Assembly: GCF_000737315.1 (NCBI RefSeq)
Contig: NZ_JMCB01000003.1
Location: 186,001 to 250,000 of the forward strand
Direction: 5' to 3'
Source: Hyalangium minutum
Lineage (GTDB): Bacteria > Myxococcota > Myxococcia > Myxococcales > Myxococcaceae
Length of the DNA stretch: 64,000 nucleotides
This document shows positions 1 through 64,000 of the stretch, piece after piece (within the stretch, counting starts at the first letter, position 1; each line of letters starts with the position of its first letter). A program made the position numbers and the translations under genes. The notes beneath the pieces were generated by a model, which worked only from the letters and a program-made list of their open reading frames with translations, was not told the origin of the DNA and made no database searches.

Positions 1-2
1 AG

Positions 3-419
3 AAGCCTCGGGTGAAGAACCTGTGCATCGCGGTCAAGGAGCACGGTGGCAAGGTGCTCTTCCTGCGCAAGCTGGTGCCCGGCGGTGCGAACCGTTCCTA
101 CGGCATCGAGGTGGCCAAGCTGGCCGGCTTGCCCCAGGAGGTGGTGGCCCGCGCTCGGGACATCCTCCAGAACCTGGAGTCCGGGGAGCTGGATGAGGCA
201 GGGCGTCCTCGCGCTGCGGTCCGCCGGGGTTCCCGCGTGGCGGCTGGGCAGCTCGGGCTCTTCGGGGGAGAGGCGAGTGGGGGAGCAACGCCGGAGGTTC
301 CCGCTGTACCCCCCGCGCAGCAGAAGGTGCTGGATGCGCTGCGCAACACCTCGCTGGACACCACCACGCCGCTGGAGGCCCTCAACCTCCTGGCACGGCT
401 CCAGAAGGAGTTGAAGTAA
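3..419 (+). CDS. mutS: DNA mismatch repair protein MutS, C-terminal end (5' truncated by window edge)
   Basis: Reads RVKNLCIAVKEHGGKVLFLRKLVPGGANRSYGIEVAKLAGLP (MutS ATPase/HTH end, SYG motif) and ends in the TTPLEALNLLARLQ tetramerisation helix. Confidence 0.93.
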   Translation, partial: KPRVKNLCIAVKEHGGKVLFLRKLVPGGANRSYGIEVAKLAGLPQEVVARARDILQNLESGELDEAGRPRAAVRRGSRVAAGQLGLFGGEASGGATPEVPAVPPAQQKVLDALRNTSLDTTTPLEALNLLARLQKELK

Positions 420-446
420 AAGGGGGCGAGCCAAGGAGGCCGCCTC

Positions 447-1211
447 GTGCAGTTCGCCATTCCTCACGCGCCCCGGCGTGTCCGCTTTTCCCAGGTGCCC
501 GGCGCCGTGGGAAGGCTGGTGCGCACTGTCATCCTTGGGCTCCTGTTCATGGCCGTTGTCGGCGCGGGGGCTGCCTTCGCTGGGCGCTTCTTCATCAAGG
601 AGCGCGACTTCTTCGCTCGGGCCGAGGAGGTGGAGGGGTTCGTCGCGAGCAGCAAGCTGCCGCCCCCGGAGAAGCGTGTCGACGCTGAAGCCACCCTGGA
701 GGTGCTCTACAGCGTCGACGAGCGGCAATACACCGTGAACGGCGTGCGCACCGCCGCTGAGTACGCCGAGGGGCTCGGCCGGGGCGCACAGGTGAAGCTG
801 CTCGTGGACCCGAGCCAGCCGGACAAGCCCCGCGAGGCTCAGTTCGCTCGTGCACAGTCCGGTGCCATCAACCTGCTCCCGTGGGGGTTGGGTGTTGGGG
901 CGCTCGGCGCCGTGGTCCTGTTCCTGCGCGAGCTGCGCCGCACCATCCGCGCCGAGCTCGAGCCCCTGCGCCGGGGTGATCTGGTCTGGCTCACGCCGGA
1001 TGGGCCTCTGCCTGAGACTCGCAGCGAGACCGTCTTCCCCGCCTCCTACTACCGCAAGGATGTGAAGCACGCCGTCCGCGCCCGCGCCCGCCCGGGCCGC
1101 GCCCCGGTGCGCAATGGAGCCAAGGTGCTCGCCGCGGTGATCCCCCGCGAGCAGGACTGGGTCCGCGTCATCGACGAGGATCTGGCCCGTACCCTCGGCT
1201 GGATTCGTTGA
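447..1211 (+). CDS. DUF3592-like membrane protein
   Basis: GTG start 8 nt after AGGAGG; TM helix, small beta domain (LEVLYSVDERQY...GAQVKLLVDPSQP), second TM helix. Confidence 0.6.
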   Translation: MQFAIPHAPRRVRFSQVPGAVGRLVRTVILGLLFMAVVGAGAAFAGRFFIKERDFFARAEEVEGFVASSKLPPPEKRVDAEATLEVLYSVDERQYTVNGVRTAAEYAEGLGRGAQVKLLVDPSQPDKPREAQFARAQSGAINLLPWGLGVGALGAVVLFLRELRRTIRAELEPLRRGDLVWLTPDGPLPETRSETVFPASYYRKDVKHAVRARARPGRAPVRNGAKVLAAVIPREQDWVRVIDEDLARTLGWIR

Positions 1212-1304
1212 GCCGCGAGGGCAGGGGAGAACCGAAAATTTGCGGGTGCAAGGAGCCCATGACACACATCTGTAGCTGTCGATCCCCGTGTGTCCGGAGG
1301 CTTC

Positions 1305-3002
1305 ATGCGCGCTCGCCTCGCCCTCTTCCTGCTGCTGCTGTCGAGTGTCGCCTCCGCGGCGAAGCGGGATGCGGCCGAAGAGGCCTACCAGGAGGCGCGC
1401 ACGGCCTACTACGTCCTCAAGGGAGACGCAGTGCGGCGCAAGCTGCGCCACCACTGGCTCAACGTCGCCCGCCGCTTCGAGGCCGTCGCCACCGACCACC
1501 CCAAGAGCCCTCGCGCACCAGACGCCCTCTTCACCGCCGGCGAGCTGATGAACGAGCTGAGCCGGATCTCCTTCCTCCTGGAGGATCTCCAGTCCGCCGC
1601 GGGCGACTACTCGAAGGTTGTCGAGAACCACCCGCGTCACCGCCTCGCGGATGACGCCGCGCTCTCGCTGGCCCGCATCTATCTGGATCGCCTGGACCAC
1701 CCCGATGCCGCTCGCCGCGTCATCACCGACAGCCTCGCCAACAACAGCAAGGGTGACCGGGCCCGTGAGCTGAAGGAACTGCTGGCCTCGCTGCCCACGC
1801 CCAAGACGCCGCCCCCTCCCGCTCGCAAGCCCGCCGCGCCCGCTGTTGCCGAGGCGGCTCCTGCTCCCGCTGCGCAGCCGGATGCGTCCAAGGCGGGAAC
1901 ATCGCTGGTGGATGCCATCTCCAAGCTGGCGCGTGAGTCGGGACCCACCAACGCGGCTCCTGCCCCCGAGGCTCAGGATTCCAAGGCCAGCAGCGAGGCT
2001 CCGCGCGTCGTCGTCATCACCCCGATGAAGACGGCTGAGGCGCCCGTGCCCACCGCGAAGGACTCGAAGGTGGCGGCCACGCCCGCCGCTCCGGCCAGTG
2101 CGCCCGCCCCGGTGGCGGTGACGCTGCCCTCCAAGCCGAAGACCGAGCCGGTCGCTGTCTCCGTGGTGAAGTCTGCTCCCGAGCCCACCGTGGTGCCCGT
2201 GAAGCCCGCGCCCTCCAATCCCGTCCTGGACCCGCACATCGCCGAGGCTCGGATGAAGACCGCCGCGAAGCTGTCGCGCCGCGCGGAGCTGACGCTCGTC
2301 GAGCAGCTCGGCCTCAAGGTCCGCCGCGTCATCATCGATCCCGGCCACGGGGGCCACGACACGGGCGCCATCGGGAAGAACGGGACGCGCGAGAAGGACA
2401 TCACCCTGGCCATCTCCCTGAAGCTCGCCGAGGAGCTCAAGGAGCGCGGCCTGGAGGTCATCCTCACCCGCGAGGACGATCACTACGTCCGGCTCGAGGA
2501 TCGCGCCCAGTTCGCCAATGAGTCCCGCGGCGACCTGTTCATCTCCATCCACTGCAACTCCGCCGCGAGCTCCAAGCTCCACGGCGTGGAGACGTACACG
2601 CTCAACATCTCCGCGGATCGCTACTCCATCCGGCTCGCCGCGCGCGAGAACGCCTCCACCGAGAAGGGCATCAGCGATCTCCAGTTCATCCTCGCGGACC
2701 TGGCCACCAAGGCGAACACCGGCGAGTCCACCCGCCTGGCCTCCCAGGTCCAGAAGAGCCTCGTGGGCCAGCTGTCCAAGGAGTATTCGGACATCAAGGA
2801 TCTGGGCAACAAGGAGGCGCTCTTCTACGTGCTGCTCGGCGTCAAGATGCCCGCGATCCTCGTGGAGACCGCCTTCCTGTCCCACTCCGAGGAGGAGCAG
2901 CGCCTGGGCTCCGAGGCGTACCAGGACAGCGTGGCTCAGGCGATCGCCCAGGGCGTGGAGGAGTTCCTCGGGGATCGCAACAAGCTGGCCAAGGTCGATT
3001 GA
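1305..3002 (+). CDS. N-acetylmuramoyl-L-alanine amidase (Amidase_3) with N-terminal TPR-like region and Pro/Ala linker
   Basis: ATG after GGAGG; signal peptide; Zn ligands IIDPGHGG, REKD, ISIHCN and catalytic ILVET all present. Confidence 0.9.
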   Translation: MRARLALFLLLLSSVASAAKRDAAEEAYQEARTAYYVLKGDAVRRKLRHHWLNVARRFEAVATDHPKSPRAPDALFTAGELMNELSRISFLLEDLQSAAGDYSKVVENHPRHRLADDAALSLARIYLDRLDHPDAARRVITDSLANNSKGDRARELKELLASLPTPKTPPPPARKPAAPAVAEAAPAPAAQPDASKAGTSLVDAISKLARESGPTNAAPAPEAQDSKASSEAPRVVVITPMKTAEAPVPTAKDSKVAATPAAPASAPAPVAVTLPSKPKTEPVAVSVVKSAPEPTVVPVKPAPSNPVLDPHIAEARMKTAAKLSRRAELTLVEQLGLKVRRVIIDPGHGGHDTGAIGKNGTREKDITLAISLKLAEELKERGLEVILTREDDHYVRLEDRAQFANESRGDLFISIHCNSAASSKLHGVETYTLNISADRYSIRLAARENASTEKGISDLQFILADLATKANTGESTRLASQVQKSLVGQLSKEYSDIKDLGNKEALFYVLLGVKMPAILVETAFLSHSEEEQRLGSEAYQDSVAQAIAQGVEEFLGDRNKLAKVD

Positions 3003-3029
3003 CCGGCGAGTGAGGCCCCTCCGCCGGTC
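3001..3029. terminator. Hairpin between convergent genes, possible bidirectional terminator
   Basis: GACCGGCG (3001-3008) pairs with CGCCGGTC (3022-3029); no U-tract. Confidence 0.4.
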
Positions 3030-3046
3030 CCTCGGCCCTCGCGTCC

Positions 3047-3811
3047 TCACGAGATGGACGGCAGCCCGTCCTTGCGGTTCAGCGAGAAGTCGTGAGGCGT
3101 GGAGGGAGCCGGAGGAGGCTCGGGCAGCTGCGGCTCCGGTCGCGGCATGGGGACCGGCGCGTTGAGATCCCTGTACACGCGGCGGCCGAGGAAGGCCCCC
3201 AGCACCAGCGAGATGAACAGACCGATGCCGGACACCAGGGTCATGATCGTCCGCCCCTGGGCCAGTCCACTCCCGAACTGCACGATGAGGAACGTGCCGG
3301 GCAGAGTGCCGACCATGATTCCCGCGATGGACGGCCAGAAGCGCGCCCCCGAGGCCGCCGCCGCCGCCAGCATCATGTCCGTGGGCAGCAGCGGGTTGAT
3401 GCAGGTGAGCAGGGCAAACTGGAAGTCATGCTTGCTCGCGGCGCGGGACAGCGCCTCGTAGTGCTCGCCGGCCAGGCGCTTCATCGGCCGTACGCCCAGC
3501 TTCCGGGCAATCCCGAACACCACGGTCGACGCCAGGAAGCTCCCGATCAGCGCATAGACCGTGCCCATCAGCGTGCCGAACACCATGCCGCCTACTGCGG
3601 CGAACAGCGTGCCCGGCAAGAGCGTCAGCGGGCGGAGGGCCAGGGCAAACAGGTACGCGAACGGGGCGGCCTTGCCCATGGGCTCAATGAAGTCGCGGAG
3701 CTGGCGCTGGTCGATGACATCCGGTCCCAGCAACCTCAGCAGCAGCAACCCGCCAATGGACGCCCCCACGGGTGCCAGGACGCGCAGCCACTTCTTCACC
3801 CCGCCTTTCAC
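3047..3811 (-). CDS. TVP38/TMEM64 (VTT/DedA, SNARE-associated) family membrane protein
   Basis: GTG at 3811 preceded by GGAGG; PLTLLPGTLFAAVGGMVFG...GT.YALIGS and INPLLPTD motifs. Confidence 0.85.
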   Translation of the reverse strand: MKGGVKKWLRVLAPVGASIGGLLLLRLLGPDVIDQRQLRDFIEPMGKAAPFAYLFALALRPLTLLPGTLFAAVGGMVFGTLMGTVYALIGSFLASTVVFGIARKLGVRPMKRLAGEHYEALSRAASKHDFQFALLTCINPLLPTDMMLAAAAASGARFWPSIAGIMVGTLPGTFLIVQFGSGLAQGRTIMTLVSGIGLFISLVLGAFLGRRVYRDLNAPVPMPRPEPQLPEPPPAPSTPHDFSLNRKDGLPSIS

Positions 3812-4113
3812 GCTCCACCTCCCCGACATGGACCGACACAAGTGCCCGCCAGAAGGTGCTCCTTGTTAGGGAAGAAGCAATAGAGGCCCGGATGTTCTCA
3901 ACACAGAAGCATCCTGCCGGGCAGGCATCAGCTCGGCCAGGACGCCTAGCAAGCCTGACAACCTCTCGTAATCATTGGGATTTGAGTGCGGTTTGTCGGG
4001 TGGTGACGGCTGGCGGTGTACGGAGCTTGCTTGCATCGGGGCGCTTCCGTCCCAAGGTTTCAGGCAAGGGGCACCGTGCGAGGCGTCGGGCAGTAACGAG
4101 AGGAGATGGCGAT

Positions 4114-4551
4114 ATGTCGGACAAGGACAACAAGGGCAGCATGACGGTGGCGGAGGCGGGGCGTAAGGGTGGCGAGACCGTTCGCAACGAGCGAGGTCGT
4201 GAGTTCTACGAGACCATCGGTCGTAAGGGCGGTGCGACGGTCAAGGCCGAGCGGGGCCGCTCCTTCTACGAGGAGATTGGCCGCAAGGGCGGCGAGACCG
4301 TGAAGGCCGAGCGGGGCGCCAAGTTCTACGAGGAGATCGGCAAGAAGGGTGGCGACCGCGTGAAGGCCACCCGCGGGCCGAACTTCTACGAGGAGATTGG
4401 GCGCAAGGGTGGGCAGAAGGTGAAGAAGCTCATCGAGGAGGGCAAGCGCGCGGCCCGCGCGGCCATGGCCCAGTCGGAGAAGCCCGCCGAGGAGCCGGCC
4501 GCGCCTGCGGCCCCCGTGGCCGAAGAGGGCCAGGAGCCTCATCGCGAGTAG
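4114..4551 (+). CDS. KGG-repeat general stress protein (GsiB/Em/Con-10-like)
   Basis: ATG 4114 after AGGAG; five G[RK]KGG motifs at 22-aa spacing (FYEEIGRKGGETVKAERG). Confidence 0.85.
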   Translation: MSDKDNKGSMTVAEAGRKGGETVRNERGREFYETIGRKGGATVKAERGRSFYEEIGRKGGETVKAERGAKFYEEIGKKGGDRVKATRGPNFYEEIGRKGGQKVKKLIEEGKRAARAAMAQSEKPAEEPAAPAAPVAEEGQEPHRE

Positions 4552-4590
4552 CTGCGTGACGCAGGGACACGGACCCGGTAAGAGGGGTGT

Positions 4591-4929
4591 GTGTTCCTCG
4601 TCATCACGCTGCTGGACCAGGTAGAGCAGCTCGAGCGGGCGATCCGCCGGCTCCGGGATTTTGGAATTCCGGAGCCGCTGGTGGTCCGTGCTCGGAGCGC
4701 GGCGGCCGCCCTGTCGGCCGAGGTGCCTGTCTTCGCGGGCCTGCGCAGTCTGGCGCTGGGCGCGGACGAGGATCGGCTTCTGCTCTTGAGCTTGCTGCCT
4801 CAGCCCAGCGCGGAGGAAGCCGAGCGGCTGATCCAGCGCGTCCAGTTGGAGATGGACGCGGACGAGCCCCCCATGGGGCGGCTGGTGGCGCTGCCGGTGA
4901 TCGCGGCCCCGCTCTTTCGCCGACCGTGA
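4591..4929 (+). CDS. Small P-II-like protein preceding antiporter genes
   Basis: 112 aa; MFLVITLL...EVPVFAGLRSL...GRLVALPV pattern resembles P-II-fold proteins; same strand and directly upstream of two antiporter genes. Confidence 0.5.
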   Translation: MFLVITLLDQVEQLERAIRRLRDFGIPEPLVVRARSAAAALSAEVPVFAGLRSLALGADEDRLLLLSLLPQPSAEEAERLIQRVQLEMDADEPPMGRLVALPVIAAPLFRRP

Positions 4930-4962
4930 CGAGGGCGCCCGGGCGGTGTAAGCACGGGAGCC

Positions 4963-6165
4963 ATGCAGGCGCTGCTCGTCTTCCTCGCCATCGCGGCGCT
5001 CTCATTGCTTGCTTCAAGCCGGATCCTGCTGGATCCCAGCCGGTTGCCCGGTGTGGCCCAGCTGGCGGCCAGCGGGCTCACTTTCCTCGTCTTCGGTATC
5101 CTGCTGGGGCCGGGGCTCGTGGGTGTGCTTTCCCCGGTGGATCTCCAGGGGCTCCTGCCCGTGGTGTCCCTGGGGCTCGGCACGGCCGGCGTCATTCTGG
5201 GGCTGAACCTGGAGCCACGGCTCTTGCGGCGGCTGCCCCGGCCGGTGTTCTTCGCCGCCCTGGCTCACTCCGGGGTGGCTTTTCTTTTTGTCGCGGTGCC
5301 GCTGTCGGGCGCCATGCTGGTGACCACCCGGCTGCCCTTCGCGGCGGTGGTGGGCGGCGCGGCGCTGCTGGGCGCGGCGGCCAGCTTGTCCTCTGGCCAC
5401 TTCGCGGTGATGGGCTACCGGAGCGGGCGGATGGAGCGCTCGCGCGGGCTGGCCGTGGCGCTGCTGACCATGCTGGATGACGGGGTGGGGCTGATGGTGC
5501 TGGCCTTGGCCCTGGTGCTGGGCGCGGGGGCCAGCGTGGCCGAGGGCGTGGGGTTGGTGGCCCTGGCGCTCCTGCTGGGCGTAATGTGCGGCGCGCTGAT
5601 CGCTTTCCTCACGTATGCACTGAAGGACGTGGCCGAGCTGACGGCGGTGATGCTGGGCGGCGTGGCGCTGGTAGGCGGCGCGGCGGCGTACCTGCGCGTG
5701 TCAGCGCTGCTGGCGGGCGTGGCCTGCGGGGCGACGCTGGCGCTGGTGGGCGGCCGGGCGGTGGAGCAGGTGGCGCGGGCGCTCGGGCGCTTCGAGCGGC
5801 CCACCTATTTGATGATGGTGTTCCTCGCGGGCTGCTTCGTGCAGGCGCGCGACGTGGACGCGTGGGTGCTGCTGCCGGGGTACGTGGCGCTGCGGTTCCT
5901 CGGGAAGGTGTGGGGCGGCTCGCTGGCGCAGCGCTTCGCGGCGAACACGCTGGATCTGCCCTCTCAGCTCGGCTTCGCGCTCATTGCCCAGGGTGGGCTG
6001 GCGCTGTGCCTGGTGGTCCAGTACCTGCTGCTGGTGCCTGGGCCGCTGTCGCAGCACATCTTCGACGTGGTGGCCCTGGGCGCGGTGGTGAACGAGGTGC
6101 TGGCGAGCCGGGCCTTCCGGCAGGTGCTCGATCCGCACAGGCGGGCCCGGGAGGGCACGGCATGA
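4963..6165 (+). CDS. Cation:proton antiporter-like membrane protein (subunit A)
   Basis: About 12 TM helices; G.ILGP, GLNLE, LTMLDD and QGGLAL motifs of the Na_H_Exchanger fold. Confidence 0.75.
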   Translation: MQALLVFLAIAALSLLASSRILLDPSRLPGVAQLAASGLTFLVFGILLGPGLVGVLSPVDLQGLLPVVSLGLGTAGVILGLNLEPRLLRRLPRPVFFAALAHSGVAFLFVAVPLSGAMLVTTRLPFAAVVGGAALLGAAASLSSGHFAVMGYRSGRMERSRGLAVALLTMLDDGVGLMVLALALVLGAGASVAEGVGLVALALLLGVMCGALIAFLTYALKDVAELTAVMLGGVALVGGAAAYLRVSALLAGVACGATLALVGGRAVEQVARALGRFERPTYLMMVFLAGCFVQARDVDAWVLLPGYVALRFLGKVWGGSLAQRFAANTLDLPSQLGFALIAQGGLALCLVVQYLLLVPGPLSQHIFDVVALGAVVNEVLASRAFRQVLDPHRRAREGTA

Positions 6166-7460
6166 AGGGCGCGATCATCCGCTTGGGGCTGCTGGTCATG
6201 CTGCTGGCGGGCATCTCCCGGGTCCAGGAGTGGCGCGTGGACACCGGCAACTCGGTGATGCTGGCGGCCGGGGCGCTGCTGTTGTGCGGGCTGTTCGCGG
6301 GCAAGGTGGCCAAGGGCGTGGGGCTCCCGCGCCTCACGGGCTATTTGCTGGTGGGCGTGGTGGTGGGGCCCTACGCGCTGGGCTTCATCCCCGGCGAGGG
6401 CGTGAAGGGGCTGGAACTGGTGAAGGGGCTGGCGGTGAGCCTCATCGCCCTGGTGGCGGGCACGGAGCTGCACCTGGGGCTCATCCGCCGGGTGGGCACG
6501 AAGGTGGCCCTGCTGTGCACTGCCGTGTGCGGGGTGACGTTCGCGGTGTGCTTCGGGGCGCTGTTCGCGCTCAGGCCGCTGCTGCCCTTCCTCGCGTCCA
6601 TGACGGTGCCGCAGGCCCTGGCCACGAGCGCCCTGGTGTCCACCGTGGTGGTGTCCTTCTCGCCCACGGTGACGATCGCCATCGTCCAGGAGACCTCGGC
6701 GCGCGGCCCCTTCACCGAGTTCCTCATGGCCCTGGTCATCATCGGCGACCTGTTCGTCATGGTGGCCTTCGCGCTGGCGGCCGGTGTCACCCGCGCCAGC
6801 TTCGGCGGGGGCTTCGATCTCAAGGGGCTGCTGGGCGGGGTGGGGTGGGAGCTGTTCGGCTCGGTGGGGGTGGGGGCGCTGCTGGCGGTGGCGATGCTCA
6901 TCTACATGCGCCGGGTGAACCGGGAGCTGCCGCTGTTCCTGGTGGCCCTGTGCTTCGCGGCGGCCGAGGGCGGTGCACGGCTGCACTTGTCCCCGCTGCT
7001 GGTGTCGCTGTCGGCCGGGGCATTGATCGCCAACCTGGACGAGCGCGAGAGCCAGCGCATCCACCACGCCATCCAGATGGCGGGCCTGCCCGTGTTCGCG
7101 CTCTTCTTCGCGGCGGCGGGCGCGGGGTTGAAGCTGTCCACGCTGGTGACAGTGGGGCCGGCGGCGCTGCTGCTGGTGGCGCTGCGGGCGCTGGCCATCC
7201 ACCAGTCCTGCCGCCGCTTCGCGCCCGTCGAGGACCCCCGGCTGCGGCGCTACCTGTGGATGGGGCTCATCTCCCAGGCGGGCGTCACTTTCGGGCTGGC
7301 GGCGCTCATCTCGCGGACCTTCCCAAGTTTTGGGCCCCAAGTGGAGGTGCTCATCGTCGCGATGATTACCACCCACGAACTGGTGGGCCCCGTGCTTACC
7401 CGCCGGGCACTGGAGCGCAGTGGGGAAGCGCGAGGGGACGAACGCCCGCAGACAGCGTAA
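6162..7460 (+). CDS. Cation:proton antiporter (Na_H_Exchanger family, subunit B)
   Basis: ATGA overlap with previous stop; GLPRLTGYLLVGVVVGP, AGTELH, SPTVTIAIVQE, SQAGVTFGL motifs. Confidence 0.88.
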   Translation: MKGAIIRLGLLVMLLAGISRVQEWRVDTGNSVMLAAGALLLCGLFAGKVAKGVGLPRLTGYLLVGVVVGPYALGFIPGEGVKGLELVKGLAVSLIALVAGTELHLGLIRRVGTKVALLCTAVCGVTFAVCFGALFALRPLLPFLASMTVPQALATSALVSTVVVSFSPTVTIAIVQETSARGPFTEFLMALVIIGDLFVMVAFALAAGVTRASFGGGFDLKGLLGGVGWELFGSVGVGALLAVAMLIYMRRVNRELPLFLVALCFAAAEGGARLHLSPLLVSLSAGALIANLDERESQRIHHAIQMAGLPVFALFFAAAGAGLKLSTLVTVGPAALLLVALRALAIHQSCRRFAPVEDPRLRRYLWMGLISQAGVTFGLAALISRTFPSFGPQVEVLIVAMITTHELVGPVLTRRALERSGEARGDERPQTA

Positions 7461-7484
7461 GCTAGGCGTTTCAGGAGAACCGGC

Positions 7485-8096
7485 TTGGCAGCGCCCATCA
7501 TCGAAGTAGACATTCAACACCCCCAGCCTCGGCATATTGCACGCGCAGTGCAGGTCCTCGAGCGTGGGGGCGTCATCGCCTATCCCACCGACACGTACTA
7601 CGGCCTGGGGTGCGACCTGATGTCGAAGAAGGCCATCGAGCGGCTGTACCAGCTCAAGGGGCGCGACAAGAAGAAGCCGCTGTCGTTCCTGTGCCCGGAC
7701 CTGTCGGACGTGGCGAAGTACGGGCACGTGAGCAACTTCGCCTACCGGACCATGAAGGGGCTGACGCCGGGAGCCTTCACGTTCATCCTCGAGGCCACCC
7801 GCGTGGTGCCCGAGATCATGATGTCGAAGCAGAAGCAGGTGGGCATCCGCGTGCCGGATGCGCCGCTGGCCCGGGCGCTGGCCGCGGGGCTGGGCCGGCC
7901 GATCATCACCACCTCGGCCAGCGACAGCGAGGGCGAACCTCTCATCGACGCCAAGGACATCAAGGAGAAGCTCGGACACGGATTGGATCTGATCCTCGAC
8001 GGAGGCGTGACGCTCATGGAGCCGTCCACGGTGGTGTCGCTGATTGGCGACTCGCTGGAAATCCTCCGCGAGGGCAAGGGCCGGCTGGACGCCTAG
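7485..8096 (+). CDS. L-threonylcarbamoyladenylate synthase family (Sua5/YrdC/YciO-like)
   Basis: TTG start after AGGAG; GGVIAYPTDTYYGLGC, KGR..KKPLS, VGIRVP, PIITTSA, LILDGG, PSTVVSL motifs. Confidence 0.9.
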   Translation: MAAPIIEVDIQHPQPRHIARAVQVLERGGVIAYPTDTYYGLGCDLMSKKAIERLYQLKGRDKKKPLSFLCPDLSDVAKYGHVSNFAYRTMKGLTPGAFTFILEATRVVPEIMMSKQKQVGIRVPDAPLARALAAGLGRPIITTSASDSEGEPLIDAKDIKEKLGHGLDLILDGGVTLMEPSTVVSLIGDSLEILREGKGRLDA

Positions 8097-8145
8097 GGGC
8101 AGGGGGAACGGCTTGGTCGATCTGCATGGCTCGCACGAGGCGTCA

Positions 8146-9132
8146 ATGGATGCGCCGGAGCGCATCCCCGGGATGCTCTCGCTGTTCTGGATGCTGCTGT
8201 GGCGGCCGGTGGATCTGCACTACCGGCTGCATGGCGCGGGCATCCGGGCCCCGGGCGGGCGTGTGGGGCAGCTCTGGCACGAGCAGGCCGAGGGCAGCCG
8301 CGCCGCGGGCCGCTATGTGCGGCGGATGATGATGTTGCTGCTGCTCATCTCTCCGTTGGTCACCTTCATCCTGGGCGTCGGAGTGCATGGCCTGGGGCTG
8401 ACGATGGCGCCTGGGTGGCTGGTGAGCGCGGTGCTGTGCTCGGTGATGGGGTTGTTCATTGCGCTCACCACGGGGCTGGCGGCTGGGACGTTGATGGGGC
8501 TGCTGGCCAGCCAGGCCATGGTGGTGGGCCTGCATGCGGTGGTGGGAGAGGCGTTCGGGCCTCGCATGGGAGGGTGGGCCGGCGTCGTCATGGGCGGATG
8601 CCTGGGGTTGGTGGGAGGGCTGTGCGCGGGCAGCATCGGCGCGCTCTCGCGCGGCCAGGGCCTGTCGATCAACCGCGTCCAGGTGGGCGCCATCGTGCTG
8701 AGCCTGGTGCCGATGACGGTGTGGGGACTGGGTGGGGCGTGGGGGTTCGGGGGCGCCGTGGCGGCGAGCGCGCTGGTGGCGTACCTGGTGGCTGCGTTCC
8801 GGCTGCCCATCTTCCTGTTGGAATCCGTGGTGCAGGCGGTGGTCTTCGCCCTGGAGCGGTGGATGGGCTGGGCCACGCTGCGGTGGGCTCCCATCAATCA
8901 CCACAACCTGAGCTACCTGCCATACCCCTTCCTGGCCGAGCACATGACGCTGGCGGCCCGCACGCGGCCCATGGAAGTGTTGGATGTGGCCAACGCGTGC
9001 CTGAAGTCTCCGGGCAACGCCCTGCTGGGGTGGCCCTGGGTGTTGGCGGCGCTGGCGCAGGCCGAGGAGGCGGCAGCGGCGGCAGCGGCGGCGCATCAAG
9101 CGCACGAAGAGGGGCCTCCCGAGGCGCCGTGA
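8146..9132 (+). CDS. Hypothetical Gly-rich multi-pass membrane protein
   Basis: High-GC3 ORF with about 6 Gly/Ala-rich hydrophobic segments; start codon uncertain. Confidence 0.6.
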   Translation: MDAPERIPGMLSLFWMLLWRPVDLHYRLHGAGIRAPGGRVGQLWHEQAEGSRAAGRYVRRMMMLLLLISPLVTFILGVGVHGLGLTMAPGWLVSAVLCSVMGLFIALTTGLAAGTLMGLLASQAMVVGLHAVVGEAFGPRMGGWAGVVMGGCLGLVGGLCAGSIGALSRGQGLSINRVQVGAIVLSLVPMTVWGLGGAWGFGGAVAASALVAYLVAAFRLPIFLLESVVQAVVFALERWMGWATLRWAPINHHNLSYLPYPFLAEHMTLAARTRPMEVLDVANACLKSPGNALLGWPWVLAALAQAEEAAAAAAAAHQAHEEGPPEAP

Positions 9133-9168
9133 GGTTGCCAAGGCGCGCTGCTCCGCTACCCTGACGCC

Positions 9169-10110
9169 ATGGAAGGGCTGCTCGATGCATTCATCGCCTT
9201 CATCCGTGCCGAGCGCGGACTGTCCGGCAAGACGGTGGACGCCTACGCCGCGGACCTCACGGTGTACTTCGAGGATCTGCGTGCGCGCGGCATCCTCGAT
9301 GTGGCGCGGATGACCAAGGAGGACGTGGTCGAGCACTTGCGGCGGCTTGGGCAGCGCGGCCTGTCGAGGCGCAGCCAGGCGCGGCACCTGGCGGCCGTGC
9401 GGGGCTTCCACCGGTTCCTGATCGCGGAGAAGCTGGCGGAGAAGGATCCCACCGAGGACATGGACACGCCTCGGTCCGAGCGCAAGCTGCCGTCCTTCCT
9501 CACGCTGGAAGAGGTGGAGCAGCTGCTGGCAGCGCCGGACGAGCGCCATCCCGAGGGCCTCCGGGACAAGGCGATGCTGGAGCTGCTGTACGCCACGGGC
9601 CTGCGCGTGAGCGAGCTGTGTGGCCTGGGCATCAACGACGTGCAGCTGGGGGCGGGCTACCTGGTGGCAAAGGGCAAGGGCTCGAAGGAGCGTGTCGTCC
9701 CGGTGGGCAGCAAGGCGGTGGAGAAGGTCCAGGAGTACCTGGAGGGGACGCGGCAGCTGCTGCTGAAGCAGAGCGACTCGCGGGCCCTCTTCGTGACGCG
9801 CCGGGGCGGCCCCTTCACGCGCATGGGCTTTTGGAAGCTGCTCAAGCGCTACGCTCTCAAGGCGGGCATCCGCAAGCCGCTGTCGCCCCACAAGCTGAGG
9901 CACTCGTTCGCCACCCACCTCGTGGAGCGAGGGGCGGATCTGCGAGCGGTCCAGGCCATGCTCGGCCATGCGGATCTGGCCACCACGCAGATCTATACGC
10001 ACGTGAACAGCGCCCGGCTTCGTGCCGTGTACGATCAGCACCACCCTCGGAGCGACTCTGCTCCGCCTGTGCCTCGCCCGAAGAGACGCCGGGCCGAGGC
10101 TGGGGGCTGA
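9169..10110 (+). CDS. xerD: Site-specific tyrosine recombinase XerD
   Basis: LLYATGLRVSEL, GKGSKERVVP, SPHKLRHSFATHL, GADLRAVQAMLGHADLATTQIYTHV with all catalytic R-K-H-R-H-Y residues. Confidence 0.93.
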   Translation: MEGLLDAFIAFIRAERGLSGKTVDAYAADLTVYFEDLRARGILDVARMTKEDVVEHLRRLGQRGLSRRSQARHLAAVRGFHRFLIAEKLAEKDPTEDMDTPRSERKLPSFLTLEEVEQLLAAPDERHPEGLRDKAMLELLYATGLRVSELCGLGINDVQLGAGYLVAKGKGSKERVVPVGSKAVEKVQEYLEGTRQLLLKQSDSRALFVTRRGGPFTRMGFWKLLKRYALKAGIRKPLSPHKLRHSFATHLVERGADLRAVQAMLGHADLATTQIYTHVNSARLRAVYDQHHPRSDSAPPVPRPKRRRAEAGG

Positions 10111-10163
10111 AATTCCCCGGGCAGGAGGTTTGAGGAAGGCCCAGGTGCATCTACTCTGGGGAG

Positions 10164-10985
10164 GTGACTTCCCGCCTCTTGCGTTTGCCAGCCTCGGGCC
10201 GGCTTCTGGCCGCCACGGACATCCAGGGCAACCTGCGGGATTTTCAGCGCATGCTGGCCCTCTTCGAGGAGTCTCCGCACGATAGCGTCCTCGTCTTCAC
10301 CGGGGATCTGATCCACGGCCCGGACGAGTACACGGAGGACCACTGGCCGGACTACCTCGGCACGCCCTACAAGGATGAGTCCCCGGAGGTGGTGCGGCTG
10401 CTGGCGGAGGCGCAGGCGCGTTACCCCGGCCGGGTGCACAGCCTGCTGGGCAACCACGAGCACTCGCACGTGGGCGGCCCGCGCACCGCCAAGTTCCACC
10501 ACGACGAGGCCCAAGCGCTTGAGGAGCGCATGAGCCCCGAGGACGCCGAGTCCATGCGCGCGCTCTTCCGCCAGTTCCCGCTGGTGGCCGCCGCGCCCAA
10601 CGGCGTGGTGCTGCTGCACGCCTCGCCCTCCGCGACGCTGAACCACGTCGATGAGTTCAAGTCCGTGGAGTTGGAGGGCTATGCTCATATGGGCATCGAA
10701 GAGTTCTTCCACATCCCCGTGCTCGGGGCGACGCTGTGGAGCCGCATGGCGCTGCCTGAGCAGGCCCGTGCCTTCCTGAAGCCGCTGGGTGGCCGCATCG
10801 CCATCTATGGCCACGACGTGGTGCGCGAGGGCTACGAGAAGGTGGGGGACGAGCAGCTCTGCGTCTCCACGAGCTTTGCCCTCTTCGACAAGGACAAGGT
10901 CTACGTGGAGCTGGATCTCTCCAAGACCTATCCCAATGTGCACGCCCTGCGGGACGGTGTGGAACTCAAGAGGCTCCACGGCTGA
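10164..10985 (+). CDS. Calcineurin-like metallophosphoesterase
   Basis: TDIQG, GDLIHG, LLGNHE, LLH and YGHD motifs (DxQ variant as in ApaH-type enzymes). Confidence 0.85.
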   Translation: MTSRLLRLPASGRLLAATDIQGNLRDFQRMLALFEESPHDSVLVFTGDLIHGPDEYTEDHWPDYLGTPYKDESPEVVRLLAEAQARYPGRVHSLLGNHEHSHVGGPRTAKFHHDEAQALEERMSPEDAESMRALFRQFPLVAAAPNGVVLLHASPSATLNHVDEFKSVELEGYAHMGIEEFFHIPVLGATLWSRMALPEQARAFLKPLGGRIAIYGHDVVREGYEKVGDEQLCVSTSFALFDKDKVYVELDLSKTYPNVHALRDGVELKRLHG

Positions 10986-11047
10986 GCTCATTGCAAGGAA
11001 TGGCCTCCCGGACGCAGGGACTGCGAGGCGTGCTATGGTCCCGTTCC

Positions 11048-11863
11048 ATGCAGCGCTCGATCCTCTCTTGGCAGGGCTTTTCGGTGCTCGCCGCTGCTAT
11101 CACACTGGAGTGCACGCCCTCCGGTGTCATCAGGCCCGACGAGGAGACGCAAGATCCCGACATCGTACGGCCTTCTTCTAGAGAGTCACGCTTGGAAACA
11201 CTTCCAGGACCGATGCTCGGCCCATTTGACTCCTACACCACTGCGCTTGAAACCGCCTGCGAGCACTTTCTAAAGAAACCCCATTCGAGCGCCGGACGTA
11301 AACCGCCCTCCACAGCCCTCCGTGAGGAGCAAGTTGCCTTTGAGCTGCGCTGGCGGGTATCCAAAGAGTATTGCGCCTGGATGTATTATACCCCCGATGG
11401 CAAATACAAGATAAGCAAACTGACAGACGTCACGAAGTCCAACGCCTTCGGGAAGAAGGTGAACTGCCTCATTCCTTCGAAAGTAGAGGACCGTGATTAC
11501 CCATCAGACAGCATCAAATACGTCTTTCTCCTCCACAGCCACCCATACGACACACCCATCTCCGAGGACGACATCCTCTTTCTCGAGCGTGAAGGAGAGC
11601 GACACGGCTTCGACCCCGAAACCCAGGACAGAAAAAAACTGAGAATTTCCATCGTCGCCTTTTTCTCGCACGACGACGGCGCCCCCGCTTGCGATGGCTT
11701 CTACATCTACTCGGCCCAAACCACTCGGATCTTCAAATGGACTCGCACCCAAGGCCATCTCGCCTGCGAGCAGACTCATGTTGTCGATTGGCGTGACTAT
11801 GACAACTTCGATCTGAGCATCACTTCGTCAGTGGCGCCCTGCCCGGGCAAGGGGACTCCATGA
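11048..11863 (+). CDS. Putative lipoprotein with JAB/MPN-like HxH...S..D motif
   Basis: Signal-like N-terminus ending AITLEC; KEYCAWMYY and LLHSHPYDTPISEDD; start could be 11000 instead. Confidence 0.6.
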   Translation: MQRSILSWQGFSVLAAAITLECTPSGVIRPDEETQDPDIVRPSSRESRLETLPGPMLGPFDSYTTALETACEHFLKKPHSSAGRKPPSTALREEQVAFELRWRVSKEYCAWMYYTPDGKYKISKLTDVTKSNAFGKKVNCLIPSKVEDRDYPSDSIKYVFLLHSHPYDTPISEDDILFLEREGERHGFDPETQDRKKLRISIVAFFSHDDGAPACDGFYIYSAQTTRIFKWTRTQGHLACEQTHVVDWRDYDNFDLSITSSVAPCPGKGTP

Positions 11864-12516
11864 GAACTCCATGCCTCCTGGTTTGCATCATCTTATTATT
11901 GAGTTGTGTGAAGAGCCCCATGCCCCCTCAGCCGTCGTCAGGGGAAGATGAGTCTATTGTCTTTCCAGATTTCTCCGGCCCGGTCTCCAATGTGGTCAGT
12001 CAGTCTGGGGGGGCATATGATGTGGATGGCGCGACGCTGCAGGCCCTTGTGACCGCACTCAGCGATTTCCTGCCGACGGATTCCCAAAACCCTTCGTGCT
12101 GGAACAGACCCGATGCCTGGCGCTACCGGGTCATCCGCCAAGAAAATACCTTCTTCATTCGCATCCAAGCAGATCCGGCTTTTTGCGCGGGCAAGATCAT
12201 GATGCTGGACTCTGGCGCGAAATACGCGATCAGCAGTGATGGCCGAATCCTCCGACGCTTGTTCACAGGTCAGCCGGACTGGACCACGGGTTCGGAAGCT
12301 TCGGGAACTGGTGACGGCCCAGGAGATGCCAGCACGAGCAAGCCTCCTGTTGATGCCGATATTGCTGGCGTTTTGGAGTCGACCTGGAGCGAGTCTCGGG
12401 TATGGCCGGATGGAGGGGTCAAACAATCTGGCGCGAAGCCACAGCATGAAGGTCTTGGCACTCTGGATGGTGGTATTCCTCTGGACGGCGGGGAACTCTC
12501 CCCTCCAGTCAGGTGA
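11860..12516 (+). CDS. Hypothetical lipoprotein, partner of preceding gene
   Basis: ATGA overlap; lipobox IILLLSC; disordered acidic tail with DGG repeats. Confidence 0.65.
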   Translation: MRTPCLLVCIILLLSCVKSPMPPQPSSGEDESIVFPDFSGPVSNVVSQSGGAYDVDGATLQALVTALSDFLPTDSQNPSCWNRPDAWRYRVIRQENTFFIRIQADPAFCAGKIMMLDSGAKYAISSDGRILRRLFTGQPDWTTGSEASGTGDGPGDASTSKPPVDADIAGVLESTWSESRVWPDGGVKQSGAKPQHEGLGTLDGGIPLDGGELSPPVR

Positions 12517-12600
12517 CCTGCTCTTCTCCGGAGCGTCCCTCTTCACGAGGATCGTCTCCAGGCAAGGGCGCAATTCTGCTGAAGTTTTCGCACCGCCCGG

Positions 12601-12628
12601 CGCGGGTTCGATTCCCGCCTCCTCCACT
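12601..12628 (+). other. Orphan 3' fragment of tmRNA/tRNA (T-arm plus acceptor 3' strand), att-like remnant
   Basis: GCGGG-TTCGATT-CCCGC T-arm followed by CTCCTCC-A; no complementary 5' acceptor strand upstream. Confidence 0.65.
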
Positions 12629-12742
12629 TTTTCATACTGGCCCACTCCGCTTTCGCTTGGTGCCGGGGCGTGCTGGTCCGCTCCAGCGGAGAGTCCGCGC
12701 AGCCTTGACCGCGGCATCTCGCTGGATTGAAAGGAAGTGGCC

Positions 12743-13582
12743 ATGCGTCTCCGAACATGCAGCGCACTCCTGCTCTTGCTCCTACTCCCGGCCTGCGCCA
12801 CGACGGCGCCGAGCCCGGATAGCGCGGTGCCCCCCAACCAGAGGATCGCCAACCTGCAGAGGGCGGCGCAGTACCCCTGGACGGATGACGGGCAGTGCGT
12901 GGTGCGAGAGGCCTCCAACGAGTGGGAGGTTTTGGCGAAGCGATGCTTTCACGCTCTCGACCCGAAGAAGATCCAGTTTCGAGATGTGACGGGAAGATGC
13001 GCTCTGGCCTCGGCGGGGGCGGCTGTCGTGGGAGTGGGGCTCTGCATCTTTGTGGCACCCGAGATCATCGTGGGCGCGATCATCATCACTGGCGCCGTGG
13101 TGGTGGCAGTCGTCATCAAAGAGGAGTTAGACGCATATGAGCGAGGGGCATCCCGTGAGCGTGGGAGACCCAAGACTCAGACACGGCCATCCACTGAGCA
13201 GGAACCCGTGTCGAATCGGAAGCCCAAAGCGGAAGAGTCCCCATTGGGTAGGGATTGGTTTCCCCCAGACCCGCCAGTCTCCTCGGACCCCCATGATCGC
13301 CGCCCCGAGTGCACGCCCAGACGGGCTTCTCATCGTGGCGGCAACGACCCGCACAACGACTGCGCCGACTTCATTCCGCAGAACAGCTTTCCCGGCTGGG
13401 ATGTTCTCGTCAATGGCAAGCACTTCGATGCGCTGCAAGGGGCCACGCGCACTCTTTGGGAGGTCAAGACCGACAATTTCGACACGTACACGGACGACCT
13501 CAAGGACATCGTGGTCAGAAGTCAGGTGCCAAAGTTGCGGGACGAGCGCGCCCTCGCGATCGTCGTCATGGACTGGTGCTGA
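12743..13582 (+). CDS. Lipoprotein with C-terminal PD-(D/E)xK-like nuclease domain (DUF6310-like), putative SitA-type toxin
   Basis: ATG after AAGGA; lipobox LLPAC; central hydrophobic helix pair; HFDAL...LWEVKTD motif. Confidence 0.7.
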   Translation: MRLRTCSALLLLLLLPACATTAPSPDSAVPPNQRIANLQRAAQYPWTDDGQCVVREASNEWEVLAKRCFHALDPKKIQFRDVTGRCALASAGAAVVGVGLCIFVAPEIIVGAIIITGAVVVAVVIKEELDAYERGASRERGRPKTQTRPSTEQEPVSNRKPKAEESPLGRDWFPPDPPVSSDPHDRRPECTPRRASHRGGNDPHNDCADFIPQNSFPGWDVLVNGKHFDALQGATRTLWEVKTDNFDTYTDDLKDIVVRSQVPKLRDERALAIVVMDWC

Positions 13583-13583
13583 G

Positions 13584-14345
13584 ATGGCAGGCACGCAAAA
13601 ATCCCTACGCCTTGCCGTCTACGCTCCTGCGCTAACTCTGGACGATCGCCGTCCTTTGGCCGTTGTCCATGGAATGGAACGCACGTTCCCCGGCTTGCAT
13701 CTGGGGTGGATGATTTCCGAAGCAGGGCAGCGCATTCCACTGCCGGATCGAGATGCTTTTGTCTCCCGCGAGAGGAAGGACGGGGGATTTCCGCTTCTGC
13801 GGAACGGTGATGAGACGTTCCGGGTGACCGTGACGGGATTGGAAAGCCCAGCGGGCACTTCGCCGGGGGGGAAGGCACAGTTTGAAGTCCAGGCGGTCCT
13901 GCCATTGAACGCAACCGGCATCGCGGCGGCGGCGGATGTGCTGGAGGCCGTAGGCGAGGATGCACGCGCGTTCTGGGGGCGCGTGCTGCCAGAGGGGATG
14001 GCCGTGACAGTGTCGGAGCAGTTTCGCCACTCGGGGGAGGAGCCGCATATCCCGCCGAAAGGGCTCCCCTCGCTCAAACTCCCATGGAAACTCCCCGCGC
14101 CTGAGATTCCGCATTACCTTGGGTGGCTGAACTACTGGTCCGACGCTGCCGCACGCGCCATCGGGTTCCCAGACCCTGCCCGCGACTCGGAGCTGCTGTC
14201 GCGCGCACGGCGCACGGCGACGGGAGGGTGGATTGTCCGGCTCACGGATGCGCCGCTCGATCTCGACAACCCCGCCCACCTGAACGCGCTCCTGCGCGCA
14301 TATGAGCGCTTCCCGGAGATCGGCGGGCGTACTCCGAGCCGCTGA
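13584..14345 (+). CDS. Putative cognate immunity protein (DUF5953-like)
   Basis: Starts 1 nt after toxin stop; no signal peptide; LGWLNYWS and GGWIVRLTDAPLD motifs recalled from this family. Confidence 0.65.
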   Translation: MAGTQKSLRLAVYAPALTLDDRRPLAVVHGMERTFPGLHLGWMISEAGQRIPLPDRDAFVSRERKDGGFPLLRNGDETFRVTVTGLESPAGTSPGGKAQFEVQAVLPLNATGIAAAADVLEAVGEDARAFWGRVLPEGMAVTVSEQFRHSGEEPHIPPKGLPSLKLPWKLPAPEIPHYLGWLNYWSDAAARAIGFPDPARDSELLSRARRTATGGWIVRLTDAPLDLDNPAHLNALLRAYERFPEIGGRTPSR

Positions 14346-14349
14346 GAAC

Positions 14350-15516
14350 TCAGGCCTCCGCGCGAGGCTGGAAGCCGTATGGGTCCGTCTTGTGCTTCGG
14401 CTCGAACCCTTCGAGCGATGGGGCGATGCGGATCAGCCCCATGGCCAGCATTCGGTGCATCGAGCGCGCTGCTCCCGCCTCACCCATGGCCGCCGTGCGC
14501 AGCGCCTGGCGGATCGTCACGCTGCCCCGGAGCTTTGAGTACAGGTAGAGATCATCCGCGGTTAGCGAGGAGGGCAGGGGACGCGGCAGTGGCTCGAAGA
14601 TGAGGCGCCCGTCCATGGAGAACAGCTCGTCACAGAGCGCCAGCGTGAGCTTCACCTCCGCGTCCCGGTAGAGCGCGTGTGCCTCGGGGACAGGGCCTCG
14701 CTCCAGCACTTGCTCCACCACTGCGAGCGCGTGATCGTACTTGCGCTCCTCCACGAAGCTCCGGGCTGCGTCCAGCAGCTCCTGCTCCTGGAGTTCTTCG
14801 CCCATCGAGTTGTTCTGCGCCCGTTGCGGCGCCAGCACCCCGCGCCGGTACAGGTGCATCAGCCGCCTCGCTACGAAGATCCGCGACTCCTTGCCCGATG
14901 CGAGCAGCTCCGCGAGCGTGGCCCCCGACTCCGCTCGCTTCATCAGGACCGACTCCTCCTCCGAGAACCGCCCCACGGAGTGCTCACGGAAGACGTAGAA
15001 CGTCGTGTCCATGCCCGGGAACACCGTGCGGAACGTCCGCCACTCGCGGCGCCGCGACAGCGCGTCCCGGTGCAGGCTCGTCAGCGGCATCTTCAACTCC
15101 ACTGCCTGCTCCAGCGACGGCAGCTGCAGCGTGAACTCCACCTCGCCCGAGTCCCAGTTGTAGCAGTCGAAGAACGCCTCGCGCGCCTTGTGCTCCAGCG
15201 CCTCCAACAGCCGCGGCAGCTCCACGAACTGCTGGCGCACCAGGAACGCCCCGTAGGGCAGCTTCGCCAGCTCCGCCGCCTCGAAGGCCAGCGCCGCCCG
15301 GGGCGCGTCCAGGATGCCCAGGTCCACCAGCACCTGGCCCAGGTGCTCGGCCGGCGTGTTGGAGCCTTCGCCCACCAGGAAGCCGTCCTTGAAGAAGAAG
15401 TAGCGGATCACCGAGCCGCGCTCGACCCTCAGCGTGCCTCGGGCCTTGCGCGACAGGAGCGCAGGGATCACCACCTCCATCGAATAGTGAGTGAGGCCTC
15501 CCTTGAAGTGCTCCAT
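14350..15516 (-). CDS. DUF4388 domain protein
   Basis: N-terminal GTLRVERG..IRYFFFKDGFLV pattern, then HLGQVLVDLG and YNWDSGEVEF; common myxobacterial architecture. Confidence 0.75.
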   Translation of the reverse strand: MEHFKGGLTHYSMEVVIPALLSRKARGTLRVERGSVIRYFFFKDGFLVGEGSNTPAEHLGQVLVDLGILDAPRAALAFEAAELAKLPYGAFLVRQQFVELPRLLEALEHKAREAFFDCYNWDSGEVEFTLQLPSLEQAVELKMPLTSLHRDALSRRREWRTFRTVFPGMDTTFYVFREHSVGRFSEEESVLMKRAESGATLAELLASGKESRIFVARRLMHLYRRGVLAPQRAQNNSMGEELQEQELLDAARSFVEERKYDHALAVVEQVLERGPVPEAHALYRDAEVKLTLALCDELFSMDGRLIFEPLPRPLPSSLTADDLYLYSKLRGSVTIRQALRTAAMGEAGAARSMHRMLAMGLIRIAPSLEGFEPKHKTDPYGFQPRAEA

Positions 15517-15702
15517 GCCGCCTTCTCCCCTGTGAGCGAGTGCTTGCTCGCTTTCTGAGAAAGCTAATGGGCCCTCCCTCGTTGCTCAACCTCCCACCCC
15601 CCACAAACTGTTGAATTCATTGGAGTCTTCCGGGGTTGTCCCAAAGTTCCGGGTTGAGAAAGGGCAGGGGCCTCATGGGGCGCTACGGACCCGGGCGAAT
15701 GT

Positions 15703-15731
15703 TTGACCCCCTGGGGGGCCACTGCTAAGGG
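15703..15731 (+). promoter_or_regulatory. Possible sigma-A promoter for scpA-scpB-rluB
   Basis: TTGACC-N17-TAAGGG with TG at the extended -10 position; the -10 match is weak. Confidence 0.3.
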
Positions 15732-15743
15732 GAAAGGCCTGAT

Positions 15744-16602
15744 GTGCTTGAAGGACGTCCGGTGACCGATGCCCGCCGCACGCCGCCCGACGAGGGCTCC
15801 AGCGATGCAGAGGTGCCCCGCTCACCCGGGGACGCCTTCCGTATTGCTTTGCCCAACTTCGAGGGCCCCCTCGATCTTCTGCTGCACCTGATCCGCGAGC
15901 ACCGGGTCGACATCTTCGACATCCCCCTCGCGCTCATCGTCGAGAAATACCTGGAATACCTGGAGCGGATGCGCGAGTTGAACCTCGACATCGCCGGTGA
16001 GTTCCTGGTGATGGCGTCCACCCTGGCGCACCTCAAGAGCCGCATGCTGCTGCCGCGCCAGGATGTGGCGGCCCAGGAGCAGGTGGGCGAGGTGCTCGCG
16101 GTGGAGGAGCAGGGGGATCCGCGCGCGGAGCTGGTGCGGCGGCTGCTCGAGTATCAGAAGTACAAGGACTCGGCGGAGCAGCTGGCGAAGCAGGATCTGC
16201 TCGGGCGCGATGTGTTCACGCGCAACGTGCCGGTGGAGGCGGTGCCCATCCCCGAGGAGGAGGTGGGGCTGCAGGAGTTCTCCGTCCTCAAGCTGATCGA
16301 GTCGCTGGATCGGGTGCTGGAGCGCCTGACCCCGAAGGTGCAGCACGAGGTGGTGCTCGAGCGGCTGAGCCTCTCGGAGGCCACCCTGCGGGTGATCGAG
16401 CGGCTGCGCGGTCAGGAGCAGGTGACGTTCGTCAGCCTGTTCCCGGAGGGCAGCACGCGGCAGGAGATTGTCATTACGTTCCTGGCGATCCTGGAGATGG
16501 TAAAGCGGCGCCTCATCCGGGTTCGCCAGGAAGAGCCCCTGAAGGACATCTTCCTGATGCCCAACGGAGACGCGCTGGAGCGGCTGGCCCCCACGGAGGT
16601 GG

Positions 16603-16622
<20 letters not shown>
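15744..16622 (+). CDS. scpA: Segregation and condensation protein A
   Basis: FEGPLDLLLHLI, DIFDIP, AGEFLVMASTL..LKSRMLLP, DPRAELVRRLLEY, FLAILEMVK. Confidence 0.93.
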
Positions 16623-17598
<976 letters not shown>

Positions 17599-17620
17599 CG
17601 GGCACGAAAGCATCACGAAT

Positions 17621-19699
17621 ATGGCTGCTGAAAGACTTCAGAAGTACCTGGCTCGCGCGGGAGTGGCTTCGCGCCGGCACGCAGAAGAGCTCATCACCGC
17701 AGGCCGTGTGCAGGTGAACAACGAGACGGTGACCGAGCTGGGCAGCCGGGTGGAGCCGGGCAAGGACCTGGTGAAGGTGGACGGAAAGCTGGTGTCTCCG
17801 CCGGAGAGCACCTCCTATTACCTGCTGTACAAGCCGGCCGGCGTGGTGACGACGCTGTCGGATCCCCAGGGCCGCCCCACGGTGGCCAGCTACGTGGAGG
17901 ATGCCGGTACGCGCCTGTTCCCCGTGGGCCGCTTGGACTACGACGCCGAGGGAGCGCTGCTCTTCACGGATGACGGCGCGCTGGCGCACAAGCTCACGCA
18001 CCCCAGCTTCCAGGTGCCTCGCACGTACCTGGCCAAGGTGAAGGGCTCGCCGGACTCCGCCACGCTGGGCAAGCTGCGCGGCGGTGTGCGGCTCGAGGAC
18101 GGCATGGCCACGCCGCTCACCGTGGATGTGTTCGAGCAGGCCGAGCGCAACACGTGGCTGAAGATCGTGGTCGCCGAGGGCCGGCCTCACCTCATCAAGC
18201 GCCTGTGCGCGGCGGTGGGGCACCCCGTGGTGCGCCTGTTCCGGCCGAACTACGCGGGCATCGGCGTGTCTGGGCTGCGGCCGGGACAGCTGCGCCCGCT
18301 GTCGAACAACGAGGTGCGTCTGCTCCAGGACGTGGCCGAGGCCCGCATGGCTCCGCCCGAGGGAGAGCTGAACCTGCCTCCGCGCCGGCATGGGCGGTCG
18401 GCTCCGGGCTTCGAGGCGGCGGAGGACAGCGGCGACGACTACGAGGTGGAGACCGAGGAAGAGTCCGCTCGGCCCGAGCCCGTGGTGGTGAAGCTGCCTC
18501 GGAAGGATGCGGATGCCGCGGCTGCGGCGCCCGCGGCGGAGCGGCGCCCGCGGAGCCCCGCGGGCCGCGAGATGAAGGAAGGCGGCACGGGGCTGGCCCG
18601 GTTCGGCCGTTCGCGCACGGGCGCTCCAGGCGCTGGCGGCGATCGTCCCAAGCGCAGGGAGTGGGACACGCGCGGTGATGAAGGCGAGCGTCCCGAGAAG
18701 CGCGAGTGGAAGCCGCGTGGTGAGGGTGCTGGCCGTCCTGAGAAGCGCGAGTGGAAGCCGCGTGGAGAGGGTGCTGGCCGTCCCGAGAAGCGCGAGTGGA
18801 AGCCGCGGGGTGAGGGCGCGGGCCGTCCTGAGAAGCGCGAGTGGAAGCCGCGTGGTGAGGGTGCGGGCCGTCCTGAGAAGCGCGAGTGGAAGCCGCGTGG
18901 AGAGGGTGCGGGCCGTCCTGAGAAGCGCGAGTGGAAGCCGCGGGGTGAGGGTGCTGGTCGTCCCGAGAAGCGCGAGTGGAAGCCGCGCGGCGAGGGTGCT
19001 GAGCGTCCGGAGCGTCGCGAGTGGAAGCCGCGGGGTGAGGGTGCAGGCCGTCCCGAGAAGCGCGAGTGGAAGCCGCGTGGTGAGGGTGCAGGCCGTCCCG
19101 AGAAGCGTGAGTGGAAGCCGCGCGGTGAGGGCGCGGGCCGTCCCGAGAAGCGTGAGTGGAAGCCGCGCGGTGAGGGTGCTGGCCGTCCCGAGAAGCGCGA
19201 GTGGAAGCCGCGCGGTGAGGGTGCTGAGCGTCCGGAGCGTCGCGAGTGGAAGCCGCGCGGTGAGGGCGCTGGCCGTCCCGAGAAGCGCGAGTGGAAGCCG
19301 CGCGGCGAGGGCGCTGGCCGTCCCGAGAAGCGCGAGTGGAAGCCCCGCGGTGACGGTGCTGGCCGTCCCGAGAAGCGCGAGTGGAAGCCCCGCGGCGAGG
19401 GTGGAGATCGCCCGGCTCGCAAGACCTGGAGCCCTCGGGGCGGGCCCATCGGTCCGGCCTCGCGTGGCGCGGGCCGGTTCGGCCGCCCGGGTCGCTCCGG
19501 AGGCGCCGCTGGGGATGCACGGCCCGAGCGCCGGAGCACTCGCTCGGAAGAGGGAGGAGAGGCCGGCGGAGGCTTCGTCGACTGGCGCAAGCGCAAGCAG
19601 AGCGATCGTGCGCCCGGGACTCCCTGGGACTCGCGGCGTCCGGCGCCAGGCGGCGCTCGGGGGCCTCGCAAGCCCGGTGGCCCTCGCAAGCCTCGCTGA
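17621..19699 (+). CDS. rluB: 23S rRNA pseudouridine synthase (RluB/RsuA family) with long repetitive C-terminal tail
   Basis: ERLQKYLARAGVASRR S4 domain; VGRLDYDAEG catalytic motif; follows scpAB as in many bacteria. Confidence 0.85.
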   Translation: MAAERLQKYLARAGVASRRHAEELITAGRVQVNNETVTELGSRVEPGKDLVKVDGKLVSPPESTSYYLLYKPAGVVTTLSDPQGRPTVASYVEDAGTRLFPVGRLDYDAEGALLFTDDGALAHKLTHPSFQVPRTYLAKVKGSPDSATLGKLRGGVRLEDGMATPLTVDVFEQAERNTWLKIVVAEGRPHLIKRLCAAVGHPVVRLFRPNYAGIGVSGLRPGQLRPLSNNEVRLLQDVAEARMAPPEGELNLPPRRHGRSAPGFEAAEDSGDDYEVETEEESARPEPVVVKLPRKDADAAAAAPAAERRPRSPAGREMKEGGTGLARFGRSRTGAPGAGGDRPKRREWDTRGDEGERPEKREWKPRGEGAGRPEKREWKPRGEGAGRPEKREWKPRGEGAGRPEKREWKPRGEGAGRPEKREWKPRGEGAGRPEKREWKPRGEGAGRPEKREWKPRGEGAERPERREWKPRGEGAGRPEKREWKPRGEGAGRPEKREWKPRGEGAGRPEKREWKPRGEGAGRPEKREWKPRGEGAERPERREWKPRGEGAGRPEKREWKPRGEGAGRPEKREWKPRGDGAGRPEKREWKPRGEGGDRPARKTWSPRGGPIGPASRGAGRFGRPGRSGGAAGDARPERRSTRSEEGGEAGGGFVDWRKRKQSDRAPGTPWDSRRPAPGGARGPRKPGGPRKPR
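18686..19405 (+). repeat. In-frame 45-bp tandem repeat x16 (EGAGRPEKREWKPRG)
   Basis: GAGTGGAAG recurs every 45 nt from 18704 to 19379; degenerate units on both sides. Confidence 0.95.
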
Positions 19700-19750
19700 C
19701 GCAGCGCGCAGGGGGCGTGTTCACCTCGGCTGAGTTCTTCCGGCCGGGGC

Positions 19751-19759
19751 TGATATAAC
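19751..19759 (+). promoter_or_regulatory. Possible extended -10 promoter for HEAT/cNMP operon
   Basis: TG-A-TATAAC 35 nt upstream of ATG 19795; no good -35. Confidence 0.3.
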
Positions 19760-19794
19760 CGGTCGTCCATTCAACGTTTCCTTCTCGGAGTGCG

Positions 19795-21921
19795 ATGAGA
19801 ACCGGCGTGCGCCCCCTTGTCGTCGTCCTGTCCCTGGCCCTGTTCTCCGGGTGCCAGGGCAACCGCGATCAACTCCTCGCCGACCTCCAGAGCCCCCGGC
19901 CCGAGGTCCGCGCCCACGCGGTCAAATCGCTGGCCAAGCAGGGCAACGCGGAGGATCTGGTCCTCTTCTCCCGCGCCGCCAAGGACATGGCCTCCATCGT
20001 CCGGGGCGAGGCCGCCGCGGCGCTCGGCGAGAGCCAGGATCCCCGCGTGGTGGATCTGCTCGGCGAGCTGCTCGAGGACGCCGACGAGGATGTCCAGGGC
20101 CGAGCCGCCATGGCACTCGCCAAGGTGAAGAACGACAAGGCCAAGGCGTACCTCACGCTCCAGTATGGCCGCCGGGGCCGGAAGACGCGCCAGATCATCG
20201 TTCAGGCGCTGAAGACCGCCAACGTGCCCGGCGCCATGGCCGAGTCCGTCGCCGCAGAGTCCAAGGCCATCTGGGATCGCAACCTGCTCGCGCTCAACGA
20301 GGGCACGCTCCCGGAGCGCGTGGGCGCCGCCGAGGAGCTGGGCAAGAGTGGCCGCCCCGAGGCCATCAACCGGCTGCTCCCCCTGGTTCGTGACAGCCAG
20401 GTCGTCATGGCCGCCGCCGCCGTTCGCGGCCTGGGCGATGCGGGGGATCGGCGCGCGGTGCCCGCCATTCTCCTGCTGCTCGACGAGAGCTTCCCTGATC
20501 TGCGCGAGGCCTCCATCGGCGCGCTGCGCAAGCTGCAGGATCCTTCCTCGGTACAGAAGCTCCAGGCCGTGGCCGTGGAGAAGAGCGCCGTGAGCGCGCT
20601 GGCCACGGACGCCATCGCCGCCCTGCCGCGCACGCCCGAGACCGAGAAGGCGCTGTGCACCATCGCGATCGAGGGCGCCCGGAAGGAGGCCATCGATGCG
20701 GCCCGCGCCATGCGGACGAAGGGGTGCCCGCTGGAGCCCATCATCGAGAGCCTCTCCCGTAACAGTGGCGTCGAGAGCGGGCTGCAGGCGGTGATCGGCC
20801 TCGGCCCGTCGGCCCAGGGCGCACTGCCCAAGGTGCTGCCGCTGCTCACGTCCTCGGACTCCGTGCAGCGCATGCTGGCGGTGGAGGCCGTGGCCGCCAT
20901 CGGGGATGCCTCCGCTGCTCCGGCGCTCCAGAAGCTCTACGAGCAGGAGCTGAAGGCCATCGAGGGGCCGCGCCAGGACTGGGTGACGGCGGCGCTGCCT
21001 CAGGTCTACGGCTCCGGCTTCGATCCCTCCGCGCCCGCCGCCGAGTCGGAGGACTCGCAGGGCCACAAGGACGGGGCCAAGGGCTCCAAGCAGGTTCAGC
21101 TCTTCGAGCGGGTCCGGGCCCTCAATGCCCAGCGTGCTCGCGAGGCGGGCCGCGTGCTCGTCCAGCCGCGCGTGCCCACGGAGCTCTATGACGATGTGGA
21201 GCCGCTGAGCCTCCAGCCGCTGGCCGCAGTGCTGCGCGCGCTTGGAGCGGTGAAGGCGCCTGGGGCGCTCGAGCTGCTCAAGGGCTATGCGGGCGACCCC
21301 AACGTGACGCTGCGCACCGCGGGCCTGGTCGGGCTGGCCCGGCTGGGACCCGAGGGTGTGGAGGCCGCGAAGGGTGGCATGTACGAGGCCGAGAGGGATC
21401 TCCAGAAGGCGCTGGCTGAGGCGCTCGCGCAGCAGGGCGAGGCCGGGCAGGCCGTGCTGGTGTCCATGCTGCCGCAGTTCGCCAGCGAGAAGCTGGTGCT
21501 GCTCGACGCGCTGAACCAGTTCGGGGCTCCGGCCTCGGCCTCGGAGGCGCTGCAGGCGGTGGTTCGCGAGGGCGGAGCGGAGGCGGTGCTGGCGGCCAGC
21601 GTCCTCGGCAGGTTGAAGGCCAAGGACGCGGTGCCCACGCTCTCCAAGGCGCTGGATGAGCCCGCGAGCGTGGCGCGCCGCGAGGTGCTGCTGGCGCTGG
21701 GCGAGATCGGCGACACCCAGGCTGCCGAGGTGGTGGCCCGGGACCTGTACCACGACCAGCCGGAGGTCCGGTTCGCGGCGGCCTCGGCGCTGCAGAAGAT
21801 CGGCACTCCGGCGCAGGGGGAGGCGCTCGACGCCCTCAAGAGCGACTATTATCGGAGGGTCCGCGATGCGGCCAGCGCGGCGCTGGCGAAGAACGGCACC
21901 GCGGCGGAGGGGGCTCGCTGA
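19795..21921 (+). CDS. HEAT-repeat lipoprotein
   Basis: Lipobox LFSGC (Cys20); many HEAT_2-type repeats (VRGEAAAALGE, VRFAAASALQKIG). Confidence 0.85.
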   Translation: MRTGVRPLVVVLSLALFSGCQGNRDQLLADLQSPRPEVRAHAVKSLAKQGNAEDLVLFSRAAKDMASIVRGEAAAALGESQDPRVVDLLGELLEDADEDVQGRAAMALAKVKNDKAKAYLTLQYGRRGRKTRQIIVQALKTANVPGAMAESVAAESKAIWDRNLLALNEGTLPERVGAAEELGKSGRPEAINRLLPLVRDSQVVMAAAAVRGLGDAGDRRAVPAILLLLDESFPDLREASIGALRKLQDPSSVQKLQAVAVEKSAVSALATDAIAALPRTPETEKALCTIAIEGARKEAIDAARAMRTKGCPLEPIIESLSRNSGVESGLQAVIGLGPSAQGALPKVLPLLTSSDSVQRMLAVEAVAAIGDASAAPALQKLYEQELKAIEGPRQDWVTAALPQVYGSGFDPSAPAAESEDSQGHKDGAKGSKQVQLFERVRALNAQRAREAGRVLVQPRVPTELYDDVEPLSLQPLAAVLRALGAVKAPGALELLKGYAGDPNVTLRTAGLVGLARLGPEGVEAAKGGMYEAERDLQKALAEALAQQGEAGQAVLVSMLPQFASEKLVLLDALNQFGAPASASEALQAVVREGGAEAVLAASVLGRLKAKDAVPTLSKALDEPASVARREVLLALGEIGDTQAAEVVARDLYHDQPEVRFAAASALQKIGTPAQGEALDALKSDYYRRVRDAASAALAKNGTAAEGAR

Positions 21922-21922
21922 T

Positions 21923-24169
21923 ATGGAGATGCGCAAGCTCAGGGACAAGGCCACCGAGGCCTTTGCCAAGGGCCGCTTCTCCAAAGCCGCGGAGTTCTAC
22001 GAGGAGTATTGCAAGGGCGAGCCCAAGGACTACCAGGCCCGCCTGCGCATGGGAGACGCGTGGGCCAAGGCCGGTCAGAAGGACCGCGCTATCTCGGCCT
22101 ACCAGCTGGCTGCCACGGGCTTCGCGCGAGAGGGTTTCCTGCCGCGCGCCATCGCGGCCAGCAAGCTGATCCTGGAGCTGGACCCGGCCCACAAGGGCAT
22201 CCAGCAGATGCTCGCGGACCTGTACGCACGCAAGAGCGCGGGAGGCAACGGGGCGCCGCAGCAGCCCGCGAGGCCCCCGCGCCAGGTAGAGCTGCCCACC
22301 TTCACCGAGCACATGGGCACCTCGATGGGGCCGGCTGTGGCGCCGCTCGAGCTCCCCGAGGAGGACGAGGCCCCGCCCGCTCCTGCTCCCGCGATGGCCT
22401 CCCCTCAGAGGGCCATCATCCCGCCGCCACCGTCGGCTCCGTCTGCGGTGACCGGCTCGGCCGTCGAAGCGCTCCCCGAAGAGGAGGAGGAGATCGCCGT
22501 CGTCCAGGGTGTGCCGCTTACTCCACTGCCGCTGGCTCCGAGTGCCGTGGCGGCCATTGCGGCCCAGTCACAGCCGCCCGCTCCCGCGGCTGGCGGGGGG
22601 GCACCGCTTCCGCCACAGCCCGCGCTTCGTGCGCAGCCGCCCGCTCCGGCTGCTGCGGTACCCGCGCCTCAGGTCCAGCCAACGCCTCCCGCCGCGGCTC
22701 CTGCGCCTCAAGCCGTGGATGCGCCTCGTGCTGCCGAGCTTGTAGGGCCTTCGGTGCCTGCCGCGCCTCCGGGCCTGGCTCTGCGTAGCTCCATGCAGCG
22801 TCCGCCCGTCGCCGCATCCACTCAAGCTTCTCCCTCAAGGCCTGCCGAGACCGCTCCGGTTCCCGTGAGCGCTGTGTCTTCGCCCGACGAGACCGCCCTC
22901 GAGGTGGACGTGGGCATGGGAACAAAGAAGCTCTCCTGGTCTGCCATCAGTGAGCCGCTGATCTCCGCGACGTCCTCGGGGACTGCTTCCGCGAGCGAGA
23001 CTCTGGCTCAGGCGCAGCCTCCACTGCCTTCCACCGCACCGGCTCCTGCCAGCGCCGCACCGCCGGGACTTCGGCCTCGCCGGAGCGGGGAGGGCGGAAC
23101 GGCCGATATGTCCGTGACGCCCGCGCCAGGACGGTCCGCCGTGGTGCCACCCGGCCAGGTGCCCGCGAGCCCCAATGCGTTCACGGAGCTGGAACTGGAA
23201 GAGGACACGCTGCTCCACGCGGTGGAGGAGGCGGCGCTCGCAGGAATGAAGCAGCGCGCCGCGTCCGGCCTCGTGCCTCCGCAGGAGGAAGAGGAAGAGA
23301 TCATCCTCACGGACGAGGTGGAGGAGACGCCTTCTCCGAACGCCCTGCCGACCATCCCGCTCTTCTCGGACCTGCCGCGCGAGGCCTTCATCGATCTGTT
23401 CGAGAGGTGCCCGCTGCGCCACTTCTCGCAGGGGGCGCACGTCTTCGAGCAGGGCAGCCACGGTGACGCCTTCTACGTCATCTGCGAAGGCAGCGTGCGC
23501 GTGTTCCGCTACGAGAACGGGCAGCGCAAGGATCTCGCGGCGCTGACCAGCGGGGCCTTCTTTGGCGAGATGGCGCTCTTGTCGGGGGCGCCGCGCATGG
23601 CCGCGGTGGAGAGCGCGGTCGATGGCACGATGCTGCTGGAGATCTCGGCGCCGGTGCTGGCCGAACTGTCGCGCCAGCACCCGCAGCTGGCGAAGGCGCT
23701 CAAGAAGTTCTGCCGCGAGCGCATGCTGACGAACGTGATGAGCCACTCGGCGCTCTTCGAGCCGTTCAGCCGGAAGGATCGCCGCACGCTGGTGGAGAAG
23801 TTCCGGGCCCGCGAAGTGAAGAAGAACGAGATCATCGTCCGCGAGGGCGAGCGGACGGACGGGCTCTACGTGGTGCTCTCGGGCGAGGTGGAGGCACGCA
23901 AGGGCGATCAGGTGCTCTCGCGGATGAAGGAGGGCGATCTGTTCGGAGAGATCTCCCTGCTCTCGAAGACACCGGCCACGGCGACGGTGATGTCCACGCG
24001 GCACACCTCGCTGCTGCGACTGCCGCGCGAGGACTTCGATGCGCTGATCCTCTCCCACCCGCAGATCCTGGTGCTCATCTCCGAGCTCTCCGAGCAGCGG
24101 CTGCGCCGCACCGAGGCGCTCACGGGCACCCTGGTGTTCGAGCTGCGCGCCGAGGATCTGCTCGTCTAG
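21923..24169 (+). CDS. TPR-like N-terminus, Pro/Ala linker and two cyclic-nucleotide-binding domains
   Basis: Starts 1 nt after HEAT gene stop; FFGEMALLSGAPRMAAV and LFGEISLLSKTPATATV phosphate-binding cassettes. Confidence 0.85.
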   Translation: MEMRKLRDKATEAFAKGRFSKAAEFYEEYCKGEPKDYQARLRMGDAWAKAGQKDRAISAYQLAATGFAREGFLPRAIAASKLILELDPAHKGIQQMLADLYARKSAGGNGAPQQPARPPRQVELPTFTEHMGTSMGPAVAPLELPEEDEAPPAPAPAMASPQRAIIPPPPSAPSAVTGSAVEALPEEEEEIAVVQGVPLTPLPLAPSAVAAIAAQSQPPAPAAGGGAPLPPQPALRAQPPAPAAAVPAPQVQPTPPAAAPAPQAVDAPRAAELVGPSVPAAPPGLALRSSMQRPPVAASTQASPSRPAETAPVPVSAVSSPDETALEVDVGMGTKKLSWSAISEPLISATSSGTASASETLAQAQPPLPSTAPAPASAAPPGLRPRRSGEGGTADMSVTPAPGRSAVVPPGQVPASPNAFTELELEEDTLLHAVEEAALAGMKQRAASGLVPPQEEEEEIILTDEVEETPSPNALPTIPLFSDLPREAFIDLFERCPLRHFSQGAHVFEQGSHGDAFYVICEGSVRVFRYENGQRKDLAALTSGAFFGEMALLSGAPRMAAVESAVDGTMLLEISAPVLAELSRQHPQLAKALKKFCRERMLTNVMSHSALFEPFSRKDRRTLVEKFRAREVKKNEIIVREGERTDGLYVVLSGEVEARKGDQVLSRMKEGDLFGEISLLSKTPATATVMSTRHTSLLRLPREDFDALILSHPQILVLISELSEQRLRRTEALTGTLVFELRAEDLLV

Positions 24170-24900
24170 AAGCGCGGTCCGCCACGCAGCCGGGCGAAAT
24201 ATTCCTCGCGTGAGAGGGCACCTCGGGTCTCCAGCACCTCGAGGAGCGCGCTCAGCGAGCGGGCCTGGTTGGCCACCATCTGCTGCAGATCCGCCACTTG
24301 CTGCGTGAGGACGTCCACGCGCTCCTGAAGCTCCGCCTCCCGATGCGAGGAGGGCCGGGGTGTGGGTGGCGGGGTGAACTCGTATGTGGGCTCGCGGAAC
24401 CCGAACTGCTCAGGGTTGGCCGTCGAGTTAGACGCGCCACCGTAGTAGTACTTCCGGATGGCCCGCTCGATGGCCGACGCGCTGCTCACCACCACCTGGA
24501 TCTTCTGGTTGGTGTGGAAGGCCAGCTCCTGCAGCGCGTCCACGTTCGTCGGATCCGAGCTGGCCAGCGTCAGCGTCTTGTGCGCCACGTCCACGGCGAC
24601 GGGGAAGACGCTGTAGCGCTCGGCCAGATCGATCCGGAAGAGCTGGAGCAGGTGCTCGGGCGGCGTCAGGGTGTCCAGCTCCATCGCGGGGATGTGCAGC
24701 TGGCGGGAGAGGGCGTGGACCATGGAGCTCTCGTCCACGAAGCCCATCTGCACCAGCGTATGGCCCAGCTTGCCGCCCCACTTGCGCTGCTCGGCAAGGG
24801 CTGAGCGAAGCTGGGTCTCGGTCAACAGGCCGGCGTCCATGAGGATCTCGCCGAGCCTCTTCTTTCGACTGGGGGGAGGATTCGACGCGGGAGGGCTCAC
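24166..24900 (-). CDS. Stand-alone MshEN / T2SSE_N domain protein (candidate c-di-GMP receptor)
   Basis: RLGEILMDAGLLTETQLRSALAEQ and KLGHTLVQMGFV motifs, then ASSDPTN T2SSE_N core; no ATPase domain. Confidence 0.85.
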   Translation of the reverse strand: MSPPASNPPPSRKKRLGEILMDAGLLTETQLRSALAEQRKWGGKLGHTLVQMGFVDESSMVHALSRQLHIPAMELDTLTPPEHLLQLFRIDLAERYSVFPVAVDVAHKTLTLASSDPTNVDALQELAFHTNQKIQVVVSSASAIERAIRKYYYGGASNSTANPEQFGFREPTYEFTPPPTPRPSSHREAELQERVDVLTQQVADLQQMVANQARSLSALLEVLETRGALSREEYFARLRGGPRF

Positions 24901-24964
24901 ACCCCGAGGCTAGCAGCCGTTCACCGGGCTGCAACCCCATGGCACGTTGAGGTATGTGTGGGGA

Positions 24965-25804
24965 ATGGCGCGATGCGTGTTCCTGTCTGTTCTGGTGTTG
25001 CTCTCGGGCTGTGCCACTTCGCGGCTGTCCGGTGCGGAGCTCGACCGTGTGGTCCAGCCCGCCTTCATCTCCCGCATTGAAATCGAGGCCGGTCCCAAGA
25101 GCCTCGTCTTCCGCGAGGACGATGCGTACGGCGACAAGCTCAAGAAGCTCGAGCCCAAGGAGGCCGATCGCCGTCTCCAGGCCAAGCTCATGAAGGCGGT
25201 GACGCGCTTCGAGATCTCCGAGCGCCTGCGTGTCGGCACGATCCAGCAGCTCCCGCAGGAGCGGCCGTGGACGAACACGGTGGATCCGGCGCGAGTGGCC
25301 TCGGCCCTGGAGAGCTTCCTGGTGGAGGAGGTGCCGGCGAACGCCCCCGACTACGATCTGTTGCTCCCGCTGGGCGTGGACACGGTGGTGGAGTTCGTCA
25401 TCCAGGACTACGGCATGCGCAGCGACAATGGCCACGCGGGTGCGTACGTGAAGGGCTATGGGCGCATGTTCCGGCTGGCGGGCCGGAGTGAGATGTGGCG
25501 CCGGTCTTTCTCGGTGGATCAGATCGAAGCGGGGGAGCCGCACCTGGATCCCCTCAAGGTGGGCAAGGATCCGGATCTGTTCCGCCAGGCCATCACCTCG
25601 CTGCTGGATGTGGTGGCGGAGCAGTTCGCGAAGGATCTGTCGCCCAAGGACCGCCGGGGGGGGCCGCCGCTGCCAGTGGAAGGGGGCCCGGACATCCACG
25701 CGCCATCGGACAGCACGAACCGTACGGGCCGCGAGAATGAGCCGCCTTCGAGAAGGCCGGAGCCAGAGCTGCCCGCGGGCGAGCTGCCGGATCCTGACCC
25801 GTGA
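24965..25804 (+). CDS. Hypothetical lipoprotein
   Basis: Lipobox LLSGC; strong GC3 bias; Pro-rich tail. Confidence 0.75.
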   Translation: MARCVFLSVLVLLSGCATSRLSGAELDRVVQPAFISRIEIEAGPKSLVFREDDAYGDKLKKLEPKEADRRLQAKLMKAVTRFEISERLRVGTIQQLPQERPWTNTVDPARVASALESFLVEEVPANAPDYDLLLPLGVDTVVEFVIQDYGMRSDNGHAGAYVKGYGRMFRLAGRSEMWRRSFSVDQIEAGEPHLDPLKVGKDPDLFRQAITSLLDVVAEQFAKDLSPKDRRGGPPLPVEGGPDIHAPSDSTNRTGRENEPPSRRPEPELPAGELPDPDP

Positions 25805-27171
25805 GAGCCCTGCTGCTCCTGACGGCGTTGACGCTGGGGGCCTCCGCGAGCGCTCAGCCCAAGGAGGAGCCTGTTCCGGAAGGGGTGTTCGGGCTCGCCG
25901 AGATCCGGGTCTTCGTCAGCAGCCCTCTGTGGTTCGCGTGGAAGCTCCCATCGTCGAAGTTTCTCCTCGGCTACGCCCGAGGCCCCGAGGGAAGAGGCCC
26001 CGAGGCGGGGCAGTTCGTCGTGCTCGATGGCAAGGGAAGGCTCGACGCGAAGCAGACCCAAGCCGTCCAGGAGGCGCTCCAGCAGGCGGATGCCTCGGGG
26101 CGCTGCATGGAGGTGAGCGAGCGGAAGATGCCCCTGTTGATGCCTCTGGGCACCCAGGGCGTCGTGCTCCAGTCGAGCTCCGATCCCCAGGGCTCGTGCC
26201 TGTTCACCTGGAACGCCCGCCGTTCAGCCATCGAGGTCCGGGCCGCTGACAGCGTGACGGCCCTCTGCGGGCCTTCGGGCTGTCCTCCCAAGGCATGTTG
26301 GCTCACCGAGGACTGCTGGCTGCCCGAGGCTCCGGACCTGGACACGGCGCGAAAGGGCTTCCATCCCACTTTGCTGGCGCAGTCCCTCATGGAGGACGTT
26401 CCGGCACCGGGGCGCGCTGTGTTGGCGGCGACCCTGCCGGGCGCGGGGAGGGTCCTCGTATGGGTGCCCTCCTGGCGCAGGGCGGACGCGGCGGATTCCG
26501 AGAAGGGCATGGACTCCCGCCTCTACGTCTTCGACCCCCAGAAGAAGGCCATCGATACGGCCATGACGCGGAAGCTCGTGGCGGCGCTCGGGACCGCGCT
26601 GGACGAGTGCCAGGGGCTCGGCACGGTGGCGGAGCTGCAGCAGAGCGGGAAGGGCGTGGAGATTCGCCAGTTCTATGCACCCGGGACGACGCACCTGAAC
26701 TGCTCCAGCACGGTGAGCTGGAAGGGCGGGAAGTTCAGCGTGGAGGCACACCCCTCGGGAGACAGCAGCCTGAGCTCGCTGGCGCGGGAGCAGGAACCAG
26801 GGGCCAGCGACGACCAGGCGCTCGGGCTGTGGAAGTCCGGCAAGCGCGATCTGGCGCTCGCCATGTGGGAGCAGCTCTACGCGCGGGCGGACTACCAGAG
26901 CCCCGGTTTCGCCGACGTCTGCAACAACCTCGGGTTCGCGTACTGGACGCTGACGGAGTTCAAGAAGGCCGAGGAGGTATTGCTCGACTGCGAGAAGTCC
27001 TTCCCGGCCCGCGCGACGATCCAGCTCAACCTGGGGGACGTCTACCGCGACACCGGTCGCGCCAAGGAGGCGATGGAGCGCTACCAGCACTTCCTCGAGA
27101 TGGAAGGGGGAACGCCCCAGCAGCGCAAGGCCGCCGAGAAGAGCCTCGAGCGGCTCAAGGGGCGTCCCTGA
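25801..27171 (+). CDS. Secreted TPR-repeat protein
   Basis: GTGA overlap with previous gene; signal peptide; C-terminal TPRs (CNNLGFAYW, QLNLGDVYRDTG..KEAMERYQHFL). Confidence 0.75.
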   Translation: MRALLLLTALTLGASASAQPKEEPVPEGVFGLAEIRVFVSSPLWFAWKLPSSKFLLGYARGPEGRGPEAGQFVVLDGKGRLDAKQTQAVQEALQQADASGRCMEVSERKMPLLMPLGTQGVVLQSSSDPQGSCLFTWNARRSAIEVRAADSVTALCGPSGCPPKACWLTEDCWLPEAPDLDTARKGFHPTLLAQSLMEDVPAPGRAVLAATLPGAGRVLVWVPSWRRADAADSEKGMDSRLYVFDPQKKAIDTAMTRKLVAALGTALDECQGLGTVAELQQSGKGVEIRQFYAPGTTHLNCSSTVSWKGGKFSVEAHPSGDSSLSSLAREQEPGASDDQALGLWKSGKRDLALAMWEQLYARADYQSPGFADVCNNLGFAYWTLTEFKKAEEVLLDCEKSFPARATIQLNLGDVYRDTGRAKEAMERYQHFLEMEGGTPQQRKAAEKSLERLKGRP

Positions 27172-27192
27172 GCCGCGCTTGTACCCGCCGGG

Positions 27193-27816
27193 TCAGCCCT
27201 TCGGGTTTCCCCCCGAGCTCGGCGGTCCGGCATAGCCGCCCTCCGCCAAGCGCTCGCCGCTTATCTGGTAGAGCTCGGCCGTGTGGTGCCCCACGCCGGT
27301 GGCGTCGATCCACCGGTTGTAGAAGTTGAACAGGGCGCAGACGTTGATGGCGTCGTAGATGGCCTCGTCGGACCAGCCGGTGGCCTTCACCGCGTCCATG
27401 TCCTCCTGGCGGATCTTCCCGGGCGAGAGGTTCACCTTCTCCAGGAAGGTGAACAACGCCCGTTCGGCCTCCGAGATCGGAGCCGTGCGGTGATCGTCGA
27501 GGACCGCCTCGACCTTCTTCTCGTCTCCCAGCAGCTTCGCCGCGACCGCGGCGTGAGAGTTCGTTCAAAACAAACAGAAGTTGCCGCGCGAGGTGAAGGC
27601 GGCAATCAGCTCGCGCATGCCCGCGGACAGGGGCGAGGGCCCTCGCATGACCTCCTGGGTGAACTCAGACAGCGCATTCGTGACCTTGGGCTTGAATGCG
27701 AACAGGTGCCAGATGCGAGGGAAGGGCCTGCCCGCTTCGCGGGCCCGGCGGATCAGCTCCCCGTAGTGCCCGGTGCCTTCATAGGCTTCGATGCCCTTCA
27801 GAAACATCGGATCCAT
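27193..27816 (-). CDS. AhpD-like / carboxymuconolactone decarboxylase family peroxidase with in-frame UGA (candidate selenocysteine, CxxU)
   Basis: ORFs 27565-27816 and 27193-27456 are one frame: RELIAAFTSRGNF-C-L-F-UGA-T-N-S-H-AAVAA...ISEAERALFTFLEKV...WSDEAIYDAINVCALFNFYNR; UGA at 27567-27565. Confidence 0.85.
27538..27553 (-). promoter_or_regulatory. Candidate bacterial SECIS hairpin
   Basis: CGCCGC-GGUC-GCGGCG begins 11 nt after the UGA, with GU in the apical loop. Confidence 0.6.
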
Positions 27817-27831
27817 AGAACCTCTTCTCGC

Positions 27832-28758
27832 TCAAGGTGACGTCGCTGGCGCGGGTTGGATCTCCGCCAGCACTTTCTCGTCGATGTGGATCTGCGCACG
27901 CTCGCGCAGTTGGTGGACCAGCGTCTCCAGGGCCTGCGTGCGCCGCTCGGACAGCAGCCGGGTGGCGATGCGATCCTTCACCGACTCCAGCGGGTTGTTC
28001 AAGCCCGCCTGACGCAGCGTCAGCTTGAGGAGGTGGAAGCCTCTCTCCGTCTCCACCAGCGGCCCCACTTCCTGCGGCGACTGGAGCGTGAAGGCCGCCT
28101 GCGCCAGTGCCGTTCCCCACGCTTGCGACAGCTCCTCCGCTGTCCTCGGGCCCAGATCTCCACCCTGCGCCTTGCTGGCCGCATCATCCGAGCGCTCTCG
28201 TGCCAGCGCCTCGAAGCCGTCCTGGCCCGGAGCTCCGGTGGGCGCGCGCACCTTCGCCAGCAGCGCCAGCGCCTCCGCCTTCACTTGCGGCCGCCGGGCG
28301 TCTCCCGCCGCCGCCGCCAGGAAGATGTGGCTCATCCGCACCTGCTCCGGCCGGACGAACTCAGCCCGGTGCTCCTCGTAGTACTGGCGCACCTCCGCCT
28401 CGGACGGAGGCTTCATCTCCTCCGTCACCTGCTTGACCAGCCGTTGGACGATCAGCTTGCGCAGTGCCTGCTGGACCTCGGCGTCCTTGTCCAGGCCTCG
28501 GCGCTCCGCCTCCTGCGCCAGCACCTCGAACTGGATCATCCCGTCCAGGAACTCCTGCTTCCGCTCCACCGTGGTGTAGCGGCCTCGGATGAAGGGCGCC
28601 TGCTCGTCCAGCCGCTGCTTGTACTCCTCCGCCGTGATCGCCGAGGTCCCCACCGTGGCCACCACGGGCTCCGCGGGACGATCCTTCTCCTGCCCACGGC
28701 ACCCCAGGCCCCCCACCAGGCCCAGCACGCAGCAGGCCAGGAACACGCGCTCCGTCAT
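27832..28758 (-). CDS. Parvulin/PrsA-type peptidyl-prolyl isomerase lipoprotein (foldase 1, intact)
   Basis: ATG after GGAG; lipobox GGLGC; SurA-N-like helices; SHIFL, FEALARERSDDAASKAQGGDLG, GFHLLK. Confidence 0.88.
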   Translation of the reverse strand: MTERVFLACCVLGLVGGLGCRGQEKDRPAEPVVATVGTSAITAEEYKQRLDEQAPFIRGRYTTVERKQEFLDGMIQFEVLAQEAERRGLDKDAEVQQALRKLIVQRLVKQVTEEMKPPSEAEVRQYYEEHRAEFVRPEQVRMSHIFLAAAAGDARRPQVKAEALALLAKVRAPTGAPGQDGFEALARERSDDAASKAQGGDLGPRTAEELSQAWGTALAQAAFTLQSPQEVGPLVETERGFHLLKLTLRQAGLNNPLESVKDRIATRLLSERRTQALETLVHQLRERAQIHIDEKVLAEIQPAPATSP

Positions 28759-28893
28759 GTCGCTCCCATCGCTGATCTCGCGGACCGGATCCAGCGAGGC
28801 ATTTACCTGTAGCCAACATACAACGGGAAGTCCTAGGGTCTTCACTTCCGGTCATAGGAGGCGTGGAAGGAGCCTGTGGCTACGGGAGGTTGT

Positions 28894-29787
28894 GTGCGGC
28901 GCTGTCTCGGGTGCCTGATCGTCATCGTGGCGGCCTGTACCTCCGAGGCTCCCAGCACGGCTGGGGCCGACGCGGGCCGTCCCGTGGGCACCGTCGTGGG
29001 CCGCTTCGCAGGAGCCGAGGTCCTCACGGCCGAGGAGGTCTCGCGCGAGGCGGCGCGGCTGCCCCCCGCGCTCCGGGAGCAGTTCGAGACTCCCGCCGGC
29101 CGCCGTGAGTTCGCCCGCTCGCTGATCGACAAGCGCCTCCTGGTGCGCGAGGCCCAGCGCCGGAAGCTGACCGAGGATCCCGAGCTCCGCCGTCAGGTGC
29201 GCGAGTTGGAGGAGCGGCTGGCGGTGCAGGCGCTGCTGGCCCAGGAAGAGGCCGCCGCCGGGAAGCCCTCGGAGCAGGAGCTCCGAGCCTGGTTCGACTC
29301 GCACCGCGCGGAGCTGGCCCGGCCGGAGCAGGTGAGGGTGGGCCGTATCCTCGTGAACGTGGGCGCGAAGGCCTCCGAAGCGGAGCGCACCCGGGCCCGG
29401 CAAAAGGTGGAGGCGGCGGCAGCGCGGCTGCGGCGCGGCGAGTCCCTGGCGAAGGTGGCCCCGGAGGGTGAAGGCCCCGAGCGGATGAAGGGCGGAGAGC
29501 TCGGGCTGGTGGTCCGTGGAGGCGGGCTCGAGCCTTCCCTGGAGCAGGCCGCTTTCGCCCTGGAGCGCCCAGGCGCTGTGTCCGCGGTGGTGGCCCTGCG
29601 CGAGGGCTTCGCGGTGCTCACGCTCCTGGAGCGTAAGCCGCCGCGCGTGCCCACCTTCGAGGAGGTCCGCGCCGAGGTGGAAGGCCGCTTCGCTCCCGCG
29701 CACAAGCGGCAGATGTTCGATGCGCTTCTGGAGCGGCTGCGCCAGGAGGCCGGTGTCGAGCTCGTGGAATCCCGGGAGGCCCCATGA
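28894..29787 (+). CDS. Parvulin/PrsA-type foldase lipoprotein 2 (degenerate active site)
   Basis: GTG after GGAGG; lipobox IVAAC; GRILV, GGELG, EQAAFAL, GFAVL (both parvulin His replaced). Confidence 0.82.
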   Translation: MRRCLGCLIVIVAACTSEAPSTAGADAGRPVGTVVGRFAGAEVLTAEEVSREAARLPPALREQFETPAGRREFARSLIDKRLLVREAQRRKLTEDPELRRQVRELEERLAVQALLAQEEAAAGKPSEQELRAWFDSHRAELARPEQVRVGRILVNVGAKASEAERTRARQKVEAAAARLRRGESLAKVAPEGEGPERMKGGELGLVVRGGGLEPSLEQAAFALERPGAVSAVVALREGFAVLTLLERKPPRVPTFEEVRAEVEGRFAPAHKRQMFDALLERLRQEAGVELVESREAP

Positions 29788-32700
29788 GCTTACCGGGTGG
29801 ACGCATGCTGCGTGCCGCCGCGCTGCTCGCGCTGGTGCTGCCGCTCACGGCGTGGTCCGCCACGGTGACCGCGGCCTTTCCCCTCGTTCCCCTGAGGCCG
29901 GGCGCTACGACCGCGGAGGTGGGGGTCGAAGTCCAGGGGCCCGCGGAGCAGGTGCTGATCTCGGTCACGGGCCAGTCCGCGTCCCGGGGATCCTTCGCCT
30001 CGCTGGCCAACGTGGTGGTGGATCGGGATCAGGCCGGGGCCGTGTCCTTCCATACGCTCGTGACGTTCTCCCAGCCGTTCCCGGAGGATGGCGTGCTGGA
30101 GGTGGTCGCCCGGCCTGTGGGAGACGGAGAGGACACCTCTCTCACCACGCGCTTCGATGCCGCGGCCCCGCCGCCTCGCTTTGGCCCAACGCCCCTCCGT
30201 GTGCGGGCCGATCTCGACAACCAGACGATCATCCTGGAGCTGGCCTACGCGGGGAACGCGGTGGCTGCCGAGGCCTCCGTGGTGGGCGCCTCCGCCGAGG
30301 AGCTTCGCCGCGTCCAGGGCAGCCTCGAGGACGTCGAGCCCGTCTCCTTTGTCCAGGCCCGCCGCCTCCTGGCCCGGCCCTCCACCGCTACGCCGGGCCG
30401 CATCGTCTTTGCTGTTCCCCTGGGCACCGCGCCGATCCCTCATGACGGCGTGGTGATCGCGGATGTGGCGCTGAGGGATGCCTTCGGCCGCACGGTGCAC
30501 ACCTCGGCCGTCGAGTTCACCCAGGCCACCGCGTTCGATCCCGTGGTGGGTGTGTCCGTGGAGCCCTCGCCGCTGCTGCTCTCCGAGGGCTTCGGCCAGC
30601 GCGTGCCCCTGCAGGTAGCGGGCAGCTTCGCCATCGCGGGTGAGGTGGATCTGTCCGGTGCGCACCGGGGCGTGCAGTACCGCTCGCTGGACGAGGGCGT
30701 GGCCTCCGTCACCGAGGATGGTCAGGTGGTCGCTCGCGCCAATGGCGAGACGGACATCGAGATCTCCTACGCGGGCTACACCGCCACCGCGCATGTGGTG
30801 GTGGACTCCTCGGCGGTGGTGGAGCGGCTGGAGGTGATGCCGGAGGCTCCCGTCATTCCGCGCGTGGGAGGCTCGATCCGGCTGGGCCTGGAGGGCGTGC
30901 TGAGCGACGGGCGCCGGGTGGATCTGTCCTCCCGCACGCTGGGCACCACCTGGAGCAGCCTGGATCCCAGCGTGCTCACCGTCCACTCGGATGGGCGCGC
31001 GGTGGGCCTGCGCCCGGGCACCGCACGCGTGGAGGCCCGCAACGCCGGCTACTCCGCCCTGCGCGTCGTGGAGGTGCAGGATGGGCCTCCCGAGATCAGC
31101 CTCTCCGCGCCATCTCAGGTGGTGGAGGGTGCCGACTTCGAGCTCAAGGCTCGCGCCCAGGACGATGTCGCGCTGGCCTTCGTGGAGTTCCTTGTCAACG
31201 GGGTGGTCACCACGCGGCTGACGGCCCCTCCCTTCACGATCAAGCTGCGCGCCCCTCCCGTCGCGGGCGGAGAGATGGTGATCGGGGCGGTGGCGGTGGA
31301 CTCGCATGGCTCGCGGACCCGGGCCACGGACGTCACCTTGAAGGTGCAGCCCGGGCAGGGCGCCAGCTCGAAGACGATCGTCTATGAGACGCCCCTGCCG
31401 GGTGCGCTGCTGCTGGAGGGACTGCCCCACACGGTGAGCCTCACCAGTGGGGACGCGCGCAGTGGCACGCTCTCTCCACAGGACTTCCAGCTCGTCCGCT
31501 ACTACGCGGATGGGGCGCTCCTCGGCACGGTTCGCACGCCGCGCGTCGAGATGCGCAACCTGGAGGAGGATCCCACCGAGCCGCCTGAGTACGTCGCCGT
31601 GCCGCTGTGGGAGCTGAGCTATGTGCCGCGCGCGGGCACCGCCGGCACGGTCGTGGCGCTGTACGCCGAGGCTGTGGATGCCCGGGGTGCCACGGCTCGC
31701 GGGGCCACCATCCTGGTTCGGATCGCGCGGGATGGGCCGCCGCTCGTCACCCTCCGGAGTCCCTCGGGGCCTCGGGTGCAAGCCACTGCGGGCCGCCCCG
31801 TGCAGCTCACGGGCCTTGTCGAGGACGACACCGTGACGCTCGGGGTGGAGCTCTCCCTGTTGGTGGATGGTGCCCAGGTGAGCAGCACGCGGCTGGTAGG
31901 CGAGGGGCTCGGGGGCACCCGCGCGGGCTCCGCGCCCTTCTCGATCTCCTGGACGCCTCCCGTCTCCAGCATCGGCCGGCTCGTGCGGCTGCAGTTCATG
32001 GCCCGGGATGTGGGGGACCACGAGAGCCGCGCCTCACTGGAGGCCTCTGTCGTCGCGGATGCGCCTCCTCAGATCTCCCTCCAGACGCCACCGCCCGGCA
32101 GCCAGGTGCTCGCGGGCACGACGCAGTTCCTCACGGCCTCGGTGGTGGATGACAGCGCGGGGCCTGTCGAGGTGACCTGGCGCGTGAACGGCGTTCCCGT
32201 GGGGGCGTCGCGCTCGCCTCCGTACCGCACCTCCTGGTCCGTCCCCACGTCGGCCGCCGGGAGCACGCTCCAGCTTCAGGCCACCGCGCGGGACTCCACG
32301 GGCAACGAGGCCCAGGCCAGCGGAGAGCTCTTCGTCGTCAGCGACACCACGCGCCCCAGCATCTCCCTCGTGGTGCCGCGCCCGCTGGCGGAGGTGCCGG
32401 AGACACAGGATCTGGTGGTGTCCGTGGCGGGACAGGACGATGCCACCGTCAAGAAGGTGGAGGTGCTGCTGGAAGGGGAGGTGCTGGCCACCGACGATGA
32501 CCCCGGGCCCAACGGAACCCAGCTGGGCTCCTTCCTCACGCACACCCTGGTGCGCTCCGCCCAGCTCATGGGCCGCCAGCAGATCCGGCTGGGAGCGCGC
32601 GCGTATGACGCCTCGGGGAACGTGGGCTCGGCGCCCGAGGTGCTCGTCAAGGTGCTGCCCGATGCGCCGCCCACCGTGCGCTTCGTGCTCCCCGCGGCCA

Positions 32701-35700
32701 ACACGCGGGCCACCATCGGCACGCCGCTGGAGTTGATCGCCGAGGCCGATGACGATGTGGCCGTCTCTTCCGTGGAGTTCTTCGCGGACGGGAACTCTTC
32801 GTGCCGCGCCACGCTCCCGCCCTACCGGTGCACGATCACCGTGACGGGACCCGCCCGGACGCTCCACCTGCGGGCCGTGGCCTCGGATGCTGGAGGGCGC
32901 AGCAGCTCCGCGGAGGTGGCCGTCCAGGTCAGCGAGGATCGTGAGCCGCCGCTGGTGGCCTTCCGCTCTCCGTCCGAGGGCAGCTTCACCTTCGCCGGGC
33001 GGAACCTGTCCGTGGAGGTGGCGGCCAGTGACGACGTGGGCGTGCGCGATGTCCGGTTGGAACTGGACGGGCAGACGGTGGGCACCCAGAGCGGCGGCGT
33101 GGTGGATGGGCTCTACCGCCTCTTCCGCTGGCAGGTGCCCATTCCCGCGGGGGCGGCCGGTCACACGCTGGCATTCAAGGCGGTGGCCACGGACACCTCG
33201 GGCCTCACGCGCGAGCGCTTGCTGGAGGTTCGCGCCCGCAGGGATGAGGCGCCCGCTGTCTCGCTCACCTCTCCGGCCCCCAACAGCTTCTATAAGGAGG
33301 GAGAGGACGTCCGGCTCGTGGTGACGGTGGCGGATGACGAGGGCGTCATCGGGCTCGTGGGCCTGTCCGGTGGCCGCAGGCAGGGGACGTTGGCCCAGTC
33401 CGGGCCGCTGCTGGATGTCTCCCGGCCTCAGGCGCTTACCGTCCGCGCGCCCTCCATCTTCCGGGGTGAGCCTCCCACCGTGGGCGCCGAGGCGCGCGAC
33501 ACGGCCGGTCAGTCCGGTGTGGCCACGGTGATGCTGAACGTGGCGAGGGACCTCGAGCCGCCCTCGGCGCTGATGATCTCACCGCTGCCTCCCGCCACCG
33601 GCCACCTCCGGGTGAACGAAGGCGGCGCCTTCTCGCTGCGCGTGGAGGTGGAGGACGACGTGCGCGTGGTGCGCGTCGCGGCGGTGGTGGATGGGCAAGA
33701 GCTGCCCGTCGTGAATGGACGTGAGCCGCTGGGTCCTCAGAACGAGCGCTTCGAGGAGGTGCGTGTCCAGGATCCGGTGATGCCGGGGCAGATCATCGTC
33801 AGCCGCCGCTACCTGGGCACCTTCGCGGGGACGGCGAGCCTGGCGCAGTACTCGGTGGGGCTCCACACGCTGGCGGCCCGGGCCTATGACGCGGGCGGGA
33901 ATGCCACCACCACCCCGGCACTGTCCTTCGAGATCCTCGAGGTGCAGGATCTGGCACCGCCTCGGGTGACCCTGACGCTGGAGGGAGGCCCGGATGAGCG
34001 CACGTGCGTGGCCGGAGCGCCCATGAAGCTGCGGGTCTCCGCCACGGATGACGTGTCGATCCGGGAGGCTTCGGTCACCTTCGAGGGCCAGCCCGTGACG
34101 ATCCGAAACCCTCCGGAGCGCTCGCCTCGGAACTGGCAGGAGGAGATCCCCTTTCAGTTCCCGCCGCTCGGGACGGGCGGCCGCCGGACCGTCACCTTCC
34201 TGGCCCGCGTCACGGATGGAGCCCAGCACACTGGCGTGGTGAGTCGCACTTGCGAGCTGACGCCAGATGGGCCTCCGCAGATCCTGGTGGTGAGCCCCAC
34301 GGCGCGCGCGGCTCTCACGGAGGAAGGCACCGAGCCCGTCCAGGTGGACGTGAGCGATGACGTGGGCGTCCGGCGAGGGCTGAGGGTGCTGTCCACCTCG
34401 GCGGTGGCCGTGCCGGGCATCGGCAGCTTCGAGGTGACGGCGACCGCGGCGCATGAGGGACTGGGCGTCCCGAGCGCCACGCTGATCCCGGGCGATGGGC
34501 CTGGCTTCTCCGTCGAGGCCCTGGAGGGGCGGCTGCTGATCTCTCCGCCAGGGGAGGGGCAGGGGACGGGCACTACCGCACCGGGCCGTCTGCGGCTGAA
34601 CGTGGAGCCTTCTCCCGCGGGGCACGGTGCCTTGGCCCAGGTGCGCTTCCGCTACGTCGTGAAGCCAGGGCACGAGGGCAGCACTGCGCTCCAGTCGTTC
34701 CGCTCCGCATTCCCCGACGGCGTGGGCAGCGTCACGCTCTCCGCGCCTGCCTTCTCCGCGGATCTGTCGTTCCCCTCCCAAGACATCGAGATGGAGGAGG
34801 TGGACATCCAGTTGTCCAAGGCGTCCGCGAACGCCGAGGAACTGGCGGTGACCCGGCTGGGCCTGCGCGGGTGGGGCACGCCGCAGCTCCAGCTCCGTGC
34901 TGAGGCTGCCGGCGAGCGCGTGGCGGTGCAGCGGTGGAACACGGGGGTGGCGCCCTCCCGGCCCGGACAGGTGAAGCGGATCGACGAAGCGGTGTGGCTG
35001 CCTCGGGGGCAGGCGCCGCGGGACTCCCAGCTAACCGTGCTGGCCGAGGATGTGGCCGGGCTCGTGGGCCGCGTGGCGATCCCGATCGTCGCGCGCACGG
35101 ACACGGACCCGCCCACGGCCTCCATCGTCTCCCCCGGCAACGGCGCGTCGGTGGTGGAGGACACTGTCTTCGAGGTCCAGGTGAGCGCCCAGGACAACGC
35201 GCGTCTGGATCAGCTGGAGCTGTGGGTGGATGGGCAGTCGCGCCAGGTGATGCGCGTGGGACCCGGGCCGTCCGGATCGCCTCAGGCGCACCGGTTCTCA
35301 CTCTCCCTGCCGCTGCCGGCCTCGGGGTACCCGGCCGCGCTGTCGGTGGTGGCGCGGGATGGGGCGGGCAATGCCACGGCGTCGGACACAGCCTATGTGC
35401 GTGTCATCCCCGATGTGGCGCCGTCGGTGACGTTCCAGTCGTTGACCTCCGCGGTGGAGTCGTTCACCCGCACCGAGCTGGACAGCGGCTACGTCGTGAT
35501 GCTGCAGGGCGTCCCCGCCACGCTGGGGATGCTGCTGGAGGATGACGCGGGCCTGGCCTCCATGCGCGTCCAGTTCGGCGATCAAGTGGTGAAGGAGGAG
35601 TCCTTCACGGGCGCGCCGCTGACGGCCGGGCGGCAGGTGACGTTCACTCCGCCCGTGGGCCGGGACGGCGCCCCCGTGGTGCTGCTCGTGTCGCTCACGG

Positions 35701-38700
35701 ACTCTGCGGGCCATACGCGGCAGACCCGGCTGCTCATCGAGTCCCGGAGGCCCCGGCCTCCCGCGCTGGCGCTGGCCGCGCCTACCCCTGGCGCTACCAT
35801 CGCCGAGGGCAGCATTCAGCTCCTCTTCGACGCCGTGGCCGTGGACGACACCGGGGTCGACCATGTGCAGCTGTTCATCAACGGCCAGCCCGCGCTGATC
35901 CTCACCCGGGGAGAGCCCATTGCGTGGAACCTGGATCCGCAGAGCGGGGCGGTGGTCGTCGCCGATCCCGCGCTCCGGCAGGCCGTGGCCTCCCTGCCCC
36001 CCGAGGACCAGGATCTGCAGCGCCTCCGGCACTACCGGGGTCAGGTGAAGCTGCCGCCCGGGTTCGTGGCGCTGGTGCCCGGGCGCACGGACGCGGCGCT
36101 CCAACTGCGCACCATCGCCGCAGATAAGGAGGGGCACGAGACGGTGCTCGATCAGCCGCTCCGCATCGAGGCGGACGTGGCGACCCCGCTCGTGGAGGTG
36201 CTGCGGCCCGTGCTGGGGCGCAACGTGGTGGAGGGCACCTCCGTGCTCGTGGAGGTGTCCGCCCGCGACAACGTGCTGGTGGATCGGGTGGAGATCCTCG
36301 CGGGGCCTAGCGCCTCCGAGCTGCGCGTGGTGCACACCGCAGGCGGCTTCCCGCCCACGAACGCCGTGCCGGGCTCACCCTTTGATGTGTACGCGCCCCT
36401 GGTGCAGTACGCGTTCACGGTGCCCACGCTGGCGCAGCTCGGCTCCACGGTGCCGGTGCCGTACTTCGTCGCCGCGCGCGCCCGGGACATCAGTGGCAAC
36501 TGGACGGCCCCCGCCGACTTCGTCATCCAGCCCATCGAGATCATCCAGGACCAGCCGCCTGGGGTCTCCATCCTCTCGCCCGCGGATGGCACTCCGGCAG
36601 TCGCCAACAGCACGATCACCGTGTCGGTGATGGCCGAGGATGACGTGGCCGTGGGCAACGTGCGCCTGGAGGTGGATGGCACGCCGCTGCCCGTCACGCT
36701 GCACGCGCCGCCTTTCTCCTTCCATGTGCCGGTCCCGGATCGCGCGGGCGAGCTCCGGCTGCGCGCGGTGGCGGTGGACTCGGGAGGCCATCAGGTGGGC
36801 AGCCAGGTGGTGATCCTGCCGCTGCGCGACGATCTGGCGCCCACTGTCGCCGTGGCGCAGCCTCGTCCGGAGGCTCGGCTCACGGAGGGCCGGGACTTCG
36901 CGCTGGTGGTGGCGGCGCAGGACGACGTGGCCATCCGCAGCGTGGAGGTGCTGGTGGAGGGCGGGCTCGCGGGCCCACTGCGCCTGGTGGCCTCCAACCT
37001 GCCGTACTCCTTCCGCGTTCCGTTGCCTCCGGGCTCGGCGGGGAGGACGCTGCGCATCGTCGCTCGGGCCCGGGACTCGGCCGGACACGAGTCCGTGGCC
37101 CCCGAGGTGACGGCCCTGGCGGTGGCGGACACCTCGCGCCCCACGGTGGCGTGGTTGCGCCCTGCCGCGGGCTCGCAGGCCCTGGAGGGCTCGGTGGTGG
37201 AGCTGGAGGTGGACGCGCGAGACGACGTCGCCGTCAACAGCCTGGAGCTGCGCCTCAATGATCAGCCGCTGGCCATCATGCCCACGCCGCCGTTCCGGAT
37301 GACGTACCACGTCCCGGCGCAGGGGGGAGGGCAGGCGCTGGTGTTCTCCGCCATCGCTCGGGATCCCTCTGGCAACCAGACCGTGGAGACGCGCCGCCTG
37401 GAGATCGCGGAGGACGAGCCTCCGTCCGTCTCGGTGATTGCGCCGACGCGGCTCGTGGTGGGCAACCCCGCGCTGCTGCGCGCCCAGGCCAGCGATGACG
37501 TGGCCGTCACCGAGATTGGCTTCCATGTGGGATCGGATCCGGCGGCCTTGAGCGAGGTGGCCCGGCGCTACCAGTTGCCTTACGAGTTCCGCTACGCGGC
37601 CACCGAGGCCGATGTGGGCAAGGTGCTGACGATCCGGGGCCGAGCCATGGATCTGGCGGGCCATGAAGCGTGGTCCGTCCCCGTGCAGGCGCTGGTGGTG
37701 CCGGACACACCTCCCACCGTGGCGGTTCGGAAGCCCCTGGCGGGCGAGGCGATCTTCGAGGGCCAGCGCCTGCGTCTGGAGGTGGAGGCCACGGACGTGG
37801 AAGGCCCCATCAAGCAGGTGGCCTTCTTCGTGGACGGGCGCAAGGTGCACGTGGCCACCACGCCTGCGGGCATCCCCGGTTCGCCCAACCTCTTTGCCAC
37901 GAGCTACAGCCCACCGGTGGGCAGCGGCAACCGGCTGCTGCGGATCACGGCGGTGGCGGTGGACTCGGCCAACCAGGAGACGGAGTCCGCGCCGGTCGTC
38001 GTGGGCACGGTGCGCGACACGGTGCCGCCGGAGACCCAGCTCGTCGATCCCATGGTGTGGGAGCTCGTCACCGAGGCCGAGCCTGTGGAGTGGACGGCCG
38101 CGGCCCTGGACGAGTCCGCCGTGGTGGGGGTGCGCTTCCTGGTGGATGGGCAGCAGGTGGGGCCACCGTCGACCGTGCCGAGGCCGGGGCCCTCCAACCG
38201 GCCGCTGTATTACGGCACATGGCTGCCTCCCTCGGGTGCCGCGGGACAGACGCGCACGCTCACCGCAGAGGCCACGGATCCGTCCCAGAACGTGGGCCGT
38301 GCCGAGCCTGTCACCGTCGAGCTGGGCATGCGCCCCGAGCCCGCGGTGGAGCTGGTGGTGGAGCCCTACGCGCGGCGGCAGGCCGGGATGGCGGCGGATG
38401 GCGAGGGCCTCGTCATTCATGGGGCTCTGCTGAAGGACGTGCCCCTGCCCCCGCCCAACGACACGGTGAAGCGGGATGAGGGCCGACTGGCACTGGCCCG
38501 GCTGGACCTGAACGGGCTGGCGCCGCTGGGGACTGTGAAGGTGACGGGCTCTCCGGTGAGCCAGACGTTGCTGGGACGGCTGGCGCTCGTGGCGATGGGC
38601 CCCGTCTTCGATCCTGTGGGCAAGAAGACGATCCCCGCGCAGCTGCAGGTGGTGGATCTGTCCAACACCGCCGTGCCCCGGCTGAGGGGAGTGGTGGATC

Positions 38701-41700
38701 TGCCCAGCGACGACGTGCACCAGGTGGTGGCGAGGGACCGGTTGGCCTTCGTGGCCAACGGAACTTCGGGCGTGGCGGTGCTGGAGCTGGGCAATCCGGA
38801 CGCGCCTCAGCGGGCTTTCACCCGTCCCACGGTGGGTCCGGCGCGGGGCGTGGCGGTGACGGACCAGTGGCTGTTGGTGGCCGCAGGCTCCGGAGGCCTG
38901 CGCGTGCTGGACGTGCGCGATCCGTATCTGCGCGAGCTGGGCTTCGTCGCGCTGCCCGGTGAGGCGAACCGGGTAGAAGTCGTGGGCTCGCGCGCATACG
39001 TGGGGTGCTCGAACGCCCAGGCGCCTCTGGCGGTGGTGGATCTCTCCCGTCCCGCGCAGCCCCGGCTGATGTCGCTGCTCTCGCACGCGCCGCGCCGCCC
39101 GGACCTGCTGGCCAGCGAGGTGACGGACGTCGCCGTCTCCGGAGGCGTGGCGCTGGTGACCACCGCGATCACCGATCAGGACGCGGAGCCCGTGAAGGGG
39201 ATCCTCTCCGCCTCGACGGTGAAGGCGGATGGGGCCGCCTCCACTTTCGTCCGGGCGAACCTGCCGGGCGCTCGGGATGTGCTCTTCAGCCAGGGGCGGC
39301 CGGTGGCGCTGCTCGGGGACTCGGCGATGGGGGCCTTCACGCTCCCTCGGCTGGCGGTGACGGACGTGTCCCCTGTGGATGGCACGGGGCAGGTGCCTCC
39401 CACGGCTCAGGTGACGGTGACGTTCTCCCGGCTGTTGCAGGGGGCCTCGGTGACGGAGCAGACAGTGTTGCTCCGAGCCCAGGACGCCGTGCTCGGGCCG
39501 GTGGTGCCCGCCACGGTGACGGTGAATGAGACGCGCATCCTCGTGGCACCTCGGGCGCCGCTGCCCACGAACACGGAGATCTTCCTCACGGTGCTCCCCA
39601 CCGTCACGGGCGAGGGCGGGGTGACGCTGGGCGAGCGCTTCGTCTCGCGCTTCCGCACGAGCCCAGTGGACGGCCTGCCTCCCCAGGTCGCGGATGTGCA
39701 GCCGCCCGCGGGCCCAGTGGACGGCGGTACACGCGTGAGGGTGTGGGGCCTCCACTTCGCTCCTGGCGCCCGAGTGCTCTTCTCCGGCCAGGAGGCCACG
39801 CAGGTGCAGGTGGCCGCGGATGGCCGCAGCCTCGATGCCGTCACGCCTCCCAACCTGGAGGGGGCCGTCGTGGTGACGGTGGTGAACCCCAACGGGCTGG
39901 AGGGCTCGCTGCTCGGCGGCTTCCTCTACCTCCAGATCCTCGACGTGAGCATGGTGGTGCCGGCCACCGGCAGCCTCGCGGGTGGCAATCTCGTGGAGCT
40001 GTCCGGCTCGGGCTTCCAGCGCGGCGCCACCGTGCGCTTCGACGGGGTGCCCGCCACGGACGTGCGCGTGCTCTCGCCGGGCCGCATCTCCCTGCGCACA
40101 CCTCCCGGACACTTCGGCACGGTGGATGTGCGGGTGGACAACCCGGATGGCCGGTACGTGGTGAAGCCGGATGCCTTCCTCTACTCGAACCTCGTCGTCT
40201 CCCGGGTGCTGGGGCGCCACATCCCGGATCCTCAATATGACGGCCCCATCCGCCCGGCGGAGAAGCTGCCACAAGGCGTCCCGCGCGCCGTGGTGATGCA
40301 GGGCGGCCTGGCCTGGTTGCTGAGCGACGGCACGGCCGCCCTCCAAGCCCACTCCCCCGAGGAGCTGCTCCAGGACAGCATCCAGGCGGCGGTGACGCTG
40401 GTGGACGTGAGCGATCCGGACAACGCCGCCGTGCGGAGCGGTGTGTCCATCGCGCCGCCCTACCAGCCGCGCGCGCTCGCGGTACGGGGCACGACGGCCT
40501 ACGTCGCGGCGGATGCCGCGGAACTGCCCTACGTGGATGTGGTGGGGGAGGGTGGGCCCTCGCTGCTGGTGGTGGATGCGTCGGTGCTGCAGGCCCCGAG
40601 GATGGTGACCGCGGTGCCCTTCGAGGGGACCGCTCGCGCGGTGGCGGTGGCGGATGATCTGGCGCTGGTGGCCGCGGGCGCGGGCGGACTGGCTGTCTTC
40701 TCGGTGGCCGATCCGCTGCGGCCGGTGCTCACGGGCTCGATCCAGAGCATGCGGGTGAGGGGCGAGGTTCGCGCGGTGAACGTGGTGGACGTGGCGGCCT
40801 CGGGCCGCTACGCGCTGGTGAGGGCAGGCACGAACGCCGGCACGTTCACGCTGGTGCTGGATCTGGCCACTCCGGGGATCGAGGTGGTGGGCGAGGCGTC
40901 CGATCTCGGGCCGATGGCGCTCCAGGGCCGCCGGGGACTCACGCTCGGCAACGGGCAGATCCGGACGCTCTCGTTCTCGCCGCCCACGTGGCCTCGGAAC
41001 CTCGTGGGCATGTCGTCGCTCGTGGGGGGTACTCCCGTCACCGTGGCGGTAGGCCCCCACGTGGGCGCCGCGGGGACAGAGGTGTCTCGGCCCGGGAACT
41101 CTGGCTCGGGCAAGCTGGAGGTCTCCCTGAGCGCGGACCCCTCGCGTCCGCGAGCGGTCGATGCCGTGGATCTCTACCCCGCGGCCCGCTTTGGAGGGGT
41201 CGCCGTGGAGCGGGATGTCGCGGTGATCTCCATCTCCGCCTTGCTGACCAAGAAGGGCGAGGTCGTGGCGGATCCCACGCTGGCCCTGGGCTCGGATGGT
41301 TTGGCGGTGGTGCGGATGCCCTTCCTCATGGGGATGCGCAGCCAGCCCGCGGATGGGGACACCGAGGTGCCGCCCTCCACGCCGCTGCGGCTCGAGTTCA
41401 ACCGCGAGGTGGCCGGAGCCTCGCCGCAGACGGTGCGCCTCATTCGCCAGGATGGCTCGGTCAACGGCGTGGTGGAGCCCGCGGAGATCCAGACCTTGGG
41501 GCGCACGGTGCTGCTGCTGCCCGCCCAGCCGCTCGCGCCCTCGACGACCTACCGAGTGGTGGCCGATCAGCTGACGGATGCGCTCACGCGGGCGGAGATG
41601 GCCGGGCCCTTCTACCTGGAGTTCTCCACCGCCAGCAGCAGCGCGGCCATGCCCGTGTCCATCTCAGGGCTCACGCCGCGCGAGGGCCCCGCGGCCGGGG

Positions 41701-44700
41701 GTACGCTGGTGACGGTGACGGGCACGGGCTTCGAGCCGGGGGCCACGGTGCGCTTCGGCGGCGTGCCGGCCACGCAGGTGACGGTGTCCGAGGACGGGAC
41801 GCAGCTCACGGCTCGCACGGCCGCCAACACCGCCGGAGCCGCGACGCTGGAGGTGACCAATCCCTCGGGCAGTGTGGCGCGGCGCCTCGGCGCCTTCCTC
41901 TTTACGCAGCCGCTGTCCGTGCTGGCGGCAGCTCCGGGGCGCGGCCCCGCCTCGGGGGGCACGCGCGTCATCTTGTCGGGCACGGGGTTCTCTTCGACGG
42001 GAACGGTCCAGGTCCGCTTCGGAGGTGTCCCGGCGCTGCGCACGCGCGTGCTCGGGCTGAACCGGCTCGAGGTGTACACGCCGCGCGGCCTGCGCGGCAC
42101 GGTCGACATCCAGGTCACCAACCCGGACGGCAGTCAGGCCACGCTGGAGGACGGCTTCATCTTCGATCAGCCGGGTGGGGCCTCGGTGGCGCTGTCGGAT
42201 CGGCCGGTGGATGTGGTGGTGATCGGCGACTCCGCGCTCGTGCTCCAACGCGGTGGGTTGTCGGTGGTGGATCTCTCCGGGCTGTACCTCAAGGGGCCCC
42301 TCAAGGACACGCCCATCCCTCCGGATCTGGTGGATGGTCTCGTGGACGTGGATAACGATCGCAAGGACGATCGGCTCGTCTCGTTCCTCCCGATCCCGGA
42401 TGCGCTCTCCCTGGCCTATCCGTCCACCTGGGGGCACCGCCTCTTCGTGGGAACAGGAGGCTGGGATTCCAAGCTGCAGCAGTGGACGGCGGGCGAGGTG
42501 CTCGAGGTGGCCATCGCGGATCTGGCCCACCCGGCGATCTCGGCCAGGACGGCGGCCGTGGAGGGGCCTGTCTTCGGCCTGGATGTGAAGGACGAGCGGT
42601 TGCTGGCCGCCACGGGACAGAAGGGACTCAGCAGCTTCGATCGCTCATATGCGCCGTTCCTCGTTGGCCAGCTGCCGATGCAGGGCGCGGCCCAGTCCGT
42701 GGCGGGAAGCGCGGGCATGGCGGTGGTGGGCGTGGGGCAGCGAGACGCCACCTCCTTTGCCGTGTCGGCCGGGGCACTGCGGATCGTCTCCACCGAGGCC
42801 TCGCCTTCGCTCCGGGGCGCGCTGCCGCTCAACATTCAGCGGGCGAGGTGGAAGGGCGACGTGGCCGTCGTGGCTGCTGGCGATGCGGGGCTCGTGCTGG
42901 TGAGCGCCGCGAATCCGGATCAGCCCCAGGTGCTGGCCTCGGTGCTGGTGGGCGGCTTCGCGTGGGATGTGCGGCTGCAGGGCAACCTGGCCTATGTGGC
43001 GGCGGGGACGGCGGGCGTGGCGGTGGTGGATCTGACGGATCTGCTCCACCCGCGCGTGCTGTACCACGTGACGGGCGCCCGGGGCGGCACGGCGAAGCTC
43101 GTGGAGATGACCGCGGGCGGCCGCCTCGTGAGCATGAGGGATCGCGGTACCCAGGGCTGGTCCGTGGACTTCGGACGCCCCTCGGAGCTGGCGGTGGTCT
43201 CCGCGAGCGTGGCGCCGGACGAGGTGGTGCCGCTCTCGCTGCCCTCGGTGACGGTGACGCTGTCCGCGGGCCTGTTGCACACGTCGGCGCCGGAGGCCTT
43301 CTCATTCACGGCGAATGGCGCTCCGGTGCCTGGGACGCTGGAGGCTGGGACGCCGGAGCTGCCGGTGAGCACGCTGGTGTTCCGGCCTTCGGAGCCGCTG
43401 CCCTCGGGCGCCGAGCTGCGGCTGGCGCTGGGCACCTCGCTGCGCTCCCTGCTGGGGGATGCGCTGATAGCGCCCTTCGAGGTGCGCTTCTTCGCCGCGG
43501 GAGGCACGGGCGAGCGTCCGCAGCTCCTCCAGGTGGTGCCGCGCGTGGGGCCCTCCGAGGGAGGCACGGAGATCGAGCTGCTGGGCACGGGCTTCGTCCC
43601 AGGCACCACGGTCCGCATCGGTGCCGCGCCCGCGCTCGTGCTGTCGCTGTCCTCCACGCGGATGACGGTCCGCGTGCCTCCCGGAGAGCCTGGGCTGGCG
43701 GACGTGGTGGTGGTGCACCCCTCGGGCGTCACCGCGAGGCGCTCGGGCGGCTACTTCTATTCCGCGCCGCTGTTCGCGAGCGCGTCGATCCCGCGCTTCC
43801 TCAACCCGAAGGGCGGAAGCACCGTGCGAGTGACGGGGCGCGGCTTCCTGCCCACCTGGTCCAGCCCGTTGGGCTCCACGCGCGTGCTGATTCGCGGGCT
43901 GCCCGCGCGCAGCGTCTCCGTGGAGTCCACCACCCAGCTCGTCGCGGTGGCCGGGCCCGGCTCCTTTGGCGACGCGGACGTGGAGCTGGTGGCGGCGGAC
44001 GGCCTGCAGCGCGCGAGCTCGCCCTCTCCCGTGGGGTATGGGCTCCCATTCTCGGGGAAGGTGGTGGGTGCCTCGGTGAGGCCCGTGGCGCTGGCGGGCA
44101 ACCCCGCGCTGCCGCTGCTGCCGTTCGCGGCGGCGGGCGCTTCGGTGGAAGGCAACACCTTCCCTCAGCCCTATACCGGTCCCATGACGGGCGGCGGCCT
44201 GGTGCCCGAGTCCTTCCGCATGGTGGCCTATGACGTGACTCGCGTGGGCCGGCCCGAGCTGGCGGGCGCCTCGGTGGTGGATCCGCCGGATCACGACGTG
44301 GACTACCTGATCGGCAGCCTGCCGTATCTGGCCCAGCGGGAGCTGCCCCTGCCAGAAGTGGAGCTGATGCCGGACTCCTTCGACGTGGCGCTGCGCGGCA
44401 CCCAGCTCCTGGTGGCCAACGGCGCCAGCGGCCTCGCGGTGATTGACGCGTCCGGGACGACCCTGGAGCAGTGGCCGCTGCTGGGGCGCGGAGGCATTGG
44501 CAGCGTGCTCGGCCAGGAGTACGCCACGCGCCTGCTGGCGACTCCGACGGGAGCCTGGGTGTTCAGCAATCCCCTCGAGGACAACCTCCTGCCCGAGGAG
44601 ATCCCCTGTAAGTCCCCCACGGACGAGCACTACCCCGCCGCGGGCAGTGGTGGCCAGCTGCAGCTCTTCGATACCCGCAGTCCGTCGGATCCGGTCCTCC

Positions 44701-47700
44701 TGGGGAGCATCGGCTCGGGGAGCGCGCAGGAGCCGTACGGCGCCACGGTGGCGGGAGGACGGCTGCTGGTGGCCATGGGCAACCACGCGGGCGTCATCTA
44801 CTGCACCGAGACGCCGTTCCCTCCGCCGCCCTGGGCCTCGCTGACCACGGGCCGCCGCACGCGGTTCCTCGGGCTCGATCCGAGCGACGACTACCGGTCC
44901 GAGGACGCGCCGATCATCATGATGAAGACCCCGCACGGGGCCTTGGAACTCTATGACTCGGCGGGAGTGGGCGCGCAGCGGCTCGCTCGGAGGCCGTACC
45001 CCTACAGCCTCACGGACGTGGTGGTGGTGCGGGACGTGGCCATCGCCTCGGCGGCCGAGTTCGGACTGATCTTCTTCGACGTGCGGCCGGACAACCCGCA
45101 GGCGCCGCAGGAACTGCTGCGGCTGCCCTTCGATCAATCGCTCTCCAACACCCCCGGCCACCCCGAGCGCCTGCGGCTGATTGGGGATCTGCTCTTCGTG
45201 GCCGCCTCCTCGGGGAGCGTGTACGTGCTGGACGTGTCGGATCCGCGCCACCCGGAGTTCCTCAGCGGAGGCAACACGGAGTTCGCGTACGACGTGCTGC
45301 CCGTGGGGGATCGGCTGATGCTGGCGAGCCGCCAGGAGCTCACCGAGCTGTCCATGCCCTTCCTCCTGCCCCTGTCGACGACGCCGGAGCGGGATGCGCT
45401 GGTGCCGCCGTCCCTGAGCCAGCTCGAGGTCCGCTTCAACCGGCCGCTGGCGCCGGCCACCGTCAACGACATCAGCGTGCAGCTGATCGGGCCCTCGGGT
45501 CCGGTCCCGCTGGAGCTGTCCGTGGTGGCGGAGCACGCGACGCTCACCTACGCCGTGCGCGCCCAGCTCCCGGAAGAGGGGCTGGAGCCTGGCGCCACCT
45601 ATGAGGTGCGGATCGCGTCCACGGTTGCGGACCAGCGGGGCGGAGGGATGATCCGGCCCTTCCGCACCGCCTTCCGCACGGGCGCCGCGGGCAGCCACGC
45701 GCCTCGGATCGATGCGGTGCAGCCCTCGGCGGTCTCCATGGCGGGAGGGCAGCAGGTGGTGATCCAGGGCTCGGGCCTGAGCGGCGTGGCGTCGGTGCGG
45801 ATCGGTGGAGCCACCGCCAGCTTCACGGCAGCGGGGGATACGGAGCTGCACGTCACCGTGCCTCCGTCCACGCGCCCTGGGCCAGCGGACGTGCGTATAG
45901 AGGATGCGGGGGGCCCCTGGTCCCTGTTGCCGCACGGCGTCCTGTACCTGTCGCCGCTCGCGAGCGCTCACGCCTCGCTGGTGCCCGACCACGGGCCCGT
46001 GGAGGGCGGTACCGAGGTGAAGGTGTCGTTCAGCGGGGCCTCTCCGGTGGCTCCGGGCACTCGCGTCTTCATTGGAGATCGCGAGGGCGTGAACGTGGAC
46101 GTGGTGAGCCTGTCCACCCTGCGCTTCACCACGCCGCGTCCAGATGGGCCCGGCCTGGTGCCCGTGAAGCTGGAGCGTCCGGGCGAGGTGTCGGAGACGG
46201 TGGGGTACTTCTCCTATGATCTGCCCACGGGCACCACGGTGGATCTGCCCGGCTTCCCGCCGCGCGAGACGTCCGAGGTGGTGCTCTCGGGGGATCTGCT
46301 GTTCGCGGGAGTGCCCACCGCCGGGTACGAGGGGCTCGAGCTCTTCAACATCCGCGTGCCCGAGCACCCGGTCCGTCTGGGAGGCCTGCGCACGGAGGGC
46401 GCGGTGCGAGGCCTGGACGCGCGAGGAGCGCTGGCCCTGCTGGCCACGGATGCGTTCGGCCTGGTGGCGGTGGATGTGCAGGATACCGCCCGGCCCTTCA
46501 CCGTCGGCCGGGGCGCCACTGCGGGGCTCGCCACGGGGATCCGGCTGGAGGGCAACGTGGCCCACGTCTCGGTGACCCAGATGGATGGGGGCGCCGGGTA
46601 TGTGCAGACGTTCGATGTCTCGCAGCCCTCGCTGCCGCTGCTGAGCACCACTCCGCTCACGGAAGATGCGCTGGCGCTGGATCACGCTCCGGGGCGCTTC
46701 TACGCGCTGACCTCCAATGTGCGCACCGGGCAGCCGGATGGGCTGCGCCTCACGGTCTACACCCGCCAGGGCCAGCGCCTGGGCGGCGTGGTGGTGGATG
46801 CCACGCCGCGCTCCTACGCGGAGCTGGTGCGCAGCCGGCTCACTGTGCGCGGAGGCCGGGCCTACGTCACCCTGGGCTCTCGGCTTTACGTCTTCGACAT
46901 GAGCGACGAGACCGCGCCGCAGGTGCTCCAGTCCACGGAACTGGGCGCTCCGGCGCGCGGGCTCACCTGGGCGGGCGGCTCGCTGCTGGTCTCCACCACG
47001 GGGAGCTCCACGCTGGTGACGGTGCCACCGACGGATCTGCTGGTCGTGGGCACCTCGCCCGTGAATGGCGCGCTGGCTTCTCCGCTCACCTCCATCCGCG
47101 TGGACATGAGCCTGCCCGTGCGCGAGGACACGGTGACGGCGGGGACCTTCGAGGTGGTGCAGGTGGGCTCGGCAGGCCCCGTGCCCGTGCCCGGCCATCG
47201 GGAAGTGGTGTTCGCCACGCGGGGCTCCTCGCTCGTCTTCACGCCGGAGGACCCGCTCGAGCCCGGCGCTCAGATTGAGGTGAAGGTGGAGGGGGTGCTG
47301 GGCTTTGACACCCGGCCGCTGGCGCACCCTGCGTCCTTCGCTTTCACGGTGGCGGGGGAAGATGCGCTGCAGCCCTGGGTGGAGCGGCTCGAACCCGCCT
47401 CGGGGCTCTTCACGGACTTCACCGCCACCACGGTGCGGGGCGCGGGCTTCCGCCAGGGCGTCACCGTGCGGATCGCCGGGCAGAACGCCACGGTGGTCTC
47501 CGTGCAGGAGGATCAGCTGGGGATCGTCGTCCCGCCGTCGCTCACGTCGGCAGGGCCGGCCTCGGTGGAGGTCATCGATCCGAGCGGCCTGTCCGCGGTG
47601 CGCCTGGGCGGCTTCCTCTACCGCGAGCCGCTGCGGCTGGCGCTGCTCTCGCCGGATCGCGCGCCGCAGCAGGGCGGAGTGGCCGTGGAGCTGCGAGGCA

Positions 47701-50700
47701 CGGGCTTCATGCCCGGCCTGGTGGTGCGCTTTGGTGGCACCGGCTCCTTCCAGGTGGACGTGCCGTCCATGGAGCGGGCGGTGGCCGTGGCGCCTCCGCA
47801 CGCGCAGGGGTTGGTGGATGTGGAGGCGGTGCTGGGCAGCCAGAGCGCCGTCAAGGCGCGCTCCTTTCTCTATGGCACGGGCGCGGTGTCTCGCCTGCCC
47901 ACGCCCCCGGTGCGGGACGTGCGGGTGGAGGGCACGGTGGCCTATGTGGCGCTGGGCGGCGAGACGGAGATCGTCGGGCTCGACGCCGAGGGCCACCTCA
48001 TCACCCTCGAGCAGCGGCGGAAGACGGACTCCGGTGGGCTCATGGTGGCCGATCTCAGCGAGCCCACGGTGGCGCGCGAGATCCGGCGAGTGAACGTGTC
48101 CGCGCAGGGGGGCGTGCGCCGCATGGCCAGGGCGGGCAACACCCTGTACCTGGCGGCGGGCTCCGCGGGGGTGGTGGCCGTGGACGTGAGCCAGCCCGCC
48201 AACGCGTCGGAGACCCTGAGGCTGTCCGTCCAGGGCGAGGCCGTGGACGTGGTGACGGCCGGCAGCCTGATCTTCGTGGCGGATGGGAGCGGCGTGCGGG
48301 TGTTCCGCACGGGTGAGACGGAGCAGCCCATGCTGGTGGCCCAGCGAGCGCTGCCGGGGGGCGCGAGCGCGCTGGCGTTGTATGGCGGGCTGTTGCTGGT
48401 CTCGAACGCGAGCGCAACGGACGCACGGCTCTATGTGCTGGACGCGCGGCGCGGGGATCTGGCTCCGCTGGCCCAGGAGGCGCATCTGCCGCTGTCGGCT
48501 CCGGCGCGGCACATCGCGGTCGAGGGCACGCGGGCCTTTGTCTCGCTGGGGCGCGCGGGGCAGGTGGCCATCGTCGAGCTGGCCGATCCCACGGCGCCCG
48601 CTCCCGCGGGCACGCTGGTGCTGAAGGACGAGCTGCACCAGGGGTGGACCTCCGCCGAGCAGACGCTGGTGGCCGGAGACGTGGTCTGGGTGGCGGGCGG
48701 AGGCGGCAAGGTGCAGCGCTTCGCGGCGCTGGTGGGGCAGCAGCCCCAGTGGCTGGAGACGGCTTCCGTGCTCGGAGACGCGAAGGCGCTGGCGCGCTCG
48801 GGCCGCTACCTCATGGCGGGCACGCTGCTGCTGGACGTGAACGGACGCCCGGTGGAGATGCCGCTGGCGGACACCCGGGATGCGGCGGGGACCCTGACGG
48901 GCGGGCTCGTCTCTGTGGCGCTGGATCACCTGGAGCTGAGGGGGACGGTGCCGGTGGCGGGCGCGGTGGTGCAGGTGGGCGTGGTGCCCGAGGTTCTGCT
49001 CTCCGCGCTGCCGGACATGGCCACGGCGGGGGCAGTGCGGCTGGAGGGCACGGATGGCGTCGAGGTGCGCGTGGCGCGCCAGGGCCGGGCGGACACGGAG
49101 GGAGGGCGGCTCGCGCTGATCCCGCAGTCGCCGCTGGCGGTGGGGACGGACTACGTGCTGCGCGTGGGCGGCACACTGGCGGATCTCGCGGGCCGGCCGC
49201 TCGGAACGGACGTGGGCGTGCGCTTCCGCACCGGCCCGATCGCATCTCCCGAGCAGCCGGTGATCACGGCGATGTCGCCTGTCACGGGCCTGGAGGCGGG
49301 CGGGGACACGGCCGTCCTCACGGGAGAGGGCTTCATGCCCGGCTGCCAGGTGTGGGTGGGGGACACGCTGGCCTCGGGGGTGACGGTGTCCTCGGATGGG
49401 GGCCGGATCACGCTCATCGTCCCGCCGGGGCCTGCGGGCGCGGCGGCGGTGCGGGTGCGCAACCCCAATGGACTCGAGGCGCTGCAGCTGGGGCTGTACC
49501 GCTACCTCGTGGCCCCCGAGCTGACGCAGGTGTCGCCGGCCCAGGCGCCCTTCAACAGCCGGCAGCGGGTGGTGCTGACGGGCAAGGGCTTCGCGGCGAC
49601 CACGCAGGTGACGTTCGGCGGCAGGCCAGCGCTGCACCCGGTGATGGACTCGCAGGGCCGGATCTCGGTGGAGGTGCCGGACGATGTGACGGGCGTGGTG
49701 GAGGTGGCGGTGGCCACGCCGATGCCGGGAGGGGCGCTGGTCGCCCGGAGGCCGGACGGCTTCACCTATACGCTCAAGCCGCTGGGGGGCGTGGGCGGCA
49801 ACACGGAGGCCCTGGCGGTGGCGGGGCGGGTGCTGCTGGCCGCGCGGGCGGGACGGCTCGTGGCGTTCGATCTCACGCGCCCCGGCGATCTGCCGGAGGT
49901 AGCCAATGTCCCCGGTGTGACGAGTGCGGGGGGCCTGGTGGTCTCGGGTGACGAAGCTTGGCTCGCGGGCCAGGGCGAGGTCGTGCGGTATGCCCTGGAG
50001 GGCTGCGGCGCGGGCCTCCCGGTGAGCTGCCCGCTCCAGGTGGTGGAGCGCATTCCGCTGGTGGCCTCGGGCGTGGCCAGCGTGGCGGCGGGGCAGGGGA
50101 GTGCATACGTGACGGTGGCGGGCGGCAGCGACGTGGTGCTGCTGGGCCGGGTGGACGGGGCCACGCGCGTGGTGGCCCAGGTGAACGTGGGGCCGGGCGT
50201 GGTGCGAGGCGTGGCCATGGCAGGCCCGGTGCTCGCGGTGCTGGTGCAGGGCTCGCAGTCGAGCCGGCTGGAGCTGCGCGACGTGGCGGATGGGTCGCTC
50301 ACGCTGGTGGGTGAGGTGCCCGGGTTGTACTGGACCGTGAACCGGCTGGCCGCGGAGGGCACGCGCGTGGCGGTGGCCTCTGGAGCGGGCGTGCGCCTCT
50401 ATGAGACGGCCGAGCCGGCCGTGCCCGTCGAGCTGGGCCGGTTTGAAGGCCAGGGCAGCGCGTACACCGTGGCGCTGTCGGGCCCGTGGGCGCTGGCCTC
50501 GGGAGACTTCGGGCTGGCGTGGCTGGACACGACGCAGGGGCTGAAGCGGCGCACCTCGGGCTCGACATATGGGTGGGCCGGGAACGTGGCCGTGGGGGCA
50601 GGGGTGGCGGTGGCGGCCTCGGCCTATGAGCTGAGAGCCTTCGAGCTGCCGTACCCCACGGTCACCGGCCAGGAGCCTTCGCCGGGAGGCGCACTGCCCA

Positions 50701-53700
50701 GGGAAGCGGCCGTGTCGGTGACGCTGGCGGATCGTCTGCCGCCCTCGGTGGTGCAGGGCACTGCGATGGAGCTGGTGGGCCCCGCGGGAGCCATCTCCGG
50801 CACGCGCACGGTGCAGGGCTCGGCGGTGCTGTTCCGGCCCTCGGCGGTGCTCACTCCCGGGGAGCGGGTGCAGGCGCGCGTCACGCTGGGCGCCACGCCC
50901 TATGTGGGCGGCACGGTCCTCGGGCCGTGGACGTGGTCCATCCTCCCGAGCGCGGAGGCTCCCTCCCTTCGAGTGGATGCGCTGGTGCCGGACCATGGAG
51001 ACGTGTCGGGTGGCTACCCGGTGGTGCTGGCGGGCGCGGGCTTCGACGCGCAGACGCAGGTGTGGTTCGGCACGCGTGCGGCCACGGTGGTGCCGCCGGT
51101 GTCCACGGACGCGATCCATGTGCTGGCGCCGGCCTCTCCGGTGCCGGGCCCGGTCCGCGTCCGCGTGAGCCCGGGGGTGGCGGGGACGCCGGTGGATGTG
51201 CCCGGAGGCTTCGTCTACCTGGCGCCGCTGGCGATCTCGCGGGTGACACCTCCCCGGGTGGACCTGGGCGGAGGCGCGGTGACAGTGGAGGGCACGGGCT
51301 TCAACCGGAGCCTCACCGCGCGGCTGGGCGGGCTCGTGGCGCCGGTGAGTGACTTCACGCCCACGAGCTTCAAGCTGAGCGTTCCGGCCGGTCCTTCCGG
51401 GTGGCTCGCGCTCGAGGTGGCGCAGGCGGGCACGCCTCCGGTGACGCTGGCTCAGGCCGTGCTGCGCGCCGACGGCGTCGCGCCCACCGTCACCGCGTGG
51501 GAGCCGCTGGACACGGTGGGCACTGGGCAGGTGCCGCTCAACTCCATCTTCACGGTGCGCTTCAACGAGCCCATTGATCCCGCCACAGCCACCCACGTGC
51601 GGCTCGTGCGCCAGGGCGGCACGGTGCCAGAGTCCGGGACCCACACCGTCGCGCCGGATGGGCTGAGCGTTACGTTCACACCGGCGGCGGCGCTGCCCTC
51701 CACCACGGCGTTCACGCTCTCGGCGGCGGGGGTGGCGGATCTGTTCGGCAACGCGATCGCGAACACTGCCGCGGCCCGGAAGGACTTCCGCTCTCGCGAC
51801 GTGGTTCCGCCCAACGTATACGTGCGGTTGGAGAGCAGCACCGAGCCCCTCGCGCCAGGGACTCTGCTCGCGGCGGAGGTGTCCTGGAGCTTCCGGGTGG
51901 TGGCCTCGGATGACAGCGGCCAGGTGAGCCTCCGCCAGCTCTGGGTGGACGGAGCGGCCGTGAGCGTGGATTGGGACGGGAAGGCCACCTACCGCTGGCC
52001 CGCGATCATGAGCTCGAGGCCCTCGACGCTGAAGGTGCGCGCCGAGGACAGCGCGGGAAACGGTACCGAGTCCGAGGTGACGGTGCAGGTGGTGGAGGAC
52101 ATGCCGCCCACGGTGGCGATCACCCAGCCCTCCACGCCAGTGGTGCAGGTGGAGCAGGGCGTGTCGCTCACCGTGGCGCTGGCCGCGAGCGACAACCATG
52201 GTGTCTCGGCGGTGGAGCTGCGGCTGGACGGGGTGCCGATCAAGCGCGCGAGCAGCCTGACGGGCACGAACGCCACGCTCTCCCATGTGCTGTACCTGCC
52301 CACGCAGGGCACCTACCAGCTCACGGCGCTCGCGATGGATGATCGGGGCCAGCTCACCAGCTCCGAGAGCGTGAGCGTGCAGGTGCTCCCGGACACGACG
52401 CCGCCGCAGTTGGCGTGGGTGTTGCCCATGGCAGGGACCAAGCTCATCGGCGGCGGGCGCTACCCGTTGCAGGTGTCCGCCACGGACCTGAACGGAGTGG
52501 CCGAGGTGTCGTTCCGCATCGATGGCCAGCTCGTGGCGACGCGGACGGCCCCGCCCTGGTCGATGGACTGGGACGCGCCAGCGGTGACGTCCGCGGGGAC
52601 CCGCCTGCTCGAGGCTCGCGCGCGAGATGCGCAGGGCAACGAGGCCGGAGCCAGCCAGACGGTGACGGTGGCGCCGCCCTCGACTTCACGGCCCACGATC
52701 GTGCTCGATGGGTTTTCTACTTCTTACGGCTACCCCGAAGGGACGGCGGTCACGGTCCGAGCGCGTGTGACGTCGGAGATCCCGCTCCAGAGCGTGCGCC
52801 TGTCGCTGGGAGCGGAGACGGTGACGCTCACCCAACCGCCCTGGCAGCTCACGTTCGTGGCACCGCGAGTTCCGCCGCCCTCGCAACTGGTGAGGCTCCG
52901 CGGCACCGCGGTGGATCTCCTGGGGCGCGAGAGCTTCCCTGTGGAGTACGACGTCACCGTCCAGGACGACGGGCGGCAGCCCGTGCTCGCGCTGGACATG
53001 AACCCGCAGGGCCCTTCGCTGCTGGGCGGTTCCACGCTCCAGGTGGGGGGCCTGGATGGCGGCGTCCTGACAGGCACGGTGGTCCGCGTGAGCGAGGTGC
53101 TCCAGCCCGCCGAGACGGACGGGGGCTACACCCTGCCCTTCGAGCCAGAGGCGGCGCCTGTGCGCGTGTCCGCGCGAATGGATGCGTGGGACGGCGGCAT
53201 GGTGACGCTGGAGCGGCAGGGCACGCTGACGGCCTTTGCCAACGGTGCCACGGTCTCGGTCGCGGCCGCGGACGAGCCCGTGCTGGATCTGGCCACCTCC
53301 GGGCCATGGGAGTGGGTGGCCCGCGATCAGAGCGGTGGGCACACGCGCCTCGAGCTCCGGGATGCGGCCACTCAGGCCCTCACGGCCGAGCGCTCGCTGG
53401 ACGGGACCGCGGTGGCCGTGGCCTTTGAGCGGGGCCGGGCCGTGGTGGCGCTGCGCACCGGAGGGCGCGGCCGGGTCGACATGATGTCCGTGCCTGCCCT
53501 GGAGACGGTCGGCTCGTTCTCCGTGCGCAGAATCCCCCGCGCACTGGAGACCACTTCCTTCGGTCTGGCGATCGGGACGGACGAGGGCCTCGAGCTGTGG
53601 AGCAGCGGGGGCATGCTCGCCTCGCGACTGCCCCTCGGGGACGTGCTCGGGGTGTCCGCCGAGGGTGATCGCCTCGCGGTGCTGACGAACAGCACCTTGT

Positions 53701-56700
53701 ATGAAGTGGATGCGAGCGTGCCGCATGCTCCGGCGCTCGTGGCCTCCGTGCCTGTGGCAGGAGCCACAGGGGTGGTGGCGCTCGCGGATGCCCGCAGGTG
53801 CGTGGTGGGAGCCACGGCGCGGTGCTTCCGCGTGGAGGGAACCGCCTTGACGCTCCAGGGTGAAGCGCGGCTGCCGGACACGGCGATCGCCGCCGACGGT
53901 CCGGGGCCGTGGCTCCTGGCGGGCACGGCCAGCGGTCTGTCCGTGGTGGATGCGCGGGGAGCTCCCTCGATGGCGGGGTACTACCCGGCACTGGCGGGGC
54001 GGGTGGCTGCAGGGGACGGCCGCATCGTCGCGGCGGCGCCGGGCCGCAGCTCCCTCCTGAAGCTGCGGCGGAGCGTGGGAGCGCCCACGGTTCACCTGGA
54101 GCTTCCTCCCTCGGCGGCTCCTGGCGCGCGGGTGCCCGTGGTGGCCAGCGTGGAGGGGCTCTCGGACCCTCGGGATGGCTACACGGCGGAGCTGCGTGTG
54201 CGCGGCACGGCTGTCCAGGTGCTCAAGGGGCGGCTGCCGCAGTCCGTGGATCTGCCGCGTGACGGCACGGCGGCGCAGGTGGCCCTGCGGGTGGTGGATC
54301 TCGCGGGCCATGAGGCGCTCGCGCAAGGAACCGTGGCGCTCGTGGATGATGGGGCGGGCCCGGCGCTGGCGGCGCTGCAGGCGCGGGCGGAGGTGCCCTC
54401 GGGCGCCTTCTTCTCGCTGGCGGCGGTCCCGGCGGATCCCGCGCGGGTGGCCTCTGTCGAGTACTCCGTGGACAGCACGGTGCTGGGACGCGCGGATGCT
54501 CCGGCGCTGGCTTGGCGGCTGCGGGCTCCCACGGTGTCCACGGACACGGCCTTCACGGTGAGCGCGGTGGCATTGGACGCGCAGGGCCGCCGGGGCGCGC
54601 CGGTGCAGGCCTCGGTCTGGGTGCGGGCAGGAACGGGGGCGGCACTGCCCACGGTGTCCCTGGCGCGCGTGGGCACCGGGTCGATCCAGGAAGGCACGGA
54701 GGTGAGGGTCCGGGCCACGCTCACGCCGTCGGTCCCCGTGGCCGAGGTGCGCTTCAAGATGGACGGAGAGGAGCAGCAACGCCTGATGCTTCCCCCGTAT
54801 GAGGCGGTGCTGCGGATGCCGGTGGGAACGGGCTCGCGCGGCGTCACAGTGGAGGCGGTGGCGGTGGATGACCAGGGCCGCGAGTCGGCCGCCGCGCTCC
54901 TACCGCTCACGGTGGTGGATGACCTGACGCCTCCGGTGGTGGCCCTCGAGGTGGATCCCTCGGGAGAGGTGCTGACAGCTGGGAGCCGTGTGCGAGCCAC
55001 CGCGATCGCGTCCGATGGAGGAGCGCTCGAGTCCTGGTCCGTCCGGGCGCTGTTGGCGAACGTGGAACTGGCCAGCGGAGGTGGCCGGCTGGACTTCACC
55101 GTGCCCGCGAGCACTCCGGCCGGGACCTTGGTGGAGATCGTCGCCACGGCGCGGGATGTGGCGGGCAACGTGGCGACGAGCCGGGTGACGAAGACGGTGC
55201 TGGCCCCCGTCCTGCCCGACGGCGGCGTCGTGGTTGCCGGGGACTTCGTGGGAGCGGACCGCCTGACCCTGCGCGGGGACTTCGTCTATGCGACGACCCC
55301 GAGAGGACTGGCCGTGGGGCGGGTGCGGTGGGGAGAGACGCCCACGATCGAGCCGGTGAGCTTCCTCGCCACGGACGTCGCGCCTTCCTCGTTGGCGGTC
55401 CAGGGCCCGTGGGCGGTGCTGGTGCTGCCAGGGAGAGGGCTGTCGATCGTCAACATCGCGGATCCGGCGCAGCCCCGGGTGCGCGGCACGCTCGCGGGCA
55501 CCTTCACCAAGGCCCTGGCAGGGGATGGGCTCTATGTGCAGGGGAACTCCCTTTTCGAACTCGATCTGGAGGTGCCCTCCACTCCCGTGCTGAGGAACAT
55601 GGCGGTATCGGCAACGGCGGTGGACGGCACGGCCGACGGGGTCGTCTTCAACTCCTACTCCTACCTCATGGTCCGCGCGCGGCTGACCAGCGGCCTCAGT
55701 GGCTACCTGTCGCTCCTGTGGCCCGTGGGAGTGCCTCAGACGGCTCGCTGGAACGATGGGAAGCTGCTGGTCGGGACGGATCGCTCTCTCGCCGTGCTCG
55801 TCCGCAGTGGGGACAGCCTCGGCGTGGCCCAGGAGGTACCGCTGCCCGCGGGGGTTCGCGCCATGGCCGTGGCGGATGGCCGGGTCTGGCTCGCCTGCAC
55901 GGACGGCAAGCTGAGATGGGTGGACGTCCGCAACCCCACGGCTGCCCAGGTCATCGCCCAGGAGGCGCTCCCGGCCCGTGCGCTCGAGGTCTCCGGAGGG
56001 TTGATGCTCGCCACGACGGCGCAGGGGATCTTCGTGCGCCGGCTTCCGAACCTGGGCGCGGCGGGCAGTGCTCTGAGTACCCCGGTGGGAGGTCTGACCC
56101 TGGATGACGCGCCTCGGGCGGTGACGTCGTTCCGGCGGGGCGTATTGGTGGCGGCAGGGCTCGCCGGCGTGCAGCGGATCGTCCTGGACGATCCTTCCCA
56201 CCCCAGCCGCGTCTCCCAGTCCGTGGCGGGGTTGGCCCTGAAGCAAGTCGAGCGCACGGGCGAGCAGGTCTTCACCCTGAATGGCACGACGCTCTCGATC
56301 CACGTGGAGCAGTGGGATGGAAGCCTGGTGAGGGATGGCGGTGCCTCGGATCGGCTGGCGGCGCTCGGCAGCGTGGAGCGCTTCGCCGTCTCGCCGAGGA
56401 GGCTGTGGGCGGTGTCGGGAGGCACGGTGTCCTCGATGGGGCTGCCCTCGGTGGATCAGAAGGTGTCCCTGCTGCTGGGCTCCGCCACGCTGGACGTGGC
56501 GGGAGACGAGACGCGTGCCGTGGTGGCCCTGGGCCGCGCGGGCGCGGCGGTGGTGCTGGTAGATGGCGCGGGGACGCTGAGGCTGGGCGCGATGATTCCG
56601 GAGGTCCACACGGACGCGGTGGCGGTGGACGGCGACCTCGCGCTGCTGGGAGGCCCCTCGGGCTTGGCGGTGGTGGATCTCAGCGCTGCGAGCGGGCCCG

Positions 56701-59700
56701 TGCGCCGGGCCTCGCTGCCCACGGCGGGAGCGGTGCGCCGTGTGAGGCTGGAGGGGCGGCTGGCCCTGGTGAGCGAGGGCTCGGCGGGAGTCGAGCTGTG
56801 GAATGTCTCCCAGCCCGCCGCGCCGGTGCTCCTGGGCAAGCTGTCCACGCCGCGCGCCGAGGACGCGGTGGTGGCCGCGGGGCACATCGTCGTCGCGGAC
56901 AGTGTGGCGGGCGTAAAGGTCTTCTCCCTCCCCGCGGCTGGGGTGAACCCGGTGGTTCGGGTGGTGCCGGACGCGTCCAGCGTGGAGGCGGGGTCCTGGC
57001 TGGAGGTCTCGGCGCGGGTGTCGGGCGTGCAGGTGGATACGGCCGAGCTGCTCGTGGAGGGGCAGGTGCTCAGCCGGATGGACGAGCGGGCGGCGGTGGG
57101 CCGCTACCTCGTGCCAAAGCAAGCGGTGGTCGGCCGAGAGCTGGCGGTGCAGGTCCGGGCGCGCACCGCCTCCGGAGCCGAGACACTGTCGGCTCCGGTC
57201 TTCGTGAGGGTGTCAGCGCCCACGAACCTGCCGGAGATCGTCCTCTACCCGAACTCGCCCAACTCCGGCTGGTCGTACTACTCCGCGAGCAGCATCTCCG
57301 TGTCCGCGGTCTACGGGGGGGCCCTGGCCCCCGTCTCGGCGCGGGTCCGCTGGGCGGGACAGGACCTGGGAGCGCTGACGGTCATGGACACCTCCATCCA
57401 TGGGGAGCTGCGCATGCCGGTGGTGGGAGCGGACACGACGGGGACGCTGGAGTTCGTGCTCGTCGATGCGGCGGGGCGGATCAAGACGGCCTCCGTCCCG
57501 TCCATCAGGGTGCTGGCTCCCCAGGATCCGCTCCCCCAATCCGTCTACGGGCTGCCCTCCCGCCTGTACTCGGCGCCCTATGACAACGCCTTCACGGCTC
57601 AGGCCTACTGCTACACTTGGTGCAACGTGCGCGTGGAGCGCAATGGCGTCACCATCGCGAGCACCCTGAGTACCTCCCCGTACACCGGGTGGCGAAGCCT
57701 GCCAGTCTCGCTGGTGCTTCCGGGAGAGACCACTGGAACGCAGCAGACGCTGACGATCGTGGCCGAGGACTCGGCAGGCCGTCAGGTCCGGCAGGAGCAG
57801 CGCTACACCGTGCTCCGGGATGATCTGGTCCCGTCGGTGTCCCTCTACGCGCCGTACTCCGCTTCCGAGGGCGCGACTGTCTCCGTCTCCGCCTACGCCT
57901 CGTTCCCACCGGGGCATCAGATCCGGTCGCTGCGGTTGTTGGCCAATGGGGTCGAGATCGCCTCCGTGGTGGGCCCCACGCTATCGGGCGTGCCCTATAC
58001 GTTCCCCAGTGTCAGCGTCACCTCGACCGTCCGCTTCGAGGCGATTGCCACCGATCACCTGGGGCGCGAGGGACGCGCGGAGCAACTCGCCCAGGTTCTT
58101 CCAGACGCGCCGCCCAGCGCATCTATGTATGCGTCCCCAACGCCTGTGCAGGGCTACCCGATCTACGCGTGCATCAATGCCGCGGATGACGTGAGGCTCA
58201 CGGCCGTGACCTTCAAGGCGGGAGAGGAGACGTTGTGGAGCTGCACGAGCGGCTGCTCGGCCTACTTCTCCACGTCCTTCTCCAAGTGCGTCCAGAGCGC
58301 GTCTCGCTACACAGGGAGCGAGATCGTCCTGAGCGCGGAGCTCACCGACAGCGTCGGCCATACTGTCACGGAGACGCGGCCCTACGCGGTGGCGCAGAAC
58401 CAGCCGCCGACGGTGACGCTAACGTCCAAGAGCTATCTGGTGGCCGGACAGGGGGGGACCCCTGTGTACGCGAGTGCCTATGATGAGGCCCACATGCAGT
58501 CGCTCAAGGTGCGGGTGGGCGACACCCTGATCGCGCAGAGCACCTCCTCCTACTATGCCCAGAGTGGTCTCTCCTGGAGCGGTTCCTACACGCCCAGCTC
58601 TCCGGAGTCGTTCGTTCTCGAGGCGGTGGCGGAGGATGGGGCGGGCCTACAGACCGTCCTGCGCAAGCAGGTGCCTGTCTTGCCCGCGGGGTCGGGGCAG
58701 AGCTGTGAGAAGCCCGTCCCGATCGGCATGGACCTCACGCTGAGGCCGCCTCAGGTGCAGCTGCAGAGCACGTTCTACTCGCGGTGTGGGACCTTCTATA
58801 CGGGCTCGTGGCACACCCTGCCGTTCGACGGGCCCGTCGAGGAGATCTCCTTGAGGGCCTATTCCGACTCTTGGTACTGGCCAACCCTCATCGTGAAGGA
58901 CGGCTGTGACGCCTCGGCGGCGCAGTTCTGTCCATATTCCTCGTCGTCTTCCGATGTCTCCACGCGCGCCACCTCGCTCTCCTCCCAGGCGCGTGTCTTC
59001 CTCTCTCAGGTCACAGGGGACGTTTATGTCTCCTTCGCCCGGCTGGGCATGGGCGCCCGGTGCATCCCGGGCTCTACCTCCGTGGTCTGCTCCAACAGCG
59101 TCTGCCGTGAGCAGAGCAGTGGTGAGTACCGATGCGCTCCCGAGGCCTGCAGGGATGGCCTGGACAATGACGGCGATGGGCGCGTGGACTTCCCAGCGGA
59201 GCCGGGCTGCACGTCCGCGACGGACGACGACGAGACAGACCCCGTGCCGCTCCCCACCTGCGCCAACGGGGTGGACGAGGATGAGGATGGGGCCATGGAC
59301 TGGCCGGCGGAGACGGACTGCCCCTCTGCCTCCAGCAACGGGGAGCACCCGACCTCCTGCCAGGTGACGCCGCTGACCCTGCTGGGCTCCCGCATGCGGA
59401 TCGACTTCTCTCAGGCCTCGAATCTGGACGATCTGGTGTGCAGCACCTCCGGCTCGGGGCCAGACCAGGTCGTGAGGGTGGAGGTGCCAGGCCAGGCCTC
59501 GCTCTCTGGATCGCTGATGGAGCCGTACGGGTACCCAAAGACGCTGGCGCTCCGAAAGAGCTGCACGGACGGAGGAGCGTTCCTCGCCTGTGCTCCGGCG
59601 GAGTGGCAATCGGTTTGGGATGATGGACGTTGGGTATCTCAGTCTGTGGCCATGACGAGCGCGGAGGTGGGGCCCGGCTCCTACCTGTTCGTGGCGGACT

Positions 59701-61250
59701 CCTCGCTGCCCACCGGGTACGGCGCACCCTTGTTCCAGGTCCAAGGGCAACTCGCGGCGGACCAGCCCTGTGATCCGGCGCAGCCCTGGTTCGCCTGTCA
59801 GCAGGGACAGCGCTGCCTACCCTCGGTGGACGGTTACCAGTGCCAGGACGCCGCATGCGCCAGCGCGCAGGACGAAGATAGCGATGGGTGGAGCGGCTAT
59901 CCCCAGGATCCGGGCTGTACGTCGCCGGATGATCAGGACGAGTCGGACCCCGAGACTGCACCTGCCTGCTCCAACGGTGCGGACGACGACGGCGACGGGC
60001 GTACGGACTGGCCAGCCGATCCGGGCTGCAGCTCCGCCTCGGGGAACACCGAGTCGGGAGATGGCGAGCGGTGCGAGGCACCTGCGGAAGTGACTGCATC
60101 CACCACGGTGGTGGACTTCTCGGAGGCGGCCTCGGACGAGACGCTGCTCTGTGATGCCCGGCCTGTCGGCGACAAGGTGTTGAGCGTCCGGATGCCAGGG
60201 GCTGGCACCATGGTGCTCACTTCCAGCCCGGAGATCTCAGCGCTGGCGCTTCGTCCGGCCTGCGCGGAGGAGCATGCGGACGTGAGATGCCTCTCGACCT
60301 TGACGGCGCCCTTGTACACCAAGGTGCCGTTGGAGGCAGGGGCCTATTCGATCGTGCTCAAGGGGACAGGGACCGCGACGCTTCGAGTCTCGGGCTTCTT
60401 GAATCACGGCGCTGGCTGCGATCCCGCGATGCCTTGGTTCAAGTGCGTGGCTCCGGCGTCCTGTACCATGGGCCCCACGGGCGCCACCTGCGTCGCTCCG
60501 GTGTGCTCGAACGGGCTGGATGACGATGGCGATGGCAAAGTGGATTTCCCGTCGGATCCAGGGTGCAGCTCGATGTGGGATATGGATGAGTCGGATCCTC
60601 CGGCGACTCCCGCCTGCCGTGACGGTGTGGACAACGATGGAGACGGGCTCACGGACTGGCCCGTCGATCCAGGCTGCGAGATCCGGGACGATCTGGATGA
60701 GGCCGATCTCTCCACGCCTCCTCAATGCTCCAACGGTGTGGACGACGACGGTGACGGCCTGATCGACTACGGCTCCGATCCGGAGTGCTCCAGTGCGGGC
60801 TCGGACAGCGAGGGTCTCTTCCAGGGCGTGCTGGCACAGCACCTGTCCTCGCAGACGTCCGGCTATTTGCCCTTCACCGCCACCAGCCGGCTCCCGCTGA
60901 TGACCTGCTTCGAGTCCAACCGGGAGCTCAAGAAGGTCTTCCAGTTCGTGGCGCCCAATACGGGGCGGTACATCATTCCTCCCAGCTGGCCCTCGGGCAG
61001 AGTGCGGTTCTCCGTCGACGTGGTCGGGCCCGACCGGGGACAGATCATCTGTGCCAACGACTCCGCGCAGCTGTCGCTAAGACAGGGGGACGAGATCATC
61101 GTCACTGTCGGAGGGGATGACACCTATGGTGGGAATGGCACCGGCGGGGTGATGCAGATCCACTTCATGTACTCTGAACCGCAGCAGATCGTCTCCCCAT
61201 GGCTCCCACCCCCTGAGCTCGATTGGCAGTGGACGGGCGTCATCCCATGA
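29784..61250 (+). CDS. Giant 10,488-aa secreted protein: Ig-like repeats, IPT/TIG, SbsA/Big_5-like, LVIVD-type beta-propellers, C-terminal Cys/Asp repeats
   Basis: Uninterrupted 31.5-kb ORF with strong GC3 bias; signal peptide ...LPLTAWS/A; repeated D..PP.V....P, P.GG..V.V.G.GF and LAVVD[LV]S.P..P motifs. Confidence 0.95.
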   Translation: MSLPGGRMLRAAALLALVLPLTAWSATVTAAFPLVPLRPGATTAEVGVEVQGPAEQVLISVTGQSASRGSFASLANVVVDRDQAGAVSFHTLVTFSQPFPEDGVLEVVARPVGDGEDTSLTTRFDAAAPPPRFGPTPLRVRADLDNQTIILELAYAGNAVAAEASVVGASAEELRRVQGSLEDVEPVSFVQARRLLARPSTATPGRIVFAVPLGTAPIPHDGVVIADVALRDAFGRTVHTSAVEFTQATAFDPVVGVSVEPSPLLLSEGFGQRVPLQVAGSFAIAGEVDLSGAHRGVQYRSLDEGVASVTEDGQVVARANGETDIEISYAGYTATAHVVVDSSAVVERLEVMPEAPVIPRVGGSIRLGLEGVLSDGRRVDLSSRTLGTTWSSLDPSVLTVHSDGRAVGLRPGTARVEARNAGYSALRVVEVQDGPPEISLSAPSQVVEGADFELKARAQDDVALAFVEFLVNGVVTTRLTAPPFTIKLRAPPVAGGEMVIGAVAVDSHGSRTRATDVTLKVQPGQGASSKTIVYETPLPGALLLEGLPHTVSLTSGDARSGTLSPQDFQLVRYYADGALLGTVRTPRVEMRNLEEDPTEPPEYVAVPLWELSYVPRAGTAGTVVALYAEAVDARGATARGATILVRIARDGPPLVTLRSPSGPRVQATAGRPVQLTGLVEDDTVTLGVELSLLVDGAQVSSTRLVGEGLGGTRAGSAPFSISWTPPVSSIGRLVRLQFMARDVGDHESRASLEASVVADAPPQISLQTPPPGSQVLAGTTQFLTASVVDDSAGPVEVTWRVNGVPVGASRSPPYRTSWSVPTSAAGSTLQLQATARDSTGNEAQASGELFVVSDTTRPSISLVVPRPLAEVPETQDLVVSVAGQDDATVKKVEVLLEGEVLATDDDPGPNGTQLGSFLTHTLVRSAQLMGRQQIRLGARAYDASGNVGSAPEVLVKVLPDAPPTVRFVLPAANTRATIGTPLELIAEADDDVAVSSVEFFADGNSSCRATLPPYRCTITVTGPARTLHLRAVASDAGGRSSSAEVAVQVSEDREPPLVAFRSPSEGSFTFAGRNLSVEVAASDDVGVRDVRLELDGQTVGTQSGGVVDGLYRLFRWQVPIPAGAAGHTLAFKAVATDTSGLTRERLLEVRARRDEAPAVSLTSPAPNSFYKEGEDVRLVVTVADDEGVIGLVGLSGGRRQGTLAQSGPLLDVSRPQALTVRAPSIFRGEPPTVGAEARDTAGQSGVATVMLNVARDLEPPSALMISPLPPATGHLRVNEGGAFSLRVEVEDDVRVVRVAAVVDGQELPVVNGREPLGPQNERFEEVRVQDPVMPGQIIVSRRYLGTFAGTASLAQYSVGLHTLAARAYDAGGNATTTPALSFEILEVQDLAPPRVTLTLEGGPDERTCVAGAPMKLRVSATDDVSIREASVTFEGQPVTIRNPPERSPRNWQEEIPFQFPPLGTGGRRTVTFLARVTDGAQHTGVVSRTCELTPDGPPQILVVSPTARAALTEEGTEPVQVDVSDDVGVRRGLRVLSTSAVAVPGIGSFEVTATAAHEGLGVPSATLIPGDGPGFSVEALEGRLLISPPGEGQGTGTTAPGRLRLNVEPSPAGHGALAQVRFRYVVKPGHEGSTALQSFRSAFPDGVGSVTLSAPAFSADLSFPSQDIEMEEVDIQLSKASANAEELAVTRLGLRGWGTPQLQLRAEAAGERVAVQRWNTGVAPSRPGQVKRIDEAVWLPRGQAPRDSQLTVLAEDVAGLVGRVAIPIVARTDTDPPTASIVSPGNGASVVEDTVFEVQVSAQDNARLDQLELWVDGQSRQVMRVGPGPSGSPQAHRFSLSLPLPASGYPAALSVVARDGAGNATASDTAYVRVIPDVAPSVTFQSLTSAVESFTRTELDSGYVVMLQGVPATLGMLLEDDAGLASMRVQFGDQVVKEESFTGAPLTAGRQVTFTPPVGRDGAPVVLLVSLTDSAGHTRQTRLLIESRRPRPPALALAAPTPGATIAEGSIQLLFDAVAVDDTGVDHVQLFINGQPALILTRGEPIAWNLDPQSGAVVVADPALRQAVASLPPEDQDLQRLRHYRGQVKLPPGFVALVPGRTDAALQLRTIAADKEGHETVLDQPLRIEADVATPLVEVLRPVLGRNVVEGTSVLVEVSARDNVLVDRVEILAGPSASELRVVHTAGGFPPTNAVPGSPFDVYAPLVQYAFTVPTLAQLGSTVPVPYFVAARARDISGNWTAPADFVIQPIEIIQDQPPGVSILSPADGTPAVANSTITVSVMAEDDVAVGNVRLEVDGTPLPVTLHAPPFSFHVPVPDRAGELRLRAVAVDSGGHQVGSQVVILPLRDDLAPTVAVAQPRPEARLTEGRDFALVVAAQDDVAIRSVEVLVEGGLAGPLRLVASNLPYSFRVPLPPGSAGRTLRIVARARDSAGHESVAPEVTALAVADTSRPTVAWLRPAAGSQALEGSVVELEVDARDDVAVNSLELRLNDQPLAIMPTPPFRMTYHVPAQGGGQALVFSAIARDPSGNQTVETRRLEIAEDEPPSVSVIAPTRLVVGNPALLRAQASDDVAVTEIGFHVGSDPAALSEVARRYQLPYEFRYAATEADVGKVLTIRGRAMDLAGHEAWSVPVQALVVPDTPPTVAVRKPLAGEAIFEGQRLRLEVEATDVEGPIKQVAFFVDGRKVHVATTPAGIPGSPNLFATSYSPPVGSGNRLLRITAVAVDSANQETESAPVVVGTVRDTVPPETQLVDPMVWELVTEAEPVEWTAAALDESAVVGVRFLVDGQQVGPPSTVPRPGPSNRPLYYGTWLPPSGAAGQTRTLTAEATDPSQNVGRAEPVTVELGMRPEPAVELVVEPYARRQAGMAADGEGLVIHGALLKDVPLPPPNDTVKRDEGRLALARLDLNGLAPLGTVKVTGSPVSQTLLGRLALVAMGPVFDPVGKKTIPAQLQVVDLSNTAVPRLRGVVDLPSDDVHQVVARDRLAFVANGTSGVAVLELGNPDAPQRAFTRPTVGPARGVAVTDQWLLVAAGSGGLRVLDVRDPYLRELGFVALPGEANRVEVVGSRAYVGCSNAQAPLAVVDLSRPAQPRLMSLLSHAPRRPDLLASEVTDVAVSGGVALVTTAITDQDAEPVKGILSASTVKADGAASTFVRANLPGARDVLFSQGRPVALLGDSAMGAFTLPRLAVTDVSPVDGTGQVPPTAQVTVTFSRLLQGASVTEQTVLLRAQDAVLGPVVPATVTVNETRILVAPRAPLPTNTEIFLTVLPTVTGEGGVTLGERFVSRFRTSPVDGLPPQVADVQPPAGPVDGGTRVRVWGLHFAPGARVLFSGQEATQVQVAADGRSLDAVTPPNLEGAVVVTVVNPNGLEGSLLGGFLYLQILDVSMVVPATGSLAGGNLVELSGSGFQRGATVRFDGVPATDVRVLSPGRISLRTPPGHFGTVDVRVDNPDGRYVVKPDAFLYSNLVVSRVLGRHIPDPQYDGPIRPAEKLPQGVPRAVVMQGGLAWLLSDGTAALQAHSPEELLQDSIQAAVTLVDVSDPDNAAVRSGVSIAPPYQPRALAVRGTTAYVAADAAELPYVDVVGEGGPSLLVVDASVLQAPRMVTAVPFEGTARAVAVADDLALVAAGAGGLAVFSVADPLRPVLTGSIQSMRVRGEVRAVNVVDVAASGRYALVRAGTNAGTFTLVLDLATPGIEVVGEASDLGPMALQGRRGLTLGNGQIRTLSFSPPTWPRNLVGMSSLVGGTPVTVAVGPHVGAAGTEVSRPGNSGSGKLEVSLSADPSRPRAVDAVDLYPAARFGGVAVERDVAVISISALLTKKGEVVADPTLALGSDGLAVVRMPFLMGMRSQPADGDTEVPPSTPLRLEFNREVAGASPQTVRLIRQDGSVNGVVEPAEIQTLGRTVLLLPAQPLAPSTTYRVVADQLTDALTRAEMAGPFYLEFSTASSSAAMPVSISGLTPREGPAAGGTLVTVTGTGFEPGATVRFGGVPATQVTVSEDGTQLTARTAANTAGAATLEVTNPSGSVARRLGAFLFTQPLSVLAAAPGRGPASGGTRVILSGTGFSSTGTVQVRFGGVPALRTRVLGLNRLEVYTPRGLRGTVDIQVTNPDGSQATLEDGFIFDQPGGASVALSDRPVDVVVIGDSALVLQRGGLSVVDLSGLYLKGPLKDTPIPPDLVDGLVDVDNDRKDDRLVSFLPIPDALSLAYPSTWGHRLFVGTGGWDSKLQQWTAGEVLEVAIADLAHPAISARTAAVEGPVFGLDVKDERLLAATGQKGLSSFDRSYAPFLVGQLPMQGAAQSVAGSAGMAVVGVGQRDATSFAVSAGALRIVSTEASPSLRGALPLNIQRARWKGDVAVVAAGDAGLVLVSAANPDQPQVLASVLVGGFAWDVRLQGNLAYVAAGTAGVAVVDLTDLLHPRVLYHVTGARGGTAKLVEMTAGGRLVSMRDRGTQGWSVDFGRPSELAVVSASVAPDEVVPLSLPSVTVTLSAGLLHTSAPEAFSFTANGAPVPGTLEAGTPELPVSTLVFRPSEPLPSGAELRLALGTSLRSLLGDALIAPFEVRFFAAGGTGERPQLLQVVPRVGPSEGGTEIELLGTGFVPGTTVRIGAAPALVLSLSSTRMTVRVPPGEPGLADVVVVHPSGVTARRSGGYFYSAPLFASASIPRFLNPKGGSTVRVTGRGFLPTWSSPLGSTRVLIRGLPARSVSVESTTQLVAVAGPGSFGDADVELVAADGLQRASSPSPVGYGLPFSGKVVGASVRPVALAGNPALPLLPFAAAGASVEGNTFPQPYTGPMTGGGLVPESFRMVAYDVTRVGRPELAGASVVDPPDHDVDYLIGSLPYLAQRELPLPEVELMPDSFDVALRGTQLLVANGASGLAVIDASGTTLEQWPLLGRGGIGSVLGQEYATRLLATPTGAWVFSNPLEDNLLPEEIPCKSPTDEHYPAAGSGGQLQLFDTRSPSDPVLLGSIGSGSAQEPYGATVAGGRLLVAMGNHAGVIYCTETPFPPPPWASLTTGRRTRFLGLDPSDDYRSEDAPIIMMKTPHGALELYDSAGVGAQRLARRPYPYSLTDVVVVRDVAIASAAEFGLIFFDVRPDNPQAPQELLRLPFDQSLSNTPGHPERLRLIGDLLFVAASSGSVYVLDVSDPRHPEFLSGGNTEFAYDVLPVGDRLMLASRQELTELSMPFLLPLSTTPERDALVPPSLSQLEVRFNRPLAPATVNDISVQLIGPSGPVPLELSVVAEHATLTYAVRAQLPEEGLEPGATYEVRIASTVADQRGGGMIRPFRTAFRTGAAGSHAPRIDAVQPSAVSMAGGQQVVIQGSGLSGVASVRIGGATASFTAAGDTELHVTVPPSTRPGPADVRIEDAGGPWSLLPHGVLYLSPLASAHASLVPDHGPVEGGTEVKVSFSGASPVAPGTRVFIGDREGVNVDVVSLSTLRFTTPRPDGPGLVPVKLERPGEVSETVGYFSYDLPTGTTVDLPGFPPRETSEVVLSGDLLFAGVPTAGYEGLELFNIRVPEHPVRLGGLRTEGAVRGLDARGALALLATDAFGLVAVDVQDTARPFTVGRGATAGLATGIRLEGNVAHVSVTQMDGGAGYVQTFDVSQPSLPLLSTTPLTEDALALDHAPGRFYALTSNVRTGQPDGLRLTVYTRQGQRLGGVVVDATPRSYAELVRSRLTVRGGRAYVTLGSRLYVFDMSDETAPQVLQSTELGAPARGLTWAGGSLLVSTTGSSTLVTVPPTDLLVVGTSPVNGALASPLTSIRVDMSLPVREDTVTAGTFEVVQVGSAGPVPVPGHREVVFATRGSSLVFTPEDPLEPGAQIEVKVEGVLGFDTRPLAHPASFAFTVAGEDALQPWVERLEPASGLFTDFTATTVRGAGFRQGVTVRIAGQNATVVSVQEDQLGIVVPPSLTSAGPASVEVIDPSGLSAVRLGGFLYREPLRLALLSPDRAPQQGGVAVELRGTGFMPGLVVRFGGTGSFQVDVPSMERAVAVAPPHAQGLVDVEAVLGSQSAVKARSFLYGTGAVSRLPTPPVRDVRVEGTVAYVALGGETEIVGLDAEGHLITLEQRRKTDSGGLMVADLSEPTVAREIRRVNVSAQGGVRRMARAGNTLYLAAGSAGVVAVDVSQPANASETLRLSVQGEAVDVVTAGSLIFVADGSGVRVFRTGETEQPMLVAQRALPGGASALALYGGLLLVSNASATDARLYVLDARRGDLAPLAQEAHLPLSAPARHIAVEGTRAFVSLGRAGQVAIVELADPTAPAPAGTLVLKDELHQGWTSAEQTLVAGDVVWVAGGGGKVQRFAALVGQQPQWLETASVLGDAKALARSGRYLMAGTLLLDVNGRPVEMPLADTRDAAGTLTGGLVSVALDHLELRGTVPVAGAVVQVGVVPEVLLSALPDMATAGAVRLEGTDGVEVRVARQGRADTEGGRLALIPQSPLAVGTDYVLRVGGTLADLAGRPLGTDVGVRFRTGPIASPEQPVITAMSPVTGLEAGGDTAVLTGEGFMPGCQVWVGDTLASGVTVSSDGGRITLIVPPGPAGAAAVRVRNPNGLEALQLGLYRYLVAPELTQVSPAQAPFNSRQRVVLTGKGFAATTQVTFGGRPALHPVMDSQGRISVEVPDDVTGVVEVAVATPMPGGALVARRPDGFTYTLKPLGGVGGNTEALAVAGRVLLAARAGRLVAFDLTRPGDLPEVANVPGVTSAGGLVVSGDEAWLAGQGEVVRYALEGCGAGLPVSCPLQVVERIPLVASGVASVAAGQGSAYVTVAGGSDVVLLGRVDGATRVVAQVNVGPGVVRGVAMAGPVLAVLVQGSQSSRLELRDVADGSLTLVGEVPGLYWTVNRLAAEGTRVAVASGAGVRLYETAEPAVPVELGRFEGQGSAYTVALSGPWALASGDFGLAWLDTTQGLKRRTSGSTYGWAGNVAVGAGVAVAASAYELRAFELPYPTVTGQEPSPGGALPREAAVSVTLADRLPPSVVQGTAMELVGPAGAISGTRTVQGSAVLFRPSAVLTPGERVQARVTLGATPYVGGTVLGPWTWSILPSAEAPSLRVDALVPDHGDVSGGYPVVLAGAGFDAQTQVWFGTRAATVVPPVSTDAIHVLAPASPVPGPVRVRVSPGVAGTPVDVPGGFVYLAPLAISRVTPPRVDLGGGAVTVEGTGFNRSLTARLGGLVAPVSDFTPTSFKLSVPAGPSGWLALEVAQAGTPPVTLAQAVLRADGVAPTVTAWEPLDTVGTGQVPLNSIFTVRFNEPIDPATATHVRLVRQGGTVPESGTHTVAPDGLSVTFTPAAALPSTTAFTLSAAGVADLFGNAIANTAAARKDFRSRDVVPPNVYVRLESSTEPLAPGTLLAAEVSWSFRVVASDDSGQVSLRQLWVDGAAVSVDWDGKATYRWPAIMSSRPSTLKVRAEDSAGNGTESEVTVQVVEDMPPTVAITQPSTPVVQVEQGVSLTVALAASDNHGVSAVELRLDGVPIKRASSLTGTNATLSHVLYLPTQGTYQLTALAMDDRGQLTSSESVSVQVLPDTTPPQLAWVLPMAGTKLIGGGRYPLQVSATDLNGVAEVSFRIDGQLVATRTAPPWSMDWDAPAVTSAGTRLLEARARDAQGNEAGASQTVTVAPPSTSRPTIVLDGFSTSYGYPEGTAVTVRARVTSEIPLQSVRLSLGAETVTLTQPPWQLTFVAPRVPPPSQLVRLRGTAVDLLGRESFPVEYDVTVQDDGRQPVLALDMNPQGPSLLGGSTLQVGGLDGGVLTGTVVRVSEVLQPAETDGGYTLPFEPEAAPVRVSARMDAWDGGMVTLERQGTLTAFANGATVSVAAADEPVLDLATSGPWEWVARDQSGGHTRLELRDAATQALTAERSLDGTAVAVAFERGRAVVALRTGGRGRVDMMSVPALETVGSFSVRRIPRALETTSFGLAIGTDEGLELWSSGGMLASRLPLGDVLGVSAEGDRLAVLTNSTLYEVDASVPHAPALVASVPVAGATGVVALADARRCVVGATARCFRVEGTALTLQGEARLPDTAIAADGPGPWLLAGTASGLSVVDARGAPSMAGYYPALAGRVAAGDGRIVAAAPGRSSLLKLRRSVGAPTVHLELPPSAAPGARVPVVASVEGLSDPRDGYTAELRVRGTAVQVLKGRLPQSVDLPRDGTAAQVALRVVDLAGHEALAQGTVALVDDGAGPALAALQARAEVPSGAFFSLAAVPADPARVASVEYSVDSTVLGRADAPALAWRLRAPTVSTDTAFTVSAVALDAQGRRGAPVQASVWVRAGTGAALPTVSLARVGTGSIQEGTEVRVRATLTPSVPVAEVRFKMDGEEQQRLMLPPYEAVLRMPVGTGSRGVTVEAVAVDDQGRESAAALLPLTVVDDLTPPVVALEVDPSGEVLTAGSRVRATAIASDGGALESWSVRALLANVELASGGGRLDFTVPASTPAGTLVEIVATARDVAGNVATSRVTKTVLAPVLPDGGVVVAGDFVGADRLTLRGDFVYATTPRGLAVGRVRWGETPTIEPVSFLATDVAPSSLAVQGPWAVLVLPGRGLSIVNIADPAQPRVRGTLAGTFTKALAGDGLYVQGNSLFELDLEVPSTPVLRNMAVSATAVDGTADGVVFNSYSYLMVRARLTSGLSGYLSLLWPVGVPQTARWNDGKLLVGTDRSLAVLVRSGDSLGVAQEVPLPAGVRAMAVADGRVWLACTDGKLRWVDVRNPTAAQVIAQEALPARALEVSGGLMLATTAQGIFVRRLPNLGAAGSALSTPVGGLTLDDAPRAVTSFRRGVLVAAGLAGVQRIVLDDPSHPSRVSQSVAGLALKQVERTGEQVFTLNGTTLSIHVEQWDGSLVRDGGASDRLAALGSVERFAVSPRRLWAVSGGTVSSMGLPSVDQKVSLLLGSATLDVAGDETRAVVALGRAGAAVVLVDGAGTLRLGAMIPEVHTDAVAVDGDLALLGGPSGLAVVDLSAASGPVRRASLPTAGAVRRVRLEGRLALVSEGSAGVELWNVSQPAAPVLLGKLSTPRAEDAVVAAGHIVVADSVAGVKVFSLPAAGVNPVVRVVPDASSVEAGSWLEVSARVSGVQVDTAELLVEGQVLSRMDERAAVGRYLVPKQAVVGRELAVQVRARTASGAETLSAPVFVRVSAPTNLPEIVLYPNSPNSGWSYYSASSISVSAVYGGALAPVSARVRWAGQDLGALTVMDTSIHGELRMPVVGADTTGTLEFVLVDAAGRIKTASVPSIRVLAPQDPLPQSVYGLPSRLYSAPYDNAFTAQAYCYTWCNVRVERNGVTIASTLSTSPYTGWRSLPVSLVLPGETTGTQQTLTIVAEDSAGRQVRQEQRYTVLRDDLVPSVSLYAPYSASEGATVSVSAYASFPPGHQIRSLRLLANGVEIASVVGPTLSGVPYTFPSVSVTSTVRFEAIATDHLGREGRAEQLAQVLPDAPPSASMYASPTPVQGYPIYACINAADDVRLTAVTFKAGEETLWSCTSGCSAYFSTSFSKCVQSASRYTGSEIVLSAELTDSVGHTVTETRPYAVAQNQPPTVTLTSKSYLVAGQGGTPVYASAYDEAHMQSLKVRVGDTLIAQSTSSYYAQSGLSWSGSYTPSSPESFVLEAVAEDGAGLQTVLRKQVPVLPAGSGQSCEKPVPIGMDLTLRPPQVQLQSTFYSRCGTFYTGSWHTLPFDGPVEEISLRAYSDSWYWPTLIVKDGCDASAAQFCPYSSSSSDVSTRATSLSSQARVFLSQVTGDVYVSFARLGMGARCIPGSTSVVCSNSVCREQSSGEYRCAPEACRDGLDNDGDGRVDFPAEPGCTSATDDDETDPVPLPTCANGVDEDEDGAMDWPAETDCPSASSNGEHPTSCQVTPLTLLGSRMRIDFSQASNLDDLVCSTSGSGPDQVVRVEVPGQASLSGSLMEPYGYPKTLALRKSCTDGGAFLACAPAEWQSVWDDGRWVSQSVAMTSAEVGPGSYLFVADSSLPTGYGAPLFQVQGQLAADQPCDPAQPWFACQQGQRCLPSVDGYQCQDAACASAQDEDSDGWSGYPQDPGCTSPDDQDESDPETAPACSNGADDDGDGRTDWPADPGCSSASGNTESGDGERCEAPAEVTASTTVVDFSEAASDETLLCDARPVGDKVLSVRMPGAGTMVLTSSPEISALALRPACAEEHADVRCLSTLTAPLYTKVPLEAGAYSIVLKGTGTATLRVSGFLNHGAGCDPAMPWFKCVAPASCTMGPTGATCVAPVCSNGLDDDGDGKVDFPSDPGCSSMWDMDESDPPATPACRDGVDNDGDGLTDWPVDPGCEIRDDLDEADLSTPPQCSNGVDDDGDGLIDYGSDPECSSAGSDSEGLFQGVLAQHLSSQTSGYLPFTATSRLPLMTCFESNRELKKVFQFVAPNTGRYIIPPSWPSGRVRFSVDVVGPDRGQIICANDSAQLSLRQGDEIIVTVGGDDTYGGNGTGGVMQIHFMYSEPQQIVSPWLPPPELDWQWTGVIP
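31075..38330 (+). repeat. Run of about 20 or more divergent bacterial Ig-like domains in the giant protein
   Basis: Recurring D..PP[TS]V.[IL]..P...A.A.DD.[AG]V..VE...A.A.D..G motif at about 100-aa spacing; no exact DNA repeats. Confidence 0.8.
38340..51470 (+). repeat. Seven-fold higher-order module: beta-propeller + Big_5-like + IPT/TIG + IPT/TIG
   Basis: Big_5-like units start near 39350, 41330, 43190, 45360, 47035, 48930 and 50655; each is followed by two GG..V.V.G.GF IPT units and preceded by an LVIVD-like region. Confidence 0.8.
59148..60788 (+). repeat. Seven Cys/Asp-rich CxxGxDxDGDGxxDxPxDPGC repeats in a 2-2-3 arrangement
   Basis: First Cys at 59148, 59259, 59856, 59967, 60504, 60615 and 60726; 111-nt spacing within each cluster. 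Confidence 0.9.
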
Positions 61251-62116
61251 GGCCCTCAAGCGGAATAGGCAGCTGGCTCGTGTTGGCCCTCGCGGTGCTG
61301 TCCGGGTGCGATGACTCGCGAACGGTGGCGAAGGTGGGGCGCACGGGCCTGACGGTGGAGGACGTGACGCAGCTGCGCGCCGCGCAGAGCCCGAGCGTCC
61401 GCGCCGCGCCGGAGCAGACGCTGGAGGTGCTGGTGGATCGCGCCCTGCTGGCCGAGGAGGCCCGGCGCCAGAAACTGCACGAGCAGCCCACGGTGAAGGC
61501 CCAGCTCGCGGCCGCCGAGCGGGAGCTCCTGGCGCATGCGGTGCTGGAGCGGGCGGTGGCTCCCAGCGTGACGGACGAGGCGCTGCGCGCGCGCTACGAG
61601 GCCGCGCGCTCCCGGCTGGAGCGCCGCGAGGTGCACGTGGCCCAGATCTTCGCGCGGATGCCCGAGGGCTCTGATGAGAAGACTCGGCGCCAGGCGCAGG
61701 TGCGCATCAACCAAGCCTATGCCCGGCTCGCGGGCGGAGAGCCTTTCGAGACCGTGGCGCGCGAGCTGTCCGAGGACTTGGTGAGCGCGCCCCAAGGAGG
61801 AGAGCTCGGCGTGGTTCGGGAGGGAGGAGTGGATCCAGCGTTCTTCGCCCAGGCCGTGGCGCTGGCCGCAGGCGCTTGGTCCAAGCCGTTCATCACGCCC
61901 TTCGGCTGGCACGTGGTGAAGGCGCTTGAGGCGTCGAAGACGGTGGTGCCCTCCTTTGATGAGGCGAGAGGTGTGCTGGAGTCCGAGGCGCGCCAGGAGG
62001 CCCAGGCGAAGCTGATGGAGCGGCTGCGTCAGGAGATCTCGGTCCGTCGCTACCCGGAGCGGCTCAAGCTGGCAGAGGAGAAGAGCAAGCCCCAGGGCGA
62101 GGGGGAGGCGAGATGA
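61247..62116 (+). CDS. Parvulin/PrsA-type foldase lipoprotein 3 (partly degenerate)
   Basis: ATGA overlap with giant gene stop; lipobox VLSGC; AQIFA, FETVARELSEDLVSAPQGGELG, FGWHVVK. Confidence 0.87.
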   Translation: MRPSSGIGSWLVLALAVLSGCDDSRTVAKVGRTGLTVEDVTQLRAAQSPSVRAAPEQTLEVLVDRALLAEEARRQKLHEQPTVKAQLAAAERELLAHAVLERAVAPSVTDEALRARYEAARSRLERREVHVAQIFARMPEGSDEKTRRQAQVRINQAYARLAGGEPFETVARELSEDLVSAPQGGELGVVREGGVDPAFFAQAVALAAGAWSKPFITPFGWHVVKALEASKTVVPSFDEARGVLESEARQEAQAKLMERLRQEISVRRYPERLKLAEEKSKPQGEGEAR

Positions 62117-64000
62117 TCCGCCGCGCTCCGCGATGGCTGTGGCTCGTGCTGGGGCTGGTGACACTGGCCACGGCGTGCGACCGGCGCTCCAGCGAGGAGC
62201 CCGCGTCCGCCGCGCCGCCCGCGCAGGCTGCTCAACAGGCACAGGCGCTGTCCGGAAGCACGTGCGACAGCGTGGCTCCCACCGGCATGGCGCCGGGGTG
62301 GAAGGTGGCGCCGATCCAGGCTGCGGGCCAGAACGTCGCGAGCACGATCTTCCCGGCGTCCGTCGGTGAGCGGGCGATCCTGATCCTGCAGGAGTCGGCG
62401 GAGGCGCTGAATCAGGAGTTCAAGACGGAGGCCTCCCTCAACGGTGTGGACTGGGTGGCCATCTCCCGGCAGAGGCCGCTGGCGGCGCGGGTGGTGCAGC
62501 TGAGTGCCTCGAACCGGCTGGAGCTGGAGACGAACGGAGGCGTGGCACGGACGTCCGTGGCGGCGCTGTCGCCGCTGCCGTGCGCGGCGGTGGAGGCACG
62601 CGTGACGCACGCGGGAGGCTCGGCCGCCACCGTGGAGACGCGCACCTTCACATGGCCCATGGGAGCAGGCCCGGCCCTGCTGGTGGTGGAGTCGGGCAGT
62701 GCGTCGCAGGTGACGGGGCGGGTGGTGCTGGGCAGCCTGACGGTGCAGGTGCCGGCCGCAGGCCAGCTCCCCGTGGTGGAGGTGGTGTCGCCGCAGGCGA
62801 GCAACACGCTGCGAGTCGAGGTGGGAGGCAGCGCGGGCGCGTGGGTCCGGGCAGTGGTGGTGGAGCCGGACATGTTGCCGCCCATCGTGAGCATGGGGCA
62901 GCCCGCGGAGGGCGCGCAGCTGAACGCCTCGCCGGTGGAGGTCCAGGGCACCGCGGGAGCCGGGGCGGTGGCCGTGAAGGTGGGGGCGGTGGACGCGGTG
63001 CTGTCGCAAGGCCAGTACACGGCGCAGGTGCCGCTGGTGGAGGGGCCCAACGCGCTGGTGGCCGAGGTGAGAGACCAGTGCGGCAACGTGGCGCGAGTGT
63101 GCCGGCCGGTGGTGCTGACGACGGCGCCGCCCACCGTTGTTATCGAGGGAGTTACTGACGGCCAGGTCTCGCGCGAGCCACTGCACCCCACGTGGACGGT
63201 GACGAGCAGCGGCCCGGTCACGGTGGAGGCGACGCTGGATGGCGCGCCCTTCGTCGGCGGCACGGCTGTAACGGCCGAGGGCTCGCACGAGCTGCGGGTC
63301 ATGGTGCGGGACGCGGCGGGCCGGGAGGCGCAGGCGCAGGTGGGCTTCGCGATCGACACCACACCGCCGCGACTCACGCTGACAGGAGTGGAAGAGGGGG
63401 AGCGGCGCAATACTCCGGCGGTGCTCGGCTTCACGGTGGAGGAGGAGCACCCGGGCTCGGTGGAGGCCACCCTGGATGGGGCTCCCATGGCCTCGGGGGA
63501 CACGGTCTCGGCGGAGGGCGCGCATGTGTGGACGGTGGCGGCCACGGACGCGGCGGGCAACCGGTCCGAGGTGCAGCGCCACTTCGTGGTGGATGTGACG
63601 GCTCCCACGCTGGAGGTGCTCTCACCCGCGCCGGGCAGCTTCACCCAGGCGGGCTCCGTCGAGGTGGTGGTGGCGGCGGCGGATGACGGGCCGGTGGCGG
63701 GCGTGTGGCTGGGGAACGCGGAGCTGACGCTCGGCACGGACGGGAAGTACCGGAGCCTGGTGGTGTTGGAGGAGGGCAGCAACCTGCTGGTGCTGGTGGC
63801 TCGGGATGCGGCGGGCAACAGCGCGCAGAGCTCGCTGGCCGTGACGCGGGACTCCACGCCGCCCCAGCTCACCCTCACCACCCCGGCCGAGGGCGCGAAG
63901 GTGGCGGGGGACTCGGTGCAGGTGGAGGGACAGGCGCAGGACACCACGCCGCTCACGGTGCGCGTGGCGGGGATGACCGCGGCGGTCGCGGCGGATGGTC
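62113..64000 (+). CDS. Ig-repeat lipoprotein, 3' truncated by window edge (absent from the ORF track)
   Basis: ATGA overlap; hand translation MIRRAPRWLWLVLGLVTLATAC (lipobox), then D..PP.[VL] linkers and A.DAAGN Ig motifs; no stop seen before 64000. Confidence 0.85.
   Translation, partial: MIRRAPRWLWLVLGLVTLATACDRRSSEEPASAAPPAQAAQQAQALSGSTCDSVAPTGMAPGWKVAPIQAAGQNVASTIFPASVGERAILILQESAEALNQEFKTEASLNGVDWVAISRQRPLAARVVQLSASNRLELETNGGVARTSVAALSPLPCAAVEARVTHAGGSAATVETRTFTWPMGAGPALLVVESGSASQVTGRVVLGSLTVQVPAAGQLPVVEVVSPQASNTLRVEVGGSAGAWVRAVVVEPDMLPPIVSMGQPAEGAQLNASPVEVQGTAGAGAVAVKVGAVDAVLSQGQYTAQVPLVEGPNALVAEVRDQCGNVARVCRPVVLTTAPPTVVIEGVTDGQVSREPLHPTWTVTSSGPVTVEATLDGAPFVGGTAVTAEGSHELRVMVRDAAGREAQAQVGFAIDTTPPRLTLTGVEEGERRNTPAVLGFTVEEEHPGSVEATLDGAPMASGDTVSAEGAHVWTVAATDAAGNRSEVQRHFVVDVTAPTLEVLSPAPGSFTQAGSVEVVVAAADDGPVAGVWLGNAELTLGTDGKYRSLVVLEEGSNLLVLVARDAAGNSAQSSLAVTRDSTPPQLTLTTPAEGAKVAGDSVQVEGQAQDTTPLTVRVAGMTAAVAADG

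Follow-up and report, generated by a model that had tools for sequence, protein, structure and literature searches.

The soil myxobacterium Hyalangium minutum carries a cassette of about 48 kb, conserved in myxobacteria and under purifying selection (dN/dS 0.3-0.4), in which genes for three parvulins, a 10,488-aa exported protein and a 4,682-aa Rhs/YD lipoprotein lie together. On balance, we favour reading this cassette as a Sec-dependent, T6SS-independent Rhs antagonism system that includes dedicated chaperones of the periplasm and a giant, co-evolving surface protein. The locus was analysed in a window of 64,000 nucleotides from H. minutum DSM 14724 (JMCB01000003.1:186001-250000); coordinates below are those of the window.

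Organization of the locus

The gene for parvulin A (foldase 1; 27832..28758, minus strand; Pfam Rotamase_2 65 bits, SurA_N_3 36 bits) is divergent and faces a four-gene operon on the plus strand. This operon comprises the genes for parvulin B (foldase 2; 28876..29787; Rotamase_2 60 bits), the giant protein (29784..61250; called from the ORF, GC3, Pfam, collinear relatives and dN/dS), parvulin C (foldase 3; 61247..62116; Pfam Rotamase 68 bits) and the Rhs/YD lipoprotein, the first 629 residues of which are encoded in the window (62113..64000; Pfam on this part, and the record of the full product). All three parvulin genes exceed the Pfam gathering thresholds, and ORF call and Pfam agree with an earlier note on this DNA, which had placed three such genes on the flanks of a 10,488-aa reading frame. 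The operon is translationally coupled, and the three ATGA stop/start overlaps that the note had read at 29784, 61247 and 62113 are all present in the sequence.

The divergent genes are separated by 117 bp of lower GC content (28759..28875; read from the sequence), presumed to be a bidirectional promoter region, within which the Shine-Dalgarno-like GGAAGGAG lies immediately 5' of the GTG of parvulin B. No sigma-70 consensus was found in this region, which is uninformative for myxobacteria. No outer-membrane translocator is visible, and no exporter gene was seen next to the cassette. Neither the cassette nor its flanks contain T1SS, TPS, T2SS or T9SS genes, and no features of the T1SS, TPS or T9SS type turned up.

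The downstream Rhs/YD protein

The gene that begins at 62113 runs past the end of the window, as had been anticipated, to approximately position 76161 (record position 262161). What had been described as an Ig-repeat lipoprotein partner of the giant is merely the start of its 4,682-aa product, a predicted Rhs/YD polymorphic toxin. The part in the window has a lipobox and Glucodextran_B, Big_13 and Big_7 domains (Pfam). From N- to C-terminus, the full product has the lipobox, Ig domains (seven Glucodextran_B, Big_13 and Big_5), a CarboxypepD_reg domain, about 1,200 unassigned residues, DUF6531, the RHS repeats/YD shell, a PT-HINT domain and a C-terminal tip; its first ~1,200 aa are Ig-like. Precomputed family assignments on this product name DUF6531, RHS_repeat, TEN_YD-shell and PT-HINT, and the Rhs region matches solved Rhs cocoon structures. 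Pfam also detects RHS_repeat (113 bits) and DUF6531 on L087, and an ortholog has PT-HINT (64 bits) together with the canonical Rhs core-end motif. By this architecture, the second large product is a teneurin-like Rhs/YD cocoon protein that carries a pretoxin-HINT domain and ends in a short tip; we infer its identity as an Rhs toxin from the family architecture and one ortholog. The protein is collinear with its ortholog through aa 3068, and its lipobox Cys is conserved in five orthologs.

Conservation of the cassette in other genomes

Co-conservation of the parvulin genes with the giant gene, the absence of which had been set in advance as grounds for refutation, was seen at both ends of the cassette in relatives that are 36-77% identical and have different outer flanks. 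At the 5' end, one relative (L084) has parvulin A on the minus strand, parvulin B on the plus strand and the giant gene, flanked by DUF362; a second (L085) has parvulin B followed by the giant gene; and a third (L086), with a Che/response-regulator flank, has B- and C-type parvulins and the giant gene, with C upstream of the giant, unlike the order in H. minutum. At the 3' end, the order giant/parvulin C/Ig-Rhs is found in L001/L097, in a Cystobacter MAG (L031), where both ATGA overlaps are present, and in a Pyxidicoccus isolate (L088). The 5' and 3' synteny comes from different short contigs, the full five-gene cassette being documented only in H. minutum. Every product of the cassette has a Sec-type export signal, and the signals are likewise kept in orthologs: Sec type-I for the giant, and lipoprotein signals for the Rhs protein and parvulins B and C. 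The multi-gene unit that had been proposed is thus borne out, in that parvulin genes accompany the giant gene across genomes while the outer flanks change.

Four genomes share the giant/parvulin C/Ig-Rhs order, with stop/start overlaps of 4 nt, at 36-77% identity, and the Rhs ortholog is conserved throughout at 52-77%, unlike typical strain-specific Rhs cargo. Both observations make it unlikely that the giant and its parvulins form one unit and the Rhs toxin another, functionally independent one, brought together by chance, with the parvulins serving the giant only and the Rhs gene a passenger. Such independence would nonetheless suit the placement of both parvulin types upstream of the giant in L086, the Omnitrophota giant genes that keep a neighbouring Rotamase_2 gene without an Rhs gene, the differing C-termini of the giant family members P0049 and P0064, and the mobility of Rhs genes in Myxococcus xanthus (PMC10433427).

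The giant exported protein

The giant has a predicted mass of 1.086 MDa and a pI of 4.9, and the in-frame GC3 of its ORF is 0.88. Its reading frame is not a product of chance, because its internal repeats have diverged to only 30-50% identity, because it is collinear with relatives 32-46% identical in one BLAST alignment of 6,900-7,600 residues, and because its dN/dS is approximately 0.33 against the Cystobacter MAG ortholog. It opens with a type-I (Sec) signal peptide of ~25 aa (MSLPGGRMLRAAALLALVLPLTAWS; 29784..29858, plus strand, as are all the following features), recognized by its charged, hydrophobic and AxS regions; this stops just ahead of the conserved mature N-terminus and is kept in position in P0003, P0004 and P0005, in agreement with the Sec signal claimed for the giant. 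No second hydrophobic 19-mer was found anywhere in the protein.

More than 60 diverged beta-sandwich and beta-propeller domains are strung in fixed order along the giant, dozens of them recognized by Pfam. The N-terminal module (29859..32033) is family-specific, with approximately seven beta-sandwich domains in the AlphaFold model (pLDDT 76) and nearly no Pfam assignment; Foldseek returned generic multi-Ig/MG strings only, and some 20-25 representative proteins match the whole module, each at its own N-terminus. It is followed by an array of diverged Big_7 Ig-like domains, at least 12 in number (~aa 760-2800; 32061..38183; 378 bits summed over 11 stretches in Pfam), the copies being 30-46% identical to each other, and by four to five supermodules of LVIVD (beta-propeller), IPT/TIG and Big_5 domains (~aa 3000-7300; 38781..51683; Pfam on successive 1,000-aa slices). 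The last 1,200 aa form a variable C-terminal module (57648..61247), supported by NCBIfam NF033662 (102 bits, five repeats) and the Cys distribution: five acidic double-disulfide repeats (CxNGxDDDGDGxxDxPxDPGC) are interspersed with beta modules, there is a conserved ~140-aa tip, and 41 of the 59 Cys of the giant fall within its last 1,000 aa. Homologs sharing this Cys/Asp-rich module are P0001, P0002, L008, L031 and L088. The giant had been described as filled with xPP linkers and PP[YF] turns, which is an overstatement: proline motifs are hardly enriched (87 PP against 67±8 expected; seven PP[YF] in 10,488 aa), and the argument from them is weak.

The adhesin-type domains of the giant (Big_7, TIG, Big_5 and LVIVD), the Ig-like beginning of the downstream protein and the co-conserved parvulins would each be expected of a surface assembly whose role in adhesion, matrix or prey contact is purely structural, served by three private rotamases and Ig partners and devoid of toxin function. 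We consider this quite improbable, as DUF6531, RHS repeats, a YD shell and PT-HINT downstream are the defining polymorphic-toxin architecture, and the active site is degenerate in two of the three 'rotamases'. With that architecture, the locus looks like a weapon of antagonism or kin discrimination rather than a purely structural assembly.

There is only a slim chance that the giant stays inside the outer membrane, whether as a scaffold in the periplasm or across the envelope or as a precursor of spore coat or matrix, and is permanently partnered by the parvulins. Stretched out, a chain of more than 60 beta-sandwich domains would measure micrometres and be hard to fit in the periplasm, and both the Ig/TIG/LVIVD architectures and the Ca2+/disulfide repeats are characteristic of extracellular proteins. 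Retention would, however, explain why a protein with a Sec signal has no exporter gene beside it, and is in keeping with our finding no C-terminal sorting tag or beta-barrel in the giant; it also has a precedent in TDE1658, a SurA/PrsA chimera bound to its periplasmic client MOSP (PMC5643300).

The three parvulins

Parvulins A, B and C are ancient paralogs (23-31% mutual identity) that form three position-specific orthologous groups. The earlier note had counted three foldases or rotamases; the three parvulin genes stand (Pfam), but alignments indicate that only foldase 1, parvulin A, keeps both catalytic His. Parvulin A (308 aa, with an identical product in the public record) is PrsA/PEB4-like, with SurA_N-like and parvulin domains, and preserves 'SHIFL' and 'GFHLL' when aligned to PEB4; its ortholog in L084, also divergent, is 49% identical. 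Its N-terminus is hydrophobic with a non-canonical lipobox, and the protein is either lipid-anchored or signal-anchored.

Parvulin B (303 aa) is a lipoprotein (lipobox VAAC) of parvulin fold in which both catalytic His are replaced, by Arg and Ala: 'GRILV' stands opposite 'RHILV', and 'GFAVL' opposite 'GYHII', of HP0175. Orthologs in three relatives (L084_b, L085_b and L086_a; 47-55% identical) carry identical substitutions. Without either catalytic His, parvulin B is probably a chaperone or holdase only; inactive parvulin domains are known in SurA P1 and PpiD. Parvulin C (289 aa; lipobox LSGC) is also a lipoprotein and, aligned to SurA, has Gln in place of the first catalytic His and retains the second. 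Its gene shares ATGA overlaps with the giant gene upstream and the Rhs gene downstream, and its orthologs are 75% (L001_c), 67% (L031_c), 48% (L088) and 40% (L086_b) identical. Public annotation begins parvulin C at GTG 61280; we favour the ATG at 61247, as first proposed, because the later start truncates the signal peptide, which is full-length in orthologs.

The best PDB matches of the parvulins are PEB4 (C. jejuni, 3rfw), HP0175 (H. pylori, 5ez1), PrsA (B. subtilis, 4wo7) and SurA (E. coli, 1m5y), with which they share a helical N/C chaperone module into which the parvulin domain is inserted. Identity to these is low (E 1e-8 to 1e-14), and the B-type differs from them in having lost both catalytic His; PEB4 and SurA are soluble, whereas the H. 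minutum proteins are membrane-anchored. Despite this general PrsA/PEB4/SurA architecture, it is scarcely credible that the parvulins are housekeeping periplasmic chaperones (SurA/PpiD/PrsA equivalents) whose adjacency is fortuitous, as three paralogs in one locus each hold their own position by the giant while the outer flanks differ, none reaches the NCBIfam equivalog cut-offs for housekeeping PrsA, SurA or PpiD, and the B-type active site is lost in all orthologs.

Relationship to known systems

The closest parallels to the Rhs protein are Rhs4/Rhs5 of M. xanthus, where kin discrimination independent of a T6SS is mediated by large Rhs proteins (~4,000 aa) with a signal peptide (PMC10433427), and WapA of Bacillus. 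Shared features are a length of ~4,000-4,700 aa, an N-terminal signal of Sec type, an RHS/YD core, a polymorphic C-terminal region and a context lacking PAAR/VgrG; with Rhs4/Rhs5, the myxobacterial host is shared too. Unlike Rhs4/Rhs5, the H. minutum protein is a lipoprotein with an Ig-domain N-terminus of ~1,200 aa, is conserved across genera rather than prophage-borne, and has a gene in translational coupling with those for a parvulin and the 10,488-aa protein; no accessory parvulin or giant genes are reported for Rhs4/Rhs5 in the literature searched.

A PrsA-like parvulin lipoprotein is likewise encoded beside a large exported envelope protein in the PrtM/PrtP pair of Lactococcus lactis. 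The two genes are divergent there, and the PrtP protease client is ~1,900 aa long. That system is Gram-positive, with a single chaperone and one client, whereas in the diderm H. minutum three paralogs, all diverged and two of them degenerate at the active site, would serve two clients totalling 15,170 aa. PrtM is specific for its co-encoded protease (PMC3307742), and a Rotamase_2 PPIase gene is conserved next to the giant genes (>10,000 aa) of Omnitrophota, for which roles in attachment and predation were proposed (10.1101/2023.11.21.568195). Private parvulins for large envelope proteins are thus already known, contrary to the claim that giant surface proteins lack private PPIases. The Omnitrophota loci belong to another phylum, differ in domain content and include more than 10 genes for a T2SS/T4P-like apparatus as well as pilZ genes, whereas the H. 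minutum cassette has no secretion apparatus but three parvulins and an Rhs toxin.

Very large multi-Ig surface proteins also include the T1SS giant RTX adhesins LapA and SiiE and the TPS protein CdiA, whose variable C-terminus further resembles that of the giant. Unlike these, the giant has a Sec signal peptide and neither RTX repeats nor a TPS domain, and no ABC/MFP/TolC or TpsB genes were found near it. Tc toxins (TcA with TcB/TcC) and teneurins offer a lead only: they too have an RHS/YD cocoon around a C-terminal toxin and a large, Ig-rich, co-encoded partner, and the TTR-like (CarboxypepD_reg) domain ahead of the YD shell is reminiscent of teneurins. However, domain searches detected no TcA-type (VRP1, TcA_TcB_BD) or SpvB domains in the giant or the Rhs protein, and the giant, a linear string of beads, shows no hint of a pentameric injector.

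A proposed mechanism

Under the antagonism reading that we favour, the giant and the Rhs protein, both huge, proline-rich (8%) and beta-rich, would leave SecYEG unfolded and be captured as they emerge by the membrane-tethered PrsA/PEB4/SurA-like parvulins. Parvulin A would act as a true prolyl isomerase, and parvulin B, perhaps also C, as holdases, averting aggregation and degradation and ordering the folding of domains. Binding or adjacency need not mean that a parvulin is required: Par27 binds FHA, yet FHA secretion proceeds without it (PMC8151025). The C-terminal repeats of the giant would then be locked by disulfide formation and Ca2+ binding. The Rhs lipoprotein would encapsulate its C-terminal toxin, free it by autoproteolysis and, as the large signal-peptide Rhs proteins do in M. 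xanthus, take part in contact-dependent antagonism or in kin discrimination; the co-evolving giant may be a surface fibre or adhesin that contacts the target or presents the Rhs protein. The cassette may offer a handle on the export of large Rhs toxins without a type VI secretion system.

Gene organisation of the cassette

The window spans positions 186001-250000 of contig JMCB01000003.1 (assembly GCA_000737315.1), from Hyalangium minutum DSM 14724T (PMC5441343). Its GC content is 70%, as a result of which an ORF listing in all six frames is crowded with shadow ORFs, and these were filtered by GC at the third codon position (GC3). The filtered gene set contains every element named in the earlier note. 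The parvulin gene f1 (parvulin A) lies on the minus strand at 27832-28758, has an ATG start, and is represented by a 308-aa product on the public record. A divergent intergenic region of 117 bp, which holds a Shine-Dalgarno-like GGAAGGAG, separates it from the plus-strand parvulin gene f2 (parvulin B, 28876-29787). This is followed, also on the plus strand, by the ORF of 10,488 aa (29784-61250; the giant), the parvulin gene f3 (parvulin C, 61247-62116) and a lipoprotein ORF which has its start at 62113 and is cut by the window end. We refer to these five genes as the cassette. The three ATGA stop/start overlaps previously reported at 29784, 61247 and 62113 were located at exactly these positions. 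Public annotation starts f3 at GTG 61280 (278 aa), and the charged N-region of the lipoprotein signal peptide is thereby lost; because the signal peptides of orthologs are full-length, we favour the ATG at 61247, with its ATGA overlap with the giant gene. A promoter scan yielded no match, which carries no information in a myxobacterium of 70% GC.

Two long antisense 'ORFs', of 2,994 aa (43302-52286) and 1,561 aa (36375-41060), are found on the minus strand within the giant gene; we rejected both as genes, as they are shadow ORFs that arise because GC3 in the sense frame is so extremely biased.

The outer flank of the cassette in the window is made up of housekeeping genes (ScpA/B, RluB-like, HEAT, cNMP-binding, MshEN and TPR) that are not common to the loci of relatives. 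Upstream of the cassette lie genes for a protein with TPR and two cNMP-binding domains (21656-24169), for a lone MshEN domain (24166-24900, minus strand) and for a TPR protein (25801-27171). In the ATPases of T2SS and T4P, c-di-GMP is bound by MshEN domains. The upstream MshEN, cNMP and TPR genes were rejected as members of the system, as they are not kept beside the cassette in either of two related loci (L084 and L086). Further upstream, in the region 9169-14345, genes for a XerC/D-type tyrosine recombinase (9169-10110) and a metallophosphoesterase precede a stretch of low GC (0.61 versus ~0.70; GC3 0.60-0.69). Its products are proteins with no Pfam match, together with DUF6310/DUF6491 (12737-13582) and DUF5953 (13137-14345) proteins, the latter two being overlapping alternative ORFs. 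This region may be a small islet acquired horizontally.

Three parvulins with different active sites

All three parvulin genes encode products that score above the Pfam gathering cut-offs for Rotamase and Rotamase_2 (PF00639/PF13145; 27/21.7 bits), at 65/54 bits for f1, 60/43 for f2 and 50/68 for f3, as the earlier note would lead one to expect. A helical N/C chaperone module of the PrsA/PEB4/SurA kind surrounds the parvulin domain in each of them, with near full-length alignments of f1 (33-271) to PEB4 and of f2 (84-294) and f3 (56-262) to HP0175; f1 also matches SurA_N_3 (36 bits). None reaches the NCBIfam equivalogs PrsA, SurA, PpiD, NifM, EpsD or TDE1658 (best scores 78, 58 and 67 bits, versus cut-offs of 109-493).

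We aligned f1-f3 with seven parvulins from related loci (L084_a, L084_b, L085_b, L086_a, L086_b, L001_c and L031_c). The ten sequences fall into three groups that track gene position: an A-type (f1 and L084_a, 49% identical), a B-type (f2, L084_b, L085_b and L086_a, 47-55%) and a C-type (f3, L001_c, L031_c and L086_b, 40-75%), with an identity of only 23-31% between groups. All three parvulins of the cassette are under purifying selection (dN/dS 0.28-0.42).

Parvulins have a conserved pair of catalytic histidines, His59 and His157 in Pin1 and His8 and His84 in Par10. Both are retained in f1 when it is aligned to PEB4 (3rfw). The corresponding positions hold Arg and Ala in f2, and Arg and Ala/Ser across the B-type orthologs, when compared with HP0175 (5ez1). 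In f3 the first position is Gln and the second His, and C-type orthologs are variable there (H, Q or A). Thus, the description of the three genes as foldases or rotamases holds for their parvulin domains and fails for a uniform activity, since f1 has both histidines, f2 none and f3 one; judged by these aligned residues, f1 is the only one that would count as an enzyme. The most economical reading of the alignments is that an old triplication was followed by specialisation into one putative isomerase and one or two putative holdases.

A megadalton protein of fixed architecture

The giant has a predicted mass of 1.086 MDa and a pI of 4.9, with Big_7, IPT/TIG, Big_5 and LVIVD domains identified by Pfam. 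The protein is proline-rich (8.0%); the earlier statement that it is full of xPP linkers and PP[YF] turns was not borne out, as it has 87 PP pairs versus 67±8 in shuffled sequences and only seven PP[YF].

A HMMER search, run exhaustively over 1.84 billion representatives, found about 20-25 that match the whole 750-aa N-terminal module of the giant (residues ~10-750) at their own N-terminus. Several of these align to the giant in one collinear BLASTP match, for example over residues 27-6901 (46% identity), 6-7639 (41%) and 32-7479 (32%), which indicates that domain order is fixed in the first ~7,500 residues and has been retained despite deep divergence. The remaining ~3,000 residues at the C-terminus, by contrast, differ among family members, counted here as P0046-P0064 and 145 representatives at E<=1e-30. 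For example, the homologous proteins P0048, P0049, P0052, P0057 and P0064 have in common a strictly collinear core of ~7,500 aa (32-46% identity) and have unlike C-terminal ends, with a Cys-rich, He_PIG-like domain in P0049 and an acidic tail in P0064. The giant therefore belongs to an unnamed family, whose members are recognised by the 750-aa module at the N-terminus together with the core of ~7,500 aa, and in which a conserved shaft combined with a variable tip calls to mind polymorphic surface proteins. The giant could in principle be an assembly artefact or the product of recent repeat expansion; we rejected both, as its internal repeats have a mutual identity of only 30-50% and it is collinear with distant relatives. 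The dN/dS is ~0.33 relative to the ortholog in a Cystobacter MAG. We conclude that the giant is encoded by a genuine gene of considerable age.

In an AlphaFold model (pLDDT 76) the N-terminal 750 aa form about seven beta-sandwich domains, for which Foldseek returned nothing beyond generic multi-Ig neighbours. The model of the C-terminal 360 aa (pLDDT 46) is unusable for fold search, and a PDB sequence search with the last 2,788 aa found no relatives. Five acidic double-disulfide repeats (NF033662) lie within the last 1,200 aa (57648-61247), as do 41 of the 59 cysteines, which is consistent with an oxidising extracytoplasmic location. We take the NF033662 repeat to resemble thrombospondin type-3 Ca2+-binding repeats. 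A contig scan with the C-terminal alignment was seeded on the ubiquitous 'NG.DDDGDG' repeat and recovered mostly unrelated loci (CPR, DPANN, Kofleriaceae and others), the only true relatives being L008 and the Cystobacter MAG locus (L031). The repeat itself (CxNGxDDDGDGxxDxPxDPGC) was seen in exported proteins of very distant lineages (loci L003-L082), namely Kofleriaceae, Bradymonadia, Bdellovibrionota, the candidate phyla radiation (Peribacteria and Parcubacteria) and Nanoarchaeota and Woesearchaeota archaea.

The downstream lipoprotein is an Rhs protein

The locus runs past the window end, as anticipated: in the public record the gene starting at 62113 encodes 4,682 aa, which puts its predicted end near record position 262161. 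Precomputed Pfam assignments for this product are Glucodextran_B, Big_5, CarboxypepD_reg, DUF6531, RHS_repeat, TEN_YD-shell and PT-HINT. Our own domain scans, which covered the first 3,334 aa (record L087), place Ig domains at residues ~260-1220, followed by a stretch of ~1,200 aa with no Pfam assignment, DUF6531 near residue 2460 (33.8 bits) and RHS repeats from residue ~2700 (112.6 bits). Among solved structures, the RHS portion matches the Rhs cocoons 8qja, 8h8a and 7pq5. The core-end motif, of the PxxxxDPxGL type, was read in an ortholog (L097; ENA contig_3132) as '...NPWLYGRGNPMTFMDPAGR', after which come PT-HINT (64 bits) and ~110 residues that remain for a tip. Given DUF6531, the RHS repeats, the core-end motif and PT-HINT, the 'Ig-repeat lipoprotein' would be the N-terminal part of a polymorphic toxin of the Rhs/YD type. 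The description as an Ig-lipoprotein partner was thus right as to the lipobox and the Ig domains, and took the N-terminus of a 4,682-aa protein for the whole. With an Rhs/YD shell and an N-terminal plug domain (DUF6531) both found, the protein is, by its domain content, assigned to the known class of Rhs/YD polymorphic toxins. The lipobox Cys is kept in five orthologs. A metagenome scan with the distal piece of the protein returned only generic RHS proteins, at 24-30% identity.

Conservation of the cassette across genomes

Synteny on the 5' and 3' sides comes from different short contigs, and the complete five-gene unit is present on one contig only in Hyalangium minutum. On the 5' side, a Myxococcaceae MAG (L084) has a divergent SurA_N-parvulin gene, a co-directional parvulin gene and a giant gene (product 50% identical), with DUF362 genes in the outer flank; L085 has a parvulin gene and then a giant gene (49%); and L086 has two co-directional parvulin genes and then a giant gene (43%), beside chemotaxis and response-regulator genes. 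In L086 the C-type gene lies upstream, beside the B-type gene, indicating that gene order has changed and the association has been retained. On the 3' side, the contig_3132 locus (L001/L097) has the giant C-terminus, a parvulin gene and an Ig-Rhs gene, and the same order of giant, parvulin and Ig-Rhs genes is found in the Cystobacter MAG, with both ATGA overlaps, and in the isolate Pyxidicoccus sp. 3LG (L088). Co-conservation of parvulins and giant, which the earlier note had set as its own test, was therefore found in L084-L086, L001/L097, L031 and L088, in which the outer flanks differ. By this comparative test of gene neighbourhoods, the predicted chaperone genes are dedicated to the cassette.

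The contig_3132 locus (ENA ERZ25039597, 605-635 kb of a 656-kb contig) has many frameshifts, and its giant and Rhs genes are each split into at least six called ORFs with Arg/Cys-rich out-of-frame tails. As the frame of its Rhs gene changes five times and the encoded protein nevertheless stays collinear with that of H. minutum up to residue 3068, we attribute the fragmentation to assembly error, which implies that protein databases hold many artificial fragments of the giant/Rhs family.

A more distant locus (L089; ENA ERZ22157276 ctg13356l, 1-18011) encodes two Ig proteins, one with Ig repeats (>1,910 aa) and one of 759 aa, along with a transglutaminase-core protein and, separately, a DUF6531-RHS protein of >2,356 aa, with no parvulin in view (1-18011). 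We rejected it (P0040) as an ortholog of the cassette, since only the Ig repeats are common to both, the RHS gene is separate and no parvulin is in view; it may represent a related arrangement of Ig proteins plus Rhs that is devoid of private chaperones.

Export route and proposed mechanism

Parvulins B and C, like the giant and the Rhs protein, carry export signals, and parvulin A has a hydrophobic N-terminus with a non-canonical lipobox. The earlier claim that the giant, unlike T1SS adhesins, has an N-terminal Sec-type signal was upheld: its type-I signal peptide is kept in orthologs and ends directly before the conserved mature N-terminus, and a scan of the whole chain found no other hydrophobic segment. 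No exporter gene was found within the readable 10 kb on either side of the cassette at any locus.

Delivery by outer-membrane exchange would be improbable by analogy, as antagonism by Rhs4/5 of M. xanthus persists without such exchange (PMC10433427). The T1SS, two-partner secretion (TPS) and T6SS routes were rejected on the following grounds. The N-terminal signal peptide sets the giant apart from T1SS RTX adhesins, and it gave no match to HemolysinCabind and has no T1SS transporter genes (ABC, MFP or TolC) nearby. Its N-terminal 750 aa are beta-sandwich domains, which does not fit the N-terminal Haemagg_act domain of two-partner secretion (TpsA/CdiA), and no TpsB gene was found near it in the window or in L084-L086. 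As for T6SS effectors, which are recognised by PAAR/VgrG linkage, the lack of a signal peptide and an EagR-type chaperone, the Rhs protein differs in that its lipoprotein signal is kept in five orthologs; no PAAR was found within its residues 1-3334, and there are no T6SS genes in the window or in L087/L097.

A Sec-dependent scheme can be proposed by analogy with known families. The parvulins would be tethered to the membrane in the periplasm, where they would capture the emerging chains of 10,488 and 4,682 aa (~1,200 prolines together), in the manner of PrsA, PEB4, SurA and PrtM with their clients. A C-terminal toxin would be enclosed in the Rhs cocoon and freed by autoproteolysis, and the cassette may serve contact-dependent antagonism or kin discrimination, as do the large signal-peptide Rhs proteins of M. 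xanthus. More speculatively, the giant could form the surface fibre by which contact is made or the Rhs protein is presented, and its variable C-terminus might set target specificity. A fuller reading, which we hold to be unlikely, is that the cassette is a self-contained and unrecognised route of contact-dependent toxin delivery in diderms, operating without T1SS, T5SS or T6SS, in which a relay of three specialised parvulins (an isomerase and two holdases devoid of catalytic activity) would thread, fold and assemble both the Sec-exported megadalton fibre and the lipoprotein with the Rhs cocoon, and the variable C-terminus of the giant would decide target recognition.

Relation to known systems

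The idea that private PPIases for large surface proteins are unprecedented has to be abandoned. PrtM/PrtP is an established case in which a single large envelope protein has a parvulin lipoprotein of its own (PMC3307742), and in Omnitrophota a conserved Rotamase_2 PPIase adjoins giant genes, along with T2SS-like loci (10.1101/2023.11.21.568195); the PPIase beside a giant gene is shared with the cassette, whereas the T2SS-like loci are a feature of Omnitrophota. The SurA/PrsA chimera TDE1658 has been proposed to remain bound to its client MOSP (PMC5643300). Par27 binds FHA and yet is dispensable for FHA secretion (PMC8151025), which calls for caution in deducing function from association alone.

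A literature search found no publication that connects Rhs toxins with parvulins of their own or with a giant Ig protein encoded alongside. The parts of the cassette are individually known, and what appears to be new is their combination: three specialised parvulins, a megadalton protein of fixed architecture and an Ig-Rhs lipoprotein in one conserved, translationally coupled unit appear to be undescribed. The association of giant genes with Rotamase_2, noted once in Omnitrophota, is hereby extended to the cultivable H. minutum DSM 14724 and also to Pyxidicoccus sp. 3LG. The cassette further provides a natural experiment, in which three ancient parvulin paralogs at one locus have intact, half-degenerate and fully degenerate active sites, and which could separate the roles of isomerase and holdase in the folding of beta-rich secretory proteins of extreme length.

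In M. xanthus, delivery of large signal-peptide Rhs proteins is independent of T6SS, and myxobacterial kin discrimination by such proteins needs neither T6SS nor outer-membrane exchange; this raises the question of the export, folding and presentation of myxobacterial Rhs proteins of ~4,000 aa (PMC10433427). The cassette offers genetically testable accessory candidates for the export of large Rhs proteins, namely its three dedicated parvulins together with the co-evolving giant of 1.09 MDa, and these candidates for the export pathway of large myxobacterial Rhs toxins sit in cultivable strains.

Follow-up and report, generated by a model that had tools for sequence, protein, structure and literature searches.

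What is the function of a bacterial gene that alone fills half of a 64-kb stretch of genome, and with which partners does its product work? We addressed this question in the soil myxobacterium Hyalangium minutum DSM 14724T (PMC5441343) by analysing 64,000 nucleotides of its genome (JMCB01000003.1:186001-250000, assembly GCA_000737315.1). This whole stretch is referred to here as the window, and coordinates are given within it. A preliminary description of the DNA had guessed at a myxobacterium, which the source bears out, and had reported one intact open reading frame (ORF) covering half of the window with no frameshift. Indeed, we reproduced that ORF exactly. It runs from 29784 to 61250 on the plus strand, starts with ATG, spans 31,467 nt (49% of the window), has no internal stop in its frame and encodes 10,488 amino acids.

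The giant gene is real, intact and conserved

The NCBI gene call at this locus agrees with the ORF, giving the same 10,488-aa product. GC content by codon position is ∼0.73/0.53/0.88 in each 3-kb tile of the gene, and GC3 stays at 0.79–0.91 along the full length, which is a coding signature. Intact copies of 9,679–10,495 aa are present in five other genomes or assemblies. A close relative, sequenced in an independent assembly, has a copy of 10,495 aa, and collinear orthologues are found in Melittangium (10,033 aa), Stigmatella (9,740 aa) and Corallococcus (9,679 aa); this independent copy and the orthologues of 9,679–10,033 aa answer the earlier worry that the assembly might be chimeric. In 14 further loci the frame is open over all covered sequence, extending to 6,900–7,125 aa in the eleven full-length stretches. 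Each 250-aa segment of the giant has a one-to-one counterpart in the orthologues, with uniform identity over most of the protein. Moreover, dN/dS is 0.27 across 7,235 codons against one relative and 0.31–0.60 over the last 3,304 codons against another. The gene is under purifying selection, in agreement with the initial proposal that it is old and selected.

Could the ORF be an artefact? It might be open by chance because of the high GC content, stem from a chimeric assembly or represent a pseudogene in decay. Long spurious ORFs do arise in high-GC genomes, and two lie antisense to the giant (2,994 and 1,561 aa); both were rejected by a GC3 filter. Two ENA metagenome contigs (L003 and L004) have the orthologue split into many gene calls. 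However, we ruled out pseudogenisation as the origin of these frame breaks, because dN/dS is uniformly ∼0.27 even against the 'fragmented' contig, whose 107 mostly 1-nt indels resemble long-read errors. The codon-position pattern of a coding frame along the whole ORF, the intact orthologues in five independent genomes or assemblies and the open frame in the 14 further loci make an artefact hardly credible, and that reading is effectively refuted already.

Carriers of this gene family include strains of Corallococcus, Myxococcus, Pyxidicoccus, Melittangium and Stigmatella, and both P. caerfyrddinensis and M. eversor have two paralogous loci per genome. Nearly all family members in the databases are truncated 'partial' proteins. 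Because of this, and because long-read metagenome assemblies break the gene into pieces, the family is undercounted when giant genes are surveyed. Exact 8-mers taken from the middle 5,000 aa of the giant recovered no relative in a genome scan; a scan based on the orthologue alignment did.

Layout of the giant protein

The giant is an acidic protein that is nearly free of Cys outside a disulfide-type tail. The gene and the regions of its product are listed below.

29784..61250 (+): giant gene; mature protein of 10,462 aa, 1,084 kDa, pI 4.9, 839 prolines
29784..29861 (+): aa 1–26, cleavable Sec (type I) signal peptide (MSLPGGRMLRAAALLALVLPLTAWS, cleaved before A) with no lipobox, read from the sequence
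29862..31088 (+): aa 27–435, family-specific N-terminal region with two Big_2 stretches (Pfam Big_2)
31089..38252 (+): aa 436–2823, array of ∼21 Big_7-type Ig-like domains, ∼100-aa period (Pfam, own HMMs)
38253..51464 (+): aa 2824–7227, seven supermodules (Pfam LVIVD/Big_5/TIG, NCBIfam CoaZ_rpt_PGGG, alignment)
51465..55124 (+): aa 7228–8447, Big_5 and ∼9 Big_7-type domains, with a possible propeller at aa 7701–8095 (own HMMs, hhalign)
55125..56951 (+): aa 8448–9056, two LVIVD-type propeller regions (self-BLAST to supermodule propellers, hhalign)
56952..58703 (+): aa 9057–9640, ∼6 Big_7-type domains with Cys pairs (own HMMs, profile–profile comparison)
58704..60815 (+): aa 9641–10344, variable acidic Cys-rich tail (motifs, Cys map, NCBIfam, model)
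60816..61250 (+): terminal 144-aa domain (low model confidence)

A comparable A-x-A signal is found in every orthologue, and the mature proteins start with the conserved sequence VVT(A/G)AYPLAPLRPG. The N-terminal region (aa 27–435) is 43–55% identical to orthologues, defines the family in a representative search and is a candidate for the cell-proximal end. In the Big_7-type array that follows, aa 497–652 were assigned by hhalign, and an insert at aa 1558–1776 has the lowest identity in the conservation profile. The fastest-evolving region is aa 9057–9640 (dN/dS 0.60, 56% amino acid identity), measured against a relative with a 93%-identical PPIase.

As the preliminary description had it, there is no recognisable hydrolase: neither Pfam nor NCBIfam finds an enzymatic domain of any kind in any tile of the giant. 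On these grounds, which extend to toxin domains, we rejected a toxin or hydrolase role for the giant itself; its all-beta Ig and propeller make-up excludes a TcA-like partner of an ABC toxin. Comparison by hhalign with our own profiles gave no assignment for aa 27–435, 1558–1776 and 10345–10488, and ∼1,500 aa (aa 27–250, 1558–1776, 7701–8095 and 10345–10488) are without a fold match. A hidden activity is possible there.

An array of divergent Ig-like domains and propellers

We searched for Ig-like domains using HMMs built from the giant's own repeats and enriched with orthologues. These identify 51 units (29 Big_7-type, 14 TIG and 8 Big_5), to which Pfam adds the two Big_2 stretches and profile–profile comparison another 4–5 Big_7-type domains. 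The total with sequence support is therefore ∼57, within the range of 55–60 Ig-fold domains estimated beforehand by motif counting, and a few unassigned beta-rich stretches could raise it. Scores per tile in Pfam all exceed the cutoffs (Big_7 up to 176 bits, TIG up to 97.5, Big_5 up to 77.7 and Big_2 27.6–30.5). The internal TIG units match NF058597 (NCBIfam CoaZ_rpt_PGGG, 'choice-of-anchor Z repeating domain'), which is a repeat and not an anchor.

Each of the seven supermodules is built from an LVIVD beta-propeller (∼300–450 aa) followed by Big_5, TIG and TIG. A supermodule search of a set of 5.8 billion proteins returned just 7 matches. In addition to the seven LVIVD propeller regions inside the supermodules, two more are found at aa 8448–9056 (hhalign probability 96–98%) and a possible tenth at aa 7701–8095 (76%), so that the earlier figure of about 10 propeller-like regions corresponds to 9, possibly 10. 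LVIVD (PF08309) scores 36.6, 32.7, 25.4 and 24.8 bits in four tiles (cutoff 20.2) and 41.1 bits for aa 2824–3199.

An AlphaFold model of one supermodule (aa 3468–4127, overall pLDDT 74) is all-beta, with ∼31 strands ahead of the Big_5 domain. The propeller part is of moderate confidence (pLDDT 50–90), and its ∼370 residues superpose on 7-bladed WD40 propellers (target TM-score 0.54–0.64, rmsd ∼4.7 Å). The top Foldseek matches are the ectodomains of plexin and MET, and WD40 propellers are matched as well. The order of a seven-bladed beta-propeller and then IPT/TIG or Ig-like domains is common to the giant, the ectodomains of plexin, MET and semaphorin receptors, and integrin alpha subunits. At ∼10% identity, the likeness to plexin and MET is one of structural analogy only. 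Unlike plexin, MET and integrins, the giant has a propeller of LVIVD type and repeats the unit seven times per chain.

The repeats have diverged from each other in both DNA and protein. TRF detects one 29-nt array in the giant gene and no other, and the dispersed direct repeats (30–123 nt) are 62–83% identical, as expected from the initial statement that exact DNA tandem repeats are lacking. At the protein level the repeats are 25–48% identical. Because they have diverged enough in DNA to escape recombination, the repeat architecture is frozen domain for domain across genera. Indeed, orthologues from four other genera have nearly the same residue numbering as the giant (Melittangium residues 6701–9637 align to 6702–9633 of the H. 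minutum protein), which supports the suggested resistance to recombinational collapse.

A lineage-variable tail

The tail consists of three PPC/collagen-binding-like beta-sandwich modules alternating with seven acidic double-disulfide repeats of the form C-x-N/D-G-x-D-D/N-D-G-D-G-x2-D-aromatic-P-x-D-P-G/E-C. NCBIfam acid_disulf_rpt (NF033662) matches five stretches at 104.4 bits (cutoff 41), and our own HMM finds 7 copies. Pfam gave no match to the tail at E≤0.01, to PF04151 or any other family, and a PDB sequence search with the tail gave none. The structural model has a pLDDT of ∼90 in its confident part (69 overall). Foldseek aligns this confident part with the tandem CBD of ColG (5iku, E=1e-8) and the PPC domain of B. 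anthracis collagenase (5sv5, TM 0.66, rmsd 3.4 Å); the tail model also matches CUB-EGF-CUB. The predicted fold of the tail thus matches a PPC/CBD beta-sandwich.

The tail has 585 homologues in Myxococcota (up to 586 bits), some of which carry a PF04151 PPC annotation. Stand-alone Myxococcota proteins of 1,100–1,460 aa, with PPC-like modules and NF033662 repeats, are homologous to the ∼700 aa that precede the terminal domain of the giant. These proteins are uncharacterised; in contrast to them, the giant fuses the PPC/acidic-repeat array onto a 9,640-aa stalk. The tail is single-copy in Corallococcus and is missing or different in Melittangium and Stigmatella.

The terminal 144-aa domain has no Pfam, NCBIfam or PDB match. 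In the close relative it is 83% identical (dN/dS 0.34), more conserved than any other part of the tail. No sorting signal is recognisable at the C-terminus (...PPPELDWQWTGVIP), nor is there a hydrophobic helix. MYXO-CTERM, PEP-CTERM and the T9SS CTD are absent, and the only NCBIfam match in the last 848 aa is acid_disulf_rpt. No beta-barrel or translocator family (intimin/invasin, T5SS) was found in the N- or C-terminal tiles, and the 64-kb window has no T1SS, T2SS, T5SS or T9SS genes.

Parvulin genes and an Rhs gene are coupled to the giant

The genes that surround the giant are the following.

27832..28845 (−): divergently transcribed lipoprotein chaperone, SurA-like at the N-terminus and containing a parvulin PPIase domain (Pfam Rotamase_2, Rotamase, SurA_N_3)
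28876..29787 (+): upstream parvulin-type PPIase lipoprotein (Pfam Rotamase_2, E=6.5e-16; lipobox ...IVAAC)
61247..62116 (+): downstream parvulin PPIase lipoprotein (Pfam Rotamase, E=1.3e-18; lipobox ...VLSGC)
62113 to ∼12 kb past the window end at 64000 (+): 4,682-aa probable lipoprotein, an Rhs-type polymorphic toxin (Pfam, gene table)

Three parvulin lipoprotein genes therefore bracket the giant. The upstream PPIase, the giant, the downstream PPIase and the Rhs gene are joined by an ATGA stop/start overlap at all three junctions: the TGA of the upstream PPIase overlaps the giant ATG, the downstream PPIase ATG overlaps the giant TGA, and its own TGA overlaps the Rhs ATG. The giant–PPIase and PPIase–Rhs overlaps are kept in Melittangium, Stigmatella and the close relative. 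The gene order giant–PPIase–Rhs is kept in Hyalangium (two assemblies), Melittangium, Stigmatella and Corallococcus. The upstream PPIase also lies directly 5' of the giant ORF in seven other loci (L006, L008, L009, L010, L014, L017 and L018), and the downstream PPIase has orthologues at the same position in 5 other genomes. Myxococcus sp. CA051A has PPIase–PPIase–Rhs with no giant in between, which tells us that the Rhs gene can exist without the giant in cis, and has a SurA-N/rotamase gene at the equivalent relative position.

The divergent chaperone has a lipobox-like Cys near its N-terminus, and its true start is probably an internal Met (MTERVFLACCVLGLVGGLGC...). For the downstream PPIase, the annotated start differs from the start codon assigned from the ORF. 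Upstream of the giant, Pfam identifies an MshEN-domain protein and a cNMP-binding protein. No sigma-70 promoter was detected in the divergent intergenic region, although the sigma-70 model is uninformative for a myxobacterium; terminator matches were at chance level, and the window has no Rfam match.

The three flanking genes have parvulin domains in common with PrsA, SurA and PpiD; all have PrsA-like lipoprotein signals and one has a SurA-like N-terminal domain. However, their scores are far under the NCBIfam equivalog cutoffs for these proteins. They look like paralogues dedicated to a client, encoded alongside the proteins they presumably fold, rather than general housekeeping chaperones. 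PrsA itself is an established lipoprotein that acts as a post-translocational foldase (PMC10986000).

The Rhs protein begins with an Ig-like stalk (seven or more Glucodextran_B, Big_13 and CarboxypepD_reg), which leads into DUF6531, RHS repeats, TEN_YD-shell and PT-HINT. We checked its identity by a direct Pfam scan (L061), which gave RHS_repeat at E=3e-29 and DUF6531; YD motifs are present. By contrast, Pfam and NCBIfam find no RHS repeats, YD shell, HINT or toxin domain in the giant. The effector probably lies in the gene that follows the giant's PPIase, and not in the giant. The giant and the Rhs stalk have no specific similarity (no BLASTP match at E≤1e-5), which rules out an origin of the giant from a duplicated Rhs stalk.

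The Rhs gene is of the same kind as M. xanthus Rhs4/Rhs5 and B. subtilis WapA: its product is >4,000 aa long, carries a signal or lipoprotein peptide and combines a long stalk with an RHS/YD shell and PT-HINT. Proteins of this kind act in contact-dependent antagonism that needs no T6SS (PMC10433427). According to a review, large Rhs proteins are one of three known systems of kin discrimination in myxobacteria; those of M. xanthus have signal peptides, act independently of T6SS, are presumed to form surface filaments and have an unknown delivery route (PMC10433427). The Rhs section of that review describes neither a giant accessory gene nor flanking PPIases, in contrast to the locus in H. minutum (PMC10433427). 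The preliminary description had linked the giant to a predatory lifestyle. This link is by analogy only; what we find speaks rather for a specific partnership, in which the giant is translationally coupled to two lipoprotein PPIases and a 4,682-aa Rhs toxin. In M. xanthus, kin discrimination and not predation is the documented role of large Rhs proteins (PMC10433427).

Comparison with other giant proteins

How does this protein compare with known giants? RTX adhesins (SiiE, LapA, MpIBP) and Bap-type proteins are megadalton, acidic and rod-like, with dozens of ∼100-aa Ig-like domains; they end in a distinct C-terminal ligand-binding region of Ca-dependent type, and their presumed role is to span distance and adhere. 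The giant resembles these proteins in being a megadalton acidic rod with an Ig-like array and a distinct Ca-dependent-type C-terminal region. However, it has an N-terminal Sec signal, whereas RTX adhesins have a C-terminal T1SS signal, and it has neither RTX repeats (no HemolysinCabind/RTX match in any tile) nor adjoining T1SS genes. These differences rule out that it is an RTX/T1SS adhesin. Moreover, its repeats are ancient and divergent (25–48% amino acid identity) where those of RTX adhesins are near-identical, and RTX adhesins lack its 9–10 interspersed beta-propellers, the PPIase genes on both sides and the coupling to Rhs.

The giant genes of Omnitrophota have a conserved association with Rotamase_2 PPIase genes (bioRxiv 10.1101/2023.11.21.568195). 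Like the giant of H. minutum, their products are very large, are proposed to serve attachment in antagonistic lifestyles and are conserved beside a Rotamase_2 PPIase. Regulators of second-messenger type are nearby in both cases: PilZ in Omnitrophota (bioRxiv 10.1101/2023.11.21.568195), MshEN and cNMP-binding proteins in H. minutum. The Omnitrophota giants have transmembrane segments, SecA-like domains, N-terminal peptidase domains and an adjoining T2SS/T4P-like locus (West-Roberts et al., bioRxiv 10.1101/2023.11.21.568195). The H. minutum giant lacks these features and neighbours, and we found no sequence relationship between the two.

A proposed extracellular fibre and its alternatives

We propose that the giant is an extracellular fibre of ∼250 nm, folded by its PPIases, and that it serves the co-encoded, T6SS-independent Rhs toxin in adhesion or recognition. 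We give this reading a probability of about one half; its structural part is well supported, and the Rhs link is suggested by the conserved operon structure. The signal peptide, domain content, intactness and conservation describe a Sec-exported, ∼1.08-MDa, all-beta, rod-like extracellular protein. The chain with its 839 prolines would leave the Sec translocon unfolded, and the two membrane-anchored parvulin PPIases, made from the giant's own transcript by ATGA-coupled translation, would fold it domain by domain, in a manner resembling the PrsA foldase of Gram-positives. The folded product would be a fibre of ∼200–300 nm, in keeping with the length of a few hundred nm proposed before (a reasonable estimate), with the conserved N-terminal region next to the cell. 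The Ig stalk would carry 9–10 propellers as possible interaction platforms, in a propeller-then-IPT order like that of plexin and MET, and the lineage-variable PPC/acidic-repeat tail, of Ca-binding type, may form a distal ligand-binding tip. We assume surface exposure, because neither an outer membrane secretion or anchoring device nor a sorting signal or lipobox was found.

The operon context suggests that the giant is the adhesion arm of a contact-dependent weapon. The fibre would partner the 4,682-aa Rhs lipoprotein, as the conserved operon structure alone leads us to propose, and give reach, adhesion or target recognition to a T6SS-independent, contact-dependent delivery of toxin to kin competitors or prey. 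A bolder version, which we offer tentatively and think doubtful, is that the four-gene unit is a previously unrecognised contact-dependent toxin-delivery apparatus in which the ∼250-nm fibre captures targets and then presents, or assists, the surface Rhs cocoon. Such a fibre would be folded by its own foldases and would recognise targets through its propellers and variable Ca-binding tip.

Is the Rhs partnership needed at all? The giant and the Rhs protein could be linked only by a common need for foldases. The giant would then be a structural matrix or cohesion protein (of extracellular matrix, biofilm or fruiting body), functionally unrelated to its neighbour. Ig, TIG and propeller domains are characteristic of surface proteins with adhesive or structural roles, the PPC/collagen-binding-like tail is a module for binding rather than an enzyme, the PPIase–PPIase–Rhs unit of Myxococcus sp. 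CA051A does without a giant, and the giant shows no specific similarity to the Rhs stalk. However, giant, PPIase and Rhs have kept their order and 4-nt overlaps over four genera, which is tighter than the sharing of chaperones predicts, and a fast-evolving distal region with a lineage-variable tail fits recognition better than a generic scaffold. We consider the matrix role unlikely, while taking it seriously. Those same variable regions could also mean that the giant is itself a polymorphic adhesin for self/non-self recognition, conceptually like TraA, with Rhs as one downstream consequence. Homotypic or heterotypic binding through the fast distal Ig region and the variable tail would then select neighbours. 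The low identity of aa 9000–9640 (56%, dN/dS 0.60) beside a 93%-identical PPIase, the different tails among genera and the paired paralogous loci of P. caerfyrddinensis and M. eversor favour this idea, as does the reliance of myxobacterial kin recognition on polymorphic surface receptors (PMC10433427). Nevertheless, the dN/dS values are pairwise only and all <1, short of positive selection, and most of the giant is conserved one-to-one with uniform identity, which makes this explanation improbable.

Finally, the giant might stay within the cell envelope as a structural element, either periplasmic or spanning the envelope, and never be displayed at the surface. The protein carries a Sec signal, but neither the window nor its C-terminus provides an outer membrane translocation system or sorting signal; its partners are all lipoproteins that could face the periplasm. 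Yet a 1-MDa rod of ∼200–300 nm would be hard to fit into the periplasm, and acidic disulfide repeats of Ca-binding type, like PPC/CBD-like modules, typically belong to extracellular proteins. Large Rhs proteins, moreover, are thought to be surface-exposed (PMC10433427). Confinement to the envelope is in our view very improbable.

Myxobacteria are models for kin discrimination and predation, and the route by which T6SS-independent Rhs proteins reach neighbouring cells is described as unresolved (PMC10433427). The locus presented here is a concrete, conserved candidate for an Rhs accessory, comprising a megadalton fibre with two dedicated foldases in translational coupling to an Rhs toxin. Its carriers are cultivable, making knock-outs and competition assays feasible. 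Sec export of a chain longer than 10,000 residues also raises questions about translocation, periplasmic folding and passage through the outer membrane, and the association of PPIase and giant genes has now been seen independently in two phyla. If the tentative delivery-apparatus version is true, it would account for the delivery of large Rhs toxins in the absence of a T6SS.

A single intact reading frame

The giant gene is a single ORF with an ATG start (29784..61250, forward strand; 10,488 aa), and the ORF listing of the window reproduces exactly the coordinates and length given in the preliminary description. High-G+C DNA yields long spurious ORFs and the window has a G+C content of ~70%, so we tested the coding frame. 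GC at codon positions 1/2/3 is ~0.73/0.53/0.88 in all 3-kb tiles of the gene; in the last 1.5 kb alone it falls to 0.63/0.54/0.79. The frame contains no internal stop, and a 10,488-residue product is likewise annotated by NCBI in the source record. Two antisense ORFs lie opposite the gene (2,994 aa at 43302-52286 and 1,561 aa at 36375-41060, both reverse strand). Both fail the GC3/GC2 coding filter and are ruled out as genes; they arise as by-products of a sense frame rich in GC3. Exact protein matches of two neighbouring genes put the window at JMCB01000003.1:186001-250000 (assembly GCA_000737315.1; 1.23-Mb contig). The project JMCB00000000 belongs to Hyalangium minutum DSM 14724T of the family Cystobacteraceae/Archangiaceae (PMC5441343), a myxobacterium, as the preliminary description had supposed.

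A megadalton array of Ig domains and propellers

We mapped the protein with Pfam on 1,000-aa tiles, NCBIfam, HMMs of its own repeats enriched with orthologues, and profile-profile comparisons.

Domain map of the giant protein
aa 1-26: cleavable Sec signal peptide, without a lipobox
aa 27-435: N-terminal region specific to the family, including two Big_2 stretches
aa 436-2823: ~21 Big_7-type Ig domains, period ~100 aa
aa 2824-7227: seven supermodules
aa 7228-8447: one Big_5 and ~9 Big_7-type domains; possible propeller at 7701-8095 (hhalign 76%)
aa 8448-9056: two further propeller regions (hhalign 96-98%)
aa 9057-9640: ~6 Big_7-type domains with Cys pairs
aa 9641-10344: acidic Cys-rich tail
aa 10345-10488: terminal domain, fold without assignment

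Each supermodule runs LVIVD propeller (300-450 aa), Big_5, TIG, TIG, and the seven copies are mutually 22-32% identical (alignment A1, of these copies). The Ig-like domains with sequence support number ~57 (29 + 14 + 8 + 2 + 4-5) and the propeller regions 9, possibly 10, matching the 55-60 and ~10 first estimated by motif counting. No part of the protein gave an enzymatic or toxin domain, just as no hydrolase domain had been recognized before. The mature protein has 10,462 aa, 1,084 kDa, a pI of 4.9 and 839 prolines.

The repeats had been described as ancient and divergent, with no exact DNA copies, and this holds: Tandem Repeats Finder returned nothing but a trivial 29-nt array, the best dispersed direct DNA repeats are 62-83% identical over 30-123 nt, and internal repeats at the protein level are 25-48% identical. 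Inside the Big_7 array lies a variable insert of unassigned fold (aa 1558-1776; window 34455-35111). It has no Pfam match and a phmmer counterpart in one orthologue only, and it is the minimum of the conservation profile (27-42% identity).

An AlphaFold model of one supermodule is all-beta, with a mean pLDDT of 74 and ~90 in the TIG pair. The best PDB matches of the model are plexin and MET ectodomains (propeller then IPT), integrin alpha-V and PorZ; its ~370-residue propeller part superposes on seven-bladed WD40 propellers with TM 0.54-0.64.

Conservation and selection

Scanning species-representative genomes with an orthologue alignment, we found the same supermodule in 14 loci at 44-87% identity: two each in Pyxidicoccus caerfyrddinensis and Myxococcus eversor, and one each in M. 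qinghaiensis, Myxococcus sp. RHSTA-1-4, Corallococcus terminator, C. praedator and six MAGs. In all 14, one frame is open over the entire available stretch. Eleven have the full-length stretch, with the frame open for 6,900-7,125 aa, and in nine of these the ORF begins ~9.5-9.8 kb upstream of the match, like that of the window. The paired loci of P. caerfyrddinensis (L006 and L008) and M. eversor (L011 and L015, ~100 kb apart on one contig) are paralogous. The N-termini fall into two subtypes, the ORF opening ~200 nt or ~450-570 nt into the locus.

Looking up the downstream PPIase gave full lengths for orthologues in Melittangium boletus (complete genome; 10,033 aa), Stigmatella sp. ncwal1 (9,740 aa), Corallococcus sp. 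M34 (9,679 aa) and a close relative from an independent assembly of reads SRR33780596 (10,495 aa). C-terminal thirds are collinear, with nearly matching residue numbers (for example, Melittangium 6701-9637 against Hyalangium 6702-9633). Each 250-aa window of the giant is matched one-to-one in every genome covering that part, so repeat number is frozen across genera.

Against a metagenomic relative, dN/dS (Nei-Gojobori) is 0.27 in all 1,000-codon tiles (7,235 codons); comparison with the close relative, covering the last 3,304 codons, gives 0.31-0.60. The maximum, 0.60, falls at aa 9,000-9,640, where amino-acid identity to the close relative is 56%; the adjacent PPIase is 93% identical. The gene had been called old and under selection, and these ratios, with intact orthologues in other genera, agree.

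In two ENA metagenome contigs (ERZ25039597 contig_3132 and ERZ25039575 contig_85604) the orthologue is broken up into 7-19 gene calls, and ~30 frame switches are needed per 22 kb. The indels are mostly single-base, dN/dS is unchanged and the substitution pattern is that of a selected gene; we attribute the breaks to assembly error, a caution for giant-gene surveys on such metagenome assemblies. Almost all family members in public databases are 'partial', and their names go no further than 'Ig-like domain-containing protein', 'IPT/TIG domain-containing protein' or 'hypothetical protein'.

A lineage-variable tail

Of the protein's 59 cysteines, 40 lie within the last ~850 aa. Here the motif C-x-(N/D)-G-x-D-(D/N)-D-G-D-G-x2-D-(F/W/Y)-P-x-D-P-(G/E)-C occurs seven times; it is the NCBIfam 'acidic double-disulfide repeat' (104 bits, cutoff 41). 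The region has 585 homologues. Among the matches listed these are ~840-1,460 aa long (mostly 1,100-1,460), several carry a PPC (PF04151) or Stig1 annotation, and those with a named organism are usually Myxococcota, including Bradymonadia and Kofleriaceae. A PDB sequence search with the tail gave no relative. A structural model built with 44 of the homologues is confident (pLDDT ~90) over aa ~9,770-10,340, and its beta-sandwich modules match the ColG tandem collagen-binding domains (E=1e-8), a collagenase pre-peptidase C-terminal domain (TM 0.66, rmsd 3.4 A) and Ca-dependent CUB-EGF-CUB arrays. The predicted fold suggests that the tail may be a Ca-stabilised ligand-binding tip.

Cross-genus homology stops near aa 9,620-9,640. 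Melittangium and Stigmatella proteins end in a few further Ig repeats, Corallococcus has a single Cys-rich module, and the expanded array occurs in Hyalangium, its close relative and one Archangium MAG fragment. GC3 drops from ~0.88 to ~0.78 (0.75-0.83) from aa ~9,870 on (window 59400-61250), with first-position GC down to 0.63, coinciding with this variable tail. The module array may have been acquired later, or its Asp/Asn/Ser/Cys-rich composition alone may explain the fall.

A coupled unit with putative foldases and an Rhs-type toxin

The PPIase and Rhs genes around the giant were absent from the preliminary description.

Genes flanking the giant gene
27832-28845, divergently transcribed: third PPIase, with SurA-like N-domain
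28876-29787: parvulin PPIase upstream of the giant; its TGA overlaps the giant's ATG
61247-62116: second parvulin PPIase; its ATG overlaps the giant's TGA
62113-64000, forward strand, continuing to ~76,160 in window coordinates (10834-20837 of the Rhs locus L061): Rhs-type gene, 4,682 aa; its ATG overlaps the second PPIase's TGA

All three PPIases and the 4,682-aa protein have lipoprotein-type signal peptides. The latter carries numerous Ig-like domains (Glucodextran_B, Big_13), CarboxypepD_reg and DUF6531, and after these come RHS repeats (E=3e-29), a TEN_YD-shell and PT-HINT; its domain content marks this probable lipoprotein as a predicted Rhs-type polymorphic toxin with a long stalk.

In Melittangium, Stigmatella, Corallococcus and the close relative the genes again run giant-PPIase-Rhs, and the Rhs proteins there have 4,160-4,714 aa. 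The ATGA overlaps are kept in all but Corallococcus, which has a GTGA variant, and the upstream PPIase is kept in seven further loci. Myxococcus sp. CA051A (JABUMS010000005.1:55111-76079) has PPIase-PPIase-Rhs (5,124 aa) without a giant between, the two parvulin genes 20 nt apart and a divergent SurA-N/PPIase gene upstream. The core of the locus thus seems to be the PPIase/Rhs pair, with the giant as an accessory. The CA051A arrangement suggests that the giant was gained, or precisely lost, between the two PPIases.

No secretion system was found elsewhere in the window, where the remaining genes are housekeeping. At 21656-24900, 5-8 kb upstream of the operon, lie a TPR protein with two cNMP-binding domains (forward strand) and an MshEN-domain protein (reverse strand). 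MshEN is the c-di-GMP-binding N-domain of T2SS/T4P-type ATPases. Genes for c-di-GMP-binding PilZ proteins stand next downstream of Omnitrophota giant genes (bioRxiv 10.1101/2023.11.21.568195); a regulatory tie here would be pure speculation. Separately, GC falls to 0.61-0.62 (~0.70 around it) at ~10000-14000, just past the gene for a XerC/D-type tyrosine recombinase (9169-10110), with minus-strand genes carrying DUF6310 and DUF5953. This stretch may be a small integrated island.

Discussion

Tandem bacterial Ig adhesins span 3-4 nm per Ig domain; on that assumption, with propellers added, the giant would form an extended fibre of roughly 200-300 nm. By analogy with PrsA, the established lipoprotein foldase for secreted proteins of Gram-positive bacteria (PMC10986000), the flanking PPIases would fold the emerging chain. 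The fibre would then give the Rhs toxin reach, adhesion or recognition in contact-dependent antagonism.

Other roles have to be weighed against a fibre serving the toxin. The giant gene shares a translationally coupled unit with the genes for two parvulin lipoproteins and an Rhs toxin lipoprotein; that its product is a matrix scaffold merely sharing the foldases is unlikely, though a serious contender. The protein's distal part is fast-evolving and its tail lineage-variable and of a binding type, and that it acts by itself as a polymorphic adhesin for kin recognition is an improbable reading. We found no T1SS, T5SS or T9SS feature, C-terminal sorting signal or lipobox by which the giant would cross or attach to the outer membrane; it carries a Sec signal, and we regard an envelope-internal structure as very improbable. 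Fragmented metagenomic orthologues notwithstanding, the gene encodes a real and conserved megadalton protein, modular, all-beta and targeted to Sec, and an artefact or pseudogene is scarcely conceivable.

Giant Ig-repeat surface proteins are already known as a kind, and this gene was annotated, though uninformatively. What is new is fourfold: a family that depends on Sec and whose architecture, seven supermodules of the form propeller-Big_5-TIG-TIG, is frozen from genus to genus; the conserved presence of dedicated PPIases on either side of it; the coupling of its gene to that of an Rhs toxin; and a PPC/acidic-repeat tip that varies. Omnitrophota giant genes adjoin a T2SS-like locus with a conserved Rotamase_2 PPIase (West-Roberts et al., bioRxiv 10.1101/2023.11.21.568195); they share the PPIase association and are an independent instance. 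M. xanthus isolates have about nine large rhs genes, and two Rhs proteins of ~4,000 aa act in T6SS-independent kin discrimination, in roles that need more study, according to the excerpted 2023 review (PMC10433427), whose Rhs account, as excerpted, mentions neither a giant accessory gene nor PPIases. The giant and its neighbours make the question of how myxobacterial Rhs toxins are delivered independently of a T6SS directly testable in cultivable strains.
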